Origin: a virus
IMG/VR virus record: IMGVR_UViG_3300045988_138996
Span: 128,001 to 192,000 of that record
DNA: 64,000 nt
Strand: one strand, 5' to 3'
The notes under the pieces: generated by a model
What the model was told of the DNA's origin: nothing
Databases searched by the model: none
Seen by the model: the letters and a program-made list of their open reading frames with translations, nothing else
Translations under genes and position numbers: made by a program
Part shown: positions 1 through 64,000 of the stretch, piece by piece
Layout of the letters: each line of letters begins with the position of its first letter
Numbering within the stretch: the first letter of the stretch is position 1

Positions 1-3000
1 AATCAAGATATAACATATAAAGTTGTTGCACAACCTAGTAAAGAAGGCGGCAATATTTATATCGACTCATTTAAGATTGGTAATGAGGATATCGTAACAA
101 ATTATTATAATAATAATTATTTTAAGAAAGAAAATAATAGTATTTCTTATGTCGACAATTATTTCTATGGTACACAAATTCGAGATTTTGCATCGACTAC
201 AAATGTATACGATACTAAAAAAGGTGTAGCGCTCGATATTACAAAATCTACGATCGGCACATTTACAATTCCGTTAACTGCCGATATGGAATTTAAAACT
301 ATTAACTATAATATTATCGATAAGCCTATTAATATTATTAACAGATTTGATTTAATTAAGTTAAATAACTTTAAATATAATTCTGATGATAATACATTAT
401 ATATTGATTCTAATGCAAGAGGTTCTGTTAGTATCGAACAAATTATTACATCGTTAGAATTTGAAATTGATAAATTAGATTCTGAGCAAAATACAGGATC
501 TTGTCAAATTGTAATTACCGATGATAATAATAATATTTTAGTTCAAGAAGAATTAAATACTTCGACAACAAATAAAAAATTTAGTTATACTGCAGATGAA
601 TCCTCTAAAAAGAAAATTACGATATATAAAATTGGCCAGGTTGGTTTTAAGATTAAATTTATTAAAGCGTCGGCTAACGGAATTATCTTTAGTATTAATG
701 GTAATCGGATTCCTAAAACATTAAATTCATATTCATTACCAGATAATATTAATAACAAATTATTAACTGTTACGTTATATTCTTATCTCGGAATATCTTC
801 TCCTGTATTAGAATATATTTCGATTGCTGGAGAATTTTCTAATTTTAAATTCTTTGAAAAAGAAATTGTCGTACCGGCTAATACGACTAAAGATATTAAA
901 ATAGAATCTCGAGAAGCTAAGTTATTATTATATAAAAATAATAATTTAATCGACGATAATTTTGATACGTATAATACATATTCAGGTATTGGTAAGTTAC
1001 CACTATCTCTTAATAGTTCTAATTTAAGTCTTGTTAATAATGAACTTAAAACAGGTACTATTAATGGAAGAAACACTTCTTATATCGATATCGATTCTGA
1101 TACTAAATATATCGATATTAATTTTAATAAGTATGAAGAACTAGTTGAATCTTTAAAATTGTCTCAGATTTTAATTAATGATTATGAATATGATCATACT
1201 AAAGAAAGTGTGTTCGTTACATATAATGGTAAAATAATTATTTATAATAATTCTGGTAAGATTGAACCGTTTAAAGAAGTAACGATAGAACGTTCTGCAT
1301 TTTCTAAAAATTATAATTTAATTAAAGCTGTTATTCCTGATCCAGTATTAATTAATTTTATTCATGATAATAATAATGTTGTTACGACGAAAGAAAATTC
1401 CGATGTTAATAAAATTATTAAAATATCATTAGCAACTAAGAATTCTTCGACTCATGTTTTAAATAAATCTGACAAGATTGTTCAAAATCAAAAAGATTAT
1501 AATATTGATTTAGAATCTTTTGTTCCTAAGTTATCTCAAGATCAAGTATATTATCTCGAAATTAATTTACCTGATAATTATGATAAGACAACACAATATA
1601 TTCGATATACTTATGATACACATGAATCGCTAGAAAAAAGTTGTTTAATCGGAAATAATATTAATATCGTAACACCTGTTATTACAGTATTTGCTAATTA
1701 TTGGAATAATAATGAATCGAATTATAACGTATCGTTACGGAAAAAGTTCGAGACGACGTTATTCTCTTCTGAATTTAATTTAAATGAAACTGTTGATATA
1801 GACGGTACGTCTTATAATTTGTCTGAGTATTCTTTAACAGTTCCTTCGTATTTATCTATTACATATACGAATAAAACATATACGGAAGATGTTGAATTAA
1901 CAGAAGATGGTCTCGGCAAATTAAAATATTCTAATGTGTTGTCTACTGATGCAGTCGTAAAGATTGGAGACCATACATTAACTAATAAAGAATATGCTAT
2001 TTATTCTGAACCAGGTATTATATTAATCGACGATATTTTTGAATATAATTCTTTAACAGCAAATATTACATATATATATAAAGCTCCGATTAAAATAAGC
2101 TTTAATTCATTAGATAAACTATATGAACTTGTTGAATACAATATCGATGCTTACGATATTGAAAACTTATTAACCGTTAAAGATATGAAAGATGGCGAAA
2201 GTCGAATCGTAACAATTGCTAATAAAGATATCGATAAATTATATGCAACTTCAACAAATAGTAATTTCACTTCCGTTATTATTAATAATAAAGTAACGGT
2301 ATATCGTAATAATACTGATAATAGAATAGCAGTTAAAGCTGGTTATTATTATGAAAATGGTAAAGAATACTATTTTGGAATTAATGAATCGACAATACGT
2401 CATCATCGTGATCATCATGTCGATTTTAATAATACGAAAAAACAAGGTAGTTTACTTGTATTAAATTCTAAAAAGCAAAACTTTATCCCGAATAGTTTAA
2501 TGGATATGAAAATTTTAAATCCATTATGTTATGTAAATTTTAAAGAGCAAAAAGAAATATCTGAAATATCTTCGCTTCATTCACTAACAACAGCTAATAC
2601 GTTTAATAACTGGACGTTTGATAAATGTGATCCGACACTTCTCGAAGAAAATAAAAATTATATTATTAATTTTAACTTCGATAAAAATGGCTATGCTATT
2701 TTTAGAATCGATAAATATATTTATGATAATACATTTATTAATATCAAAATGTCGGGCAATCTTATTATTAGATTATTTAGCGAACGCAAGCTTAATGGAT
2801 TTAGATTGCAAAAGAAGCCATTATTAAAATTTGAAAAAGATTTTACAATAGCCGATGGTTCTGCTGCAATTAATTTTACACGTGAAAACGATTTGTATTA
2901 TTATATTGTTGTTACAGGTACACAAGGATCGATAGAAGAAATAGTTATTTCTGATAAAGAAATTGAAGCGCCTCATAAAAAGAATATCGACAAACTTGGT

Positions 3001-3846
3001 TGGGATATCACTGAAAAGAAATTAAACCCAGATTTATTTATTCATTACGATAACTTTAATGCGTCGACAACGAATTTAGATATCGATGACGATGGTCGTA
3101 TTGTATACGGTACAACAATGGATTATGATGCGACATTAATCGGCACGTCTGATTTAATGCGTTGCCAATTAGATAAAGTATTGTATCGTAATAATAAACT
3201 AATTACACTCGATGAGTTAGGTGTCGTTACGACAGAAATATTCGATTTAATCGGAAAACATTATGAAGCATCTAGTGATGAATATTATAAATATATGAAT
3301 AATATATTATATTTCATTGGTAAGATTAATACCTTGTCTTCTGACATATTTAAAATAACAGTTTTAGGTTCTGATAATTATTATGGTACGTTCTCGACAA
3401 TTGGTGTTATTGAAGATAGTTGTTTTACATTAATCAATAATGAAAAATTAACACAGTATATTCGATTAAGAATTGATATGCCTGCTAATACAGAAATATC
3501 TTCGATCGATATATATAATATATTTAATGAAACTGACGATGTAAAAATTCCGTCTTTAATAGAAACCTCTGGAGTTTTAATCTCGAGACTATTAATGGTG
3601 TCAGATAAAAATAGTTACAATATAGATTCTATTGATGGAGATATTAAAGGCGACGTTAGAATTAGCGTACGAACACTTCGTAAAAATGGTATCGATTCTA
3701 ATTTTACACAGTGGAAAGAATTATATAAAAATGGTAAAATAATACCAGTAGCTGTTAACAATACAGATACGTTCCAGTTTAGAATTGAATTGTTGGCGCC
3801 AGATGCCTCAGTTCTTATTAATAAGATAGGATTAACAACTATATGA
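1..3846 (+). CDS. Very large virion structural protein (tail/baseplate module); its 5' end lies upstream of the window
   Basis: Frame 1 is open from nt 1 (NQDITYKVVAQPSKEGG...) to TGA at 3844-3846, so the ATG at 286 in the ORF track is internal. More than 1281 aa, with N/I/K/Y/T-rich composition like the neighbouring fibre genes. The stop overlaps the next start (ATGA). No catalytic motif recognised. Confidence 0.8.
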   Translation, partial: NQDITYKVVAQPSKEGGNIYIDSFKIGNEDIVTNYYNNNYFKKENNSISYVDNYFYGTQIRDFASTTNVYDTKKGVALDITKSTIGTFTIPLTADMEFKTINYNIIDKPINIINRFDLIKLNNFKYNSDDNTLYIDSNARGSVSIEQIITSLEFEIDKLDSEQNTGSCQIVITDDNNNILVQEELNTSTTNKKFSYTADESSKKKITIYKIGQVGFKIKFIKASANGIIFSINGNRIPKTLNSYSLPDNINNKLLTVTLYSYLGISSPVLEYISIAGEFSNFKFFEKEIVVPANTTKDIKIESREAKLLLYKNNNLIDDNFDTYNTYSGIGKLPLSLNSSNLSLVNNELKTGTINGRNTSYIDIDSDTKYIDINFNKYEELVESLKLSQILINDYEYDHTKESVFVTYNGKIIIYNNSGKIEPFKEVTIERSAFSKNYNLIKAVIPDPVLINFIHDNNNVVTTKENSDVNKIIKISLATKNSSTHVLNKSDKIVQNQKDYNIDLESFVPKLSQDQVYYLEINLPDNYDKTTQYIRYTYDTHESLEKSCLIGNNINIVTPVITVFANYWNNNESNYNVSLRKKFETTLFSSEFNLNETVDIDGTSYNLSEYSLTVPSYLSITYTNKTYTEDVELTEDGLGKLKYSNVLSTDAVVKIGDHTLTNKEYAIYSEPGIILIDDIFEYNSLTANITYIYKAPIKISFNSLDKLYELVEYNIDAYDIENLLTVKDMKDGESRIVTIANKDIDKLYATSTNSNFTSVIINNKVTVYRNNTDNRIAVKAGYYYENGKEYYFGINESTIRHHRDHHVDFNNTKKQGSLLVLNSKKQNFIPNSLMDMKILNPLCYVNFKEQKEISEISSLHSLTTANTFNNWTFDKCDPTLLEENKNYIINFNFDKNGYAIFRIDKYIYDNTFINIKMSGNLIIRLFSERKLNGFRLQKKPLLKFEKDFTIADGSAAINFTRENDLYYYIVVTGTQGSIEEIVISDKEIEAPHKKNIDKLGWDITEKKLNPDLFIHYDNFNASTTNLDIDDDGRIVYGTTMDYDATLIGTSDLMRCQLDKVLYRNNKLITLDELGVVTTEIFDLIGKHYEASSDEYYKYMNNILYFIGKINTLSSDIFKITVLGSDNYYGTFSTIGVIEDSCFTLINNEKLTQYIRLRIDMPANTEISSIDIYNIFNETDDVKIPSLIETSGVLISRLLMVSDKNSYNIDSIDGDIKGDVRISVRTLRKNGIDSNFTQWKELYKNGKIIPVAVNNTDTFQFRIELLAPDASVLINKIGLTTI

Positions 3847-5909
3847 TATTTTTTGATAATGCAAGAATAACTAAGAATAACGGATGTTATTTTTACGATC
3901 AAGATATTATTATTCTTGATTATACATATAGTGGCGATTCTAGAATTAAATTAAAATTAGATTATGTAAATCCAGGATTCGGAATTCTCTTAATTGAGGA
4001 TTCCGATTCTAAATTTAATTCTAAAAAACAATATATGTTTAAATTTGGTGATGATGATTATGCCGTTATCGAAAAGTTAGATGACGGACAAAATCAAGTC
4101 GAATATTCTACGATACAATTTAAGCATTTATTAAAAGATGCATATGTTGTTTTAGAATATGAAAATAATAAAGTTTCTTTTTATCTAGAAAAAAATAATA
4201 AAAAAGTATTAACGATTATTCAAGATTTTCCGATTGAATTTAGTTCATATCATATCGGCTTATATTCACAATATGGTAACACTGTCGAATCATTGCAAGT
4301 ATCTTCAGGATTACCTATTGGATGGGCAGCTAATGTTATTAGTACTGTTGGTGGTCGTTTATATTATTATGATAATACAATTAAGTTTGAAAATTGTACA
4401 TATGAAGCTCAAACAGAAACTGACTTTATTAAATTAAAAGCCGGTATTTATTATTTAAAATATAATGTTACTGGTGATATTAAAGCAGCTGCATTCGCTT
4501 CATCTGATCCGAGTATCGAATTAAATAAAAAGAATATTTTAAAAGACAACAAAATTGTTCTTGAAGAAGATTCATATGTATCAATACAATTTTATGGTAA
4601 AGATGGTATCGTATCTAATATCTCGTTACAAGAAACTGTTAACGGATCATATTTACCATCATCTGGCAATGGATCATTACAAGAAGGTAGTTATTTACAT
4701 TTTATATTAGATAATATTTCTTCGATTCATTTATCGGTGCAAATTACGGAACTACCAGAGTCTGAAAATTTAACATATTATTATTTTAAATTTGGTGATC
4801 GAGTGTATACACCTAAAGATTTCCCAATTGGTGAATATATCGATGTTGTGTATGATCGTAAAACATTAACGATAAAATATGCAGACAAAACAATTCGATT
4901 AAATCGATACGATAGCAACATTCTCGATATGTTTTATAACGTAAATGCTTATATTAAAAAACTTGTCATCATTAATAAAGATAATAAAGAAGAAAATCTT
5001 TTAAGCGTAAGCGAAACGTATTCACACATTACTAATGAATTAGATACGCCGATATTGTGTTTAGATGAAAACAATGAACCATTCGATTTAAGTTCTTCAT
5101 ATCGTGAAGTTATTATACCGACTGTTCATATCGATATGTTTAATAAGTATAATCCGATGAAATTATTTCATCAATTAAATACATATCAGTTAGATGATAT
5201 TCAAGTTATTGGTATTAAAGAACATTGTCAAATTAATCCGGATGCTAAAAACTTTAATGATTTTATTATCTCGGAAACAGGATTCCAATATATCGATTTT
5301 AATCCAGCTATTAATATTAATATCGATTTAAATTCTTTAGTTTACGATAAAGATATTCGTAATAAATATAAATATATAGCTATTATGTATTCGACTGCCG
5401 ATACGTATATGTATAAGTTTACGAATTGGTCTCGTGAATATTTCGATAATAAAAATAATGTATTGCAATTAGCGCATCCGATTCTTAACACATTTAATAA
5501 TATTAACATTTATGGTATGAATAAAGAACCTAAATTAGATTTATTCTATCGAGTTCGTCAAGATAAAGAAACATCTGATATTAAATTAACAGCTAATACG
5601 TATGATATTGTCGACAATGCATCATTCGATATCGACTTTAAGAAGAATCGTATCGAATTAAAAAACAATAATTATAAATATTATATTGTCGAATATCTTA
5701 AAAAAGATAGTTATTGTATTAACGATTTAAAATATAATATATTATTAAACAAAGATCCGTCTAATTTATACGAAGTTAAAATCTCGACTAATAAAGAAAA
5801 TTTTAGATTAATTTATGATCAAGATGAAAAGACTAAGACTATTAACAAGTATAAACTAACAGATATTAATTTAAATCCTAATCGGTATGTAACATTGAGG
5901 TCTGTATGA
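3843..5909 (+). CDS. Virion structural protein, role unknown
   Basis: 688-aa ORF with ATGA overlaps at both ends, implying translational coupling with the flanking structural genes. Beta-rich composition. No motif recognised. Confidence 0.7.
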   Translation: MIFFDNARITKNNGCYFYDQDIIILDYTYSGDSRIKLKLDYVNPGFGILLIEDSDSKFNSKKQYMFKFGDDDYAVIEKLDDGQNQVEYSTIQFKHLLKDAYVVLEYENNKVSFYLEKNNKKVLTIIQDFPIEFSSYHIGLYSQYGNTVESLQVSSGLPIGWAANVISTVGGRLYYYDNTIKFENCTYEAQTETDFIKLKAGIYYLKYNVTGDIKAAAFASSDPSIELNKKNILKDNKIVLEEDSYVSIQFYGKDGIVSNISLQETVNGSYLPSSGNGSLQEGSYLHFILDNISSIHLSVQITELPESENLTYYYFKFGDRVYTPKDFPIGEYIDVVYDRKTLTIKYADKTIRLNRYDSNILDMFYNVNAYIKKLVIINKDNKEENLLSVSETYSHITNELDTPILCLDENNEPFDLSSSYREVIIPTVHIDMFNKYNPMKLFHQLNTYQLDDIQVIGIKEHCQINPDAKNFNDFIISETGFQYIDFNPAININIDLNSLVYDKDIRNKYKYIAIMYSTADTYMYKFTNWSREYFDNKNNVLQLAHPILNTFNNINIYGMNKEPKLDLFYRVRQDKETSDIKLTANTYDIVDNASFDIDFKKNRIELKNNNYKYYIVEYLKKDSYCINDLKYNILLNKDPSNLYEVKISTNKENFRLIYDQDEKTKTINKYKLTDINLNPNRYVTLRSV

Positions 5910-7591
5910 AAATTTATTTAAATAAAAAAGAAATTGTCGACAAAACATTACTCGATGAAAATGACATACCATTGTCATATTTAAATAATTTATCAGTATA
6001 TAGTGATACGATTATTAAATACGGCGATAAGTTATTAAAGTTAAATAAAAAACGGGCTATTAATTTATATGAGAAAGTCGATAAAAATAAATTATTTTTT
6101 AAGGAAAATAATGAGCCGGCTAAAATTAATAAAGATTATCTTGTCGATATTGATGGCAAAATCGATCTTCTTAATAGTTCGAAAAAATCTTCTTATCGTC
6201 CGACTGTATTTGGATATAAATATGTATTAGAAAGAACGATACCGTTTCAATCTGATAAAGAATATATGATCAATATTGATTATACCGGTATGGAACACGT
6301 TAAAGAATTATTAAAAACAGTTACGTTGCCTAATAATTTACATTTGAATAGTGTTCAAAATAACCCTGATATTAAATATTTTTCAGATGAAAAAGCATAT
6401 TTAGAAAATATGAGAGATGGTGGTTATCAAGATAATTGCAATATTTATATCGTAAAATCATCGTATGCTAATAAGATTATATATAATAAACCTAAAATAT
6501 TTGATGTTGCTAAACCTGTAATATTCACACAATCTGAATATACGATCGAACCGTCTTGGGATATTTTTAATCATGATTCTGAAATGTCATTGTTCCCGAG
6601 AGTTACTTATGATTATATTAAATTAACGATTAATCATACACCAATATTAATCATGAGAGATCGTTTAAATTATAAATTAATCATGTTGTGTGGTAAAGAA
6701 ATTTTCACACAGGAACGATTAATTAAATTCTTGGTTGAAAATATAGTATATGCTTATACTGTAGGTTATTATAAAGTACCGGAAGCTTCTGGTGCTTATC
6801 TTAATAGTTTTATATCAAATAATATTATTGACTATTATTATAGTTTAAATAATAGAATGAATAGTCATCATCCAACTATTAATTTTAAAAAAGATATCGA
6901 GGCGTCTAATTTTAAAGATACGTCATATAAATTAGTCGATGTGTTTACGACAGATAGCAATATTGTATATGATTATACCGATTATTCTAACAACGTATAT
7001 TTTAAGAAGACTGTTAATAATGAGCCAGAAAAAAGTAATACGGATTCATTAATTTATACGACGAATCAAGAATTAAAATTTATCGACAAAGTTAATTATT
7101 CATTATACGATATTGAACAGTTACCAAATATTTCTTATAAATATAATAATGATAAATTAGAGATTGTTGTTTCGCCATATTATAGCTCTTCTCAAAATAT
7201 TGCTAAAAGTGAACAAACATATCTTACGATACATGATATTAATAAAAATTATGTACTGTACATGAGAAAGACTTCGATTATTGCCGATCAAGAATTTTAC
7301 ATATTAGAAGATACTGAACAATCTAACGATATAAAAATTGCCGATATTATAATTAAATTAAATAATAATATTGTGCCGACAGATGTTCGTGTAATCGGCG
7401 GTGGTTCTAGTAAATATGATAACTATGATTATATCGATACTGGTAATATAAACGGTAGACCATATAGAGTTGGTACATCGATGGTTATTACTTTGCCGAA
7501 ACGTTACGAGCCGTATCGAAACCAACTACAACAACAAATTAATAAACATATTTCATCGGCTGAAGCGGCAATTATTATTTTTAAGGACTAG
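5906..7591 (+). CDS. Virion structural protein, role unknown
   Basis: 561-aa ORF, ATGA-coupled to the upstream gene and lying inside the structural operon. No motif recognised. Confidence 0.7.
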   Translation: MKIYLNKKEIVDKTLLDENDIPLSYLNNLSVYSDTIIKYGDKLLKLNKKRAINLYEKVDKNKLFFKENNEPAKINKDYLVDIDGKIDLLNSSKKSSYRPTVFGYKYVLERTIPFQSDKEYMINIDYTGMEHVKELLKTVTLPNNLHLNSVQNNPDIKYFSDEKAYLENMRDGGYQDNCNIYIVKSSYANKIIYNKPKIFDVAKPVIFTQSEYTIEPSWDIFNHDSEMSLFPRVTYDYIKLTINHTPILIMRDRLNYKLIMLCGKEIFTQERLIKFLVENIVYAYTVGYYKVPEASGAYLNSFISNNIIDYYYSLNNRMNSHHPTINFKKDIEASNFKDTSYKLVDVFTTDSNIVYDYTDYSNNVYFKKTVNNEPEKSNTDSLIYTTNQELKFIDKVNYSLYDIEQLPNISYKYNNDKLEIVVSPYYSSSQNIAKSEQTYLTIHDINKNYVLYMRKTSIIADQEFYILEDTEQSNDIKIADIIIKLNNNIVPTDVRVIGGGSSKYDNYDYIDTGNINGRPYRVGTSMVITLPKRYEPYRNQLQQQINKHISSAEAAIIIFKD

Positions 7592-7594
7592 ATA

Positions 7595-9703
7595 ATGGCA
7601 AATAATTTTCTAAACAAAATCGACTTTACTAAAGGTGTAAAGGCAAGACCTATCAATGAAAATTTTGAAATGGTCCAAGATTGGATCGATCAGGAACGAT
7701 TACAATCTGCAGGCTGGGGCATTATCTCTGGTTTTGAATTTAGCCGACGTGGCGATGAGTTCATTATCGATATAACAGAAGGTGAACTTATTAATCGTGC
7801 CGGTCATAAAATTAAACTAGATCCGGCATTCGTAAATGTAGGTGAACCACAAGCTATTCAATATTTTGAAAAATTTACGCTTGATGCTACCGGTGAAATT
7901 ACGTTACGTTTCCCAGTATATGCTCCTTCACAATTAAAACAAGTTGTATATATTGCAGGTGTTCAAGGTGAGTTACCAGATACTAAAGAGTTTCGTGTAT
8001 ATGATTTAGAAACACAAGAAATTCTTCAAATCGCCTCTATTAATAAACAAACAATTCATATTGTCGATCCGGAAGGTAACGAAGGACGCAAAGTCGGTGT
8101 CGTATATAACTATGCATCATCTCATATTGATACGATTGTATATAATGAAAAAACTCCGGAATTATATCCTAAATATCATTATGGTATTTTCTCTGCGTCA
8201 CCGGCTTTTCCTGATTTAAATCAGTTTGAAGAACAAGGTGATATCATTCTTGGCTGGGTATATTGGACAATCGATGAAAACGGTATTTCTGTAAAATTCT
8301 TTTACGATAATAAAAATACTCGTCCAATTTATGTCGACAAACATGGCAATATTTATTTGTATGGTAAATTATATTCTAAGACGCAGCGCAAGTTTATTTA
8401 TTTCATAGAGCCAACTAATCCAGAACCAAATGATTTATGGTATGATAGTGATTCTAATATCTTATACATTTGGCGCCAATTTAATGGTGGCGATTACCAA
8501 TGGGTTCCAGTAAATGAACATAGTACGATGGATCTTCACGAAACGAAGTTGTTCATTCCAGATGAAAATTTAACTAACGAAGAAAATGAAAAACAAACGT
8601 TTATCTTTGACGAAGCCGATACGAATATGTTTTTCTTACCACGGTCTAATTCTTTAGACGTATATATCGATCAAGGATATATTATGAAAGACCAGTATGT
8701 CGAAATGGTCATGCTTAAAGAACAAGATCGGAATGGTGATCATTTAATCGTTCCTGATAATCCTAAATATAAGCTAAGCGATATTATTAAGGGCGTCGGT
8801 TTTAAATTAAACTATGCGTTAAATGAACCGACTGTTGTACAAGTTAACGTTCGTCATACTATTAAAAAGGGGAAGGAATCTGGTGTATTCCAACGTGCTG
8901 CTGTATTCGTCGAAGAAAAACGTATTATTTATAATGAAGATTCATATCCTAATAATACAAGAATTATTAAATTGCCGACGACATATGAATACGGTAAACA
9001 ACAACTCGAAGTGTTTTTAAACGGTATGAAACTTCATAGTGGCTCTTCTGACGAAGTAGATTTTAGTGAAGTGCTTCCTGTACCGACAGAAGATAATCCA
9101 AACCCAACACTAACTAATAAGTTTATTATTAATAATAATATTAACTTAAAATATGGCGATCGTATTATATATCGCATTTCTCATTATGTTTGGTCTTACG
9201 AACAATTAGAATCTATCGTTACAAATGCCCAAGAAGGCATTAAGGAAACAAAAGATTTAATTACGAATGTCGATAAAAAATATTCACGCATTGTCGATAC
9301 ATTTGATCCGGCATTACAATCGATTCAGAATATCATTACCGATTTAAAAGAATCGACTCTTAATACAGATAATTTTGTTAAGAAGACTGATAAGATTACA
9401 AAAGATATGCTCGATGATTCTGTTAAACATGGTTTGTATAAAGAACTTAAACAGTATGAAATTACGGTCGATCCGACGAATACGATTTATCCGTTACAAC
9501 ATACTGTACAACAAGATCAAATGTCTTTCGTATTATTAGATCAATATACAGGTAATAATAAAATCGATAATGCTAATATCAGTACGATACTTAATTATGG
9601 TACTGATTATGTATATATCGATAATAATAAGATTAAGTTATCTGCTGGTCTTATTAGAAATACAAGAAAACTTAAATTTATGGTTATTTCCTTTGGAGTG
9701 TAA
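7595..9703 (+). CDS. Tail-fibre/baseplate-associated structural protein
   Basis: 702 aa. Carries motifs that recur in the downstream fibre genes: NPEPNDLWYDSDSNILYIWRQFNGGDYQWVPV, LEVFLNGMKL and KKTDKITKDMLDDSVKHGL. Confidence 0.7.
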   Translation: MANNFLNKIDFTKGVKARPINENFEMVQDWIDQERLQSAGWGIISGFEFSRRGDEFIIDITEGELINRAGHKIKLDPAFVNVGEPQAIQYFEKFTLDATGEITLRFPVYAPSQLKQVVYIAGVQGELPDTKEFRVYDLETQEILQIASINKQTIHIVDPEGNEGRKVGVVYNYASSHIDTIVYNEKTPELYPKYHYGIFSASPAFPDLNQFEEQGDIILGWVYWTIDENGISVKFFYDNKNTRPIYVDKHGNIYLYGKLYSKTQRKFIYFIEPTNPEPNDLWYDSDSNILYIWRQFNGGDYQWVPVNEHSTMDLHETKLFIPDENLTNEENEKQTFIFDEADTNMFFLPRSNSLDVYIDQGYIMKDQYVEMVMLKEQDRNGDHLIVPDNPKYKLSDIIKGVGFKLNYALNEPTVVQVNVRHTIKKGKESGVFQRAAVFVEEKRIIYNEDSYPNNTRIIKLPTTYEYGKQQLEVFLNGMKLHSGSSDEVDFSEVLPVPTEDNPNPTLTNKFIINNNINLKYGDRIIYRISHYVWSYEQLESIVTNAQEGIKETKDLITNVDKKYSRIVDTFDPALQSIQNIITDLKESTLNTDNFVKKTDKITKDMLDDSVKHGLYKELKQYEITVDPTNTIYPLQHTVQQDQMSFVLLDQYTGNNKIDNANISTILNYGTDYVYIDNNKIKLSAGLIRNTRKLKFMVISFGV

Positions 9704-9706
9704 TTC

Positions 9707-10141
9707 ATGCAAAATACATTGACATGGATGGTTCTCGATGAAAAAGAATTTAATATTTATAGTACTTATAAAGCCGGAGTTATTACTTCGGCTTCTCGTA
9801 CTGTAATCCCGATTCGTCTATATAATAATTATATGGGCGTTGAGAAACAGCCAGATTTAAAAAATTTCGGCATTAATTTTTATTTTACCGATATCGAAGA
9901 TTCTTCTTTATTAGATAATATAAAAATTTTAAATGCTGAATCTGTCGAATTACCAACGACTCGATTAAATGAAGTGTTAACAGTTAATTTAACGAACGAG
10001 GTAATTATTAGCGGCGCTCCAAATAAAGGAGATAGCAAAGATAATTATTATGATTTTAATATCGTAATAGAATTACCTAAAGACGTTAAATATAAAATTA
10101 ACGATCTTAAAGAATTAACTTGTGATGTTGTCTATTATTAA
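9707..10141 (+). CDS. Small structural protein, unknown role
   Basis: 144-aa ORF starting 3 nt after the upstream stop and ending just before the AGGAGG of the next gene. Confidence 0.65.
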   Translation: MQNTLTWMVLDEKEFNIYSTYKAGVITSASRTVIPIRLYNNYMGVEKQPDLKNFGINFYFTDIEDSSLLDNIKILNAESVELPTTRLNEVLTVNLTNEVIISGAPNKGDSKDNYYDFNIVIELPKDVKYKINDLKELTCDVVYY

Positions 10142-10154
10142 GGAGGCCTATTAA

Positions 10155-13100
10155 TTGAAACCTACATGGGGCATTCGCAAATTAAATGAATATTCCGTCG
10201 ATAAAAATACGGCAATTATCATTACTGATAGCGAAAAAGATAATTACTATTGGGCCGATATTCCTGATGGCTCATTATTAGTTAATGATAAAACTGGTAA
10301 TCTTTCTATTAAATTAACAGGAGAATCTGATTGGGTACCGATGGGTATTCGTAAAGACGGTACTGAAAAATTAGTTAAAGATGCGATTATTAACGTCGAA
10401 TATTATACGATTGTTAAATTTGAATTAGAACATAATCGATTCTATTATCATGACCGTGAAGAAATTACTCGTATCGGTAAGTTAATTAACGGTAAAGCTC
10501 AGTTTAAAGTTGGTTCTGGTTTGTATTTACCAGGAACTAATCAACTTGAAGTATTGATTAACGATAGTATTCATCGTAATACAGTCGATGGTGGTCTTGA
10601 AGAAATTAATATGAAGTATTTCCAAATCGATGCCGACGATATTCGATTGGGTTCTACTGTTACGGTTCGTTATATTAATTACGAACGATTAAGTGAATTA
10701 TATCCATTTATCTATACACAAGAACAAGTTCCTTGGTTTTTTGAAGATAAAGACTTATGGATTAATCCATCTGACAACGTTGATATCAATGGATTAACAA
10801 TTACACCATTAAGTTATTATGTAAAATATTTAGATAATAACGAAGCTGAAGTTATTGTATTTACGACAAAAAATTCTCGATTAATTGCATCGAGAAAAAT
10901 GAACGAATATGTAAATAAAATTACGGATAAAAATATTAATCGTTTCAAAGTGACGAGAGAAAATAATAATTTCTATATTAATTTATTTTCGACATATCCT
11001 GGATATAAAACTTCGTTTGCTAAAGTTTTAATTAAAGGATTAATTTCTGACGAAGATAAATTAACACTCGATGTTGATTTAACGTACCCTAATAGTGGTA
11101 TGGCTAAGACATCTATTAAGACACAACTTGGTAATATCGTTACGATTAAACGTAATAATAAAAAAATCTATGCTGCACAAAATATCGGTATCGGTGTACA
11201 ACATACATTAGCTCGTGAGGATCATGATTATGATATTATAGTATTTGTTAAGAATCCGATAAATGGCTTAACTAAAGAAAAAGTATTAACTGTTGACCAT
11301 CGAAAAATTGTTTTAATGGCCGATATAAGCCATGAAACAACTAATACTGGAACGAACATAACAATATCGACAATATCAAATGCCGATGTGAAAATAGAAG
11401 TGTTAAATGATGTAACAAATCAATTTGAAGAGATTGTTTTAGGTCGCTCTAATGAGTCTGGGAAATATAATTTTATTGTTCCTATTACCACTGCAAAAAA
11501 AAGATATAGAGTAATTATTTCTAGCGATAAAGCAGATAACAAGATTAAAGAAGAATTTGATGTATTTTTACATCGTGGTTCTCCTGAGTTATCTGCATCT
11601 CATACAAGAAATAAAAACGACATTTCTTTAACGATAAAAACAGAATCTGGTTCTAGAGTTTTGGTTAAGTATAATGGAAACATTATTCATTCAAATATCG
11701 CCGATATTAATAATACTGATATTTATATGTTTGATGCAGATTATGAAAAAGATAGGGTATTCGTAATTGAGTCGACGAAAGAAAATAAGATTTTTGAAAC
11801 TATTAATTATACTATTCCAAAATCAGAAAAATATATTCCAGATATTCTGTTATCTTTAAAACAAATCCCTGCAAACTTTATTAACGAAACAAATACATAT
11901 CGATATGAAGGTAGTTTCCTTAATATAAAAACAGAATCTGGATCACTTATTACTGTATACAATGAAGACGGAACATTATATAAAGATAAATTTAATCCTG
12001 ACGGGATTGAAAATTTATTATCTAATAACTTCTCCGACGGCGGATTATCTTTAACAAATCTTCCATTAAATAGACGTAAGTATTTTTTGCCACAACGCAG
12101 AACAGATAAAGTATATAAATTAAAGTCTATAAAGCACGGAAAAATAGACGAAGAAATAACTTTTACTGTTTTAGGCTCTGGTCTTAATGAATACGAAGCA
12201 ACTTCTGATGACAATAGTTATGTATTAAATCCTTATATCGACCTTTATGAAAATTCTGATTCTTATAGAACTTTCAAAATTAAAATAATAAAAAGAGATG
12301 AGTTCTCTGAACCGTCTATTTATTCTCCATCTAAAGTTCAAATAAAAAATAAACCAGATACATTAATTACTTATAACAATATTGATGGTAAAGACTATTT
12401 TAAAGATCCTACGCTGTATGGTGGTCCTTCTTCATATAGTGTTTATTTTGATAAAATAAATAATACATATAAAGCCAATCAAAAACTTTTAAATCATTTT
12501 ATGAATTTAAGATCTGATAATTCTTTTGGTTTTTCCATTCCAGTTAAAATTAACAATATTGATGAATTAATAAAGACTCAAACATATACATTTGTTGTCG
12601 ATAATGATCAAGAATACACTTTTACATATTCTCCTGTAATGCTTCACTATAAGAATCTTGATGATTTATTAATTAGAGTATCTTCTGATAGAATGAATAA
12701 TTCTGAATATAAAGATATCATAAACAGCATTAGCAGAAAAGGATATGATTCCTCTGTTTATTTATCTGGTGCTGATTATGTTACAAAATATGCTTTAAAT
12801 TCAAATGTTAAAGTTATTCATCCATCTTTAATTCGTCATATATCTATTTCTACTGATAGAGGATATAATTTAGAAACAGAAAAAAATAGTTTAGTTTCCA
12901 AATTAAAAGAAAAAGAATACATCAAAAATGATGAGCAAGAAGTAGTTGTTGATAATTTTAATCTTTTTGGGAATCAAAAATTAATTAGAACAAAAGAAGA
13001 ACGTAACCATGTTTATGTTTTACAACTTTCTAATTCAATAGAATTATTTCCTCTTAATTTCCAATATGAATATGCAACAGCATTACTTAAAAATAATAAA

Positions 13101-15149
13101 AAATATGAAAGTCACGTTAATACAGATGCCTATTGTCCTAATTTTATTTTTGATTTAAGAAATATTAGCGAAGAATCAAAACAAATTTCTGTTCCGATAA
13201 AAATAAAAAGAAATAAAGTTTTCTTTGATACATTAAAGGAATTAGGATATTCTTCTAACGATTATCATAAGAGCAATGAAATAAATCAAATTAATCTTGG
13301 ATGTCGAAATTTATTAATTTTATCAAATAGAGAAACTGTTCCTTCTAACTATTATAATGCTGTCGACAATATAAATATATCTGGTATTTATTATATGCCG
13401 AATGTAACATCTGTAAAAGATGATGCATTAAGTATGTTATCAAGAACATTCGTTTATTTAAATTATCCAAAATTAAAACAACTTGGAAACGATTGTTTCT
13501 ACAATTTATATTTTAATGATGGATATGTTGGAAGTCTTTATGCAGAGTGTACGAATTTAGATAATGATAATACTATCACAATTGATAATACGAATTATCA
13601 GATTCTGGCGCGGCGCTCGCCATTCCCTTCGAACGGAAATAGTGATGGCAAATTTAAGCTAAAAATAATAGCAGATAATTGGTATCCAAATATTACAAGT
13701 ATCGATGATGTCGATAAAAAAATAGTAAATAAATTTGTATTTGTATTATCTGGTCTTGAAGAAATTATTTATGATAAGAATGATCTTACTTTTACGTATC
13801 CAATTTTAAACGGAAAAATTACGACACAAAATTGGGCAGTATCTTATTCTTATCCTCATATCGATTCTACTAAAGTTAAATCTAATAATATTTATAAAAA
13901 TAGTGCTAAATTCTTTAATTGTAGTTATTTAAAAAAAATAAACTTAGACTATTTTAAAAACTATTTTTCTGATTATGTCGATTTCCAAGAATGTCGAAAT
14001 GTTGAAACAATTATTATGCCAAAAAATTATTTGGTAAAAGGAACACTTTCTCGAACATTTGAATATTGTGGCGTTAGCACAATAGAAAACTTTGATAATT
14101 TATTAGTTTGTAACGAAAATTTAAATTCTACGTTTAGAGGATGTACAGAATTGAAATCTGATTTAAATATGAATTATTTAAAAGTTACAGATTCTTCTGC
14201 ATTTGAAAAGTGTGGAAAATTGTCAAATTTTGTATATCGAAAAGTAAATGTCAATGTTGATTGTGAAGGAAATATTGTAAATCTTGACGGATGTTTAGAG
14301 GCATCTGAGCGCGGAGAAAAAATAATACAAAATAATTATAGTTATTATTCTGACACTTCTATAACGCAAGAGTCTTTTGATAGAATTAAAAAGCATATGA
14401 AAAAGATGACAAGATCTCAATTTGCAAAATGTAAAAATATTAAAGAACTTGTTATCGATCAAAATTGCCCTCTTGTTTATTTTATGAATGCATTTAATAC
14501 ACCATTGAAAAAGATAGTCTTCGATAATAATACTATCGATTGGCTAGAAGTAAATGATGAAATGTTTAAGGATAACGATTTAATTTCTAACGCTCAAGCT
14601 TATAAAATAAATTCTAATAGTTTACGAATATTTAATGCCGGACAAAATAGTTTAGGTTTATATAGTTCTATTCATAGTTTAAATATGCCAAATTTAAAAT
14701 ATTCTTTTGTTGCTAGTCCGAATAAATTGCTTGGTGTATATCATGTCGATCAATTAGAAAGATCGTTGTTTACAAAGCATATTCCAGATACCGCTGGCAT
14801 AAATTCAGGTGTAACATATAGTGTTTTCAATAAAAGTAATTCTGAAAATGTTATACAAAATGAAGAACTTCAATTAATGAGTACTGCGTTCACATCTCAT
14901 TTCTTCGATGAAAGTATAAATAAAAATGATATTAAAATAAAAAAACTCATTTATATGTCAAAAGATTATAGCATATCAGAATATGATGGTATTATATGGA
15001 CTGATTCCGTATTTTTAAGTGATTATCATCTTAAAAAATGGGTTGAAACAATGAGATGGCCTGCATTGGAAGAAGTCGAAGTTAAGACAAATATTTTTTA
15101 TCCGGAAAAAACTGTTTTAGGAGTCAAAATTAAATATGTCCAAGCTTAA
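10155..15149 (+). CDS. Giant tail fibre / receptor-binding protein (1664 aa) with C-terminal BspA-type leucine-rich repeats
   Basis: TTG start 8 nt after a perfect AGGAGG (10141-10146). The N-terminal ~180 aa are shared with the next two genes. LRR_5-like F..C..L repeats are present: KFFNCSYLKKINL, DFQECRNVETIIMP, TFEYCGVSTIENF, TFRGCTELKSDLNM, AFEKCGKLSNFVY, QFAKCKNIKELVI. Confidence 0.75.
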   Translation: MKPTWGIRKLNEYSVDKNTAIIITDSEKDNYYWADIPDGSLLVNDKTGNLSIKLTGESDWVPMGIRKDGTEKLVKDAIINVEYYTIVKFELEHNRFYYHDREEITRIGKLINGKAQFKVGSGLYLPGTNQLEVLINDSIHRNTVDGGLEEINMKYFQIDADDIRLGSTVTVRYINYERLSELYPFIYTQEQVPWFFEDKDLWINPSDNVDINGLTITPLSYYVKYLDNNEAEVIVFTTKNSRLIASRKMNEYVNKITDKNINRFKVTRENNNFYINLFSTYPGYKTSFAKVLIKGLISDEDKLTLDVDLTYPNSGMAKTSIKTQLGNIVTIKRNNKKIYAAQNIGIGVQHTLAREDHDYDIIVFVKNPINGLTKEKVLTVDHRKIVLMADISHETTNTGTNITISTISNADVKIEVLNDVTNQFEEIVLGRSNESGKYNFIVPITTAKKRYRVIISSDKADNKIKEEFDVFLHRGSPELSASHTRNKNDISLTIKTESGSRVLVKYNGNIIHSNIADINNTDIYMFDADYEKDRVFVIESTKENKIFETINYTIPKSEKYIPDILLSLKQIPANFINETNTYRYEGSFLNIKTESGSLITVYNEDGTLYKDKFNPDGIENLLSNNFSDGGLSLTNLPLNRRKYFLPQRRTDKVYKLKSIKHGKIDEEITFTVLGSGLNEYEATSDDNSYVLNPYIDLYENSDSYRTFKIKIIKRDEFSEPSIYSPSKVQIKNKPDTLITYNNIDGKDYFKDPTLYGGPSSYSVYFDKINNTYKANQKLLNHFMNLRSDNSFGFSIPVKINNIDELIKTQTYTFVVDNDQEYTFTYSPVMLHYKNLDDLLIRVSSDRMNNSEYKDIINSISRKGYDSSVYLSGADYVTKYALNSNVKVIHPSLIRHISISTDRGYNLETEKNSLVSKLKEKEYIKNDEQEVVVDNFNLFGNQKLIRTKEERNHVYVLQLSNSIELFPLNFQYEYATALLKNNKKYESHVNTDAYCPNFIFDLRNISEESKQISVPIKIKRNKVFFDTLKELGYSSNDYHKSNEINQINLGCRNLLILSNRETVPSNYYNAVDNINISGIYYMPNVTSVKDDALSMLSRTFVYLNYPKLKQLGNDCFYNLYFNDGYVGSLYAECTNLDNDNTITIDNTNYQILARRSPFPSNGNSDGKFKLKIIADNWYPNITSIDDVDKKIVNKFVFVLSGLEEIIYDKNDLTFTYPILNGKITTQNWAVSYSYPHIDSTKVKSNNIYKNSAKFFNCSYLKKINLDYFKNYFSDYVDFQECRNVETIIMPKNYLVKGTLSRTFEYCGVSTIENFDNLLVCNENLNSTFRGCTELKSDLNMNYLKVTDSSAFEKCGKLSNFVYRKVNVNVDCEGNIVNLDGCLEASERGEKIIQNNYSYYSDTSITQESFDRIKKHMKKMTRSQFAKCKNIKELVIDQNCPLVYFMNAFNTPLKKIVFDNNTIDWLEVNDEMFKDNDLISNAQAYKINSNSLRIFNAGQNSLGLYSSIHSLNMPNLKYSFVASPNKLLGVYHVDQLERSLFTKHIPDTAGINSGVTYSVFNKSNSENVIQNEELQLMSTAFTSHFFDESINKNDIKIKKLIYMSKDYSISEYDGIIWTDSVFLSDYHLKKWVETMRWPALEEVEVKTNIFYPEKTVLGVKIKYVQA

Positions 15150-16995
15150 TGATTATTTTGAAAAAACAATAGGTCTTCCTATTATATATCATGACTATGA
15201 AACATATGATTGGAACTCCGCAAAATTTGGCACGATTGTTGTCGATCCTAAAGAAAACAATATTGGTATTAAGCTTCGTTATAATGTAGATCAAAGGGAT
15301 CCAAAAGATCCCTTCTCTACTTATGGACCTAGCTGGGTAGCTTTAAAAATTCGTGGCGATGAAACTGTTATTGTCGAAGAGTCTTCTAGGATGCTTGTCG
15401 ATAAAATTGTATATGTTAAATATGACATGGTTGAAGGTAAGCTTTATTATACTATTAATGGAAAAGATAAAGTATCGGATGCTACGCGTCAAAATAACTT
15501 TGTCTTTGAATTAGATAAAGGTGAATATATCCCTGGCAATCATCACATTAAAGCGTTAATTAATAACACGATCGAATGTTCGCCAGCAACTCGAACTCTT
15601 AAAGAATTAGATAGCAAACATATCGTATTAAATTCTACACAACTAGAACAAGGTTGCGAGATCGATGTATATTATATCGAACGATACGATATAAAAAATC
15701 CAGTACCTCGAATCTTTAATCAAGAAGCTGAGCCTGAAAATCCTGAATCTGGTGATTTCTGGATTACTAGCCATCCTAGTGAATCGATGAAGCAAAAGTT
15801 ACCGTTAAATCTATTTGTAAGATACGACTATAATTCTATGCAGTTATTGGTCTTATTAAAAACTATTATTGGTAGTACGATTAAAATTAACAAAGACGAA
15901 GTCGAACATGTTAATCAAGTCGTTAATCGATCTTGGTCAACATTTAGAATTCCGATTCAGTATAACGAAACATTTGATGTAACTGTCGAAGGTACTAATG
16001 ATTGGTATTTAGATAATTCTGTTACTAAACATATTAAAACAACTTCTAAAGTTAATATTGCTTTATTAAAACAAGAATTAGTTAAAGATACATCAACTAT
16101 TTATTTGCAAGGTGATTCTAAGTGTAATTTTATGATTATGTCGGCAGTCGATTTATCAGATATTAAATTTACTGAATATGAAGAAGGTAAATATAAGGCT
16201 ACGTTGCCACGGCAATTAAAATCTTACTTTATCGATATTGTTTCACGTAAAGCTGATAAATTACAAACGACTATTAAAAGTATTCTTATTAGAGCCAAAG
16301 ATCCTGTCGAGATACCGTTAGAAATAACTAATAAGGAAATTAAGCTCGAGTCTCTTTCTAGTCAATATGCTAATGTAACAGTTACAGCCACTTATAATAA
16401 AGAACCACATATGATAGTTAATTCTAATTATCCTGACGGTATTACATTAGTTAATAAGACTATTGATAACGATAAAGTTAATTTTAATTATCGTATTAAT
16501 TTAGATAATGGTCAACAATATCTTTCATTTATTGCCGACGATAAAAATGGTAATGCACTTTCTAGAGTCGTATCGACAAGACTTCCTAAGAAAAAAACTA
16601 AAGAAATTCCTCAAGATTATAGTTTTATTGAAAAAGATATTGCTAGCGGCTCAATTCCTGCTAATAAATATTATATTCTTAACGGAAACAAATATGTTAA
16701 AATGTATGTTATAGCATTAAGCAATTCTACGTTAAGACTTGAAAATTTAAATGAATATAATACTGCTAATATTAAATTTATAGGTCGATCTATTGTCGAT
16801 AGTAATGGATGTCGAAAATACAATTATTTAATTCCATGCGATACGCTACTTAGGAATTCAGATGGAACTCCAGCAGATCAAACAAACTGGTATTTAGATA
16901 TTCCATATGTAAAATTTAGTGTACATATTGAAGATCCTGATGCTGTCGATTTAGATTATGTTGCTATTAGCTCTATTCTCGGGAGTCATTTATAA
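15136..16995 (+). CDS. Tail fibre / receptor-binding protein sharing the N-terminal anchor module
   Basis: 619 aa, with a 14-nt overlap on the upstream gene. The N-terminus aligns by eye with the 10155 and 16995 products (FELDKGEYIPG..LINNTIEC..LKELDSKHI..LEQGCEIDVYY). Also carries a PENPESGDFW motif. Confidence 0.7.
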   Translation: MSKLNDYFEKTIGLPIIYHDYETYDWNSAKFGTIVVDPKENNIGIKLRYNVDQRDPKDPFSTYGPSWVALKIRGDETVIVEESSRMLVDKIVYVKYDMVEGKLYYTINGKDKVSDATRQNNFVFELDKGEYIPGNHHIKALINNTIECSPATRTLKELDSKHIVLNSTQLEQGCEIDVYYIERYDIKNPVPRIFNQEAEPENPESGDFWITSHPSESMKQKLPLNLFVRYDYNSMQLLVLLKTIIGSTIKINKDEVEHVNQVVNRSWSTFRIPIQYNETFDVTVEGTNDWYLDNSVTKHIKTTSKVNIALLKQELVKDTSTIYLQGDSKCNFMIMSAVDLSDIKFTEYEEGKYKATLPRQLKSYFIDIVSRKADKLQTTIKSILIRAKDPVEIPLEITNKEIKLESLSSQYANVTVTATYNKEPHMIVNSNYPDGITLVNKTIDNDKVNFNYRINLDNGQQYLSFIADDKNGNALSRVVSTRLPKKKTKEIPQDYSFIEKDIASGSIPANKYYILNGNKYVKMYVIALSNSTLRLENLNEYNTANIKFIGRSIVDSNGCRKYNYLIPCDTLLRNSDGTPADQTNWYLDIPYVKFSVHIEDPDAVDLDYVAISSILGSHL

Positions 16996-17630
16996 TGCCG
17001 ATTAAAAATTCTAAAAAAATATCTTCTCGATTGTTATCTAATGGACGTACTACTTTTATATATTCTAATACCGATTATAAATGGGATATACTGCCTGATG
17101 GCACTCTGTTAATAGATGATGAAACTGGTAATATTAAAATTAAATTATATGGTAAAACTGATTGGACACCTCTTGAAGAGGTGTTCGATCAGGATAAAAC
17201 TTCTAATTTAATTATCCATGGTAATCGTATTATAAAAGAACCGTTCTTAGTATTAGATATCGATAAAGATAATAATACAATTACATATGTAAATCATCGT
17301 AATGAACGTCGTCATAAGTTTTTATATCCTGATCAAAAAGATACGTATGCCGTATTCGAACTCGACAAAGGATCGTATATCGAAGATAAAAATTTAATTT
17401 CGGCAACTGTTAATAATACGATAGTTTGTAATGAACAAAATTATAAGCTACAAGAATTAACTTCTAGACGTATCGGTATCGATATCGATTGTCTCGAAGC
17501 TGGTTGTTGGCTCGACGTTCAATATTATGATATCAACAAAATGACTCAAGCTGGTTATGAGATGTATCTAAATAAAGATATTTCTAAGTTAAAAGAAAAG
17601 TCATTCGGTGTAATATACGATAAGAAATAA
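16995..17630 (+). CDS. Short protein consisting essentially of the shared fibre anchor module
   Basis: 211 aa with a TAATG overlap. Motifs: WDILPDGTLLIDDETGNIKIKLYGKTDWTP and FELDKGSYIED..VNNTIVC..LQELTSRRI..LEAGCWLDVQYY. Confidence 0.65.
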   Translation: MPIKNSKKISSRLLSNGRTTFIYSNTDYKWDILPDGTLLIDDETGNIKIKLYGKTDWTPLEEVFDQDKTSNLIIHGNRIIKEPFLVLDIDKDNNTITYVNHRNERRHKFLYPDQKDTYAVFELDKGSYIEDKNLISATVNNTIVCNEQNYKLQELTSRRIGIDIDCLEAGCWLDVQYYDINKMTQAGYEMYLNKDISKLKEKSFGVIYDKK

Positions 17631-17660
17631 CTATTATTATAACTATAATGGAGTTTTTAC

Positions 17661-19211
17661 ATGGCTAAAAAAATAGAAAAATTTATGTTGTCGAAAGAAC
17701 TTCAAGATCAAATTGATCAAGTAAGTAATCTTTCTCAAATACATTTGGATCAGTTAGATCCGTCATTAAAAACTTTGCTTACTAATATCGGTACGGCTTC
17801 TCAAGGCGTTATTTCTTATGACGATTCTGAAATACGAAATCGTGTTATTGCACTTGAGAAAAATTCAGCCACTAAAACTGGTTGGTTTAATAAAACATCC
17901 GATAAATTAGCAAAGTCAATGCTCGATGAAGAGCTTAGTAATCTTATTATCGAGATGCAAGATTTTTCTGATGCTTTATTTACTAAGTTAAATAAAACGG
18001 ACGCAGATTCTCGTTATCGATTGAAAGAAGATAAAATTCAATTAAGCGATTTAAGCGATGAATTTTCTAACAACGTTCGCAGTATTAATAATAAAGTGAA
18101 TGCTTTAAATACGACATTTGCTGGCATGCAATTCGTAGCGAACGATGTAGAGAATTTGAAAAATATTATTAACGATTTGCCGAACACAGCTATTACTCAA
18201 AGCGTAGCTGATTTGCGATATCGTAAACTCGACACCAAGATTAATCTTGGTGATTTAGGTACAGATCTTCAGCCTCATGTTCGTGAATTAGTTAATAATT
18301 CTCAGAAGTTAACAAACGTTGCATTAAAATCTGATGTCGACGCTTGTCGTAAAAAAGATACGAAAATTCAATTAAGTGATTTAGAAGATTCTATTATTGC
18401 TAAGATTAATATTGTTGACCAATTGTCTACTAATATTAATACTCGTATTACAGATCTTGTAGCTAATTCATTTGATACTGGATTTGAAAAAGCTCTCGTT
18501 AAGACATTTGTTGGTGAATATACAATTCTTAATAAACAAGAATTCCAAGATTATATTCAAAAAGTATTAACAGATAATCATACTGATATCATTACTAATA
18601 ATAGAGCAACATTCGGACAAATCTTTTTTGCAATTTATAAAGAATTAAATAAAAATAATGCCGATTTAACATTCTTATCTAATGCGCTAAACGGCATTAA
18701 TTCACAGTTTGCTAATATTCAAACACAGTTTGCTTACGTAACTGATTTAAAAAATAAAAAAGCAGCGACTCATATTACAACGTTAACTAACATCTTTGGT
18801 TTGCCAGAAAATGTAATCGATGATTATTCCTCCGTAGGAAGTGAAATTCAAGAAGTATCTTCTCCAGCATCGACTACTATTTTACAAGCCGATACTATTA
18901 AAGCAGATTTTACTCAAGATGGTGCTCGTACTGCCGATACATATATTGGTGTAGCTACAAATGCTATTCACGATTGTGATGTATTACTATATTTAGACTT
19001 AAAGAATGTAACGACTGTTAATGCTAATGCTGTTAAAACATGTCCTAATTTAAATACCGTATTGTTACCGTCTGTTAAAACAATTACGGCCGGTGCTTTT
19101 GTCGGCTGCGATAATATTGCTTTAATAGTTCTTCCGGAAGGTTATGTTATTACTCATAACGAAGGATTTCCAGCTATGGCTCGCGTTATTCGTGTAGTCG
19201 GAAAGGCATAG
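17661..19211 (+). CDS. Tail fibre protein with a helical repeat region and a C-terminal BspA-like LRR cap
   Basis: 516 aa. Three copies of a (R)YR/K-K-x-D-K/T-K-I-x-L-S/G-DL repeat: SRYRLKEDKIQLSDLSDEF, LRYRKLDTKINLGDLGTDL, ACRKKDTKIQLSDLEDSI. C-terminus reads AIHDCDVLLYLDLKNVTTVNANAVKTCPNLNTVLLPSVKTITAGAFVGCDNIALIVLPEG. Confidence 0.7.
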   Translation: MAKKIEKFMLSKELQDQIDQVSNLSQIHLDQLDPSLKTLLTNIGTASQGVISYDDSEIRNRVIALEKNSATKTGWFNKTSDKLAKSMLDEELSNLIIEMQDFSDALFTKLNKTDADSRYRLKEDKIQLSDLSDEFSNNVRSINNKVNALNTTFAGMQFVANDVENLKNIINDLPNTAITQSVADLRYRKLDTKINLGDLGTDLQPHVRELVNNSQKLTNVALKSDVDACRKKDTKIQLSDLEDSIIAKINIVDQLSTNINTRITDLVANSFDTGFEKALVKTFVGEYTILNKQEFQDYIQKVLTDNHTDIITNNRATFGQIFFAIYKELNKNNADLTFLSNALNGINSQFANIQTQFAYVTDLKNKKAATHITTLTNIFGLPENVIDDYSSVGSEIQEVSSPASTTILQADTIKADFTQDGARTADTYIGVATNAIHDCDVLLYLDLKNVTTVNANAVKTCPNLNTVLLPSVKTITAGAFVGCDNIALIVLPEGYVITHNEGFPAMARVIRVVGKA

Positions 19212-19220
19212 GTTAGTTCT

Positions 19221-19865
19221 ATGAATGTAAAAGTCTATGTCGATAAGATTAAAAAATGGGTGCAAATTTCTTCTGACGAAGTGCTCGATGTAAATAAAAA
19301 TCTTTCTGATCTTAAAGATAAAGAGGCTGCGATTACTAATCTCGGCCTCTATGAAAAATTTATTTCTAAAGAAGCTCTTGAATCTGGATTTTTACCGGAT
19401 GTATTTACACCAGATAATATTGTTACAGATTCAACTCATCAGTTTGTTACCGATGAAGAAAAAAATAAATGGAATAATAAATTAAATGCACCAGTCCCAA
19501 TGCAAGATCATTTAGCTAATAATCAAATTGGCTACGATTCTGTTAATTCTAAATTTTATATCGGATTAAATAATCAAAATGTATTGCTTGGTGGTTCTTC
19601 TTGCTTCGACAATATTATTGTCGTAAACGGATTCTTTTCTGGTAACTCTCAACCAACAGTCATTCGTAATAATAAATTTAACGAAGCTGGCCAATTAATT
19701 ACTCCGGTATTCGTCGACGTACAGTGCATCGAATATACTGCCGGTGATTTAGGCGAAGTATCTGTATCATATACAACCGATGCTATTAGTATTTACAATA
19801 CAGGTTCATTTACCGGCTCATTCCAATGTTTAATCGTATATCCGTTAGGAAGTGTTAACGAATGA
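19221..19865 (+). CDS. Tail-fibre-like protein (member 1 of a tandem pair)
   Basis: 214 aa. The NLSDLKDKEAAITNLGL motif and FVTDEEKNKWNNKL match motifs I recall from annotated tail fibres. Paralogous to the next gene. Confidence 0.7.
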   Translation: MNVKVYVDKIKKWVQISSDEVLDVNKNLSDLKDKEAAITNLGLYEKFISKEALESGFLPDVFTPDNIVTDSTHQFVTDEEKNKWNNKLNAPVPMQDHLANNQIGYDSVNSKFYIGLNNQNVLLGGSSCFDNIIVVNGFFSGNSQPTVIRNNKFNEAGQLITPVFVDVQCIEYTAGDLGEVSVSYTTDAISIYNTGSFTGSFQCLIVYPLGSVNE

Positions 19866-20488
19866 AATGGGTCGTAAAATATAAAGATAAAGTTAGAGAT
19901 TTGGCGTATTCAACATACGCCAATATCTTTAATAATTTATCAGATTTAACAGACAAAGTTGCCGCTATTAGCAACTTAAAGTTGTTTGATAAACTTGCGA
20001 GTATTGAAGAAATAAAACGTACTCAGTTATATGCCAATGCTATTAAATCGACAAATTTAAAACGTTGGATAACTGATACTGAAAAAGAATTGTTTACTAA
20101 TAAGATTGATAATCCAGTCATTTCTAATACTAAGTTAGATAATACCAACGAGATTCAATTATATTATAATTCTAATCAAGGCCGATTTTATATTAAAATT
20201 AATGATAAGTATCGACAACTTGGCGGCAATATAATTTCTTATACCGTTGGTAAGGGAACTTTTTCTGGCAACGGAGAAGAAACACGAATTCAACATAATA
20301 TTCATGATTCTCGAAACGTTGGCGTAACGCCTTCGTTCGTATCGATTAAACCTTTACATTCTAGTAATCAAGGTAGAGTCGGAGACATGTGGGTTAAAAA
20401 AGATAATAATTTTATTTATGTTGGTAATACTGGTTCTCAAGGAATAGAATTTCAATATATTATTTTTGCTCCGAAAGATTTGGGTTAA
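19862..20488 (+). CDS. Tail-fibre-like protein (member 2 of a tandem pair)
   Basis: 208 aa with an ATGA overlap. Motifs NLSDLTDKVAAISNLKL and WITDTEKELFTNKI. Same length and architecture as the 19221 product. Confidence 0.7.
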   Translation: MKWVVKYKDKVRDLAYSTYANIFNNLSDLTDKVAAISNLKLFDKLASIEEIKRTQLYANAIKSTNLKRWITDTEKELFTNKIDNPVISNTKLDNTNEIQLYYNSNQGRFYIKINDKYRQLGGNIISYTVGKGTFSGNGEETRIQHNIHDSRNVGVTPSFVSIKPLHSSNQGRVGDMWVKKDNNFIYVGNTGSQGIEFQYIIFAPKDLG

Positions 20489-20491
20489 TAT

Positions 20492-23400
20492 ATGAAGAAA
20501 AATAGAACTTTTAAACAAGGTAGAGGATCTGAACAACTCTTTAATCAAGAGATGTACGATATTTTTCTCGCTGTAAAAGATATCAATCCAGATATGACTG
20601 AGCAAGAAAAAGTATCGGGTTCAAAAGCTGTGCCTGATAATATAACTCATGGTGCTTTGTGGCGTAACGATAGAACTAATGAGTTAAAATATTACGACGG
20701 TGTAAAAAAAGCTTGGGTTAATATTTATGATAATAAATTCCAGCTTATTACACACCTTATGGAAGAAACGACTCCGGCTAATCCTATTAAAGGACAGTTG
20801 TGGATTTATAACGGTATCTTATTATACTTTGATGGTCGTGAATGGAAACCGATTAAATCAATTCAAGCTGACGATGCACAATTTAACGAAGCGGCTTTCG
20901 CCGATTTTGCATTAGTTAGCCCGTTACTTTCTGTTGGTAACGTAACAGTTCCGTCTTTAAGAAACGAAGATTCTAAACGTTATGAAAATGAATTAAAGAC
21001 TGGCTATCAGGCTTCTAAAGATAATTATTCTGAGAAGACGACAGAATTTGATACAGAGTGGGGAGATCCATTTACTGCACCAAAACATGACTTATTAGTC
21101 GATCCTAATCATCGTACTCAATACGTTATTCCTAATGTGAATAACGATAGAATATTTATTGAAAATAGTTTAGTCGATGATTATGAAAAAGTTAATACTG
21201 TTTGCTTCCAATATCCGACTGTAAAAGCTCAAGATAAAAATTTAAGTGCATTACATATCAATGCACAAAAATTATCTAATATTACTAAACGTTTATTTAA
21301 GATTAATAAAGATGATAGCAATACAAATGCTATTATCGATATCAATCCTAATAATACAGAATTTTACGGATTCAAAGCTGGCGAATACAAAGGTGATCAT
21401 TTATATCCATATAGAGAATCTTTTGAGACTGGCATAACAAATAGCACAGCTAATTCTTTAAATAATACGTCTGGTGTTCCTGAAGTCGATGCAATTAATG
21501 CACGACTTCATCCTGAAATTAATTATAATAAACCTGATAAACCGACTGTTGATAAACTTGGTAAAAAACAAGATGTATCGATGAAAGATGATCCAGATAA
21601 ACGATTTGGTGATTATGTAATTATGCATAAGCAAATCGCATTGAATTATCGTACCGTTCAAAATTATGATTATATCTTAGCTGTAACGTATGATTTTAAC
21701 TGGATTAATTATACGGGTTCTCTTAAAAAATTAAATAATGGTAACTTGTTCCAAGGTTTCCATATTCCTGATTTGCCAGAATCTATTAATCTATTCTTCG
21801 ATGGCTTAATGCTCGAAGAACAATTTTACGATGTCGATTTAAAAAATCAACTCGTTAAACTCGAAGATAAAGTTTATAAAGAAGACGAAGTACATATATT
21901 TAAAAACTTCGTAAAAGACTCTGGCTATATTGTCGAAACTAATCTTGACAATCAAGGCATTATTCAATTACATAAAGAATTCAAATCTCCGTTAGTGTTT
22001 GTAGCTGGTGAATTAATTCATCCGACATTCGGCGGATTAATTTATCGTGATAATAAAATCTTTGTGCCTCGTGCTAAAGTAAATATGCCATGGACAGTTA
22101 TCGAAACATATGTTCCTGGTGAAGATAATGCATATGCTGCTGGTACTGTTAATTTTGATAATAATATTGTTGCCGGTACTAATCGTGTATTGAATACTGA
22201 GAATGGCAAACCAAATATCGATGCGACAGCTATTTATAATACTGGTGATCAATCATTAATCGTTCAACAAGGTCAAATAGGTCATAGTGGAAATAATATG
22301 ATTTATTATGATCCTCGTGTAATTACGGATACCGACGAAGTAATTTTATTCTTAGATGGTATGTTAATTAATCCTAAGAATATTATCTGGAATAAAGATT
22401 ATCATTATTTAACATTAAAAGATGGTTTATTCCCTGGTCAAGAATATTTACTATTAAGAGATCCTGACGACAGATTATTCGATGGCGCTAGTGCTATGGA
22501 TACATATTATGTCGGAGCTCTTAGCGATAGTCTTGTATACCATAACGGCAAATTATTATGTAACCAACAACCATTAATTTCTCCAGTATCTCCTAAAGAT
22601 CGTCAACCAAGTACTGCCGATGGCGAAGTCGTATTATTTATGCCAGATAATTTAACTGATGCGGCAACGGTTCAAATTTATGATGATTATAAGAAGTTAT
22701 GGCGATTAGCAAACGAAAAAGAACTTAAAGATATCAAACGTATTGTTACGTCTTATGAAAATACCGTATCTTCTGTTAAGATGAATATTCCGGTATTACC
22801 TGAAGATTCTATTAATATCTTTGCATATAAGTTTGCTAGCGATACAGAAAATGCTATTAAGATTGGCGATTTTATGTTGGATTCTACTGATCCGACTAAT
22901 CGTACATATCATATGCAATACGATAAATATTTGCCACGCGTTAATTCTTTAACAGTTTTCCGTAACGGTGTTCGTCAAATACTCGATGTCGATTATGTAG
23001 AATCTGATGACGGTACGACAATTACGTTCTTATGTCCGGCTAATGATATTAAGATAGGTGAAAAGATTCATTATACTATCGAACAGTTAGAAGTTGGCGC
23101 TTCTAAAGTAATGGATGTTATTACGTTAGATAATACAAATTCAATCGGTACGAATGTATACGAAATTCCTACACAAACAGAATTATATTTGTATCCTGGT
23201 CGATTAGTTGTATATCGTAACGGTGTTCGTTTACCAAAAGATGATTGGACATTAATCGGTAATAAGACAATTCAGATTATTAAATCTGATCGTCCTTATA
23301 TCGGTACGACAGCAAGTAACTATCCTAACGAATCTTTCTATAAACGTGAAACAGATTCTTCGTATACTGTACATCATAATTATCCAGATCGAATTACGAT

Positions 23401-23770
23401 CGAGATTCGTCAAGACTATAAACGTAAAGAAGAAACGTTTAAAATGAAATATAATCGTATTCCAGAATTTCCGATTAATGATTATGATATCGATCCTCAA
23501 GTTCTCGAAACAAAAGACGAAGTTTTATTTTATATCAACGGTCTGTTTACAGGATTAAGTCGTAATATAGTAAATGGATACGTTTTAAATAAATATAAAA
23601 GTTGTATTACGTTTAATGATCGAAAAGTTGCAGCATTGCTTGCTAACGATCCTTTATATATAGACTTGTATGAAAATCCTGATAAAATGGAAGCTTGGAA
23701 AAAACGTACAGGTAAATCTGAATATACAACGAGTATAAAACATTATATCACTTATGATTATCGTGTTTAG
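20492..23770 (+). CDS. Large tail fibre/baseplate structural protein (1092 aa) with repeated beta modules
   Basis: N-terminal GALWRNDRTNELKYYDGVKKAWVNI and PIKGQLWIYNGILLYFDGREWKPI motifs. At least five internal h-x-h-F/Y-x-N/D-G modules, e.g. LTVFRNGVRQILDVDY, LVVYRNGVRLPKDDW, ILFLDGMLINPKN. Confidence 0.7.
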   Translation: MKKNRTFKQGRGSEQLFNQEMYDIFLAVKDINPDMTEQEKVSGSKAVPDNITHGALWRNDRTNELKYYDGVKKAWVNIYDNKFQLITHLMEETTPANPIKGQLWIYNGILLYFDGREWKPIKSIQADDAQFNEAAFADFALVSPLLSVGNVTVPSLRNEDSKRYENELKTGYQASKDNYSEKTTEFDTEWGDPFTAPKHDLLVDPNHRTQYVIPNVNNDRIFIENSLVDDYEKVNTVCFQYPTVKAQDKNLSALHINAQKLSNITKRLFKINKDDSNTNAIIDINPNNTEFYGFKAGEYKGDHLYPYRESFETGITNSTANSLNNTSGVPEVDAINARLHPEINYNKPDKPTVDKLGKKQDVSMKDDPDKRFGDYVIMHKQIALNYRTVQNYDYILAVTYDFNWINYTGSLKKLNNGNLFQGFHIPDLPESINLFFDGLMLEEQFYDVDLKNQLVKLEDKVYKEDEVHIFKNFVKDSGYIVETNLDNQGIIQLHKEFKSPLVFVAGELIHPTFGGLIYRDNKIFVPRAKVNMPWTVIETYVPGEDNAYAAGTVNFDNNIVAGTNRVLNTENGKPNIDATAIYNTGDQSLIVQQGQIGHSGNNMIYYDPRVITDTDEVILFLDGMLINPKNIIWNKDYHYLTLKDGLFPGQEYLLLRDPDDRLFDGASAMDTYYVGALSDSLVYHNGKLLCNQQPLISPVSPKDRQPSTADGEVVLFMPDNLTDAATVQIYDDYKKLWRLANEKELKDIKRIVTSYENTVSSVKMNIPVLPEDSINIFAYKFASDTENAIKIGDFMLDSTDPTNRTYHMQYDKYLPRVNSLTVFRNGVRQILDVDYVESDDGTTITFLCPANDIKIGEKIHYTIEQLEVGASKVMDVITLDNTNSIGTNVYEIPTQTELYLYPGRLVVYRNGVRLPKDDWTLIGNKTIQIIKSDRPYIGTTASNYPNESFYKRETDSSYTVHHNYPDRITIEIRQDYKRKEETFKMKYNRIPEFPINDYDIDPQVLETKDEVLFYINGLFTGLSRNIVNGYVLNKYKSCITFNDRKVAALLANDPLYIDLYENPDKMEAWKKRTGKSEYTTSIKHYITYDYRV

Positions 23771-23779
23771 GAGAACATA

Positions 23780-25837
23780 ATGGCACAAGATTTAACTAAA
23801 GTTACAATAAATCAGATCGATATGGATGCTGTGACCGAGACAGTCATCGCAAAAGGTAATCTGGTTTATCGTACAGATCATAGTGATACTAAAGCAGAAG
23901 ATGTAGATAAAGTCGGCAGTATTCCTGCCGACCACATCGCTGTAAGTATTGACGGTGATCGAGAAACTGTAAATAATGCTCTTAAGTTAGGCGGTAAACC
24001 TGCAGCTGATTATATGACAGTTACGAAAGGTAATAGCTTAACGACAAGAACTGAAAATATTAAGAAAAAATTTGGCGACGATATTTTAGCTCTTCGTGAT
24101 GAATTGTATCAGCTTCGTGGTCAACTTGCCAAAAATGGTTACGTAAAAGACATCGGTTATTACGATGGTTATTACGATTGTTTCCATAATTTTAATCAAG
24201 TACATTTAAATAAAGAATTAGCTAATACTAAAAATACTGTACAAACAGATCGTAAGTCTTTGATCTTCCCGGCTAATACTGATATGGATCAATTCTCTCA
24301 GTATGATTTTATTGCGATTGTTAATAGTGTTACAGGATTGCAATGCGTACGTCAAGTCGCAGCTGTCGATAAAGCTAATTTTAAATTAACGTTAGATCGT
24401 AATATTGCTAATAGCGTTATCCTTCAAAATGCAGAATACTATCAAGTATTTAAATCCTATGGTGCTGTATTTAATGGTGATTTTTTGTTCGCTCGACCAT
24501 TAGAAACAGTAATGGGTGATGAAGAATATGCATCTGGTGAAACTGACGATACGAACCGTGAATTTGTTAAAATGATGAAACCTGGATTTGGTTATGCTAC
24601 AACTCTTAAGTTTAGTGAAGGTAAAGCTGGCTTCTTAAAAACTGTAGAATTGTGTATTAAAGCATATGGTAATCCTGGTCCTATTAATTGTTATTTAATC
24701 GATGCTCGAGATGTCGATTTATTCAAGAATGGTCAGCAAGCGGAAGCTGTCTATAAATCTTCTCAAGCTAATAACGACGATAAATTTAAATTCTTTGCTA
24801 AGACTCAACCTAAAGCAGTCAGTGCTACAGTCGAACGTCAATACGTAAAATTTAGTTTCCAACAAGATGGTAAATATCCTATCATCCCAGATAATTACTA
24901 TCAAGATCCTACACGTTATTGTTTGATTGTAGAATTCATGGAAGTTAATACAGAAAATTATTATGAAATCGAATTAATTAATCATAATAAAAACGATCTT
25001 CAGTTAAATAATATTTTCTATAACTACGAACGCAAATCTGACGTAGCCGTAGCTCATGCTCTAACAGAAAGTGACGAAACTAAGAAATCTGATTTATATT
25101 TCTTATTTAGAACACAACAAAAATTAATGAATCAACCAAGTCCTGTTAACGAAGGTTTATATTCTGCTCATATATACAATCGTCGACTTCAACATGCTTC
25201 TAAAGCTAGAGTCGAATTAAGAATTAAACGTGAAGGTTTATACGAAGCAAGTACATTAAGCTCTCCGTCATTATTTACGACCGATGCTGTAAACTTGAAA
25301 CGAAATGCAAAAAATGTTACAATTAATTCAGTGCATGAGTTAAGTCTTAAGACTGAAATTAACAAACCGATGGAACTTCGTCGTGGCGATCAAACAGATA
25401 TTTCTATGCCAGTCGATGTTGTTATCGGTGAAAACATTTCTAAGGTTAAAGGCTTTAATAATGAAGACGTAACATTTACAACTCCGGTTCTTGTAAATAA
25501 TAACGATCCGATTTATCGTATCGGTTATGTCGTAGCTATTAAAGCAAGAGAATATAAGTTTAAAGATGGTATTATTACCAAAGGTCAATTTAAACGTTTT
25601 ATTCTTCCATTAACAGAAGTCGTTAAAGATGTCCACTCTTATGCCGACGGTGTAAGCGATCGACTTATCTTTGAAGCTCCTTTATATGAAGAAGGTCAAA
25701 GCATAGTCGATTATAACGATTTCGAAGTACAAGTATACTGGGAAAATCCTGAATTAAGTAATAGTGATGTTACTAAACAAGAACAAATGGGCGCTCTTAA
25801 AGAGATTACAGTAAGCTTTGCTTCTGATTTCGAATAA
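23780..25837 (+). CDS. Virion structural protein with a fibre-type N-terminus; last gene before a terminator
   Basis: 685 aa, with an AGGAG RBS upstream. The N-terminal motif NNALKLGGKPAADYMT is followed by a short coiled coil (ILALRDELYQLRGQLAKNGY). A strong terminator lies downstream. Confidence 0.65.
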   Translation: MAQDLTKVTINQIDMDAVTETVIAKGNLVYRTDHSDTKAEDVDKVGSIPADHIAVSIDGDRETVNNALKLGGKPAADYMTVTKGNSLTTRTENIKKKFGDDILALRDELYQLRGQLAKNGYVKDIGYYDGYYDCFHNFNQVHLNKELANTKNTVQTDRKSLIFPANTDMDQFSQYDFIAIVNSVTGLQCVRQVAAVDKANFKLTLDRNIANSVILQNAEYYQVFKSYGAVFNGDFLFARPLETVMGDEEYASGETDDTNREFVKMMKPGFGYATTLKFSEGKAGFLKTVELCIKAYGNPGPINCYLIDARDVDLFKNGQQAEAVYKSSQANNDDKFKFFAKTQPKAVSATVERQYVKFSFQQDGKYPIIPDNYYQDPTRYCLIVEFMEVNTENYYEIELINHNKNDLQLNNIFYNYERKSDVAVAHALTESDETKKSDLYFLFRTQQKLMNQPSPVNEGLYSAHIYNRRLQHASKARVELRIKREGLYEASTLSSPSLFTTDAVNLKRNAKNVTINSVHELSLKTEINKPMELRRGDQTDISMPVDVVIGENISKVKGFNNEDVTFTTPVLVNNNDPIYRIGYVVAIKAREYKFKDGIITKGQFKRFILPLTEVVKDVHSYADGVSDRLIFEAPLYEEGQSIVDYNDFEVQVYWENPELSNSDVTKQEQMGALKEITVSFASDFE

Positions 25838-25850
25838 TTTAATAATATAT

Positions 25851-25877
25851 GCCGGGGGCTATGCCCTCGGCTTTTTT
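25851..25877 (+). terminator. Rho-independent terminator
   Basis: GCCGGGGGC-TAT-GCCCTCGGC forms a 9-bp GC-rich stem with one G.U pair. It is followed by TTTTTTG and lies 14 nt after the stop at 25837. Confidence 0.8.
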
Positions 25878-25895
25878 GCTGTCTAAGGAAATATA

Positions 25896-26762
25896 ATGAT
25901 CGTAGATAACAAAGATTTTCAAGAACAATTAAATATATTAAAAGAAGGTATCGATATTCCACAACTCGATCCTTCGAAGATTATGGATTCAGAAGAATTT
26001 AATACATTTTTTAATGGCGTCGAAATAGCATTAAATAATATCACTCAAAATATTAGAGTATTAGAAGACGCTAACGATTATTTAGTAAAATATGTTAACG
26101 ATACTATAGATAAGAAATATAAAGATATTAATGATAAGTTATTAAACTTAGAAAAGAATTATTCGTTATATCAAGATAAAAATTTTATTACATATAATGT
26201 AGAACTAGATTCTAGTAAAGATATATTAGATCGAACTGGCAATGCAATTAGTACTGTCGATTATGTTACGATGCAATCTGGCACAATCGATTTATTTAAA
26301 AATATCTCGGCGGTCGAACCATATTCTGTTGATATTGATAAAGAACATGGGTCTGCCGTTATTTGTTTTTCTAAAAATGCAATTACGCAAAACAATACAA
26401 AAGTCGGTACATTTATTATTAAATTATTAGAACCGATTACTCTTAATATCGTAACATGCGATTTAATAAATTGTGTCGGTAGTTTTACGATTAATAACTC
26501 GATTCAAGAATATCAGTTTAATTCATATTTTAAACCACAAGAAGTTTCGTTAATAGTCGTTACGTTAAAATCTGGAAACCCTTCGACTGAATTTAAATCT
26601 GTAAGAGTTAATCATTCGAAAGGATTTATGGATAATGATTTTTACGGAGATTTTTCGATTAGTCAAAATTCTGAAAAAGCAAAAGAACAGCAAATGGCTG
26701 AAATTTATTACAAAAACGATGTTACGAAATATTTAGGAGAAAACGATGGCCGAAGAAACTAA
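25896..26762 (+). CDS. Structural protein candidate: N-terminal coiled coil plus beta-rich C-terminal domain
   Basis: 288 aa, with an AAGGA RBS. Heptad-like N-terminus (ALNNITQNIRVLEDANDYLVKYVNDTIDKKYKDINDKLLNLEK). Confidence 0.6.
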   Translation: MIVDNKDFQEQLNILKEGIDIPQLDPSKIMDSEEFNTFFNGVEIALNNITQNIRVLEDANDYLVKYVNDTIDKKYKDINDKLLNLEKNYSLYQDKNFITYNVELDSSKDILDRTGNAISTVDYVTMQSGTIDLFKNISAVEPYSVDIDKEHGSAVICFSKNAITQNNTKVGTFIIKLLEPITLNIVTCDLINCVGSFTINNSIQEYQFNSYFKPQEVSLIVVTLKSGNPSTEFKSVRVNHSKGFMDNDFYGDFSISQNSEKAKEQQMAEIYYKNDVTKYLGENDGRRN

Positions 26763-27453
26763 GATTAGTCAAAAACTTACCGTTAAAGATATCGGTATTG
26801 TTTTAGACGATAAAGATACAATTAGTACTATTAGCCATCCGATTCCAGCTCGTAAAGCTAATCAATCTGATATTATTAATACACAAATTACGAATTATAA
26901 ATTTGGTATCAATAATTTAAATTTGAAATACGATAATGCTACACTAACATCTGGCACAATATCTAAGTTAATTCAAATAGGTAAATGTGATTATGTTACA
27001 TTAAATACATCGTTACATCAACAACGTAAAGAAGATTATTATGGCGTTGAATTTTCTATTATTGATAATAATAAAGAAAAGCCTATTATCCCATATAATC
27101 AATCACAAGTGATATATGAAAAATTATATTTAAAACTACCGTTACGTTTTCAAGCTAATAAAACAACTCCTATTATTGTTAACGAAGTAACGAAAGATGG
27201 TATAGTATTATATAATACATATAATACGTTATCAGATTTTGAAAATGATCGTAATGTAATCGATAATCAGATTGCTAGTAATAAAAAAGAATTAGTTGTA
27301 TCTTATGTACCGATTAAAGGAAAACGCATTGCAGTCGATAGCGATAAGATTTATTTGAAGATTATTAAACATGTATATGTCGGTAATATGCCTGTGAAGA
27401 TTGAAAATATTATTATTAATGCTCATGGAGGAAAACTCGAATGGAAGATTTAA
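26746..27453 (+). CDS. Hypothetical (structural?) protein
   Basis: 235-aa ORF with a 17-nt overlap on the upstream gene. No motif recognised. Confidence 0.6.
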   Translation: MAEETKISQKLTVKDIGIVLDDKDTISTISHPIPARKANQSDIINTQITNYKFGINNLNLKYDNATLTSGTISKLIQIGKCDYVTLNTSLHQQRKEDYYGVEFSIIDNNKEKPIIPYNQSQVIYEKLYLKLPLRFQANKTTPIIVNEVTKDGIVLYNTYNTLSDFENDRNVIDNQIASNKKELVVSYVPIKGKRIAVDSDKIYLKIIKHVYVGNMPVKIENIIINAHGGKLEWKI

Positions 27454-28820
27454 AAAATACGACTGTCCGACAAGCCTATCTTCAAGCATTAGCCGACGAT
27501 AAAAAATTTGATGTATATAAAAAGAAATCGTTATTAAGTCCGAATCAACCATTATTCGAACCTCATTATATTAATGACGAAGAAGAAATATCTTACGATA
27601 ACGTTAACCAGAACGTTCTTGAAACGTCGTTCGATATTTTAAATCTTAGTATGAATGTCATCGATAACGTAAGCGAAATTGAAAATTTAATGTACGATGT
27701 CGATGAGCGTATTAAAAGTATCGACGAAAAGATTCAGGCCGAAGAAGAACGTGTTAAAGACGTTAATATGATTTGCGGAAATATAACAGACTTCAATACG
27801 ATCATCCCGTTAACAGTTAATAACTTTTCAATTAAATCTACATTATATCAATATCGTAATTGTATAACAGCTTCTCAAGTTAATGAGAAAAAAGCTACTT
27901 TACGCTTAATTAATATTAATGGTAATGGTTTTGTCGGTAACGATTATATCGTATCTAAACAATCTGATTTAGTTATGCAAAAAGATTTAATGGATATGTC
28001 TAACGAATCGTATATGTATGATACAATCGGCAATTTATTTTGGGAATATAGCCGATTGTTTAGTTATGATTCTGTTAATAAATCTGATATTGTAAATATC
28101 GATGATTTGCCAGTTCAAGTTCAACTTACATTTCAGTCAATATCTAATGATGGCGTAAATGAAATCGTATTCTCTGATACAAGTGAAGTTCATATTACGG
28201 CTATCGAAATATCTGACGATAACGTAAATTGGCATACGACGTTCGAAGGCGATATCATTCCGAATAAGCAAGATAATAGTTACTCTGATTTTACATATAT
28301 ATATGGTACTGGTGCTTTAGTATTTCCGACAACACAATTCGTAAGACTATCGATGTATAGCCATAAGATTGACGATAATAAAATTAAGATTAATAATACG
28401 ATTAATCCTAATATTTCTCGTAAAGTTATTCGTATCACGTCGGTCGAAGGTCGTCGAACAGAATTTAACAACGGAACTGGATTGACTCCAAACTTAATCG
28501 AATCTGGTCGTGCGATTGCTGTCGGTATATTCTGTAATGAATATGTTCCGGATTTTATTAGGAATAATTTACGAAACGAAGTTACGTATACATTAATTAT
28601 TAATGGTAAACAATATAATGTCGTTCCTATTAATAGTAATCGACGCGGAATTAAATTTATTAAATATTCGAAGACATCATTAAAAGAAAATTATGTCGAA
28701 TATATTAATGAGCCAATTTCAAGTATTCAAATTGGTTTAACAATTCCGACAACATATAATTATTCTCCATATTTAGCTAATTTTAAATTGTGTTTAGGAA
28801 AGCAGGTGTCTAATGTATAA
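27441..28820 (+). CDS. Structural protein candidate: N-terminal coiled coil plus beta-rich C-terminal domain
   Basis: 459 aa. Coiled-coil segment NVSEIENLMYDVDERIKSIDEKIQAEEERVKDVN, followed by beta-type sequence. Confidence 0.6.
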   Translation: MEDLKNTTVRQAYLQALADDKKFDVYKKKSLLSPNQPLFEPHYINDEEEISYDNVNQNVLETSFDILNLSMNVIDNVSEIENLMYDVDERIKSIDEKIQAEEERVKDVNMICGNITDFNTIIPLTVNNFSIKSTLYQYRNCITASQVNEKKATLRLININGNGFVGNDYIVSKQSDLVMQKDLMDMSNESYMYDTIGNLFWEYSRLFSYDSVNKSDIVNIDDLPVQVQLTFQSISNDGVNEIVFSDTSEVHITAIEISDDNVNWHTTFEGDIIPNKQDNSYSDFTYIYGTGALVFPTTQFVRLSMYSHKIDDNKIKINNTINPNISRKVIRITSVEGRRTEFNNGTGLTPNLIESGRAIAVGIFCNEYVPDFIRNNLRNEVTYTLIINGKQYNVVPINSNRRGIKFIKYSKTSLKENYVEYINEPISSIQIGLTIPTTYNYSPYLANFKLCLGKQVSNV

Positions 28821-29985
28821 AGATCAAGTTTATAAGTTAGAATATTATAAACAAAAATTGATTAGTCAATCACTTTCTCTCGGTGAGTTTTTAAATGAAA
28901 GCTCATTAGATTCTGCGCTCGAAGATTACGAAACACAATTTGCTTTATTTAAACATCGATATATTCAAAAAGGATCGAAACTCGACGTAAAAGATTTTAA
29001 TAATGAATTAGCTATTCTCTATCAAGATCTATTAATTTTATATCAAGTTATGTATGATATAACGATTAAGAGATTTAATAAAACTAAAGAATTAGTATCG
29101 ATTAAATTAAATGATTTAGAACGAATAGCCGATCAATATTATAGTCGTTGTAAGCTCGAAACGATTGCTATATTTGGTGATACGTTAGTATATCAAGCTG
29201 ATAATTTTGACATAACGAATAAAAATGGGAAAAGTTATATTAAGTTACCTAGTTTTACGACGTATGAAGGCGCTACGTTAGCATTTTTAGCAAGTGTCGA
29301 TAACTTAGACAATGCTAACGTTATTTTAGAATTAAATCCTAGTCAGAATATTCAGAATTATGAATCGAATGAAAATTTATTTGTCGTTCCTGGCGAACCA
29401 GAAATTACGACTAAATTTTTTGAATTAGATTCTAGCAACAAATATAACGGCAGTTTTATACTTGAACACAATCCAGATAATGCTTATCAAAGTCAATATT
29501 TTATTTATAGTGGTAAAGATATGATTAATATTGACGGACGCTATATTAGTATTAGTGAGTATAATAAAACTGATTTTAGTACAGAATATAATATCGAGTT
29601 ATATATTTATAATGCAACACAGGCCGATTTTAATTTCTCGTTAGAACCATTACGATCTAATATTGATAATCATTATGTTACGATTAAAGATCGAGTTCAA
29701 AAGTTTACGTTTAAAATGGCACCGTATTCTCATTTATCAGTTAATACTAATGGTATTGTATTTTGTGCTGTCGACAAATGTCGAGTAAAGGATAATCGAT
29801 TATACTCTAGAACGTTTTATAATAATGTATATAGTTATATGTTAGAAACAGTTAGTTATAATAAAGAAGTAATATATACTAATCCAGTAGCTGTTATCGA
29901 TAATCCAATAAATAAAGAAATCAAAATTAAATCGTTAGCTGTTAAACAAAATAGGTATAGTGATTATGATCAAGTACAATATTAG
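28813..29985 (+). CDS. Structural protein candidate: N-terminal helical region plus beta-rich C-terminal domain
   Basis: 390 aa with an 8-nt overlap on the upstream gene. The first ~110 aa look helical. Confidence 0.6.
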   Translation: MYKDQVYKLEYYKQKLISQSLSLGEFLNESSLDSALEDYETQFALFKHRYIQKGSKLDVKDFNNELAILYQDLLILYQVMYDITIKRFNKTKELVSIKLNDLERIADQYYSRCKLETIAIFGDTLVYQADNFDITNKNGKSYIKLPSFTTYEGATLAFLASVDNLDNANVILELNPSQNIQNYESNENLFVVPGEPEITTKFFELDSSNKYNGSFILEHNPDNAYQSQYFIYSGKDMINIDGRYISISEYNKTDFSTEYNIELYIYNATQADFNFSLEPLRSNIDNHYVTIKDRVQKFTFKMAPYSHLSVNTNGIVFCAVDKCRVKDNRLYSRTFYNNVYSYMLETVSYNKEVIYTNPVAVIDNPINKEIKIKSLAVKQNRYSDYDQVQY

Positions 29986-30175
29986 AAATAACGGGCCGTG
30001 GGAATACGATAAATTTGTTCTAAATTATTATAATCTTCACAATGAAATTATGCTTAATAAAATTAAGTTAAATATTGAAGAATCTAGAAATAAACAGATC
30101 GACGATATTTATAATCGTACGTTAGAACAAAATCAAACGGCTAAGTTGTATCGTAAAATAAATTATACAGTCTGA
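29960..30175 (+). CDS. Small hypothetical protein
   Basis: 71-aa ORF (GTG at 29960 or ATG at 29966) that fills the only gap between 29985 and 30184. No strong RBS is visible. Confidence 0.45.
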   Translation: MIMIKYNIRNNGPWEYDKFVLNYYNLHNEIMLNKIKLNIEESRNKQIDDIYNRTLEQNQTAKLYRKINYTV

Positions 30176-30183
30176 GGTTATTA

Positions 30184-31326
30184 ATGGAAGTAAAAAAGAC
30201 ATCTAAATATTTTGTTGATTTAGTCAAATCGATGAAAGAAGATTATACGAATTTACAATCTTCTATTAATAATCAACATAATAGTTATAATAAGAAATTA
30301 GAAATAATGAATGCGATGTTAGAATATAACAATTCATTATCTTCTCGTCTCGAAAAAGATTTCGATGCATTGCGTGAAAATAATCGTATAGTCGAAGCGA
30401 TGTACGATGGAAATGCTATGCATCGTAAAAATATATTTAATAGTAACAAAGTATTATTTGTTGATAGCAATAAGATATTAAAAAATAATTCTTCTTACGA
30501 CACATATGGTAATTGTGTTCATCCTAAAATTATCGGCAATCTAGAAAATGTTTTGAATTTTAATAGTTCTGTCGGTTATATTTTTAAACCATCAGCAACT
30601 GTTTCTATTAACGGTGAAAGTAATTCTGAATATGTAAATATTTTGAAGCACGATACAATTGCCGATAAGGCTCCTGTGTTCGATCAGTATACGAGTAATG
30701 TATTAACTGTTACGATTGATTTTCCAGATAATCCATTAGTCGGTGCTACGAATTGTAATGCTATTGAATTATCACCATTTTTAGCTGGTGCTGCCGTATT
30801 AAAAGCAATTACGATTATTACGACACCTGGTACTCAGTTGTCAAACGATGCGATTATTATGGATTACGATCAACCATTAGAAGATACAAGGATTTTGTTT
30901 GATAGCATATATGCTATCAAAACTTTAACGTTATCTTTTGATTTAACATTTACTAATAATTTAGGTTTATATCCATTCGGATTGCGACATATTTATTTGT
31001 ATAATGCTAATTTCGATACAGAACGTAGCAATATCGTTATTCGTAACGATTATCAAAATCTTATTAAATATATTGACGATGGTATTATTATTTCTAATCA
31101 AGACGGTAGTAATACATCGAATAAATATTCGGCTCATGAAACTACATGCAGCGAACAAGGTATTAAATTATATAGCTATTATGCTAATAATAATTTATTA
31201 TATCAAATCGAAACCCATACACGAGATTTAGCAAATCAATTATCTAGGAATACGAAAGTATTTTATGCCGATATCCCTGTAAAGAAAGCAATGTATTCTA
31301 TTGAGTTTAAGAAAGTCCGTACTTAG
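30184..31326 (+). CDS. Structural protein candidate: N-terminal coiled coil plus beta-rich C-terminal domain; last gene of the unit
   Basis: 380 aa with a GAGG RBS. Helical N-terminus (KEDYTNLQSSINNQHNSYNKKLEIMNAMLEYNNSLSSRLEKDFDALRENN). Its stop codon sits inside the terminator hairpin. Confidence 0.6.
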   Translation: MEVKKTSKYFVDLVKSMKEDYTNLQSSINNQHNSYNKKLEIMNAMLEYNNSLSSRLEKDFDALRENNRIVEAMYDGNAMHRKNIFNSNKVLFVDSNKILKNNSSYDTYGNCVHPKIIGNLENVLNFNSSVGYIFKPSATVSINGESNSEYVNILKHDTIADKAPVFDQYTSNVLTVTIDFPDNPLVGATNCNAIELSPFLAGAAVLKAITIITTPGTQLSNDAIIMDYDQPLEDTRILFDSIYAIKTLTLSFDLTFTNNLGLYPFGLRHIYLYNANFDTERSNIVIRNDYQNLIKYIDDGIIISNQDGSNTSNKYSAHETTCSEQGIKLYSYYANNNLLYQIETHTRDLANQLSRNTKVFYADIPVKKAMYSIEFKKVRT

Positions 31327-31340
31327 TACGGGCTTTTTTT
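31315..31340 (+). terminator. Rho-independent terminator
   Basis: GTCCGTAC-TTA-GTACGGGC forms an 8-bp stem and is followed by TTTTTTT. The TAG stop (31324-31326) spans the loop/stem junction. Confidence 0.85.
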
Positions 31341-31353
31341 ATTTTTATTCTTA

Positions 31354-31362
31354 TGGTATAAT
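31354..31362 (+). promoter_or_regulatory. Extended -10 promoter candidate (TGgTATAAT)
   Basis: TGGTATAAT lies 14 nt after the terminator T-run and about 42 nt before the ATG at 31404. The 15-nt string TATAATAATAAAGAA is identical to the one at 35588. Confidence 0.5.
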
Positions 31363-31403
31363 AATAAAGAACAATGTAAAAGTCCACGAAGGAGAAATAA
31401 CCT

Positions 31404-32009
31404 ATGATTGATGCTATGTGGTACGAAGCCAATATTCTTGGTCATTCTACCGATAAGACATATATAACTCAATATACAATCGATTATCTATATGATAATG
31501 ATATGAACGATTACGATATCATAAAGATTCTGTCCACGTTTAAAAAAGAATCGATTAAATATTGTGATCTGCCTAATTCTTTATGGAATGATAGTTTACT
31601 TAAACGTGATACTTATTATTTCAACTCTAAACTGCAAATTCTATCGAAGCCACCAACTCTTTCGATAGATGCTAATATCACGCCTAAAGATATTAAATTT
31701 TTTAAAGAAATGAAAATTTCGTTTACGAAGGACGATTTACTACGTTTCTTTTATTCAAAATCTAATTCTTTAATCGTAAAAGATTATAATCGTGATATAG
31801 GTGCTATCGATTATTTGTTAAATCGATATAATAATCAACTTATGGAATCTGTCGACATTTGTTTATATTTAATAGATGAATACTCTTATTGCGTAAGTTC
31901 ATTATTAAATTTAACAAATTACGAAGTCGATATTCTCGATAAAGTAAATACAATATATTATGATAACTATAGATCAGGCACAAATAGAATTATATACAGA
32001 TGGAGTTAA
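31404..32009 (+). CDS. Hypothetical protein, first gene of the replication operon
   Basis: 201 aa with a GAAGGAG RBS. No motif recognised. Confidence 0.6.
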   Translation: MIDAMWYEANILGHSTDKTYITQYTIDYLYDNDMNDYDIIKILSTFKKESIKYCDLPNSLWNDSLLKRDTYYFNSKLQILSKPPTLSIDANITPKDIKFFKEMKISFTKDDLLRFFYSKSNSLIVKDYNRDIGAIDYLLNRYNNQLMESVDICLYLIDEYSYCVSSLLNLTNYEVDILDKVNTIYYDNYRSGTNRIIYRWS

Positions 32010-32011
32010 TT

Positions 32012-33028
32012 ATGAGTATAAATTTTTATGAACTATCACGTTCGACATATGAAGAATATGAAATCGAAACGGAAAAGGAAGAAGAAGAAGGTTATGATAC
32101 GTCTAACTTTAGCATCTTTAACGATAAGCTTAGCGGTCTAACAAAAGGATTTTATATCTTTGCCGGTGAATCTAATGGTGGTAAAACAGCTATTATGTCT
32201 AATCTATTAAAAGATTATGGTACGACGGCTAAGAATAATTTATTCGCTATTTACTACACACTAGACGATACTGTCGGCGAAGTTATTCCAAGAATTATAG
32301 CTATGGATCAGAATATTCCGATAGCTGTAGCAGCTAAGCCAAAACGTTATGAGAAGTTTGCAGCGATTACTCCGAGAACACCTGACGAAGAATTTAATAT
32401 CGAACAAATTCGAGAACAATTACGACGTCGTAAAGAGGGTATTCAATTATTAAAGGAGCAGAGCCATCAATTTATGATGACCGACGGCACTAAATTGCAT
32501 ACGTACGAAGATATCGTCGAACATGCAAAACAGGCTCAGGAGTTTGTCAAATCGCTCGACGACAAAAATAATATTATAATCGGTATCGACTCTATATCAG
32601 ATATCCGTTACGCAAATAAAGATTTTAAAGACGTTAAGAATAAATATGAATGTCTATCTGAAGACCTTAAAAAGTTAGCTAACACTGATTTACAAATTCC
32701 AGTATTCGGTACAGCTCATTTGCGTAAATTAAATCATGGTGGTCGTCCTAGCCTAGACGACTTAAAAGATTCAGTACGATTACAATATGATGCCAGCGTT
32801 ACGTTCTTAGTCCATAACGACGTAAGTAAAAATAGCAATAGTGCTAAAGTATTTTATAATCGAGAAGGTAAAGAAGAAATTCAACCTATTATCGAAGTCC
32901 ATTGGGCTAAGAATAAACGCAGTGAATTTAAAGGTCGTACATTCTATTATTTTATTCCAGAATATTCCAAAGTAACAGAATGTACGTTACAAGATAGTGA
33001 ACGTTTTAATAATATTATAAGAGGTTAA
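32012..33028 (+). CDS. DnaB-family replicative helicase, RecA-like C-terminal domain only
   Basis: Walker A is FAGESNGGKTAI and Walker B-like is IIIGIDSISDI. The DnaB_C-like segment FGTAHLRKLNHGGRPSLDDLKDSVRLQYDASVTFLVHND is present. The ATG at 32012 (GGAG 8 nt upstream) is preferred over the track start at 32000. Confidence 0.7.
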   Translation: MSINFYELSRSTYEEYEIETEKEEEEGYDTSNFSIFNDKLSGLTKGFYIFAGESNGGKTAIMSNLLKDYGTTAKNNLFAIYYTLDDTVGEVIPRIIAMDQNIPIAVAAKPKRYEKFAAITPRTPDEEFNIEQIREQLRRRKEGIQLLKEQSHQFMMTDGTKLHTYEDIVEHAKQAQEFVKSLDDKNNIIIGIDSISDIRYANKDFKDVKNKYECLSEDLKKLANTDLQIPVFGTAHLRKLNHGGRPSLDDLKDSVRLQYDASVTFLVHNDVSKNSNSAKVFYNREGKEEIQPIIEVHWAKNKRSEFKGRTFYYFIPEYSKVTECTLQDSERFNNIIRG

Positions 33029-33029
33029 A

Positions 33030-33500
33030 ATGTCTGAGACAGTATTAAGTCCATATCAAGTTTTCTATGACTATATGATGGAAAAAGTTAGTCATGTTCC
33101 GACAACTGTCGAACGAGAAAACTTTGTCGGTATTTGGATACCGGTATTAAAAACATTATGTGATGCTCGATTCGGTACACAGCCTGTCGTATTCGATATA
33201 TTAAAATTATCTCTAATGTATGCCGTTCGTCGTATCTTATTAGACGATATGACAATCGACAGCTATAAAGATTTGTTTAATGTACGTGATTATTTTAAAG
33301 ATTGTTTCGATACGTCAGATCTTCCTGAAGGAACAGATATGATATTCGAAGATTTTTGTATTAAAATCACTCAGTCATGCGAATCGTTATTAGGTCAAGA
33401 AACAGATGTCCCTTTATTACGTCCTAATTTAAGTAGTCCCGATCAATTATTTTATGAGTCATATAAAGTAGCATTGATGATTTATGAAAATAACAAGTAA
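33030..33500 (+). CDS. Hypothetical protein
   Basis: 156-aa ORF starting 1 nt after the upstream stop. No motif recognised. Confidence 0.6.
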   Translation: MSETVLSPYQVFYDYMMEKVSHVPTTVERENFVGIWIPVLKTLCDARFGTQPVVFDILKLSLMYAVRRILLDDMTIDSYKDLFNVRDYFKDCFDTSDLPEGTDMIFEDFCIKITQSCESLLGQETDVPLLRPNLSSPDQLFYESYKVALMIYENNK

Positions 33501-34182
33501 TCAATTTTTAGATTATCTTGATAGTCCTTGGTTCTATAATATAAAATATAATACACCCATTCCGATAGACGAGCGTACCATACGCTCGTCTTTGTTAAAG
33601 ATTGCGTATGTATTTTTAGGTAGTATTTATTCTAAAAATATTATCGGTATGCCTGAAATGTCTCAGCTCTTGGATAAAGAATTAGAAAATGCACCGCATC
33701 GTATTAAACCAAAAGATGTTATTAGTGGACTAGCAAGATTAGATAAATTATATAATTATTGTTCTTCTCAGGAAATTAATATTATTAGTATAGGCCATAT
33801 GCATACATTAACATTCGATGAAGGCGAGATCGAAGTCGATATCGGACCGATCGCTTATAAGAATGGTAAATATTTTTTATTCTATCCAGTATTCGATCAA
33901 ACATTTAATCAAGATAAATGTGATAGCGATATCAAATGTAGCCTAGACTGGAAAGCTGCATATGACGCCTTCGATTTTCAGTTAAGTGGTGTTATGTTTT
34001 ATTATCCTAAGACTAATAATACATTTATAGCATATCGTGATATTAGTTCAATCGAACGTCTTAATTTTATTGCTAATAATGTATTGAAAGGTATTGCTAA
34101 TAATATATACTTTCCAGTTCGAGAAGAATCGAGTAAGTGTCGATTTATCCCAGAGATATCTCGTACGTTTACCGGAAAGTAA
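33484..34182 (+). CDS. Hypothetical protein
   Basis: 232-aa ORF with a 17-nt overlap on the upstream gene. It shows only a weak, unconvincing resemblance to RecB/Cas4-type nuclease N-termini. Confidence 0.55.
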   Translation: MKITSNQFLDYLDSPWFYNIKYNTPIPIDERTIRSSLLKIAYVFLGSIYSKNIIGMPEMSQLLDKELENAPHRIKPKDVISGLARLDKLYNYCSSQEINIISIGHMHTLTFDEGEIEVDIGPIAYKNGKYFLFYPVFDQTFNQDKCDSDIKCSLDWKAAYDAFDFQLSGVMFYYPKTNNTFIAYRDISSIERLNFIANNVLKGIANNIYFPVREESSKCRFIPEISRTFTGK

Positions 34183-34187
34183 TATAC

Positions 34188-34721
34188 ATGCCTTATGAAA
34201 TAGACGGATGTAAATATAAAACAAAAGCTCTTCGTGATACACATATTCTTTGGAACGAATATAAAAAGAAAAAATTAATCAAGAGCTTTGAACTTCCACA
34301 AGTTAAAGATAAGATTAAGAAAAGCCGATACTTTTCATATAAGCCGTATGTCGATGATATTAAATTCGACAGCTTGATGGAAGCAAGTTATTATATTTAC
34401 TTAAAAGAAAAACTCAAGAAAAAAGAAATTCTTGGATTTGAACGGCAAGTAACGTATGAACTACAACCTGGTTTTAGAAAAAATGGTAAGAAAATTTTAC
34501 CAATTAATTATATAGCCGATTTCGTAATTACGAATCTTGATAAAAGTATTCGTGTTATCGATATTAAGGGTAAGGTTACTGTCGATTTCAATCTAAAGAA
34601 AAAATTATTTGAATATAAATATGAAGAGTTGAAACTCGAATGTTTACAATTTCACGATGGACAATGGATGTCTCTCGACGAAATTAAAAAATTAAAAAGA
34701 AAGACTAAAAAGAAAAAATAA
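34188..34721 (+). CDS. DUF1064-like PD-(D/E)xK nuclease (Holliday-junction-resolvase-like)
   Basis: IKFDSLMEASYYIYLKEKLKKKEILGFERQVTYELQP...INYIADFVITNLDKSIRVIDIKGKVTVDFNLKKKLF matches my recollection of the DUF1064 pattern (FDS..E...Y..L....I......Q..f.L......Y.aDF.....veDvKG). The ATG at 34188 follows the upstream stop, so the track start at 34137 is rejected. Confidence 0.6.
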   Translation: MPYEIDGCKYKTKALRDTHILWNEYKKKKLIKSFELPQVKDKIKKSRYFSYKPYVDDIKFDSLMEASYYIYLKEKLKKKEILGFERQVTYELQPGFRKNGKKILPINYIADFVITNLDKSIRVIDIKGKVTVDFNLKKKLFEYKYEELKLECLQFHDGQWMSLDEIKKLKRKTKKKK

Positions 34722-35554
34722 TGTCCGAACGTAAAATATTAGACGGACAAAGAGAAGCTTGGGAAGAAGTCGATTCATTAGTATTAGAATGCCAAAGTCA
34801 TAATACTGATCCTCGACGTCGAGATGAATTATTACAAGAACTATTAATTCGATTTGAACCATTCTTAAATATGTTCCGTGATCTATTATTAGAAGATAAA
34901 ATTTATCTTAATAATAAAGTATCGCGAGAATTTATCGGATTATATATTGCTAATAAATATTTACGATCTAAAGTATTTAAAAATTGGCATCTTAATAAAG
35001 ATGAATATGCCGAAGTAAATCGTAGCTTAAGTTTGATTCGTGACAACTATGCTAAACAATGCGATGTCGAACAAGATTTAAAAACATTGTTTTCGACTAT
35101 GGTTATGAAGTATAAAAAAACGAATCGTAGCTTTAATGCATATTTAACATATGTATTCCGCTACGAACTGTTTAGATTTATTCAAGCCCATCTTAAAGAT
35201 CGTATCAATAATTCATACGATCGTTCCGATATGAACGATATTGGCGTGAGTAATTTGTCTTCATTAACGATGCATAAAGCTGATCTTCTCGATCAAATTG
35301 TTGTTGACGATGACGGGAACTTTAGCGAATTATGGATTAACGGTGAAGTATGTAATGATTTGTTTTCACATCTTACCCCAACAGAACGTTTAATATTAGC
35401 TATGGTATATGCAGAAAATGCTAAGCCAGTCGAAATAGCTAATAAGATCGGAGTCGATATTCAGACGTATCGTAAGATTCGTCGTGGCGCTTTAAATAAG
35501 CTGGAAAAGCTTACGGGTAAAGATATCAATCGACGCAAAAAAAGAAACGAGTAG
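34721..35554 (+). CDS. Sigma-70-family RNA polymerase sigma factor
   Basis: Region-2-like FNAYLTYVFRYELFRFIQ. Region-4 HTH LTPTERLILAMVYAENAKPVEIANKIGVDIQTYRKIRRGALNKLEKL. TAATG overlap with the upstream gene. Confidence 0.7.
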   Translation: MSERKILDGQREAWEEVDSLVLECQSHNTDPRRRDELLQELLIRFEPFLNMFRDLLLEDKIYLNNKVSREFIGLYIANKYLRSKVFKNWHLNKDEYAEVNRSLSLIRDNYAKQCDVEQDLKTLFSTMVMKYKKTNRSFNAYLTYVFRYELFRFIQAHLKDRINNSYDRSDMNDIGVSNLSSLTMHKADLLDQIVVDDDGNFSELWINGEVCNDLFSHLTPTERLILAMVYAENAKPVEIANKIGVDIQTYRKIRRGALNKLEKLTGKDINRRKKRNE

Positions 35555-35575
35555 CGAAAGCTACTCGCTTTTTTT
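35548..35575 (+). terminator. Rho-independent terminator
   Basis: CGAGTAGC-GAAA-GCTACTCG forms an 8-bp stem with a GNRA loop, followed by C and TTTTTTT. The TAG stop (35552-35554) lies in the left arm. Confidence 0.85.
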
Positions 35576-35584
35576 ATGTCTATA

Positions 35585-35593
35585 TGTTATAAT
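35585..35593 (+). promoter_or_regulatory. Extended -10 promoter candidate (TGtTATAAT)
   Basis: TGTTATAAT lies 10 nt after the terminator T-run. The following TATAATAATAAAGAA is identical to 31357-31371. Confidence 0.5.
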
Positions 35594-35614
35594 AATAAAG
35601 AAAGGTGGTTACTT

Positions 35615-37282
35615 ATGATAGGTAAAGATAAGTACAGATCTCGCTTAAAAGTTGATGATTTAGTCGCCCAAATTTTGGAATTAAAACAAATTCCGTTAGA
35701 CGACGCATATAATATCTTATATGATCAAGATAAAATCATTAACATCGATGAAACTAACGAGATTATTAATATTAACGAAGCTGCGTCCTTATTCGTTGAT
35801 TATTTAAAACAAGGACGCGATATTTTTGTTTATGCCGACTATGATGTCGACGGCATGACAAGTGGCACTATAATGAAACGCTTTTTAGCACAATTTAAAA
35901 ATTATAGTGAAGTATACTTTCCAGAACGTAGTGATGGTTATGGCTTAAGTATTGACTTTATTGAAAAGATTAACGAACGATATAAATGTCAATTAAAGCC
36001 ATTAGTTATTACGGTTGATAATGGTATTACTAAAGTCGAAGAAACTGAACTTTGTAAAAAATACAATATACCAATTATTATTACTGATCATCACTTACCG
36101 CAAGAAGTGTTACCCGATACAATAATTGTCGATCAACATATTACCGAAAGTGATCATTGGGCAAAAGCTTTATGTGGTGCTGAAGTAGCTTTATATTTCT
36201 GCCGAGCTATCGAACGAGCATTAGGCTATAATTATTATCATACGAATAAATTGATTTATTTGGCAGCTATCGGAGCCATTGCCGACGTAATGCCTATGGC
36301 AAGTATCATAAATCAAGCAATCGTGCAAAAAGGTTTTAAACAAATTAATGAAGGCAATGTACCGAATACACTAAGACAATTCGTTAAGAATATGGGTTCG
36401 CCTCGAATGAATAGTGAATTCGTATCTTGGGATTTAGCTCCTCGTCTTAATAGCTGTGCTCGATTATTCGATATTAAATCTTCGATTGAATTATTAGATA
36501 TTAGTGAAGATGCAGAAGACGTATGTAATAATGTCGAAGCATACAATAATCAACGTAAAGAGCTAACTAAAGAATATACCGATATTATTAAGAAAGCTTA
36601 TAACGAAAGTTATGATGAAAACTGTAATATTGCACTAGTTGCTTTAGACTATGCTCCATTAGGCATACTTGGTATATTAGCCGGTAAGTTAGAAGACTAT
36701 AGCGGACTGCCTTCGTTTGTCGGTATCGATGATCAAGAGCAATTAATTCATGGTTCCGCACGAAGTAATTCATATCCACTAAATGTATTATTAGCTAACG
36801 ATGAAAATGTATATTCATTTGGTGGACATGCGGCCGCTTGTGGCTTTGCTATTTATAATGATAAAGTCGAAGAATTTAAACAATCGTTAACTGATAAAAT
36901 TAATGAATTAAATAAACATGCTGTTGTCGAATCAGTTCGTAGCAAACCAGAAGAACTTATTTATTTTACGTTATCTGATTTAACGAAAGAAGCATATAAT
37001 TCGTTTTATTTATTTGCTTATGATAACGTATCGTTTGAAAAACCTAAAATCTGTATTAAAGATTTAACGATTACGTCAATAAGCATAAGTAAGAATAACG
37101 ATAAGAATATTAAGTATACGTTATTCGACGGTAAGAAACAAATTGATTTCTGGCATTGGGGCACTGGAGATCTTGGCTTTAGACAAGGAGACAGGGTTCG
37201 TATTATTGGTGATATAACTAAGAATTTCATGAAGCCTAAGTTATATACGTTACGAATCGATAAGATTATTAAGGAGGAATAA
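35615..37282 (+). CDS. recJ: RecJ-like DHH-family single-strand DNA exonuclease
   Basis: DHH motifs are present in order: FVYADYDVDGMTSG, VITVDNGI, IIITDHH (about nt 36086-36094), and the DHHA1 motif GGHAAACGF. The ATG at 35615 has an AAAGGTGG RBS. The track start at 35576 lies directly on the terminator T-run. Confidence 0.8.
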   Translation: MIGKDKYRSRLKVDDLVAQILELKQIPLDDAYNILYDQDKIINIDETNEIININEAASLFVDYLKQGRDIFVYADYDVDGMTSGTIMKRFLAQFKNYSEVYFPERSDGYGLSIDFIEKINERYKCQLKPLVITVDNGITKVEETELCKKYNIPIIITDHHLPQEVLPDTIIVDQHITESDHWAKALCGAEVALYFCRAIERALGYNYYHTNKLIYLAAIGAIADVMPMASIINQAIVQKGFKQINEGNVPNTLRQFVKNMGSPRMNSEFVSWDLAPRLNSCARLFDIKSSIELLDISEDAEDVCNNVEAYNNQRKELTKEYTDIIKKAYNESYDENCNIALVALDYAPLGILGILAGKLEDYSGLPSFVGIDDQEQLIHGSARSNSYPLNVLLANDENVYSFGGHAAACGFAIYNDKVEEFKQSLTDKINELNKHAVVESVRSKPEELIYFTLSDLTKEAYNSFYLFAYDNVSFEKPKICIKDLTITSISISKNNDKNIKYTLFDGKKQIDFWHWGTGDLGFRQGDRVRIIGDITKNFMKPKLYTLRIDKIIKEE

Positions 37283-37284
37283 TC

Positions 37285-40200
37285 ATGTTTACACATTTAC
37301 ATGTGCATACAGCATATAGCTTTTTAGATGGCTATTGTCATATACCTAAATTAGTATCGAGAGCAAAAGAATTAGGTATGACAAGTTTAGCTATTACCGA
37401 CCATAATCATATGGGCGGCATTTATGAATTTCAAAAAGAATGTAAAAAACAAGGTATTAAACCAATTCTAGGATTCGAAGGTTATCAAACTTGGAATGCT
37501 GAAGAATTAGCTAAGGATGTTGATAGTCGTTGGGCCGATGCAGCTATCGATGCTTTCCGAAAAGGCGTCGTTACCGAAGAAGAAGCACAAGCTGTTATCA
37601 CGAAGAAAAAAGGCTTTAAAGGTATTAAAGAAGTTAAAGAACGCATTAAATCCTTTATGTATGATACTCGCCAATATCATTTAATTTTATTAGCAATGAA
37701 CCAAACCGGTTTAAATAATCTAATAAAATTACAAAGTGAAGCGGCTAAAGTTTGTACATATAACGGACGGTTCTTATTCGATATGAGAATGCTTCGTAAA
37801 TATAGCGAAGGTGTTATTTGTACGACGGCATGTGTTGCTAATATCGTAGCTAAAACTTTTAATAAGGGCGATCGACAATTGGCCGAAACTTTATTAAAAG
37901 AATATAAAGATATTTTTAAAGATCGATTTTATTTAGAAGTACAACCTAATAATTTTAACGATCAAGTTAATGTTAATAATTTTTATATGGAAATGCATGA
38001 CAAATATGATATTCCTTTAATAGCTACTAGCGATGTACATTATGTGCTAAAAACAGATAATAAAGATCATGACGTATTAGTATCTATCGGTACTGGTACT
38101 GATATATATAATCCTAATCGAATGAAATATGATCATAACTATTGGCTTAAAAGTGAAGAAGAAATGCAAGCTGGTTTTAAAGATATACTTAATAAAACCG
38201 AAACCGATCGTGAAACAGCTTTAAAAAAATATGCTTTATATCTTGAAGCTATGAACAATACACAAGTTATTGCTAACATGATTGAAGACGTGACGTTAGG
38301 TAGTTCGACTCCGTTAATGCCAAAGCTTCCTAATTCTAATAATACTAAAAAAGAATTGCGTGAACTTGCTTATAAAGGGTTATATGAATTAGCTAAACGT
38401 TATAAATATATTGCTGATGATATTGTTAATTATGAAAAACGATTGGCTTATGAATTAAATATTATTAACTATAAAGATTTCGCTGATTATATGTTAATCG
38501 TTCGTGAGTATATTAACTGGGCCGATAATAATGGTGTAATGACTGGGCCTGGTCGTGGATCGGCCTGTGGAAGCCTTGTTTTATGGTGTATTGGAATAAC
38601 AAAAAATATCGACCCTATCAAGTATGATTTATTATTTGGTCGTTTTTTAACTATTGATAGAACGGGACTTCCTGACGTAGACGCAGATTTTAGCTATTTT
38701 GGTCGTGATAAAGTTATTGAACATATTAAAGATTTATACGGCTTTGAGAATGTAGCACATATTGGTACATATACACAACAAGGTGTTAAATCTGGTTTGA
38801 AAGATGTTGGACGTGCTTTAAAAATTCCGTTTGAAAAAATGAATTTATTAAGTAAACAAATTGATGATTTTGAAGATGTCGTACCACCACAACCTAAGTT
38901 TAAAGATTACGATTCCTTAAAAGATGGCAACGAAAGTGAAAAATCTTTATATAAAAAATGGCAAAAATTAGAATCTGAAAATAAAGAATTATTCAGATTA
39001 GCTCGTAATTTTGAAGGTCTTAAACGTAACTTTGGTGTTCATGCTTCTGGTGTACTAGCTATGCCTTGTCGTGTCGACGATTATTTCCCGACACGTACTG
39101 ATGAAAATGGTGTTATGATTACATTATTTACCGGCGTTGAATGTGAAGAATTAGGTACGGCGAAACTCGATATTCTTGGATTAAAAACATTATCGATTAT
39201 CGAAAAAACACTCGACCATCTTCATAAAGATGTTGATTGGCTATATGATAATTTTGATATTGAAGATAAAAAATTATATCAAATGTTAGCTTGTGCTAAA
39301 TCAGATTGTATATTTCAATTGGAATCTGATATGTTTAAAGATTATCTTCAAGAAATGAAGCCAACATGTTTCGATGATATAGCAGCTACAACAGCGTTGC
39401 TCCGACCGGGGCCTTTGTCTGCAGGCATGCATCATCAATATGCAAAACGTAAACAAGGTTTAGAAAAAAATGAATTACCGTTGCGAGGTATTGAAAATAT
39501 TTTAGATAAAACATATGGTGTAATTCCTTATCAAGAAAACGTAATGCAAATATCTAAACAGGTTTCTGGATTCGATGATAACCAAGCTGATTCAATTGTG
39601 CGCAAGACGGTAGCTAAAAAGAAAGTAAGTATGTTCCCAATGATGATTCGTTGTCATATTTATGGCAAGAAAAATTGTGAAGGCCCTGAAGGTTGGGAAA
39701 ATAATAATGAATTACCGTGGTATGATCCTAAAGGTAAATATGGACCTGAAATTAAAGGTGCTATTGCTAATGGATATACAGCTAAAGAAATGAATGACTA
39801 TTTTGATGCCATTATGGGGTTTGTGGCATACGCTTTCAACAAGAGTCATGCCGTAGCTTATTCATTTACTAGCATGTTAACAACATGGTTAAAATTATAT
39901 TATCCGGTAGAATTCTATTCAGCATTCTTATCGATGCAAGCTACCGAAGATTTATTACGTTACATTCCGATGATTAGAAAGGAAGGTATCGATGTCAAAG
40001 TTCCGGACATCAATATATCTAATCGGGATTTTACTCCTGATGGAAATAATATCCTATTTGGTCTTGGGTCCATCAAAGGTGTTGGTGAAGCTTCTATCCC
40101 AGCTATTGTAGATAATAGACCATATACTTCATTAGAAGATGTATTAGACAAAATAGGTAAAAAAGCTTTTAATAAACGTGTTGGTGAAGCATTGATTATG

Positions 40201-40632
40201 TCGGGTGCTTTTAATAATTATAAGACTAACCGTAATGAGCTGTTAAATGAATTTCATGAAATACGTAAAGATAAAAAAATCGAGATATTAGATGTCGACA
40301 ATTTTAACGAAGACGTAATTATGGATTATGAAATGCAATCATTAAGTTGCCCGGTAACATGCACTCCAGAATGGTTTGATTATGAAGACGGTTACGATGT
40401 ATTTAAAGTACCGATTAAGATTATGAAGATCGATGAACGCAAAGACCGTAAAGGCAATCTTATGGCATTCTGTGAAGGCGATGTCGGTGGCGGTGTTACG
40501 ATCGAACTTATTATTTTTAGTTCGATATATACAGCCAACCTCGGAATTATTCGAGCAGGACATACTGCTTTATTTGATGGCGAGAAACAATCGAACGCTA
40601 AATTAAAAGTTAAAAAAGTAAGCTTGTCTTAA
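37285..40632 (+). CDS. dnaE: DNA polymerase III alpha subunit (DnaE-type C-family replicase) with N-terminal PHP domain
   Basis: PHP motifs HLHVHTAYSFLDGY, AITDHNHMGG and ATSDVHYV. Polymerase core GPGRGSACGSLVLWCIGIT, LPDVDADF, LLRPGP and FNKSHAVAYS. 1115 aa, starting 2 nt after the recJ-like stop. Confidence 0.9.
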   Translation: MFTHLHVHTAYSFLDGYCHIPKLVSRAKELGMTSLAITDHNHMGGIYEFQKECKKQGIKPILGFEGYQTWNAEELAKDVDSRWADAAIDAFRKGVVTEEEAQAVITKKKGFKGIKEVKERIKSFMYDTRQYHLILLAMNQTGLNNLIKLQSEAAKVCTYNGRFLFDMRMLRKYSEGVICTTACVANIVAKTFNKGDRQLAETLLKEYKDIFKDRFYLEVQPNNFNDQVNVNNFYMEMHDKYDIPLIATSDVHYVLKTDNKDHDVLVSIGTGTDIYNPNRMKYDHNYWLKSEEEMQAGFKDILNKTETDRETALKKYALYLEAMNNTQVIANMIEDVTLGSSTPLMPKLPNSNNTKKELRELAYKGLYELAKRYKYIADDIVNYEKRLAYELNIINYKDFADYMLIVREYINWADNNGVMTGPGRGSACGSLVLWCIGITKNIDPIKYDLLFGRFLTIDRTGLPDVDADFSYFGRDKVIEHIKDLYGFENVAHIGTYTQQGVKSGLKDVGRALKIPFEKMNLLSKQIDDFEDVVPPQPKFKDYDSLKDGNESEKSLYKKWQKLESENKELFRLARNFEGLKRNFGVHASGVLAMPCRVDDYFPTRTDENGVMITLFTGVECEELGTAKLDILGLKTLSIIEKTLDHLHKDVDWLYDNFDIEDKKLYQMLACAKSDCIFQLESDMFKDYLQEMKPTCFDDIAATTALLRPGPLSAGMHHQYAKRKQGLEKNELPLRGIENILDKTYGVIPYQENVMQISKQVSGFDDNQADSIVRKTVAKKKVSMFPMMIRCHIYGKKNCEGPEGWENNNELPWYDPKGKYGPEIKGAIANGYTAKEMNDYFDAIMGFVAYAFNKSHAVAYSFTSMLTTWLKLYYPVEFYSAFLSMQATEDLLRYIPMIRKEGIDVKVPDINISNRDFTPDGNNILFGLGSIKGVGEASIPAIVDNRPYTSLEDVLDKIGKKAFNKRVGEALIMSGAFNNYKTNRNELLNEFHEIRKDKKIEILDVDNFNEDVIMDYEMQSLSCPVTCTPEWFDYEDGYDVFKVPIKIMKIDERKDRKGNLMAFCEGDVGGGVTIELIIFSSIYTANLGIIRAGHTALFDGEKQSNAKLKVKKVSLS

Positions 40633-40650
40633 TGACAAGCTCTTTTTTTT
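40621..40650 (+). terminator. Rho-independent terminator
   Basis: AGCTTGTC-TTAAT-GACAAGCT forms an 8-bp stem, followed by C and TTTTTTTT. The TAA stop (40630-40632) is in the loop. Confidence 0.85.
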
Positions 40651-40651
40651 G

Positions 40652-40714
40652 TTTGTAATATAATTTTGTAAATTAGATATTTTTTTGTAAAATTAACGAA
40701 AAGGACATTTAATT
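40652..40714 (+). promoter_or_regulatory. Promoter/leader candidate with three TTTGTAA direct repeats and a conserved leader
   Basis: TTTGTAA occurs at 40652, 40665 and 40684. TGTAATATAAT (40654-40664) and ACGAAAAGGACAT upstream of the ATG resemble TGTAATATAGT...ACGAAAGGACAT at 60535-60574. Confidence 0.4.
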
Positions 40715-41458
40715 ATGGCTGATATAAAAGGTAAAGTTCTTGTCGAGAATGGTACTGGCGGTAAGGATTTATTTAATCCGAGTACGACAGCCGATCAAGT
40801 CGTATTTAGCGACGGTGAAACTCTCGAACAGAAATTTAAAAAATGGATCCCAAAGCATGCGATTCTTTCCGATCGTTCCGGTAATTCTGACCGAAGCGAT
40901 TTGAGTGAAGATACTCGTAAGTTTATGGGTCATCCTGTCGAAGATTTTTTATTGCGTGATGAATTGTTGACGACATTAACGAAAGCTGCCGATACAAATT
41001 GTTGGAAGCAAAGTGTTAATAGTGTTGCCGATTTATTCACGACATATCCTGATGCAGTATTAGGTGATATTGCTGCAGTTAACGGTGGCGATACAGCCGG
41101 TTCTATTTATCGTTTTAATGGTACTGACTGGGAGATTTTAGTTAGAAATGGAAAAAGTATTTTACCTAATGCTGTTGTTGATAAAATTAATCAAAGCATT
41201 GTTCTTCAGAAAATAGAATTTGGCTCTAATAAATGGGTTAAGAATGGTACCGATGATTATCAACTTATATTAGAACTGCCAAATGCTGAAGTTGTTAAAG
41301 TCGTAATCTACGACGGACAAATTAAAAAAGCTTCGACAATTACTTCTGAAGTTACAGATTCTCAAGTATTGTTACGAAGCGTATATCCTGAACGTGGATA
41401 TGTTTTATATTATAATACTCAAACAAGTAATGTTATTGAACATGGTGATACTGTATGA
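40715..41458 (+). CDS. Tail-fibre-like protein
   Basis: 247 aa. N-terminal FNPSTTADQVVFSDGETLEQKF, then WKQSVNSVADLFTTYPDAVLGDIAAVNGGDTAGSIYRFNGTDWEIL. I recall both motif types from annotated fibre/minor structural proteins. Confidence 0.65.
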   Translation: MADIKGKVLVENGTGGKDLFNPSTTADQVVFSDGETLEQKFKKWIPKHAILSDRSGNSDRSDLSEDTRKFMGHPVEDFLLRDELLTTLTKAADTNCWKQSVNSVADLFTTYPDAVLGDIAAVNGGDTAGSIYRFNGTDWEILVRNGKSILPNAVVDKINQSIVLQKIEFGSNKWVKNGTDDYQLILELPNAEVVKVVIYDGQIKKASTITSEVTDSQVLLRSVYPERGYVLYYNTQTSNVIEHGDTV

Positions 41459-42252
41459 TTCAAAAATTAATTCAGCAAATTGGCTTACAAAAAATAAATG
41501 CCAAGATTAATGAATTCGATGCTGAAATTAATAGACTTAAAGAAGTATTTGCTAATAAACCGACTCGAGAAAACATTGGTAGTTATATTGAAAATGCTAT
41601 ACGAGATATTCGTAATGCTATTAAGAATGCTAAAGATAATTTAGCGGCTGCCATCGAATTAATAAAAAATAAAATTAAATTATATTATACGAAAGATGAA
41701 AGCGATGCTTTATTCGACCGGATACAAGACTTAAATAATTTTTTATTAAAAGATCAAAATATTACATTACGTAAAAATTTAAATATCGGTAAATCTATTG
41801 AATTAAATAATACCTCTGGTCCAGTTATTACATTTCCAGACGGTTCTTTAGAAATTCGTCCCGGTGTTTTAAAAGTAACGAATAATGGTAATAACGTATT
41901 TGAAATACGTGATAATGTTGTATATAATAATGGACAAGAAGTCGTTACAGGTATTTCTAGAATTAGTCCAGGTAACTGGATTGAACTACCTAATAGTCGT
42001 AATTTAGGCGTCGGACAATCTGTATATTATGGCGATGCTGTTAATGACGATGCTAATCAATTATTAATTCTTATGAAATATACAGATAGAATTGATAATG
42101 ATCATATGTATATTGATCATGTATTAATAGAATTGTCGTTAGGTGTTCAACGATATGCTCCAGCATATTGTACTATTAATTTAGCAAATAATTATATTAA
42201 ATTAGAATCGGCCAAATGGAACGGTACAATTCATAAAGTATTTTATCGATAA
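41455..42252 (+). CDS. Small fibre-like protein, paralogue family (long subfamily)
   Basis: 265 aa with an ATGA overlap. N-terminal coiled coil, a YYTKDESDALFDRIQDLNNF motif, a beta-rich C-terminus and the ending ...KVFYR. Confidence 0.65.
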   Translation: MIQKLIQQIGLQKINAKINEFDAEINRLKEVFANKPTRENIGSYIENAIRDIRNAIKNAKDNLAAAIELIKNKIKLYYTKDESDALFDRIQDLNNFLLKDQNITLRKNLNIGKSIELNNTSGPVITFPDGSLEIRPGVLKVTNNGNNVFEIRDNVVYNNGQEVVTGISRISPGNWIELPNSRNLGVGQSVYYGDAVNDDANQLLILMKYTDRIDNDHMYIDHVLIELSLGVQRYAPAYCTINLANNYIKLESAKWNGTIHKVFYR

Positions 42253-42264
42253 GGAGATATATTC

Positions 42265-43131
42265 ATGGAACGAATGAAAGAACGATCTACGTCGGTAAAA
42301 GCTACACAAGAAATTAATAAAATTATCGACGAATATAACGTATTAGAACAAGAAAATAATACGAATAATATTACGCCTAATGAATTTATTGATAAGTTTA
42401 ATACTATTAATAGAGAATATAATGCGGCTCGTAAAGAAATTAATACATCGTTAGCCGATGAAAAAGCAAGTTGGCTAAACAGAATAAAGAATTATTTTAC
42501 GAAATCAGAAGACGATGGTCGATATTTAAATAGCTCTAATAAAGACAATTTTATATCGAAAGCTACCGATTGGATTTTAAACCATACGTTAACAATGGAT
42601 AATGCTGTTATTAATGCTCGTAAGAGCGATAATATTTTAATGACGATTAATGGCGTTAAACTTATTATGGATGGTGATTGGCTTAAAATGATCAATCCAG
42701 ATGGTTCAGAATTATTTGCTAAAAATATTAATGACGGAACAGAACGCGTATTAAATCGTGATCTATTTAAATTAATAGAGCGTAAATATATTCCGGCAAC
42801 TTGGAATATTATTGAAAATAGTCATGTTGAAAATGTAGGTGGTACTGTAGCGTTACCATCTGGTTGGAATGATTTAATTGTTATCGTCGATAATACGACA
42901 TCTGATTTTACGTATTATGATAAACAAAATGATCATAAAGTGGCTCCATCATACGTATATATGTGTAGTGCAGAAGTTCCGATTAAATTCTTTACGCCAT
43001 ATGCTACAGCCGGTTTAGAAGTTACTAAGACTTACGTTATGCTAACAGCAAAAACAGGCTGGGTAGGCGAAGATTATGATGGTAACAAGAGTCGTGATTT
43101 CGGAAAGATTTTGAAGGTGTTATGGCGATGA
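42265..43131 (+). CDS. Small fibre-like protein, paralogue family (long subfamily)
   Basis: 288 aa with an AAGGAG RBS. Coiled-coil N-terminus, YFTKSEDDGRYLNSSNKDNF motif, ending ...KVLWR. Confidence 0.65.
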   Translation: MERMKERSTSVKATQEINKIIDEYNVLEQENNTNNITPNEFIDKFNTINREYNAARKEINTSLADEKASWLNRIKNYFTKSEDDGRYLNSSNKDNFISKATDWILNHTLTMDNAVINARKSDNILMTINGVKLIMDGDWLKMINPDGSELFAKNINDGTERVLNRDLFKLIERKYIPATWNIIENSHVENVGGTVALPSGWNDLIVIVDNTTSDFTYYDKQNDHKVAPSYVYMCSAEVPIKFFTPYATAGLEVTKTYVMLTAKTGWVGEDYDGNKSRDFGKILKVLWR

Positions 43132-44015
43132 TCGAACATTTAAAAAACAAAGTAACGACTTTTTTACAAGTTAAAAAAATAAACGAGATCATCGACTCTT
43201 TAACTCGATTTGATAATATTATTTCAGGTAGTGCTATTCAAGATTTAATTAATCAGTATAATTCTCGTCTCGAAAACATGAAACATTATCTTAACGATAA
43301 AGTTACTGAAAGTATCGATGATCTTAAAAATTTAGTTAATTCAACATTAGCTAATTATTATACTAAAGATGAATGTAATAATCGATTTGTTAAGTTAAGC
43401 GAAGTTGATGATTTTATTCGCTATAATAATCCAGAAACTAATGGTAAATTAGTTATTAATTCTAATAACAGTCCTTGTATTAATTTTACACAAGGATCGA
43501 TTAATACTTTATTTAATATCGATGAGTATTCTATCGAAGCATTTCCATTTGCTATTAAACGTGGTAATAAAACATTATTAGAATTTAATGCATATGGTTT
43601 AGTGACCAATAAAACTATTATTACGACAAATAACTATCGTAATTATGTTAAACTTCCACAATGGCGTAGTAATCAAGAAATGAATAAAGATAACTATGAT
43701 AAATGGAATGAAGCTTATGCTTATAAATATAATGGCGATAATTATCAACCAATATTTATTTTAGTGCGTAATGCATTCTTACGTGGCTACAAACCATGGA
43801 ACGATCCTAACGATGGTCCAGAAACAAATATGTCTGTATCATTCTTAAATTATTATGCTTGGGATAAAAACCATACAATTATTCAACGTTTAGAACTTAA
43901 TCCATATGATTATAAATTCTATACGAATGAAATTTGGCGTCAACGTCGTAAACATCATAGTAGCTATAATCATCATTGGGATGCATTAGGAGGTTATAAT
44001 ATACAATGGCGTTAG
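43122..44015 (+). CDS. Small fibre-like protein, paralogue family (long subfamily)
   Basis: 297 aa (an alternative ATG at 43128 would give an ATGA overlap). YYTKDECNNRFVKLSEVDDF motif, ending ...NIQWR. Confidence 0.65.
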   Translation: MAMIEHLKNKVTTFLQVKKINEIIDSLTRFDNIISGSAIQDLINQYNSRLENMKHYLNDKVTESIDDLKNLVNSTLANYYTKDECNNRFVKLSEVDDFIRYNNPETNGKLVINSNNSPCINFTQGSINTLFNIDEYSIEAFPFAIKRGNKTLLEFNAYGLVTNKTIITTNNYRNYVKLPQWRSNQEMNKDNYDKWNEAYAYKYNGDNYQPIFILVRNAFLRGYKPWNDPNDGPETNMSVSFLNYYAWDKNHTIIQRLELNPYDYKFYTNEIWRQRRKHHSSYNHHWDALGGYNIQWR

Positions 44016-44521
44016 ATCTTAATACATTAAAAAATAACCTCAACGACTTAATTAATAGAATTAATAATTTAGAATCTTCGGCTATTCATATCGATGGATA
44101 TTTAACATCACTTGACATTAATCAAACGGCATATTCTATTAACGAGACTATTAAAGATTTAGATGTCGATACGATTATTATCGATGGCAATATATATATC
44201 GGTGATAATAGTATTAATAATACATCTATTAAAATTGATAAACATGATTTAGTATTTAATGATAGATTAGTATATGACAATAAAATATTAAAGTACGACA
44301 GTGATATGTTATTGCCTAAGTTTAAAGAATATACTGGCGACTTGGTTAAAGGCGAATATTATATCGTTATTCAAGGTATTGTTAATAAGCCATATCTTAT
44401 TAATTATTGCGGCAAAGATTTTATTTGCGATGATTTTAAAATCGAAAACAATAAAATTATATGTGACAAATCGTATACAATAAGAAAGCGAGGTAACGCT
44501 AATGATTCAAACATTAAATAA
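44006..44521 (+). CDS. Small fibre-like protein, paralogue family (short subfamily)
   Basis: 171 aa with an AGGAGG RBS. N-terminal LNTLKNNLNDLINRINNLESS coiled coil, then beta-type sequence. Confidence 0.6.
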   Translation: MALDLNTLKNNLNDLINRINNLESSAIHIDGYLTSLDINQTAYSINETIKDLDVDTIIIDGNIYIGDNSINNTSIKIDKHDLVFNDRLVYDNKILKYDSDMLLPKFKEYTGDLVKGEYYIVIQGIVNKPYLINYCGKDFICDDFKIENNKIICDKSYTIRKRGNANDSNIK

Positions 44522-45029
44522 AGATAACGTTACCTTAACTGATATTCAAAATAAAATATCTGAAATCCAAGATTATCTTACTGAATCTAAAAATACTATT
44601 ATTAATGAAGTCGTCGATTTTTCATTAATGAATTATAAGTTTCAAGATAATTATTATAAGAAGAATGTATCGTCTGATTATAACATTGATACAGTATCTG
44701 TTAAGAATATTAATGGCAATATGGTTATTGACGATAATAAACTTATGATAGGCGGCAATATTCTTTCTGGCAATTCTTATAATAATAAAGAATTAATGAT
44801 AGCTGGCGGCAATTCTTATCGTTGGAATACATTAATATATAATGATTCGGCTATTAATTTAAATGGCGCTATCGAATTATTATTAGTATTAAAACAAGGA
44901 ACGGATATAATTACGTATTTTGTATTAAATGAAGATGGTCGATATTCTGTAAATGGAATCGACTTCGAAATTCTTGACGATATGCTGTTTATCAATCATT
45001 CTAATTTAGTTGCTATCTATTATCGTTAG
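44502..45029 (+). CDS. Small fibre-like protein, paralogue family (short subfamily)
   Basis: 175 aa. N-terminal LTDIQNKISEIQDYLTESKN, a DTVSVKNINGNMVIDDNKLMIGGN motif, ending ...AIYYR. Confidence 0.6.
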   Translation: MIQTLNKDNVTLTDIQNKISEIQDYLTESKNTIINEVVDFSLMNYKFQDNYYKKNVSSDYNIDTVSVKNINGNMVIDDNKLMIGGNILSGNSYNNKELMIAGGNSYRWNTLIYNDSAINLNGAIELLLVLKQGTDIITYFVLNEDGRYSVNGIDFEILDDMLFINHSNLVAIYYR

Positions 45030-45042
45030 AGGTATATAATCT

Positions 45043-45603
45043 GTGGAAAATTTATCATTAGATGCGTTAAACGAAACGATTATGAATTTGTCTCATGATG
45101 TTAATAACATTATGGCGAAATCAGAAGAAAAAGTTTCGGAATATCTAAGAACTAACGGCGTTACGAGTGGTAATATAACATCAGAGTACATCCTTAAAAA
45201 TAATAAGATCGATACATTAAATGTTAAAAATTTATTTGTAAAAGATTTGCAAATAGGCGGTAAATCTTTTATTCAAAACAATGTTATTACTTATGGTAAT
45301 AATACGTTGGAATTAAGTAACATTTTATTATCAAATAATAAGCAGGTGCTGTTTTCTGACGACACCTGCTTTACTTCTTGTTACGATGGAATTTACTCTG
45401 TATATTTATTGGAAGGTAAGACTGAAATTATCGTATCGGCTATGTATGATAATAAAAATATAGGCGATATTATCATACCGGTATCGTTATTAAAAGAAGG
45501 CGAAAATGCTTTTAAAGGCATTACTATTATTAAAAATAATGACGAATGCTCTATTACTCCGAACGAAAATAAGCTTACTTTTACTAATGTTATTATGAGG
45601 TAA
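45043..45603 (+). CDS. Small fibre-like protein, paralogue family (short subfamily)
   Basis: 186 aa with a GTG start after AGAGG. N-terminal LDALNETIMNLSHDVNNIM, a DTLNVKNLFVKDLQIGGKSF motif, ending ...NVIMR. Confidence 0.6.
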   Translation: MENLSLDALNETIMNLSHDVNNIMAKSEEKVSEYLRTNGVTSGNITSEYILKNNKIDTLNVKNLFVKDLQIGGKSFIQNNVITYGNNTLELSNILLSNNKQVLFSDDTCFTSCYDGIYSVYLLEGKTEIIVSAMYDNKNIGDIIIPVSLLKEGENAFKGITIIKNNDECSITPNENKLTFTNVIMR

Positions 45604-45608
45604 CGCTA

Positions 45609-46028
45609 ATGAAGCAATTTATCGAACAAGCTTCATTAAACGAAACAAGTATTAAGTATCTTGTTTACAAATTAAACGAAGTAATTCGTGTCGTTAATAA
45701 TAAACCCGATATTCATGATTTAGAATATTGGACCGATACGATTAAACAATTTGAACAAGACGGTACGATTAATACTTATACCGATCTTCTTGAAGCTTTA
45801 AAAAAGAAACCAGATTTTAATCAGGTTAGAGATACGGTACGAGATGAGTTAATTAAATATGTCGATCAAGTTAATCAACGTATTTATCAACCGACTCTCG
45901 ATCAACTGTTACGAGTAATCGGCGATGGTTTGCAAGAATATATCAAACAAAACGTCGACGGTTATTTAAATAAAGCAACGAACGATTTGCGTAATCGTTT
46001 GTCTACCGAAATTATTCATTGGAATTAA
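45609..46028 (+). CDS. Small all-helical protein, possibly a fibre adaptor or chaperone
   Basis: 139 aa with helical/heptad composition. Its N-terminus (ASLNETSIKYLVYKLNEVIRVVNNK) resembles the preceding family. It lies immediately upstream of the giant coiled-coil gene. Confidence 0.55.
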   Translation: MKQFIEQASLNETSIKYLVYKLNEVIRVVNNKPDIHDLEYWTDTIKQFEQDGTINTYTDLLEALKKKPDFNQVRDTVRDELIKYVDQVNQRIYQPTLDQLLRVIGDGLQEYIKQNVDGYLNKATNDLRNRLSTEIIHWN

Positions 46029-46040
46029 GGAGATTTTTGA

Positions 46041-49000
46041 ATGTCTAAAAAAATTGTTACTCGTGCATACTTCGGTCTTTATAATCCAGCTCGCAAAGGT
46101 TTGACTATTGATACAGATAATAATAATACTGGTAGTCAACCAGCTGTCTATAATAAAGCTGTCGAAAACGTAACAAAACAAGCAGCAGAAAACAAAGCAA
46201 CATCTGCTGCCAACAAAGCGTTAGCCGAAGCTAACCAAGCTGCTGTAGCTAAAGTAGCTGCCGATCTTGCTGCTAAACAAGCACAAGACGTTATTACATT
46301 CTTGAGCAAAGTCGAAGCTGCTGCTCAATATCAACCTAAAGGTGAATATATCACCGATGCTAAAGTAGCTGAAAAAATTACTGAAGCTCAAGGTAAAGCC
46401 GACGAAGCTGCTGCTGCTAAATTTGCGACTAAAGCAGAACTCGAAACAGCTACAGGTGGCGTATCTGCTCAAGATCTTAAAACATTAAAAGACGCGATCG
46501 ATCTTTTAAAAGATAACCCAGATAGCATTGCTGAAATTGCTAAGAAAGCTGATAAAGATAAAGTATACGATAAAGATGCTATCGATAAGTTAATTAAAAA
46601 ACTTAACGATAAAGATACTGATCTTGAAAAAGCTATTGCTAAAGCAGCTACTGCCGATGACGTAGTCAAAGCAGCTGAACTTACTGAAAAAGTTAAAGCT
46701 ATTGTCGATTTAACTCCGTTTGCTAAAGCTACTGAAGTTGAAGCTACATATGCTAAAAAATCTGATTTGGCCGATAAAGCCGATAAAGCTGTTATCGAAA
46801 CTGAACTTGCTAAAAAAGCTAATGCTAGCGATTTGACTCCGCTTGCTACAAAAGAAGAAGTGGCGGCGAAAGCCGATGTTACAGCTCTTGCTACAAAAGC
46901 TGATCAAACAGCACTTGATAATCTTAAAGCTGAAGCTGATGCAAATAAAGCTGCTGTTACTGCTGAAGTTGCTGCTCGTAAATCTGCCGATACACTAAAC
47001 GATGCTAAAGTACAAGGTATTGCTGACGATGTATCTAAAATTAAAATTGATGCGGCTCAAGCTAAAGTAGAAAATGAAAAAGCATTAAGCCGCAAGGCGG
47101 ATCAAGAAGCAGTTAATACAGCATTAGCAGAAAAAGCGACAAAAGCAGAAGCTGCTGAAGCTAAACAAGCTGCTGTTGATGCTGCAAAAGAAGCTGCTAA
47201 AGCTAATACTGCATTAGAAGGCAAAGCTGATGCAACAGCTCTTGAACCATTGGCAACTAAAGAAGCTTTGAAAGCTGCTAAAGATGAATTAATTCAAGCT
47301 GTCGAAGCTGCTAAGACTGTTGCTGAAGAAGCTAAAGCCGAAGCTAAAACCGGTGAAGCTGTGACTGAAGCTAAAGAAAAAGCTACTGCTGCCGATGCTA
47401 AAGCTAAAGAAGTTGAAGCTGCTCTTGTTAATTATGTAACTAAAGCAGTTGCCGATGAAACATATCAACCTAAAGGTGAATATGCAACTAAAGCTGAAGT
47501 ACAAGCTATCGGTTCTTTAGATCCTACTACGTTGCAATCTCTTAAAGATTTAGCTCAACAATTAGCTGGTCAAGCTGATTTGACTACTGTACTTGATAAG
47601 TTAAATAAAGTATTCACTAAAGACGAAGTTAACGAAAAACTTGCGGCAAAAGCCGATGTAACTGCTCTTGAAGAATACGCAGAGAAAAACGACGTTATAT
47701 CTAAACTTAAAGACAAAGCTGATAAAGTACAAGTAGCCGAAGATATCGAAGCTGCTAAAGCTGTTGCCGATGCTGCTGTTCGTGAAGTAAATACAACTGC
47801 TCAACAAGCTAAAGCTAAAGCTACTGAAAATGCTACAGGTCTTGAAGAAGCAAAAACTAAAGTCGAAAAAGCAATTGAAGATCTTGGTAAATTAACGACT
47901 AAAGTTAATGACCTTGCTCTTAACGGTGGTGCTGGCGGCAGTCTTGACGCACAAGCTGTAGCCGATAAAGTTAAAGAAGTTGTCGATGCTATCGTAGCTC
48001 AAGAAAAATATGTAGGCGAAACTAAGCTTAACGAAAAACTTGCTGACAAAGCTGACGTAAGTGCATTGACCGCAGTTCAAGTTAAAGCTGATAAAAACGC
48101 TTCTGATTTATTAGCTAAAGCCGATGTAAGTGCTCTTGCTGATAAAGCTGATAAAACTGTATTTGAAGCTAAAGCAACTGAACTCGATACAAAATTAAAT
48201 ACTCTCGAAACAGCTACTGTTCCTAATTTAATCGATACTAAACTTACAGCTAAACTTGCTGGTTATCAAGAAAAAGGCGAATATGTAACTAAAGAAGCTG
48301 CTGATCGTGATTATCAACCAAAAGGTGAATACGCTACAGCTGCTGCTTTAGAAGAAGTTAAAACTAAAGCTAATGCTAATGAAGCTTTGATTAACGGCCT
48401 CGATAAAGATACTTTGGTGCATACTACCGATCTTGATACATATGCTAAAGCTGCTAAAGTAACAGAAGATATTTCTGCTGCCGTTGCCGGTCTTGGCGAT
48501 GTATATGTAGCTAAAGCTGATGCTGATGTGTTTGCCAAGAAAGCTGATGTAACGACTGAAATCGGTGCAAAAGCTACCGAAATTAAAAAATATGCTGACG
48601 ACACATTTGCTACTAAACAACAATTAGATAATGCAACTATTGCTGCTGGTGGTTCTGGTTTGACTCAAACTCAAGTCGAAGGTATTGTCGACAATAAATT
48701 AGGCGCTCTTAAAGATGCCGTTCAAACTATCGCTAATATCCAATCTGGTGTTAACGACAATAAATCTTCTGTCGAATCTATTCTTGCTGAATTGGCTAAG
48801 AAAGCTACTAAAGACGAATTAGCTGGTAAAGTTGCAACTACTGATTTCGAAGACGCAAAACAAACTCTTAATACAGCAATCACAGCTCAAGAAAATGCAT
48901 TAGCTGCTGCTAAGACTGCATTAGAAAAAGCTATTAACGATAAGTCTGAAGAAGCTGCTGCTGCTTATCAAACTAAAGTCGATTTTGCTGCTTGGACTCG

Positions 49001-50282
49001 TGATGTATACGGTACTGAAATTGCTCGTATTAAAGACGATATGATGACAGCTCAAGAAACTGATGCTGCTATCGATGCTAAATTAGCGACTAATCTTGAA
49101 ACTCTTAAAGGCATTTTCCAAGTTAAAGGTAATTACTTAACTCGTGAAGATTTAACTAATACTCTTAAAGATGGTTACATCACTAAGAATGAATCCGATC
49201 GTTTATATCAAGGTGTAGGCAACTATGCGACTATTGAATATGTCGACGATCAAATCGGTAAAAATAAAGTTAAAATCGACGAAGTTAATACGGCTATTGC
49301 TAATAAACTTGATGTAAGTGCTGCGACTAGCCTATATCAAACTAAAGGCGATTACGTATTACATAGCGAACTCGATACATTAGCAACTACTCCGACTTTT
49401 GCAAATGCTATTAATACAGCTATTGTAGGTAAAGGTTATCTCGATAAAGAAACTGCCGATGGTTACTATGCTCCTAAAGGTCAATATGTAACGACTGAAA
49501 ATATCGAAGATGCAATCGCTACGAGTGCTGCCGTTACGGCTAAACAAGATGCTCTTACTTTCGGTAATGGTTTATCTTATGATGCCGATACAAAAACTTT
49601 GACAGCTACCGGTACTGGTGCTTCTGTTGACTTAACTCCTTATGCTAAGAAAGCTGAATCCGATGCTAAGTATGGTCCAAAAGATACTTTAACTGAAGAT
49701 CAAAAAGGTGTAGTAGAATCTATCCTTCGTGATAAGAACTATGCTACAAATGCAGATCTTGGTAGCTATAGTGCAAGCATGGATACTAACATTGGTCAAT
49801 TAAGAGCTAGTATCAATACTTTAAAAGATACTACTGTTCCAGCTATCGATACTCGTGTAACTGCATTAGAAGGCAAAGCTGCTCCTACAGATTTCACTGA
49901 AGATCAAAAGACTAAATTAAATGAAATCCTTACTGGCAAACATTATACAACTTCTGATGATATCGACAATGCTAAAGCTGAACTTAAAAATGAATTAGCT
50001 ACTCAAGATTCTGTAACTCAACTTGCTAACCAAACTCTTACAACTGCTGAAGGTAAAGTTAATGAAGCTAAAGAAGCGTTGGAAGGCAAAATCACAGAAT
50101 TGAAAAATACTGTAGATGAAATCCATGTTCCAGATTTAAGTGCTTACGAAACTCAAGCTCAAGCAGAAGCTAAATATTTAAAACTTGAAGATATCGAAAC
50201 TAAGTTAAAAGAAAAAGGCTTTATTACTCAAGCTGATTTACAACCTATTCTCGATGCAATTAAAGCATTAAAAGGTGAATAG
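46041..50282 (+). CDS. Giant Ala/Lys/Glu/Thr-rich alpha-helical coiled-coil fibre protein (1413 aa)
   Basis: AAGGAG RBS. Low-complexity helical sequence, with repeated KAD(K/V)(T/S)AL and Y-Q-P-K-G-E-Y motifs (3 exact, about 5 variant) and FTEDQKTKLNEIL-type fibre motifs. Composition differs strongly from the flanking genes. Confidence 0.7.
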   Translation: MSKKIVTRAYFGLYNPARKGLTIDTDNNNTGSQPAVYNKAVENVTKQAAENKATSAANKALAEANQAAVAKVAADLAAKQAQDVITFLSKVEAAAQYQPKGEYITDAKVAEKITEAQGKADEAAAAKFATKAELETATGGVSAQDLKTLKDAIDLLKDNPDSIAEIAKKADKDKVYDKDAIDKLIKKLNDKDTDLEKAIAKAATADDVVKAAELTEKVKAIVDLTPFAKATEVEATYAKKSDLADKADKAVIETELAKKANASDLTPLATKEEVAAKADVTALATKADQTALDNLKAEADANKAAVTAEVAARKSADTLNDAKVQGIADDVSKIKIDAAQAKVENEKALSRKADQEAVNTALAEKATKAEAAEAKQAAVDAAKEAAKANTALEGKADATALEPLATKEALKAAKDELIQAVEAAKTVAEEAKAEAKTGEAVTEAKEKATAADAKAKEVEAALVNYVTKAVADETYQPKGEYATKAEVQAIGSLDPTTLQSLKDLAQQLAGQADLTTVLDKLNKVFTKDEVNEKLAAKADVTALEEYAEKNDVISKLKDKADKVQVAEDIEAAKAVADAAVREVNTTAQQAKAKATENATGLEEAKTKVEKAIEDLGKLTTKVNDLALNGGAGGSLDAQAVADKVKEVVDAIVAQEKYVGETKLNEKLADKADVSALTAVQVKADKNASDLLAKADVSALADKADKTVFEAKATELDTKLNTLETATVPNLIDTKLTAKLAGYQEKGEYVTKEAADRDYQPKGEYATAAALEEVKTKANANEALINGLDKDTLVHTTDLDTYAKAAKVTEDISAAVAGLGDVYVAKADADVFAKKADVTTEIGAKATEIKKYADDTFATKQQLDNATIAAGGSGLTQTQVEGIVDNKLGALKDAVQTIANIQSGVNDNKSSVESILAELAKKATKDELAGKVATTDFEDAKQTLNTAITAQENALAAAKTALEKAINDKSEEAAAAYQTKVDFAAWTRDVYGTEIARIKDDMMTAQETDAAIDAKLATNLETLKGIFQVKGNYLTREDLTNTLKDGYITKNESDRLYQGVGNYATIEYVDDQIGKNKVKIDEVNTAIANKLDVSAATSLYQTKGDYVLHSELDTLATTPTFANAINTAIVGKGYLDKETADGYYAPKGQYVTTENIEDAIATSAAVTAKQDALTFGNGLSYDADTKTLTATGTGASVDLTPYAKKAESDAKYGPKDTLTEDQKGVVESILRDKNYATNADLGSYSASMDTNIGQLRASINTLKDTTVPAIDTRVTALEGKAAPTDFTEDQKTKLNEILTGKHYTTSDDIDNAKAELKNELATQDSVTQLANQTLTTAEGKVNEAKEALEGKITELKNTVDEIHVPDLSAYETQAQAEAKYLKLEDIETKLKEKGFITQADLQPILDAIKALKGE

Positions 50283-50305
50283 TTTTTATTATATAGGGGA
50301 GAACA

Positions 50306-50833
50306 ATGAGATTAATAAATGCATTAGCATTGTTATATAATATTGCTCCTCAAGCAGTCGAAACTTTCTTAACGATGTATACGATCATATTTTTTATGCT
50401 AATAATCGATACATTGTTAAGATTGTTCGCTCTTACTTTTTCGAAAAAACCTTTATGGCATTATCGAACTATTATCGATGTATTTTGGGGAGGCTGGGGA
50501 CAGCAAAAATCAAGCCGCGTATTTTATCGCGGCTTTCTCTTCAAATTATTCGAATATAGTGTTTTAAGTATTTTCGCATTTTTATTAGATGCAATTGTAA
50601 TTCCGTCGACTATCCATATGCTATATTTTCAGGATGTATTCGATATTATTGCATGGATATGTTATGGTTATATAGTATTGACCGAGTTATTTAGTTTTAA
50701 AGAAAACATGAAATTAATTCGTTATAATAACGAAATTATTAATAGTCTTCCGAAAGACGTAATCGATCGCATTACCGATGTCGACTTAAATGTTGTAAAG
50801 TTTAAATTACATGAGAAAAAAGGTAAGAAATAA
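50306..50833 (+). CDS. Holin-like membrane protein (Phage_holin_4_1 / TcdE-like)
   Basis: 175 aa with 3-4 hydrophobic helices. IIDTLLRLFA, KSSRVFYRGFLFKLFEYSVLSIFAFLLD and IVLTELFSFKENMKLI align by eye with my recollection of TcdE-type holins (FDTLLG.., SS.G..GG..K......, YESVSILKN). Confidence 0.6.
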   Translation: MRLINALALLYNIAPQAVETFLTMYTIIFFMLIIDTLLRLFALTFSKKPLWHYRTIIDVFWGGWGQQKSSRVFYRGFLFKLFEYSVLSIFAFLLDAIVIPSTIHMLYFQDVFDIIAWICYGYIVLTELFSFKENMKLIRYNNEIINSLPKDVIDRITDVDLNVVKFKLHEKKGKK

Positions 50834-50834
50834 A

Positions 50835-51092
50835 ATGAGTAAAATATTTAAAATGATGCTATTTGAAAACGAAGGACTTAGTTACACACGCGTCATTTCT
50901 TTTACGTTATTATTGTTATTGGTCGGTGTTACGTTATACTTAGTAATTACAGGACATAATTGGCAACACTACGATACGTTAGCTAATTTAACTGGTGGCG
51001 GTTCTGCTGCGACACAAATTGCTAATAAATTTATAAATAGTAAATATAATAGTGAAATCGGAACATATAAGGAAAAGAATGATGCCGAGTAA
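50835..51092 (+). CDS. Small single-pass membrane protein (lysis accessory?)
   Basis: 85 aa from the ATG at 50835, 1 nt after the holin stop (track start 50811 is also possible). One TM segment (VISFTLLLLLVGVTLYLVI) and a Gly-rich polar tail. Confidence 0.55.
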   Translation: MSKIFKMMLFENEGLSYTRVISFTLLLLLVGVTLYLVITGHNWQHYDTLANLTGGGSAATQIANKFINSKYNSEIGTYKEKNDAE

Positions 51093-51702
51093 ATATTATA
51101 TTAAATGGTTAGTACTATGCGGAGCTAATATGCTCTGCATGGTACTATGCTATTTAACAAATTGGTTCGTCGTATTATTTGCTGATAAATATGGTAATTT
51201 GCCTAAAATATTTAAGCTATGGCAAACCTATGACAATTGTCTTGATATTGCTTGGATGATATATGAAGGCAATGTACCAAAGTTTGCGCGTTATGATTTT
51301 AATAAACATTATTTATATCATTACGAGAATAAAGGCGATGGATATATAATACCTGGATATGTCGATCTTATCGACGAGGATTTTACGTTAAAAGAAAAAT
51401 TCCAACGATATATATGTCGATGTGCTTGGTTATATCGTAATTGCGGATACGGATTTGCTTATTATATTTTCGGTAAATATGTACGTTATAACAACGTAAA
51501 GATAATCGTCGATCAAAAAGATTTTTTCTTTGCGATCGATGTTAAAAATAATATATTCTGTCTTAAAGACGATCGACAATGGTGTCGATACTTTAAGAAA
51601 AGTATATATTTAGGATATAAATTTGCAGGTATAAAAAATCGTAAATATCCGTTGCGATCTATGCTTGCTAATCGAATTAATCTATTTAGACTTGTTAAGT
51701 AA
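51079..51702 (+). CDS. Membrane protein, unknown function
   Basis: 207 aa from ATGATG at 51079 (AAGGAAAAG RBS), preferred over the GTG at 51052. N-terminal TM segment (WLVLCGANMLCMVLCYLTNWFVVLF) and a Cys/Tyr/Trp-rich C-terminal domain. Confidence 0.6.
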   Translation: MMPSKYYIKWLVLCGANMLCMVLCYLTNWFVVLFADKYGNLPKIFKLWQTYDNCLDIAWMIYEGNVPKFARYDFNKHYLYHYENKGDGYIIPGYVDLIDEDFTLKEKFQRYICRCAWLYRNCGYGFAYYIFGKYVRYNNVKIIVDQKDFFFAIDVKNNIFCLKDDRQWCRYFKKSIYLGYKFAGIKNRKYPLRSMLANRINLFRLVK

Positions 51703-51725
51703 TTAACAAGGGAAGGATTAATCAA

Positions 51726-52913
51726 GTGAATAAATTAAAAGTTGAATCTTTAAAGGTTAACGTATTAAAAGCGTTACAATTAAAAAAGGCAAAAGCCGAT
51801 AATAAATATAAAGATGATCAGGTATATATTCAAGAACCTGACGAAATGATTCAGAATTTTGAAGATATTCAAAATTTAAAAGAATCGAAACAAGATAAAT
51901 TAAAAGCTGGTAATTCGATTACGATTAGCAGCGATAACGAAATTAATGCCGATATCGATTTAACTCCATATTATACGAAGACACAAACGGCTAAATTATT
52001 TATGGGTCGTGACGAAACGTATACTAAAGAGGAGATCGATGAAAGAACAGGTATTAACGGGCTTCTTGCTGGCAATAATATTTCTATATTTGCTGAGGGC
52101 GGTCGCACAAAAATCGCTACGACAATTGCGTACAAGCTCAGAGATAAAGCAATGTCTATCGGTAATTCTATTTTGGGCCGTGGCACTTCCGTTGGCGTTA
52201 ATGCTTCGGCAACTGGTAGCAACAGTGTTGCATTAGGCGCAGATTCGGTTGCTACGCAAGCCAATCAAGTATCTGTCGGCAACGATACGACTAAACGTAT
52301 TATTAGTAATGTCGCAGACGGTATTGAAGCTAATGATGTGGTAACAGTAGGACAGTTAAATAAAAAATTAAGTTCAGCGCTCGATCAACTTAATCGATTA
52401 GCTAGTCAATTATATCCTGTTGGCTCTATTTATATGAACGTTAATAATGTCGATCCGGCAGCTATTTTTGGTGGCAGTTGGGAACGTATGCCTTCTGGCC
52501 GTATGCTAGTTAATAGTGGTAACGGTTTTAATCTTAACGAAGTTGGCGGCGAAAAAGAACATCGCTTAACGGAAGATGAACTAGCTTCTCATAGTCATAA
52601 TGTTAATAATATTAATGGTAATACTACAAGTACAGCAAAATTAGTTGGCAAATTTTCTTCATCTATTAGACCAAATGGAGACATAACAGATGTTTCATAT
52701 AGAGATGGTTTTGGAATAGTTTCAAAAGAAAGTGAATATGGAATTCATGCTAAGGATGGTGGAATTTCTTCACCAGGACGAAATTATGTTATTGATGCTT
52801 CTCATAATCATACTATCAATTTAAATATAAATATGTTACCATCCGGTAAAAACCAACCTCATAATAATATGCCCCCGTATATCGTTGTTAATATGTGGAA
52901 ACGTATAAGTTAA
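51726..52913 (+). CDS. Chimeric tail fibre: YadA-like head/neck repeats plus phage tail-collar domain
   Basis: GTG start after GGGAAGGA. AMSIGNSILGRGTSVGVNASATGSNSVALGADSVATQANQVSVGNDTTKRIISNVADGIEANDVVTVGQLN is a YadA head repeat plus neck pattern. LYPVGSIYMNVNNVDPAAIFGGSWERMPSGRML...GGEKEHRLTEDELASHSHN is the tail Collar pattern. Confidence 0.75.
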   Translation: MNKLKVESLKVNVLKALQLKKAKADNKYKDDQVYIQEPDEMIQNFEDIQNLKESKQDKLKAGNSITISSDNEINADIDLTPYYTKTQTAKLFMGRDETYTKEEIDERTGINGLLAGNNISIFAEGGRTKIATTIAYKLRDKAMSIGNSILGRGTSVGVNASATGSNSVALGADSVATQANQVSVGNDTTKRIISNVADGIEANDVVTVGQLNKKLSSALDQLNRLASQLYPVGSIYMNVNNVDPAAIFGGSWERMPSGRMLVNSGNGFNLNEVGGEKEHRLTEDELASHSHNVNNINGNTTSTAKLVGKFSSSIRPNGDITDVSYRDGFGIVSKESEYGIHAKDGGISSPGRNYVIDASHNHTINLNINMLPSGKNQPHNNMPPYIVVNMWKRIS

Positions 52914-52923
52914 GGAGATATAC

Positions 52924-54048
52924 ATGCCTGATCAAATACAAAATATTTCGAATGAAATTTTAGAATATAAAGATAAAATTTTCTTTAAGATGTTTAGCGA
53001 TATCTTAAAAGAAAAGAAAGCGCCTTTTCCTGAAAATATTGCGCATTATCTAAATTTGTTGATTTCGACTGTAGGAATAAGACCTGAAAGAATTATATTA
53101 GAATCTGTTAAAAAAGAAAATAATCAATATATCGTATCATTAAGAGGTCCATTCGATAGCTATATCGAAATTAACGGTATTCCGACTCATTTTGATAATG
53201 AAGGTAATATAACTGATTTTAGCGTACCGATTTTGATTAAAGCAGACGATATTCTTAATTTCTATATTTCGGTCGTTAATTTTCCTTATAAAAAAGAAAA
53301 ACCTGCTAGCTACACTAACAATAAAACAGTTCAAGATATGATTAATACTATCGAAATTTCCGATTTATTAGAAACATATAATAAAATCGAAGAACCTGCT
53401 ATCGGCGTATTAAAATATCTTAACAATATTGAAGCTACTTACGATGTAATACCTCATTGGATAAGTAAATTAGACGCTCAAAATACTACAGGTAAGGGAT
53501 TTATTAATTTTACAAATGGTTCAAATGTACCAATAAAAATAGTATTTAACAATCAGGAACATATTCTTTTAGAAAATAATTCTATCGATGTTCCATTTGA
53601 TTTAGATGAATTTTTAGAAGTTTATAAAAATCCTGAATATAATCAAGTTCATATAAATAACTCAGAAGGAACAAACGTATCGAATGTTCAAATCATGGAT
53701 CTTTTAACTCAAGAAGAGTTAAATAATGTTCGATTAACTGTAAATACTGCTATCAATAGAACTAACGATCAAGAGTTCCCGGCAAGAATTAAACCAATTC
53801 TTGCTAATACTAAGTTTTTCGGCGAAGCCGGATACTATGTTAATTTCATGGGCTCCGTTATAAAAGTACCGTCTCAAACTGAAGCCAACGGTGGTATTCC
53901 AGTATCCAAGGCTGAAGTTTTAGCTATGGATGAAAATAATAAAAAACTATTTATTTGTGATAAAGATGGGAATATGATTGGTAAATCAATTACTCCGACA
54001 ACCTTTGTTACTAATAATGTAAAAACAATAAAAGCATTGATTAAATAA
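52924..54048 (+). CDS. Member 1 of a three-gene family (conserved ~95-aa N-terminus, unique C-terminus); function unknown
   Basis: 374 aa. AAGGAG-N-TATACATGCCTGAT start region is almost identical to that of 54062. N-terminus MPDQIQNISNEILEYK...KKAPFPENIAHYLNLLISTVGI...PFDSYIEINGIP. Confidence 0.6.
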   Translation: MPDQIQNISNEILEYKDKIFFKMFSDILKEKKAPFPENIAHYLNLLISTVGIRPERIILESVKKENNQYIVSLRGPFDSYIEINGIPTHFDNEGNITDFSVPILIKADDILNFYISVVNFPYKKEKPASYTNNKTVQDMINTIEISDLLETYNKIEEPAIGVLKYLNNIEATYDVIPHWISKLDAQNTTGKGFINFTNGSNVPIKIVFNNQEHILLENNSIDVPFDLDEFLEVYKNPEYNQVHINNSEGTNVSNVQIMDLLTQEELNNVRLTVNTAINRTNDQEFPARIKPILANTKFFGEAGYYVNFMGSVIKVPSQTEANGGIPVSKAEVLAMDENNKKLFICDKDGNMIGKSITPTTFVTNNVKTIKALIK

Positions 54049-54061
54049 ATAAGGAGTATAC

Positions 54062-55642
54062 ATGCCTGATAATAAAATACAAGATATAGCTAACGAGATT
54101 ACGGCTTACAAGCCGTATACATTATTTTCTTTGATGGAAAAATCTTTAAAAGAAAATAACGCTCCATTTCCAGAAGAAATTGAATATTATTTAAAGAAAA
54201 TGATTAAATCAATTGGTATTGGCATCAACAGTCTTTTTATTAGCAATGTCGTTAAAAATGATAATAAATATACGTTTACTATTAGTACTCAACCATTTAG
54301 TTATTTAGAAATAAACGACGTTTCTCAAAATATTAAAGAAAATACTAGTATTACTGTTGAAGCCAACATCGACGAAGAAAATCCATTTCCGTATGTTAAA
54401 TTTTTATGGGCTCCTAAGAATAAAAAATTACCTGAAGGATATCAAAAACCTGAAGATAGTGAATACTTAAAAAATTGTACTAATAATTTTTCTTTAAATA
54501 AAGACGATGTTCATATTAACGACGTTGAAGTTGGTTATTTGTTATCTAGAAGTATATTCTCTACTTTTTTCCCGACAAATAAACCATATGTATCTATTCC
54601 TAATGAAGATATAAGTAAAATAAAAATTAATAATCTTGCTCCGAATAAAAAATATAACATAAAAGGATTTAAATTTACAGCCGATGAAAATGGCGAAGCA
54701 GTAATTAATGAAGCAACAAGCGTTGCCGAGAAGTTTAATGAACTTGTGACAAACGTTCCTGTTTCTTTTGACTATGACGGTAAATTTAAAGATTATATCG
54801 ATATTGCAACATATGCCGATATACCTATTACAATGGACCATTCAAAAGATAGTCTTCCATCGGTCTTTTATCGAGATTTCTTTCTTTATAATGGACTATT
54901 TGGCGATAGTGACAATTATTTACATCATATTGTAAATAATTATCATGAGCCATTAGAAATAGAATATCTAGGGGAAACAAAAATTATTCCTGTCGGACAA
55001 AATTCTGAAGAATTTAGTTCTAAAATTACTGCCGATCTTTTGTCAAAAATAAAACCAGATACAACTGAAATAAAGTTAAAAATTAAAAATAATTTTAATT
55101 ATCCTTGGACAAAAGAAATTGAGCATCCTAATCAATATAATATTTTAGGCCAAAATTGTATTCGTAACCTTACTAGTCAATCTTATTTTTATTATGATTA
55201 TTCTTTTGAAGAACTTAAAGCATTCAATTTTAATGGTAAATCTTGTAGTTTAGCAAAAAACGAATATGGATATCGCACAGATCTTGAAAGACAATTCTAT
55301 ACTGTCGATAATGTGTATAAAACTATTTCTGATACAGAAGCATCTGGAGCTGTCGATCTTCTTCCACCAGGGAACTTACCAAGTCACACAGATAATTTAA
55401 CTTTTGTTTTATGTGGAGATAAAACTTCTAGAACATCTAGAACATTTAATTTCTCCCAAGGGATAAAAACTATTAACTCGATTAAAGCTTATAAAAAAGA
55501 TGGGAATTGTCATATTCTTTTAAATTATAATACGAATACACAAAATAATATAGAAGAAGATTTAGGTTTAGAGCGATTTTTGTTTACAGAATCTGAAGCG
55601 CTTCAAGCATCTGGTATTTTAATTGCGACAGAAGAATTTTGA
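54062..55642 (+). CDS. Member 2 of the three-gene family; function unknown
   Basis: 526 aa. N-terminus MPDNKIQDIANEITAYK...NNAPFPEEIEYYLKKMIKSIGI...PFSYLEINDVS. The C-terminus is unrelated to the other members. Confidence 0.6.
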   Translation: MPDNKIQDIANEITAYKPYTLFSLMEKSLKENNAPFPEEIEYYLKKMIKSIGIGINSLFISNVVKNDNKYTFTISTQPFSYLEINDVSQNIKENTSITVEANIDEENPFPYVKFLWAPKNKKLPEGYQKPEDSEYLKNCTNNFSLNKDDVHINDVEVGYLLSRSIFSTFFPTNKPYVSIPNEDISKIKINNLAPNKKYNIKGFKFTADENGEAVINEATSVAEKFNELVTNVPVSFDYDGKFKDYIDIATYADIPITMDHSKDSLPSVFYRDFFLYNGLFGDSDNYLHHIVNNYHEPLEIEYLGETKIIPVGQNSEEFSSKITADLLSKIKPDTTEIKLKIKNNFNYPWTKEIEHPNQYNILGQNCIRNLTSQSYFYYDYSFEELKAFNFNGKSCSLAKNEYGYRTDLERQFYTVDNVYKTISDTEASGAVDLLPPGNLPSHTDNLTFVLCGDKTSRTSRTFNFSQGIKTINSIKAYKKDGNCHILLNYNTNTQNNIEEDLGLERFLFTESEALQASGILIATEEF

Positions 55643-55676
55643 CCATTTATAATATAAAATAAAAGGATAATTTAAT

Positions 55677-56768
55677 ATGTCTGAAAACAATCAAATTCAA
55701 GAAATTTCTAAATTAATAGCTTCATTATTTTCTCAAGGTTTTAAGCCAGAATTCGAGAAATTTTTAGCCGACAAAAACATTCCGTTTGCAAACCAAACAG
55801 ATTTATATATACAACGATTATTTAATAGCGTATTAAATATCCCGAACGTTGAAATTATTTCTTACGACTTTAATGGCTCTGATATTACAGTAAAATTATC
55901 TGGGCCTTTTAAATCTTATGCTAATATCAATGGTAAAGATGTTAATTTTGATAATAATGGAATTGCGACTACTGTTGTTAAAAATGCAAAAGTTTCCTCT
56001 CAAAATGAAATCTTTTTAAATTTATTAATTCAGTCTGCACCATTTAGAACAGAAAAAGATTCTTCTTTTGTTATTGATTCTTTTTCTGCAGAAGAAGATA
56101 TTGAGAGCAAAACTTTTGATCTTGCTTATGAAGAAGAAGATAGATTATATAAATTTTTAATTTCTAAAAAAATATATAACGATAGTTTATCAAATATTCT
56201 TAGAGCCGAATTTTTAAATAATAAAATTATTGTTAAAAATACAGCGCCATTCGATATTTATGTTAACAATCAAAAGATTAAGAAAAATTCTAAAATAGAA
56301 ATTCCACTTACTATTAAAAATTTATTAGATAGTAATAATACTTATTCTGGAACTATTTATGATTGGAACAATAAACAGCTAATGGGCGATTACGGATCAA
56401 TTATCTCGACACAAGCTTTTAGCGCAGATATAGAGCAAAAATTTAATGAATTATTTGACCGAACAAAAGATTATAATCAAGATGGATTATATTTTGACAA
56501 AGATTCTGCTCTTAGAGATTATAATAGTTCTAAAATTAATTTTAAAAAGACTATTGAATTCAAAAATAATAATCCTATAAAATATCATATAATCGATCAT
56601 TATGGAATAAAATCTGGTCAAGTAACTCCAGCAGATCTTAAAGATATTGTTGCTTATCAATGTCCATCTTCATTAGAAACATATTTTTATGATTCTACCG
56701 GTAAACAGAAATATATTGGAAATTTTGGCATCAATGATGGCTTTATTATTTTTGATGTAGGTGAATAA
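55677..56768 (+). CDS. Member 3 of the three-gene family; function unknown
   Basis: 363 aa. N-terminus MSENNQIQEISKLIASL...KNIPFANQTDLYIQRLFNSVLNI...PFKSYANINGKD. Unique C-terminus. Confidence 0.6.
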   Translation: MSENNQIQEISKLIASLFSQGFKPEFEKFLADKNIPFANQTDLYIQRLFNSVLNIPNVEIISYDFNGSDITVKLSGPFKSYANINGKDVNFDNNGIATTVVKNAKVSSQNEIFLNLLIQSAPFRTEKDSSFVIDSFSAEEDIESKTFDLAYEEEDRLYKFLISKKIYNDSLSNILRAEFLNNKIIVKNTAPFDIYVNNQKIKKNSKIEIPLTIKNLLDSNNTYSGTIYDWNNKQLMGDYGSIISTQAFSADIEQKFNELFDRTKDYNQDGLYFDKDSALRDYNSSKINFKKTIEFKNNNPIKYHIIDHYGIKSGQVTPADLKDIVAYQCPSSLETYFYDSTGKQKYIGNFGINDGFIIFDVGE

Positions 56769-56773
56769 TTTAT

Positions 56774-57367
56774 ATGACATACGAAGAACAATTAAAACAA
56801 GTTCGTGATAACGTTATTAAAAACGTATATCCGACTATTCAACAACAAGGTTCTTCGAACACCATGATTACTTTGCATTGGACAGCTGGTCATTACGACC
56901 AGTTGTTCGATGATTATCATATGTGTATCGATGGATCTGGTAATGTACATATAATGCAAGATTTAGATAATCGTGCTAGTCACTGTTATCGTGAAAACAC
57001 AAATAACTTTGGTATTTCGGCGTGCTCTAATTATGGTTCCGAATTAAATGGCGACGGCTTTACAGGTTATTCCACATACATACCAGGTTCTGAGCCTGTT
57101 AATGCATTACAACTCGAAGCAATGGCGACTGTTATATATTTATGTTGCGTATCTTGGTGTTTACCGTTAAGCCAAGTATTCACTCACGGTGAACGCTGTT
57201 TGGCACGTCAAGACTTATACGATTATCCGGCAGAACGTTGGGATCTTGATATACTCGTTCCAGAATGTCATACTCGTACTGAAGACGGTTTACATACTGC
57301 AGGCGGTAATTGGATTCGTAACCGTGCTCGTGAAATCGCTAAGATGAACGGAATTAATTATTTATAA
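56774..57367 (+). CDS. N-acetylmuramoyl-L-alanine amidase (Amidase_2/PGRP-type) endolysin candidate
   Basis: 197 aa. ITLHWTAGHYDQLFDDYHMCIDGSGNVHI...ASHCYRENTNNFGIS...VFTHGERC fits the Amidase_2 pattern (hWTAG....YH..Id.dG......H....N...GI....H). No separate cell-wall-binding domain is visible. Confidence 0.6.
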   Translation: MTYEEQLKQVRDNVIKNVYPTIQQQGSSNTMITLHWTAGHYDQLFDDYHMCIDGSGNVHIMQDLDNRASHCYRENTNNFGISACSNYGSELNGDGFTGYSTYIPGSEPVNALQLEAMATVIYLCCVSWCLPLSQVFTHGERCLARQDLYDYPAERWDLDILVPECHTRTEDGLHTAGGNWIRNRAREIAKMNGINYL

Positions 57368-57379
57368 TAAGGAGACACT

Positions 57380-60300
57380 ATGTCTATTATTTCTGAAATT
57401 GCACAAGGTTTAAGTTCGATTCTAAGAAAGAATCAAAAGCCTGTAATGCAGTATGCTGAAAATATCGCTTTAGTTGCCGAAGTTCCTTTCGACAAAGAAA
57501 AGGTAAATCAATGCCAAGGCTTTACATATAATCCTCAAACAGAAAAATTTATCGTAGCTTGTATTAATGCTGATAGCTCTACACAAATCTTATATGAGTT
57601 AAATAAAGATTTTACTGTCGCGCGAAGTGTAGAAAATACTGGCGCCGATAAACTTGGTCACTGTAATACTTTATTTTTCGACGATAAGCTACGAGCTACT
57701 AATGGTGCTGCTAACGGTAATCGTATTTACGCGATCGATGATAATTTAAATGCAGGTGAATATAAAGACTATACCGATCGTTTCTATAACGTAGGTTATA
57801 ATCCTGTTACGGGCCAATATGCTAGCGTATTGCCTGGCGAAGATAATAGCACTCGTAAAATTAAAATCTACGCTAATAGCGATTTGACCGACGGTAAAGA
57901 ATATATCGTTACCGTGAATGAGAAAAATAACGATTCTAACGGTGCTTTGTTCGTCGGTAATAAAGTTATATTCAGTTTAATGAGACGCATCGTCGAAGTC
58001 GAAATTAGCGATAATACGGCTACTATCATTCGTGAACTTGAGTTCGAACCAAAGGCCGAAATCGAAGACTTCGCATTAGTCGATGGTGCTATTTATATGG
58101 CAGCTAATAGCCACGACTATATTCGTATCTACAAATATGATTTTGCTAGAAGCTATTTTAATAATATCAATAACGACTTTTTAAATAATGGTATCGTAGT
58201 CGGTAATCAAGTCGGCTATCACGGTCAATCTGTCGACAAAGCTACTAATTATGTTATGGCTAAAATTAATGCTAATAACAATTTAGAAGTCGGTGACAAA
58301 CGTAATTTAACGACAATCTTGGGTAAAGAATTAAAACATTATAACGGTACTAATTCTTATACGGTACTTACGACATATCATTACGATAAAGCGATTTACA
58401 ATAAAACTAAGACTGATGAGCTCTTTGTTAAAAAAGCCGATGTTCAAAGTTTAGTCGGTGGTAAAAAATCTCTTAATGTCGTTGCAGAAGGTGTCGATAA
58501 TACTGGCGCTATCGACGTAACTGAAAAGTTAAACGAAATCTTTGTTAAAGCTAATGCCGAAAAATACGAAGAAGTAATTTTCCCTGACGGTATTTATAAG
58601 ATCGAAAATGTCGTAAAGATTTTCTGCCCAGAAAAGATGAGTCGTTCTTTAATCGTTAGATCCGAGAATACTTATGGCGCCACTATTCTATGCGATCATA
58701 CCGATGCATCTCAAGGTGATATCGGATTTGTATTGACTCGTAATGCCTTAGAAGATCAAGATGAGACAGTAGCAAAAGCTTATAATACCACGATTGACGG
58801 TTTTATTTTTAAAGTTAAAGATCAAGATGCCGAAGGCAGTAGCTTTAAATTTATTGGTACTGCTAGTGACTTTAATGATTTATTATTTATTAATCTAAAA
58901 TTATTAAATCTTCGGATGACTAATACTAAAGATTGTGCTGGTAATAATATCGATTTAGCTGCTAGATGTAATAATTCAACGATCGATAACATCAAAACTA
59001 ATTATGGTATGTATGCTATATATTTAGAGCATGATGGCAGTGTAAATAATAGCATAAGTAATATTGTTTCTAATAACTGTACTTTCTGTATATCTTCGTA
59101 TACATACGCTGATTATGAAACTGTTACTTTCCATTTTGACGATACTGTCGATTTAAATAATGGTAATATGGCTAATTTCTACGCTAATAAAATATCAAAC
59201 TTTAAATTGACTGGTAGATGGGCTCTTAATCAAAATCCATTGTATATTAACGTTGGACCAAGAGCGGAGATTAGTAATGTTACGTTAGATATTACTCTTG
59301 ATGAAAATGCCGACCATGTACTTGTAGAAGAAAAACCTTCGGCATTTATTTATTTAACATCACCAGAAAGTGCCAAACTTGAAGTTAAAGTAAATGATCT
59401 TAAATTCGATAAATTCCAAGAAAACTTCGACTACTGGATACAAAAAGGTACTAAATTCTCTTGGATCAATTCTCCAGAATTATCTATCTCTCCGAATGGC
59501 GTTACTGAGTATCCTGCATTAACTTTATTTAACAATTTAGGTTCTGTCGATGAATATAGTTCTAGAGGTTTCCTTAATAGAAAATATGAAATCAAAGCGG
59601 AAGATTCAGCTAAAACAAGAATCTATTTAGGTTATGATAGAACTATTCATGAAGCAAAAATTGATAGTAAAGATGAATTAGCTGACGGTGAAGGTTCTGC
59701 TATCTTCTTCGGTGCTAATGGCGTTCCTTATAAAGACGCTAAAGATCATGATTATAGTAATTATGCTGCCGGTGTTGCTGGCGATGTGTATTTAGAATCT
59801 AAGCCAAATAACTCCGGTCATTTTGGTTATGTATCGACTTATCGTTATACGACACGAACTGAATATTTACCGACAGCTGATAAGCCTACTTCTGTTACTA
59901 ACCATGGTGATAGAACAATGACTTTTGGCTTCGATAAATTCCCAGTATGGACTAACGGCACATTAAAAGACACTCCGATTACTGTCGGTAGTGGAATGAA
60001 TGTATTGGGTAAAGGTCTCTTTAAGGTTATCGAAACTGATGTCGAAGCTAAAACTATGAAGTGTGAGATACCTGAGACTTATAAATCCGATGTTATTACT
60101 TCATTAGCTGACTTAACTATGGAAATCTATTTCACACCGGCTAAACCTGTTAATACTATGGGTATGATGACATATGAAACAATTCCGATTATTCATTCTG
60201 GTCCTACAGAAAAAAGACCGACTGAGCACTTAGTTGTCGGCCAACAGTATTTCGATACAACACTCGATATGCCGGTATTCTGGAACGGTACTAAATGGAT

Positions 60301-60496
60301 CGTTAATGCTGCCGATGTTAGCGACAGATTAAAAGATTATGTTCGCATCGACAAACTTATGGCAACCGATATGACACAAGCACCAGCGTTTGCTGGACAA
60401 ATGATAATAGATAATAATACACTTTATATCGCAGAGTCTACTGAAGGCCCTGGATCTTGGCGTATAGTTTATTTACAACCTAACGATCATTTATAA
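57380..60496 (+). CDS. Tailspike / polysaccharide depolymerase candidate with a pectate-lyase-type beta-helix
   Basis: 1038 aa. LNVVAEGVDNTGAIDVTEKLNEIFVKANAEKYEEVIFPDGIYKI matches the Pectate_lyase_3 entry motif. Downstream N/T/I-rich repeats fit a beta-helix. The C-terminus carries the GPTEKRPTEHLVVGQQYFDTTLDMPVFWNGTKWI motif. Confidence 0.75.
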   Translation: MSIISEIAQGLSSILRKNQKPVMQYAENIALVAEVPFDKEKVNQCQGFTYNPQTEKFIVACINADSSTQILYELNKDFTVARSVENTGADKLGHCNTLFFDDKLRATNGAANGNRIYAIDDNLNAGEYKDYTDRFYNVGYNPVTGQYASVLPGEDNSTRKIKIYANSDLTDGKEYIVTVNEKNNDSNGALFVGNKVIFSLMRRIVEVEISDNTATIIRELEFEPKAEIEDFALVDGAIYMAANSHDYIRIYKYDFARSYFNNINNDFLNNGIVVGNQVGYHGQSVDKATNYVMAKINANNNLEVGDKRNLTTILGKELKHYNGTNSYTVLTTYHYDKAIYNKTKTDELFVKKADVQSLVGGKKSLNVVAEGVDNTGAIDVTEKLNEIFVKANAEKYEEVIFPDGIYKIENVVKIFCPEKMSRSLIVRSENTYGATILCDHTDASQGDIGFVLTRNALEDQDETVAKAYNTTIDGFIFKVKDQDAEGSSFKFIGTASDFNDLLFINLKLLNLRMTNTKDCAGNNIDLAARCNNSTIDNIKTNYGMYAIYLEHDGSVNNSISNIVSNNCTFCISSYTYADYETVTFHFDDTVDLNNGNMANFYANKISNFKLTGRWALNQNPLYINVGPRAEISNVTLDITLDENADHVLVEEKPSAFIYLTSPESAKLEVKVNDLKFDKFQENFDYWIQKGTKFSWINSPELSISPNGVTEYPALTLFNNLGSVDEYSSRGFLNRKYEIKAEDSAKTRIYLGYDRTIHEAKIDSKDELADGEGSAIFFGANGVPYKDAKDHDYSNYAAGVAGDVYLESKPNNSGHFGYVSTYRYTTRTEYLPTADKPTSVTNHGDRTMTFGFDKFPVWTNGTLKDTPITVGSGMNVLGKGLFKVIETDVEAKTMKCEIPETYKSDVITSLADLTMEIYFTPAKPVNTMGMMTYETIPIIHSGPTEKRPTEHLVVGQQYFDTTLDMPVFWNGTKWIVNAADVSDRLKDYVRIDKLMATDMTQAPAFAGQMIIDNNTLYIAESTEGPGSWRIVYLQPNDHL

Positions 60497-60505
60497 TAAA
60501 GATAT

Positions 60506-60534
60506 ATCCCCGTACTTAGTGCGGGGATTTTTTC
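60506..60534 (+). terminator. Rho-independent terminator
   Basis: ATCCCCGTAC-TTA-GTGCGGGGAT forms a 10-bp stem with one G.U pair, followed by TTTTTT. The core is nearly identical to the 31315 terminator. Confidence 0.85.
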
Positions 60535-60581
60535 TGTAATATAGTAGTATATATTTTAAATCTACGAAAGGACATATTCAT
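60535..60581 (+). promoter_or_regulatory. Promoter/leader candidate related to 40652-40714
   Basis: TGTAATATAGT (60535-60545) and ACGAAAGGACAT lie just upstream of the ATG at 60582, matching TGTAATATAAT and ACGAAAAGGACAT upstream of 40715. Confidence 0.4.
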
Positions 60582-61772
60582 ATGCCAGAAACTAATATAT
60601 ACGATTATGAGTTCACCGTTAATGAAAGTGAACCTAAGAGGGCCGAGATGCTCAATCGGTTGAAAGACCGTGTGCAGCACGTTGATAAAAAAGAAGTTAT
60701 CTCGTCTGACGAATACATCGACGGCGAATCTAACTTTAACGAAGATAAAGCATTAAGTGCTTTTTTGTTAAATAAATTGTTTCCGTCTAAAGCTAAACTA
60801 TTAAAAGATCATTATACAAAAGATCAAGTCGACGGTTTGTTGGGCAATCTTATCGCTAAATATTATTTAAAAGATCAGATCGATTCGCTACTCGCCAACT
60901 TAAAGAATGAATTAAAATCCTCTTTAGATGCGAACGGTAGCGAAGCTGTTAAAAAGCTTAACGATCTCAAAACAGAATTATCTAAACATCGTACGCTTGA
61001 GGAGTTAAATCATCCTGATGCTAGTGTTACGACAAGAAAGTTACGTGATCATTCTGTCACAAAAGAAAAGCTTTCAGACGGTTTAACTACAGAATTAAAT
61101 AATAAGTTAAATAAAAATGGCGACACTATCACTGGTCCTCTTAAATTTGCTTATAGTAATCCGATTCTTATGGAAACAGGCCCTGGTACTGGCAAATATC
61201 ATCGTATCGGTTCTGGCTCTACGTTGGAAGAAATCGCGCAAGGCAAAGCTCATCTAGACTTAGGTGATTACGACGGTAACACTTACGAAACTAATCTATG
61301 CTGTGTTAGCCGTCCAGGTTGGTATAATTCTACGACAAAAGAAGTTAAACAATTTGCCCTTCAGGAAGAAATCGAAGCATTAAATAATAAAGTAAACAAT
61401 ATTCCTAAAGGTGGTGGCGGTAGCTCTACCTTCGCTAAGATTTCAGCTAATAAAATTTGGAGCGGTCGTGTTACTGTTAGGAATAATAGAGGATCCAGAT
61501 CTAAGCCAAAATTTAAAGTTTGCGATCTTCCGTCAGATTGGCAACAAATTATCATTTATTCCTCTATTGAGCAACGAGCATCTGATAATGATAGCGGTTG
61601 GTATAACTATATGACAGGTTGTTTCGCGATTCTAGTAAAAGGCATAGCAACTGACGTTATTGCTGGTTATCAAGGTGAACAAGAAGTAAAATCTTTCTTT
61701 GTCGAAGGTAATACTTTATATATGCGTGGTCTTACTCCGAACGGTGACGACGTAAGCGTATTTAACCTTTAA
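60582..61772 (+). CDS. Tail fibre protein
   Basis: 396 aa. Coiled-coil YTKDQVDGLLGNLIAKYYLKDQIDSLLANLKNELK, then HPDASVTTRKLRDHSVTKEKLSDGL and NKNGDTITGPLKF (GDTMTGxL-type fibre motif). It forms its own transcription unit between two terminators. Confidence 0.75.
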   Translation: MPETNIYDYEFTVNESEPKRAEMLNRLKDRVQHVDKKEVISSDEYIDGESNFNEDKALSAFLLNKLFPSKAKLLKDHYTKDQVDGLLGNLIAKYYLKDQIDSLLANLKNELKSSLDANGSEAVKKLNDLKTELSKHRTLEELNHPDASVTTRKLRDHSVTKEKLSDGLTTELNNKLNKNGDTITGPLKFAYSNPILMETGPGTGKYHRIGSGSTLEEIAQGKAHLDLGDYDGNTYETNLCCVSRPGWYNSTTKEVKQFALQEEIEALNNKVNNIPKGGGGSSTFAKISANKIWSGRVTVRNNRGSRSKPKFKVCDLPSDWQQIIIYSSIEQRASDNDSGWYNYMTGCFAILVKGIATDVIAGYQGEQEVKSFFVEGNTLYMRGLTPNGDDVSVFNL

Positions 61773-61776
61773 TTTT

Positions 61777-61825
61777 AATCCTTCATATAATATAATAATA
61801 TTATATTATATGAAGGATTTTTTTA
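61777..61825 (+). terminator. Perfect 20-bp AT-rich hairpin plus T-run (terminator; may overlap promoter elements)
   Basis: AATCCTTCATATAATATAAT-AAT-ATTATATTATATGAAGGATT is followed by TTTTTT. The arms contain TATAAT-like hexamers. Confidence 0.8.
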
Positions 61826-61841
61826 TTATGGAGGAAATAGT

Positions 61842-62219
61842 ATGAAATATCCACGAGCCGCTATGGTTCATAAATTTTTATTTATGATGCTAGTTGAACT
61901 AGCTCCTTATACTCGAGGCTCTCTCGATTTTTTACATGTATCGAACGAAGCTTTTCGTCTATTAATGAATATCGTAAGAGACGAACATAATATATCGTTG
62001 TATAACGAAATGCGATCGTACTCTTTAGATTATCAAGGTCTTATCGATAGAGAACATAATAATTATAATATCTTAGGCGAGCGAATTAAAGTTCTTATTA
62101 TGATGATTGTTAATTCGTTCTATATGTTTAATAAATGTGATGAACGATATTTTAATCTTTATAAAGATAAAATAAGAGGAGTACGAAATGTTAAATTCTT
62201 TAGATATACGCAATATTGA
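61842..62219 (+). CDS. Small protein, member 1 of a six-gene tandem paralogue array; function unknown
   Basis: 125 aa with a GGAGGA RBS. C-terminal half contains RIKVLIMMIVNSFYMF, equivalent to the family's second motif. Confidence 0.65.
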   Translation: MKYPRAAMVHKFLFMMLVELAPYTRGSLDFLHVSNEAFRLLMNIVRDEHNISLYNEMRSYSLDYQGLIDREHNNYNILGERIKVLIMMIVNSFYMFNKCDERYFNLYKDKIRGVRNVKFFRYTQY

Positions 62220-62562
62220 GAATTTTAAGCTCGATATCATTCATTATATTGCCACTATTGTGGATAAAACCTGGTGGACCTCTAAACATTTTAATCAAAG
62301 ATATTATGAAGTGGCCGATATCTATAATATATCGGTTCTTGCGCTTGCTGATTTTAAGGGTGGCGATTATTTAAAACTTGGATTCATTAGTTATACTTCT
62401 ATTTATTATTATATTATAGATTGTAGTAATAAAAAGATGCTCACCGAGTGCGAGAAGAAATATATCGAACTTAGTATTTTATATTATAATAAATATCGAC
62501 AAGATAAAGATTTAACAGGTATAATAATTAAACAAATGAGGTTAGATAATGGACTATTATGA
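62188..62562 (+). CDS. Small protein, member 2 of the tandem paralogue array
   Basis: 124 aa with a GAGGAG RBS and a 32-nt overlap on member 1. Motifs VDKTWWTSKHFNQRYYEVADIYNISVLALADF and KKYIELSILYYNKY. Confidence 0.7.
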   Translation: MLNSLDIRNIENFKLDIIHYIATIVDKTWWTSKHFNQRYYEVADIYNISVLALADFKGGDYLKLGFISYTSIYYYIIDCSNKKMLTECEKKYIELSILYYNKYRQDKDLTGIIIKQMRLDNGLL

Positions 62563-62920
62563 AACTAGAGTATCTCTAATATTTTATTTATACGAAATGG
62601 TCGATAAGGATTCTTGGCGGCTTAATAATAGTTTAAATAAATTTAGAGTTGTATCTGATTTATATAGAATATTATTGGATGTGTTATCCGAGTTCGTTAA
62701 TGTGCGTTATGGTAATCTTAGCGATGCAAATGAAGAAGACGTAAGAGAAGTTATTACCGACAGCGCCTACTGCTCCTTGTCAAAATTCAAAGACGAAAAA
62801 GCACTTCGTTATATAAAAATTACGTATCTATTATATAATAATATTCGCGATCTGCCATGGAACTTATCCGATAAAATTTGTAAAACTATACGAGAAGGAA
62901 AATATGAATGCCAAAAATAG
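62549..62920 (+). CDS. Small protein, member 3 of the tandem paralogue array
   Basis: 123 aa with a 14-nt overlap. Motifs VDKDSWRLNNSLNKFRVVSDLYRILLDVLSEF and LRYIKITYLLYNNI. Confidence 0.7.
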   Translation: MDYYETRVSLIFYLYEMVDKDSWRLNNSLNKFRVVSDLYRILLDVLSEFVNVRYGNLSDANEEDVREVITDSAYCSLSKFKDEKALRYIKITYLLYNNIRDLPWNLSDKICKTIREGKYECQK

Positions 62921-63245
62921 AACGATAGCCGTACTTAAATATATTAATTCTATAGAATCAGCTAAATCTCGGTATATAAATAATGCTTCTGAAAATATAG
63001 TCTGTACTATTTATTATATTTATAAAGATATAATAAGAGAATTATCGCCGGGTCATCACGTATTAAAAAACGTTAGTTCTATTAGAGCTCATGTTTTAAT
63101 ACAACAAGATACAAGCTACGCTTTACCGGAAAAATATCGTAAGTTAATTACGTTAATTTCTTTTTATTATCGTCCAGGGTCATTTTTTCCTCTTGTCGAA
63201 ATGATAATAGAACGAAGTAAAAATTTGTTTGGAGGAAAGTTATAG
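62904..63245 (+). CDS. Small protein, member 4 of the tandem paralogue array (divergent)
   Basis: 113 aa with a 17-nt overlap. Motifs IVCTIYYIYKDIIRELSPG and YRKLITLISFYYRPG. Confidence 0.65.
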   Translation: MNAKNRTIAVLKYINSIESAKSRYINNASENIVCTIYYIYKDIIRELSPGHHVLKNVSSIRAHVLIQQDTSYALPEKYRKLITLISFYYRPGSFFPLVEMIIERSKNLFGGKL

Positions 63246-63596
63246 ATGGATAGACAAAAGGAACTTGTCGAATATATATATAAACTTATTAATTCTAATT
63301 TTCGATATAGAAAATATAAGATACACGATAAGACTTTCGTCGTTCATTTTGTTTATAATTTATTCTATGCTATATTTAAAGCATCTTATCCGAGAGATAG
63401 AATACAACCAATTGCGTCGAAATTTCATTTTAATCTCGTTATGTCTCATAAAGCAAAAAATGCATATTATCCGTCTAAAAAAGAAAAGAAGATAATAAAC
63501 GTTGCATTATTTAATTATAACGCAACTGAATATAATAATTCTAAGTTAAAAGATCTTGTCGATCTGGCTCAGCATTATATGGAGAAATTTAAATAA
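63246..63596 (+). CDS. Small protein, member 5 of the tandem paralogue array (divergent)
   Basis: 116 aa with a GGAGGA RBS, starting directly after the upstream stop. Motifs FVVHFVYNLFYAIFKASYP and KKIINVALFNYNATEY. Confidence 0.65.
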   Translation: MDRQKELVEYIYKLINSNFRYRKYKIHDKTFVVHFVYNLFYAIFKASYPRDRIQPIASKFHFNLVMSHKAKNAYYPSKKEKKIINVALFNYNATEYNNSKLKDLVDLAQHYMEKFK

Positions 63597-64000
63597 TGAG
63601 TATTACTAAATATTTTAACGAAGAAGAATATGTTACACATTGTGCTAAGCTAAAAGAAGATATGATACTTTATATAAATCAGTTTCTTCACTCAAATCAT
63701 TGGAGGATGAATTATCCATCAGATCATTACGTTATGATATCTGATATATATAATATAGCACATCCTTTATTATACGATTTTAAAGATAATTGGCACGATC
63801 ATTTATCTGATACTAACTTTGTCGAAGTTAGTGAATATGCTAAATATTTTAAAAGTCGGATACCGTTAGCCGACGATGTTAAAGTTTTCATTCAGATCGT
63901 TATATTATATTATTTTAAACATTTCGAAAATTCTAATTTTATGATTATATATAATAAGATACTCGATGACATGTGTGAATTTTATGATACGTCAGTAGTA
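63596..64000 (+). CDS. Small protein, member 6 of the tandem paralogue array; 3' end beyond the window
   Basis: Absent from the ORF track because no stop is reached. The ATG at 63596 overlaps the upstream TAA (TAATG), and the frame stays open for 135 codons to the window end. Motifs LHSNHWRMNYPSDHYVMISDIYNIAHPLLYDF and VKVFIQIVILYYFKHF. Confidence 0.65.
   Translation, partial: MSITKYFNEEEYVTHCAKLKEDMILYINQFLHSNHWRMNYPSDHYVMISDIYNIAHPLLYDFKDNWHDHLSDTNFVEVSEYAKYFKSRIPLADDVKVFIQIVILYYFKHFENSNFMIIYNKILDDMCEFYDTSVV

Follow-up and report, generated by a model that had tools for sequence, protein, structure and literature searches.

In 2007, the lineage of Bacillus phage 0305phi8-36 was described as possessing a very complex, paralogue-rich baseplate and fibre module with coiled coils and a hyperplastic region, together with many extra virion proteins and domains that recur as paralogues within a single genome (PMC2147016). 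A second point of comparison is provided by the branched multi-tailspike systems, represented by TSP1-4 of CBA120, by the 10 fibre proteins of RaK2/phiK64-1 and by the 14 predicted for phiKp24. That a conserved anchor carries an end that can be swapped is an established modular principle (PMC10253068, PMC9700779).

Lineage and setting of the window

The window, a stretch of 64,000 nucleotides, is drawn from a 229.8-kb contig of an uncultured phage obtained by metagenomic assembly (GC content 30%), and gene order and homology indicate that it is part of a ~230-kb jumbo phage in the contractile-tail lineage of 0305phi8-36 and Moorella phage MTATph1. The order of the hub, gp145, P2 gpJ-like, DnaB and DnaE homologues is identical to that in those two phages. 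Upstream, a giant 3184-aa protein corresponds to the gp147 hub of 0305phi8-36 (phrog_20474, 2e-147; tblastn; phmmer, 1.7e-73), a 1214-aa protein to gp145 (7e-52) and a 263-aa protein to the gpJ-like gp151 (5e-7), and all three types have counterparts in MTATph1 as well. Further along, g31404 corresponds to gp180 and g32000 to the DnaB gp182 of 0305phi8-36, and the best match of DnaE is in MTATph1. An earlier note on this DNA had considered most of the families unrecognisable and the attachment logic possibly new; the idea of an unrecognisable lineage is not supported, given this assignment.

The resemblance to the nearest lineage (0305phi8-36 and BtI1, with MTATph1 and the Bacillus phages WH1, Edson and KLEB27-3) extends to a giant virion protein, a tape-measure-sized gene, a giant hub with a lysin region, gpV-like and gpJ-like genes, and a long run of baseplate and fibre genes followed by DnaB and a DnaE-type polymerase; it includes homologues of the hub, gp145, gp151, gp152-type domains, gp171, gp180 and gp182. 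Identities are nevertheless low (about 28-35% at best), and a 21-kb second cluster that follows DnaE occurs only in the present clade, with no counterpart in 0305phi8-36 or MTATph1. Most individual fibre candidates have no detectable homologue in either phage, and the curly-fibre candidates of 0305phi8-36 have none in the window beyond a weak domain match to gp119. The products of 0305phi8-36 gp151-gp175 are mostly virion proteins verified by MS, and we infer a virion location for the proteins of the window from synteny with, and distant homology to, the two cultured relatives.

Near-identical contigs number in the hundreds, with lengths that cluster at 217-236 kb, and IMG/VR contains many of them; one copy has been binned into a Clostridiales MAG. 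That copy, and the presence of adhesin-type domains (YadA-like, BspA LRR), could be read as signs of a bacterial adhesin island or of a tailocin or contractile-injection-system locus, but such an origin is extremely improbable given the number of the contigs and the clustering of their lengths, the synteny with two cultured jumbo phages, and the presence in the locus of genes for DnaE, DnaB, a sigma factor, an endolysin and a hub.

The window falls into three parts:

1-31 kb: baseplate/fibre module, its distal portion
32-40.6 kb: replication genes
40.7-61.8 kb: second unit, particular to this clade and including the lysis genes

Probable scaffold and receptor-binding proteins of the first module

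The first module is placed downstream of the tape-measure-sized, hub, gpV-like and gpJ-like genes, and it is followed by the replication block:

1..3846, + strand: baseplate-module protein, C-terminal 1186 of 1694 aa (gene call in L002)
3843..7591, + strand: two baseplate-module proteins of 688 and 561 aa (by module position), not claimed as fibres
7595..9703, + strand: g7595, 702-aa baseplate-module protein with a P.NP..DLW motif
9707..10141, + strand: g9707, 144 aa, between g7595 and g10155
10155..15149, + strand: g10155, 1664-aa receptor-binding protein with an N-terminal anchor module (~aa 1-280) and an exchangeable distal part
15136..16995, + strand: g15136, 619 aa, receptor-binding type, with the N-module of g10155 and a divergent C-terminus
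16995..17630, + strand: g16995, 211 aa, almost only the shared N-module
17661..19211, + strand: g17661, 516-aa fibre type with a conserved N-terminus, heptad-rich middle and C-terminal BspA/TpLRR-type LRR (aa 412-505)
19221..20488, + strand: g19221 and g19862, full-length paralogues of 214 and 208 aa with an NLSDL..A..NL[GK]L motif
20492..23770, + strand: g20492, 1092 aa, a string of beta domains that includes five internal repeat units
23780..25837, + strand: g23780, 685 aa, tail-tip or fibre class
25896..31326, + strand: five genes of conserved synteny, g25896 to g30184, lying after the tail-tip proteins and ahead of the replication block
31404..40632, + strand: replication/transcription block (gp180 homologue, DnaB, resolvase, sigma factor, RecJ-like, DnaE), outside the adsorption apparatus

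The gene for the 1694-aa protein starts ~1.2 kb upstream of the window, directly 3' of the P2 gpJ-like 263-aa gene, and its product displays weak homology to MTATph1 CDS0049, a 'virion structural protein' (1e-5 to 1e-9), and to 0305phi8-36 gp162. Conserved and variable proteins were distinguished against the baseline divergence of genome cluster B (55-65% identity); the 688- and 561-aa proteins, which have no family matches, show ordinary divergence (57-65%), whereas the scaffold and tail-tip class is conserved at 84-91% in families of constant length. Within that class, g7595 (84% identity, with a flat conservation profile) is probably a scaffold rather than a variable fibre, with no homologues found in phages or the PDB, and the adjacent g9707 is highly conserved (88-90%).

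Another of these conserved proteins, g20492 (86-87% identity in cluster B), belongs to a family of 156 representatives, mostly of 900-1100 aa, and carries a domain homologous to gp152, gp133 and gp135 of 0305phi8-36 and to MTATph1 CDS0040. Its AF2 model (pLDDT 80) matched, in Foldseek, the outer periphery of the phiKZ baseplate (probability 0.75-0.85) and residues 1-335 of CBA120 TSP4, the adaptor region (probability 0.97-0.98). By this model the protein looks like a conserved baseplate-periphery scaffold or adaptor, and the matches lend some structural support to a branching scaffold; the TSP4 likeness, as with all fold matches of g20492 and g23780, is at the level of domains only (TM-scores 0.06-0.2). 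A marginal match between the P..P..G.LW region of this protein family and head-fibre proteins of crAss001 shows that motifs of this type are not tail-specific.

The neighbouring g23780, which has 88 full-length homologues at identities down to 23%, has a flexible N-terminus that bears an LGGKPAADY motif; a long helix spans aa 81-118, and the protein also contains beta-sandwich domains. A terminator-like hairpin follows the gene at 25851-25871. Its AF2 model (pLDDT 83, pTM 0.70) matched the Bxb1 tail tip, the Douge central fibre gp20 and actinophage minor tail proteins with Foldseek probabilities of 0.99-1.0; the likeness to these siphophage proteins lies in the beta-sandwich domains, while TM-scores to the Bxb1 and Douge proteins are only 0.16-0.2, sequence similarity is absent and the context here is that of a contractile tail. 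The order of g25896 to g30184 is kept in the distant relatives L141 and L143, and g26746 resembles the MS-verified virion protein gp171 of 0305phi8-36 (2e-5); all five are probably virion proteins.

The remaining proteins of the module include several that share an anchor and differ distally. An N-module is common to g10155, g15136 and g16995 (hhalign probability 98.5 for g15136 against g10155, and 97.9-98.1 for g16995 against both). Residues ~380-1664 of g10155 are replaced among genomes that are 93-96% identical elsewhere, yet are 90.7% identical in a more distant genome, and at least four cassette types occur at the locus; the C-terminus contains a BspA-type LRR at ~aa 1253-1363 (LRR_5, 29.9 bits against a cutoff of 27.7 when scanned alone). 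Identity in g15136 falls from 75-79% to 28% from N- to C-terminus, with several C-terminal types, and g16995, variable in its last fifth only, may be not a whole fibre but an adaptor or cap. A similar gradient (79 to 38%, two C-terminal types) is found in g17661, named 'Cell surface protein' in NCBI TPA, whose LRR matches PDB 4fs7 (3e-8), 4gt6 (1e-5) and TpLRR (5e-5) and is sub-threshold in Pfam. The paralogues g19221 and g19862 (hhalign probability 100) have no family matches, and their putative fibre role is suggested by the motif only.

The clade-specific second unit

The region at 40.7-61.8 kb is a separate transcription unit, as judged from the terminator-like hairpin after DnaE (40621-40641), and is restricted to this clade:

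40715..41458, + strand: g40715, 247 aa, matching only phrog_11315 (unknown function)
41455..44015, + strand: g41455, g42265 and g43122, a paralogue family
44006..46028, + strand: small proteins g44006, g44502, g45043 and g45609
46041..50282, + strand: g46041, fibrous protein of 1413 aa, repetitive and rich in Ala/Lys, in which eight Y.PKGEY-type motifs occur (by composition and motifs)
50306..51702, + strand: two predicted membrane proteins (hydrophobic sequences), one with a DUF7338 match (PF24027); the first may be a holin
51726..52913, + strand: g51726, fibre of 395 aa that carries fibre motifs; aa ~143-235 form a YadA-like head/neck and aa 227-394 a C-terminal domain of Gp10_C/collar type
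52924..56768, + strand: g52924, g54062 and g55677, paralogues that have their N-terminal ~95-130 aa in common and are unrelated distally
56774..57367, + strand: endolysin (Amidase_2; PHROG 5867, PF01510)
57380..60496, + strand: g57380, tailspike of 1038 aa; the first ~400 aa are conserved, the centre is a variable beta-helix of pectate-lyase type, and a P..G..W motif lies at the C-terminus
60582..61772, + strand: g60582, 396-aa fibre type with two YxxKDQxD motifs, a GDTITGPL motif and a variable C-terminus

The distal half of this unit holds its clearest host-binding proteins. All four domain types named in the earlier note were verified, with caveats, either in these genes or in the LRRs of g17661 and g10155. 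The Gp10_C domain of g51726 scores 72.7 bits in Pfam against a cutoff of 27 (8e-20), and the protein also matches PHROG tail families; its YadA-like part, sub-threshold in Pfam, matches solved autotransporter-adhesin heads and necks (PDB BpaC, E = 8e-10; also 7z47_I). The gene is mosaic (71-94% identity), and one JGI cluster member is named 'microcystin-dependent protein'. The tailspike g57380 has no Pfam match of its own, and the pectate-lyase assignment comes from homologues at 71-85% identity that carry PF12708; it is named 'tail spike protein' in NCBI TPA. Identity along it runs 91/90/46/51/70% from N- to C-terminus, short variants exist, and another 250-kb clade has only aa ~350-1038 in common; a terminator-like hairpin follows at 60506-60528. 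Similar hairpins flank g60582 on both sides, and this protein displays an identity gradient of 87 to 52%, two C-terminal types and a short repeat that matches Thermus phage tail fibres (9e-5).

The most mosaic genes are g52924, g54062 and g55677, whose N-termini are linked by BLASTP and hhalign (probability 96-98), whose identities range from 5 to 100% regardless of genome cluster, and which display at least seven distal types; on this pattern they behave most like receptor binders. The endolysin that follows keeps 91-98% identity across all genomes in spite of its mosaic surroundings.

The proximal half is of a different character. The family of g41455, g42265 and g43122 (hhalign probability 96-97) combines a helical N-terminus, a YYTKxESD motif, a beta-rich C-terminus and an invariant C-terminal Arg, and comprises 27 matches only, all inside the clade and with flat conservation; its members are candidate small fibres. 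By hhalign, g40715 has no family link, and g44006, g44502, g45043 and g45609 have neither a family link nor a significant match; among the latter four, g44006 and g44502 give a crude N-terminal heptad signal in a test that is non-specific and flags DnaB and RecJ too. Orthologues of g46041 span 1045 to 1801 aa, with no PDB or phage matches.

It is possible, if doubtful, that the small genes at 40.7-45.6 kb and g46041 do not encode tail appendages at all, and instead specify fibres or decoration of the head or neck, chaperones for assembly, or non-virion proteins co-expressed with the neighbouring replication genes. They lie directly after DnaE and outside the baseplate module, have no homologues in the cultured relatives, and show flat conservation in place of receptor-binding-type mosaicism; the crAss001 head-fibre match and the adjacency of the 0305phi8-36 curly-fibre genes to the head module (PMC2147016) point the same way. 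However, they share one transcription unit, beginning after the DnaE terminator, with undoubted fibre, spike and lysis genes, the YxTKxExD motif is common to three of the small genes, g51726 and g60582, and the length range of g46041 suits an exposed fibrous protein.

Number and arrangement of host-binding proteins

The earlier note had counted at least 20 fibre or spike genes and suggested a hyper-branched or 'hairy' apparatus with an attachment logic unlike known systems. All 20 start coordinates correspond to ORFs on the + strand, and all six quoted motifs are present beyond chance (1-8 copies against shuffle means of 0.00-0.09, each in 1-6 proteins), yet the motifs cover only 12 of the 20 genes, and conserved N-terminal families embrace eight ({g10155, g15136, g16995}, {g19221, g19862} and {g41455, g42265, g43122}, by BLASTP and hhalign). 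The assertion that every gene bears a fibre hallmark fails for g40715, g44006, g44502 and g45043. Only about seven have independent support: g10155, g15136, g17661, g23780, g51726, g57380 and g60582 are well supported as fibres, spikes or receptor binders on domain or fold evidence, to which each of them except the conserved g23780 adds cassette exchange or an N-to-C gradient. Three more (g7595, g20492 and g16995) look like conserved scaffold or anchor-only proteins, and the other ten (g19221, g19862, the seven small genes at 40.7-45.6 kb and g46041) are putative, with short motifs or nothing in their favour.

That all 20 or more should belong to a single such apparatus is improbable. The motifs, four anchor-sharing paralogue families, the TSP4-like region of g20492, the fibre-like layout of the small genes at 41.4-44 kb and the corkscrew fibres and added virion complexity on record for the lineage (PMC2147016) speak for it; against it stand the four genes with nothing beyond the heptad signal, the core-like evolution of g7595, g20492 and g23780, the reduction of g16995 to an anchor, the clade restriction and flat conservation of the small-gene family, a search for a shared docking domain that found none, and the precedent for the anchor logic noted above.

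We consider it likely that this 0305phi8-36-lineage phage combines a baseplate scaffold with anchor-sharing receptor binders and a clade-specific second unit. The first module would supply slowly evolving scaffold and tail-tip proteins (g7595, g9707, g20492, g23780) and receptor binders (g10155, g15136, g17661) with a common N-terminal anchor and different distal binding domains; the second unit would add the tailspike g57380, the fibres g51726 and g60582, the anchor-sharing g52924, g54062 and g55677, lysis genes, a set of small proteins and the giant repetitive g46041. Each anchor family might dock at a conserved site on the baseplate periphery and display a different domain, whether a BspA-type LRR, Ig-like domains, an adhesin-like head with a collar domain or a pectate-lyase beta-helix. 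Recombination between co-circulating relatives swaps the distal parts, as seen in cassette replacement, mosaic identities, conservation gradients and several distal types per anchor. The attachment logic follows the established scheme, in which N-terminal anchors are conserved and distal domains can be exchanged; the anchors themselves are lineage-specific.

The proposal of a jumbo phage with multiple receptor-binding proteins is borne out by paralogues with common N-modules that diverge distally, and in this, as in conserved N-terminal attachment with variable distal parts, the phage resembles CBA120, RaK2 and phiKp24; like RaK2 (PMC10253068), it also has some of these genes in a cluster outside the main structural module. 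Unlike those systems, the beta-helix depolymerase type is found in one protein only (g57380), the others carrying LRR, Ig-like, adhesin-head/collar or unknown distal domains, and the anchor modules are unrelated in sequence. The similarity of g20492 to the TSP4 adaptor region and the phiKZ baseplate periphery gives some structural support to a putative branched structure. The candidate platform here is a conserved stand-alone scaffold and not a tailspike N-terminus. The window is estimated to encode about 10-13 proteins that are fibres, spikes or receptor binders; the others among the 20 are scaffolds or proteins with no assigned role. The tail tip is thus a highly elaborate one, in which about ten host-binding fibres or spikes are well supported and a total of twenty is not proven. 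The paralogues g52924, g54062 and g55677 were missing from the earlier list.

Fibre-type genes and their number

An earlier note on this DNA had listed 20 genes as fibre- or spike-type and had asked whether they form a hyper-branched or 'hairy' adsorption apparatus. All 20 of their start coordinates coincide with open reading frames, within a set of 49 in the window that are at least 100 amino acids in length and lie exclusively on the + strand (at a GC content of approximately 30%). The six motifs cited for these genes were all found, in 1 to 8 copies versus shuffle means of 0.00 to 0.09, but they cover just 12 of the 20. Profile-profile comparison recovered exactly four paralogue families, one of which was missing from the list; g40715, g44006, g44502 and g45043 (genes are named by their start position in the window) belong to none of them.

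Paralogue families recovered by profile-profile comparison (window start positions; all + strand)
Family 1: g10155, g15136, g16995; common N-terminal module
Family 2: g19221, g19862; alike over their full length
Family 3: g41455, g42265, g43122
Family 4: g52924, g54062, g55677; common N-terminal module; missing from the earlier list

Evidence was found for all four named domain types. A tail-collar domain (Gp10_C, Pfam PF21939) is present in g51726 at 72.7 bits versus a cutoff of 27, and the same protein, which also matches PHROG tail families, contains YadA-type head, neck and stalk repeats (in PDB phmmer searches against solved adhesins, BpaC at 8e-10, SadA constructs, EibD and YadA; sub-threshold in Pfam). 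Because its C-terminus corresponds to Gp10_C rather than to an outer-membrane beta-barrel anchor, the YadA-type part is a borrowed domain and g51726 is not an autotransporter. BspA-type leucine-rich repeats (LRR; PF13306, LRR_5) were found at the C-terminus of g10155 (29.9 bits versus a cutoff of 27.7) and in g17661, where a sub-threshold Pfam score of 21.8 bits is accompanied by PDB matches to 4fs7 (3e-8), 4gt6 and TpLRR. A pectate-lyase-type beta-helix in g57380 is indicated by homologues of 71-85% identity that carry a precomputed Pectate_lyase_3 (PF12708) match, but g57380 itself gave no Pfam match at E <= 0.01; it is the sole candidate with beta-helix evidence. Beyond these named domains, Pfam and PHROG searches of nearly all window proteins and of the upstream small genes returned almost nothing, scanning the small proteins against PHROGs at relaxed settings returned only noise, and PDB sequence searches with g7595 and g60582 had no matches.

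Support for a fibre, spike or receptor-binding role (window start positions; all + strand)
Well supported (7 of 20): g10155, g15136, g17661, g23780, g51726, g57380, g60582
Scaffold or anchor only (3 of 20): g7595, g20492, g16995
Motif only (6 of 20): g19221, g19862, g41455, g42265, g43122, g46041
Without specific evidence (4 of 20): g40715, g44006, g44502, g45043
Receptor-binding behaviour, not in the earlier list (3 genes): g52924, g54062, g55677

The claim of at least 20 fibre genes is therefore not sustained, and neither is the accompanying claim that their number lies at or above the known range: the supported number falls inside the published range and not clearly beyond it, the upper part of that range being represented by RaK2, with 10 verified fibre proteins (PMC10253068), and phiKp24, with 14 predicted ones (PMC9700779). 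A crude heptad test was both unspecific (flagging DnaB and RecJ) and insensitive (missing a helix in g23780).

Lineage and source of the genome

The window lies within a 229,838-bp metagenomic contig (ENA ERZ27263341), and many contigs of 217-256 kb with the same genes are found in IMG/VR and other collections, with relatives clustering at roughly 95-99%, 86% and 80% identity to the window. The clade is abundant: its clustered protein sequences number several hundred, and it is represented by many contigs of approximately 230 kb, many with HMP-style sample identifiers. The same genome also has an NCBI nr entry, a 'Caudoviricetes sp.' with third-party annotation, in which nearly every product is a 'hypothetical protein' and only three genes are named (g57380 'tail spike protein', g51726 'baseplate wedge protein', g17661 'Cell surface protein'); a first functional outline is now supplied. 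A 134-kb copy of the genome sits in a bin labelled 'Clostridiales bacterium', and a host scan of a genome collection yielded a single 1.7-kb Clostridia MAG fragment. A megablast search with 12 kb against deposited phages gave no match.

The genes that precede the window encode, in order, proteins of 1214, 2581, 3184, 119, 352, 331, 179, 263 and 1694 amino acids, the C-terminal part of the last being encoded by the first open reading frame of the window. Several of these, and two genes within the window, have counterparts in the cultured Bacillus phage 0305phi8-36.

Counterparts in 0305phi8-36
3184-aa upstream giant: gp147, baseplate hub (phrog_20474, 2e-147; tblastn; phmmer 1.7e-73)
1214-aa upstream protein: gp145 (7e-52)
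263-aa upstream protein: gp151, P2 gpJ-like baseplate protein (5e-7)
g31404 (+ strand): gp180 (7e-18)
g32000 (+ strand): gp182, DnaB (6e-60)

In tblastn searches the hub also matched Bacillus phages WH1, Edson and KLEB27-3 and the Moorella phage MTATph1; the last of these contains counterparts of the hub (4.7e-118 by phmmer), gp145 (6.7e-68) and the gpJ-like protein (1.2e-12), and provides the best match to DnaE. In 0305phi8-36, whose annotation includes tail sheath and tube genes, a contractile tail whose baseplate bears three corkscrew fibres was described, as were genes for baseplate and/or fibres 3' of orf151; many coiled coils, intragenomic paralogue domains and a hyperplastic exchange region were also noted (Hardies et al. 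2007; PMC2147016). Nearly all of its products from gp151 to gp175 are virion proteins verified by mass spectrometry. The gene order of that phage recurs here, with gp145 and gpJ-like gp151 homologues in the same order and a baseplate/fibre run that extends up to DnaB. On the basis of this upstream synteny and homology, and of the published layout, positions 1-31 kb of the window are assigned by sequence to the distal baseplate/fibre module of a known, poorly sampled lineage.

The curly-fibre candidates of 0305phi8-36 (gp119, gp129 and gp131) were not matched by window profiles, save for a weak match of a g20492 domain to gp119 (7e-4); in that phage the candidate genes flank the head module, which here falls outside the window. 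An affinity with SPbeta-like siphophages, raised by a Bacillus spizizenii contig (L141, from Logan SRR24034309), was superseded by the link of the hub to 0305phi8-36. That contig contains homologues of g20492, g23780 and the g10155-type N-terminal module adjoining a BhlA-type holin and an LXG toxin/immunity pair, which suggests that this relative either resides in a Bacillus genome or was assembled together with one. The gp145 homologue, in a 98-100% identical relative (L167:72-3716, approximately 20 kb upstream of the window), harbours a LAGLIDADG-type intein (LAGLIDADG_3 at 3e-8, with Intein_splicing sub-threshold).

Conserved periphery and exchanged distal modules

When each gene was compared across near-complete relatives, four genes of the first module (g7595, g9707, g20492 and g23780) displayed 84-91% identity, as opposed to 55-65% for ordinary genes and 74% for DnaB, with a flat profile of conservation along the protein. 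For g23780, 88 full-length homologues of constant size were found at identities down to 23%, including one on the Bacillus spizizenii contig, and the order of g20492, g23780, approximately six genes and DnaB is also syntenic in distant relatives. In the AlphaFold model of g23780 (pLDDT 83, pTM 0.70) the N-terminus is flexible, and a 38-residue helix accompanies domains of beta-sandwich type; the model best matches the Bxb1 tail tip, the Douge central fibre gp20 and actinophage minor tail proteins, with probabilities of 0.99-1.0 but TM scores of 0.16-0.2. In the model of g20492 (pLDDT 80), which includes five internal repeats, beta domains are strung together in a chain that matches outer-periphery chains of the phiKZ baseplate and a tail-complex chain of cyanophage A4. 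It also matches residues 1-335 of CBA120 TSP4, the N-terminal adaptor region of that protein (probability 0.97-0.98 over approximately 199 columns, with a TMt of only 0.17-0.20), and at the sequence level g20492 showed no match to TSP4-type adaptors. Its repeat domain is homologous to the virion proteins gp152, gp133 and gp135 of 0305phi8-36 and to CDS0040 of MTATph1. Searching the PDB with profiles of the g23780 and g20492 families gave nothing or one marginal motif match, and tblastn searches against phages with g20492, g7595 and the Bacillus homologue P0048 gave no match.

We read these four proteins as probable scaffold, adaptor and tail-tip parts rather than as swappable receptor binders. 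A non-structural role for g20492 and g23780 (for example, as RNA polymerase subunits) was rejected on the grounds of their all-beta folds and their tail and baseplate matches.

Other genes of the first module behave differently. In genomes that are 93-96% identical across 15-34 kb, unrelated sequence stands in place of g10155 residues approximately 380-1664, which are 90.7% identical in a more distant genome, demonstrating that distal modules are exchanged between co-circulating genomes. At least four cassette types occupy this locus, that of the window encoding the BspA-type LRR, whereas an Ig domain scores sub-threshold in others; in a distant relative the g10155-type N-terminal module is accompanied by a collar domain, likewise sub-threshold. 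Identity falls from N- to C-terminus in g15136 (75-79% to 28%) and g17661 (79% to 38%), and in g16995 such a gradient is confined to the last fifth.

The second cluster (40.7-61.8 kb), for which no counterpart was found in 0305phi8-36 or MTATph1, begins 3' of the terminator-like hairpin that closes DnaE. Strong hairpins of this kind are located exactly at gene ends at 25851-25871, 31309-31339, 35548-35567, 40621-40641, 60506-60528 and 61777-61819, and mark transcription-unit ends at g23780, g30184, the sigma factor gene, DnaE, g57380 and g60582; 20 and 18 hairpin sites were observed versus 8.1±3.2 and 9.4±2.3 in shuffles. Promoter-like sites were not above background.

The right half of this cluster is a recombination hot spot: identities for g51726, g52924, g54062, g55677, g57380 and g60582 range from 5 to 100%, independently of genome cluster, unlike the left half (g40715-g45043 and g46041), which displays no such mosaicism. 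In g57380 the N-terminal 40% is conserved and the beta-helix centre is variable; short variants exist, and residues approximately 350-1038 are common to a separate 250-kb clade.

The most mosaic genes of the window are g52924, g54062 and g55677 (52924-56768), which are 5-100% identical between otherwise near-identical genomes and combine a common N-terminal region of approximately 95-130 residues with unrelated distal parts of at least seven types. The Amidase_2 endolysin gene (56774-57367), with highly mosaic genes on both sides, is 91-98% identical in every relative, and may serve as a conserved flank for recombination. The window genome is itself recombinant: positions 1-51000 are 95-99% identical to one cluster of relatives (A), and positions 51700-64000 are 88-100% identical to three genomes of another (B), a cluster whose identity on the left is only 55-65%. 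At 61842-63596 lies an array of five genes for small proteins of 113-125 aa, of which g62188 and g62549, at least, are paralogous; it is replaced or absent in cluster-A relatives.

Within the left half, g46041 (46041-50282, 1413 aa) contains 19% Ala, 12% Lys and no Cys, the Y.PKGEY-type motif occurs in it eight times, and orthologue lengths vary between 1045 and 1801 aa; these features identify it, at the level of sequence, as a putative repetitive, length-variable fibrous protein. PDB sequence searches and tblastn against phages found no relatives of it outside the clade. A deep search with the g41455 small-protein family alignment recovered same-clade members only. The C-terminal residue of g41455, g42265 and g43122 is invariably Arg, with an aromatic or hydrophobic residue before it (YR or WR); the same ending occurs in g44502 (YYR) and g45043 (IMR), and the g20492 family consensus terminates in EWR, where conservation of W and R reaches at least 90%.

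Attachment and comparison with branched systems

The analysis demonstrated anchor-sharing paralogue families and diverse distal domain types alongside a conserved periphery. Each anchor family would dock on the conserved baseplate periphery, for which g20492 is a possible platform, and this would broaden or switch recognition of the host surface. In branched complexes with T4 gp10-like (XD) adaptor domains, such as those of CBA120 TSP4 and RaK2 gp528, the receptor-binding proteins are mostly beta-helix depolymerase tailspikes; here beta-helix evidence extends to g57380 alone, and among the other candidates an LRR, a collar domain or an adhesin head is present, or the domains are unrecognised. 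The observation in the earlier note was largely real and its interpretation right in part: the system corresponds to known modular multi-receptor-binding logic within the 0305phi8-36 lineage, its new elements being lineage-specific anchors and unusual binding domains.

In a more far-reaching reading, which we regard as improbable, this clade would mount more than 20 different fibre-type proteins, the largest receptor-binding repertoire known. N-terminal anchors of at least four families, lineage-specific and unrelated to one another, would dock on the conserved multi-repeat platform g20492, giving an attachment code independent of T4 gp10-type branching domains; proteins of 170-300 aa with the invariant C-terminal Arg would constitute a new miniature-fibre class. 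A single repeat or docking domain common to g7595, the g10155-type N-terminal module and g20492 was rejected: a self-seeded HMM remained confined to g20492, the best hhalign link had E = 0.006 at 6% probability, and a late match to g63246 in the docking-domain HMM search was an iteration artefact.

The modular reading would carry the multi-receptor-binding-protein strategy, documented so far mainly in jumbo phages of Klebsiella, Salmonella and E. coli that use depolymerase tailspikes, into an abundant uncultured clade whose anchors and binding domains (LRR, adhesin-like head, Ig-like) differ from theirs. Cassette exchanges among near-identical genomes provide a natural map of anchors versus specificity determinants, useful for host prediction and engineering.

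A short P..P..G..W..W motif occurs in both g57380 (residues 935-976) and g20492 (residues ~95-120). Its marginal matches are to the N-terminus of head-fibre proteins in crAss001 (7qof, E = 0.027), to a chain named 'Gp49' (9d83, E = 0.0015) and to the 'virion structural protein' family phrog_20787; phage fibres that are otherwise unrelated appear to reuse it as a small module.
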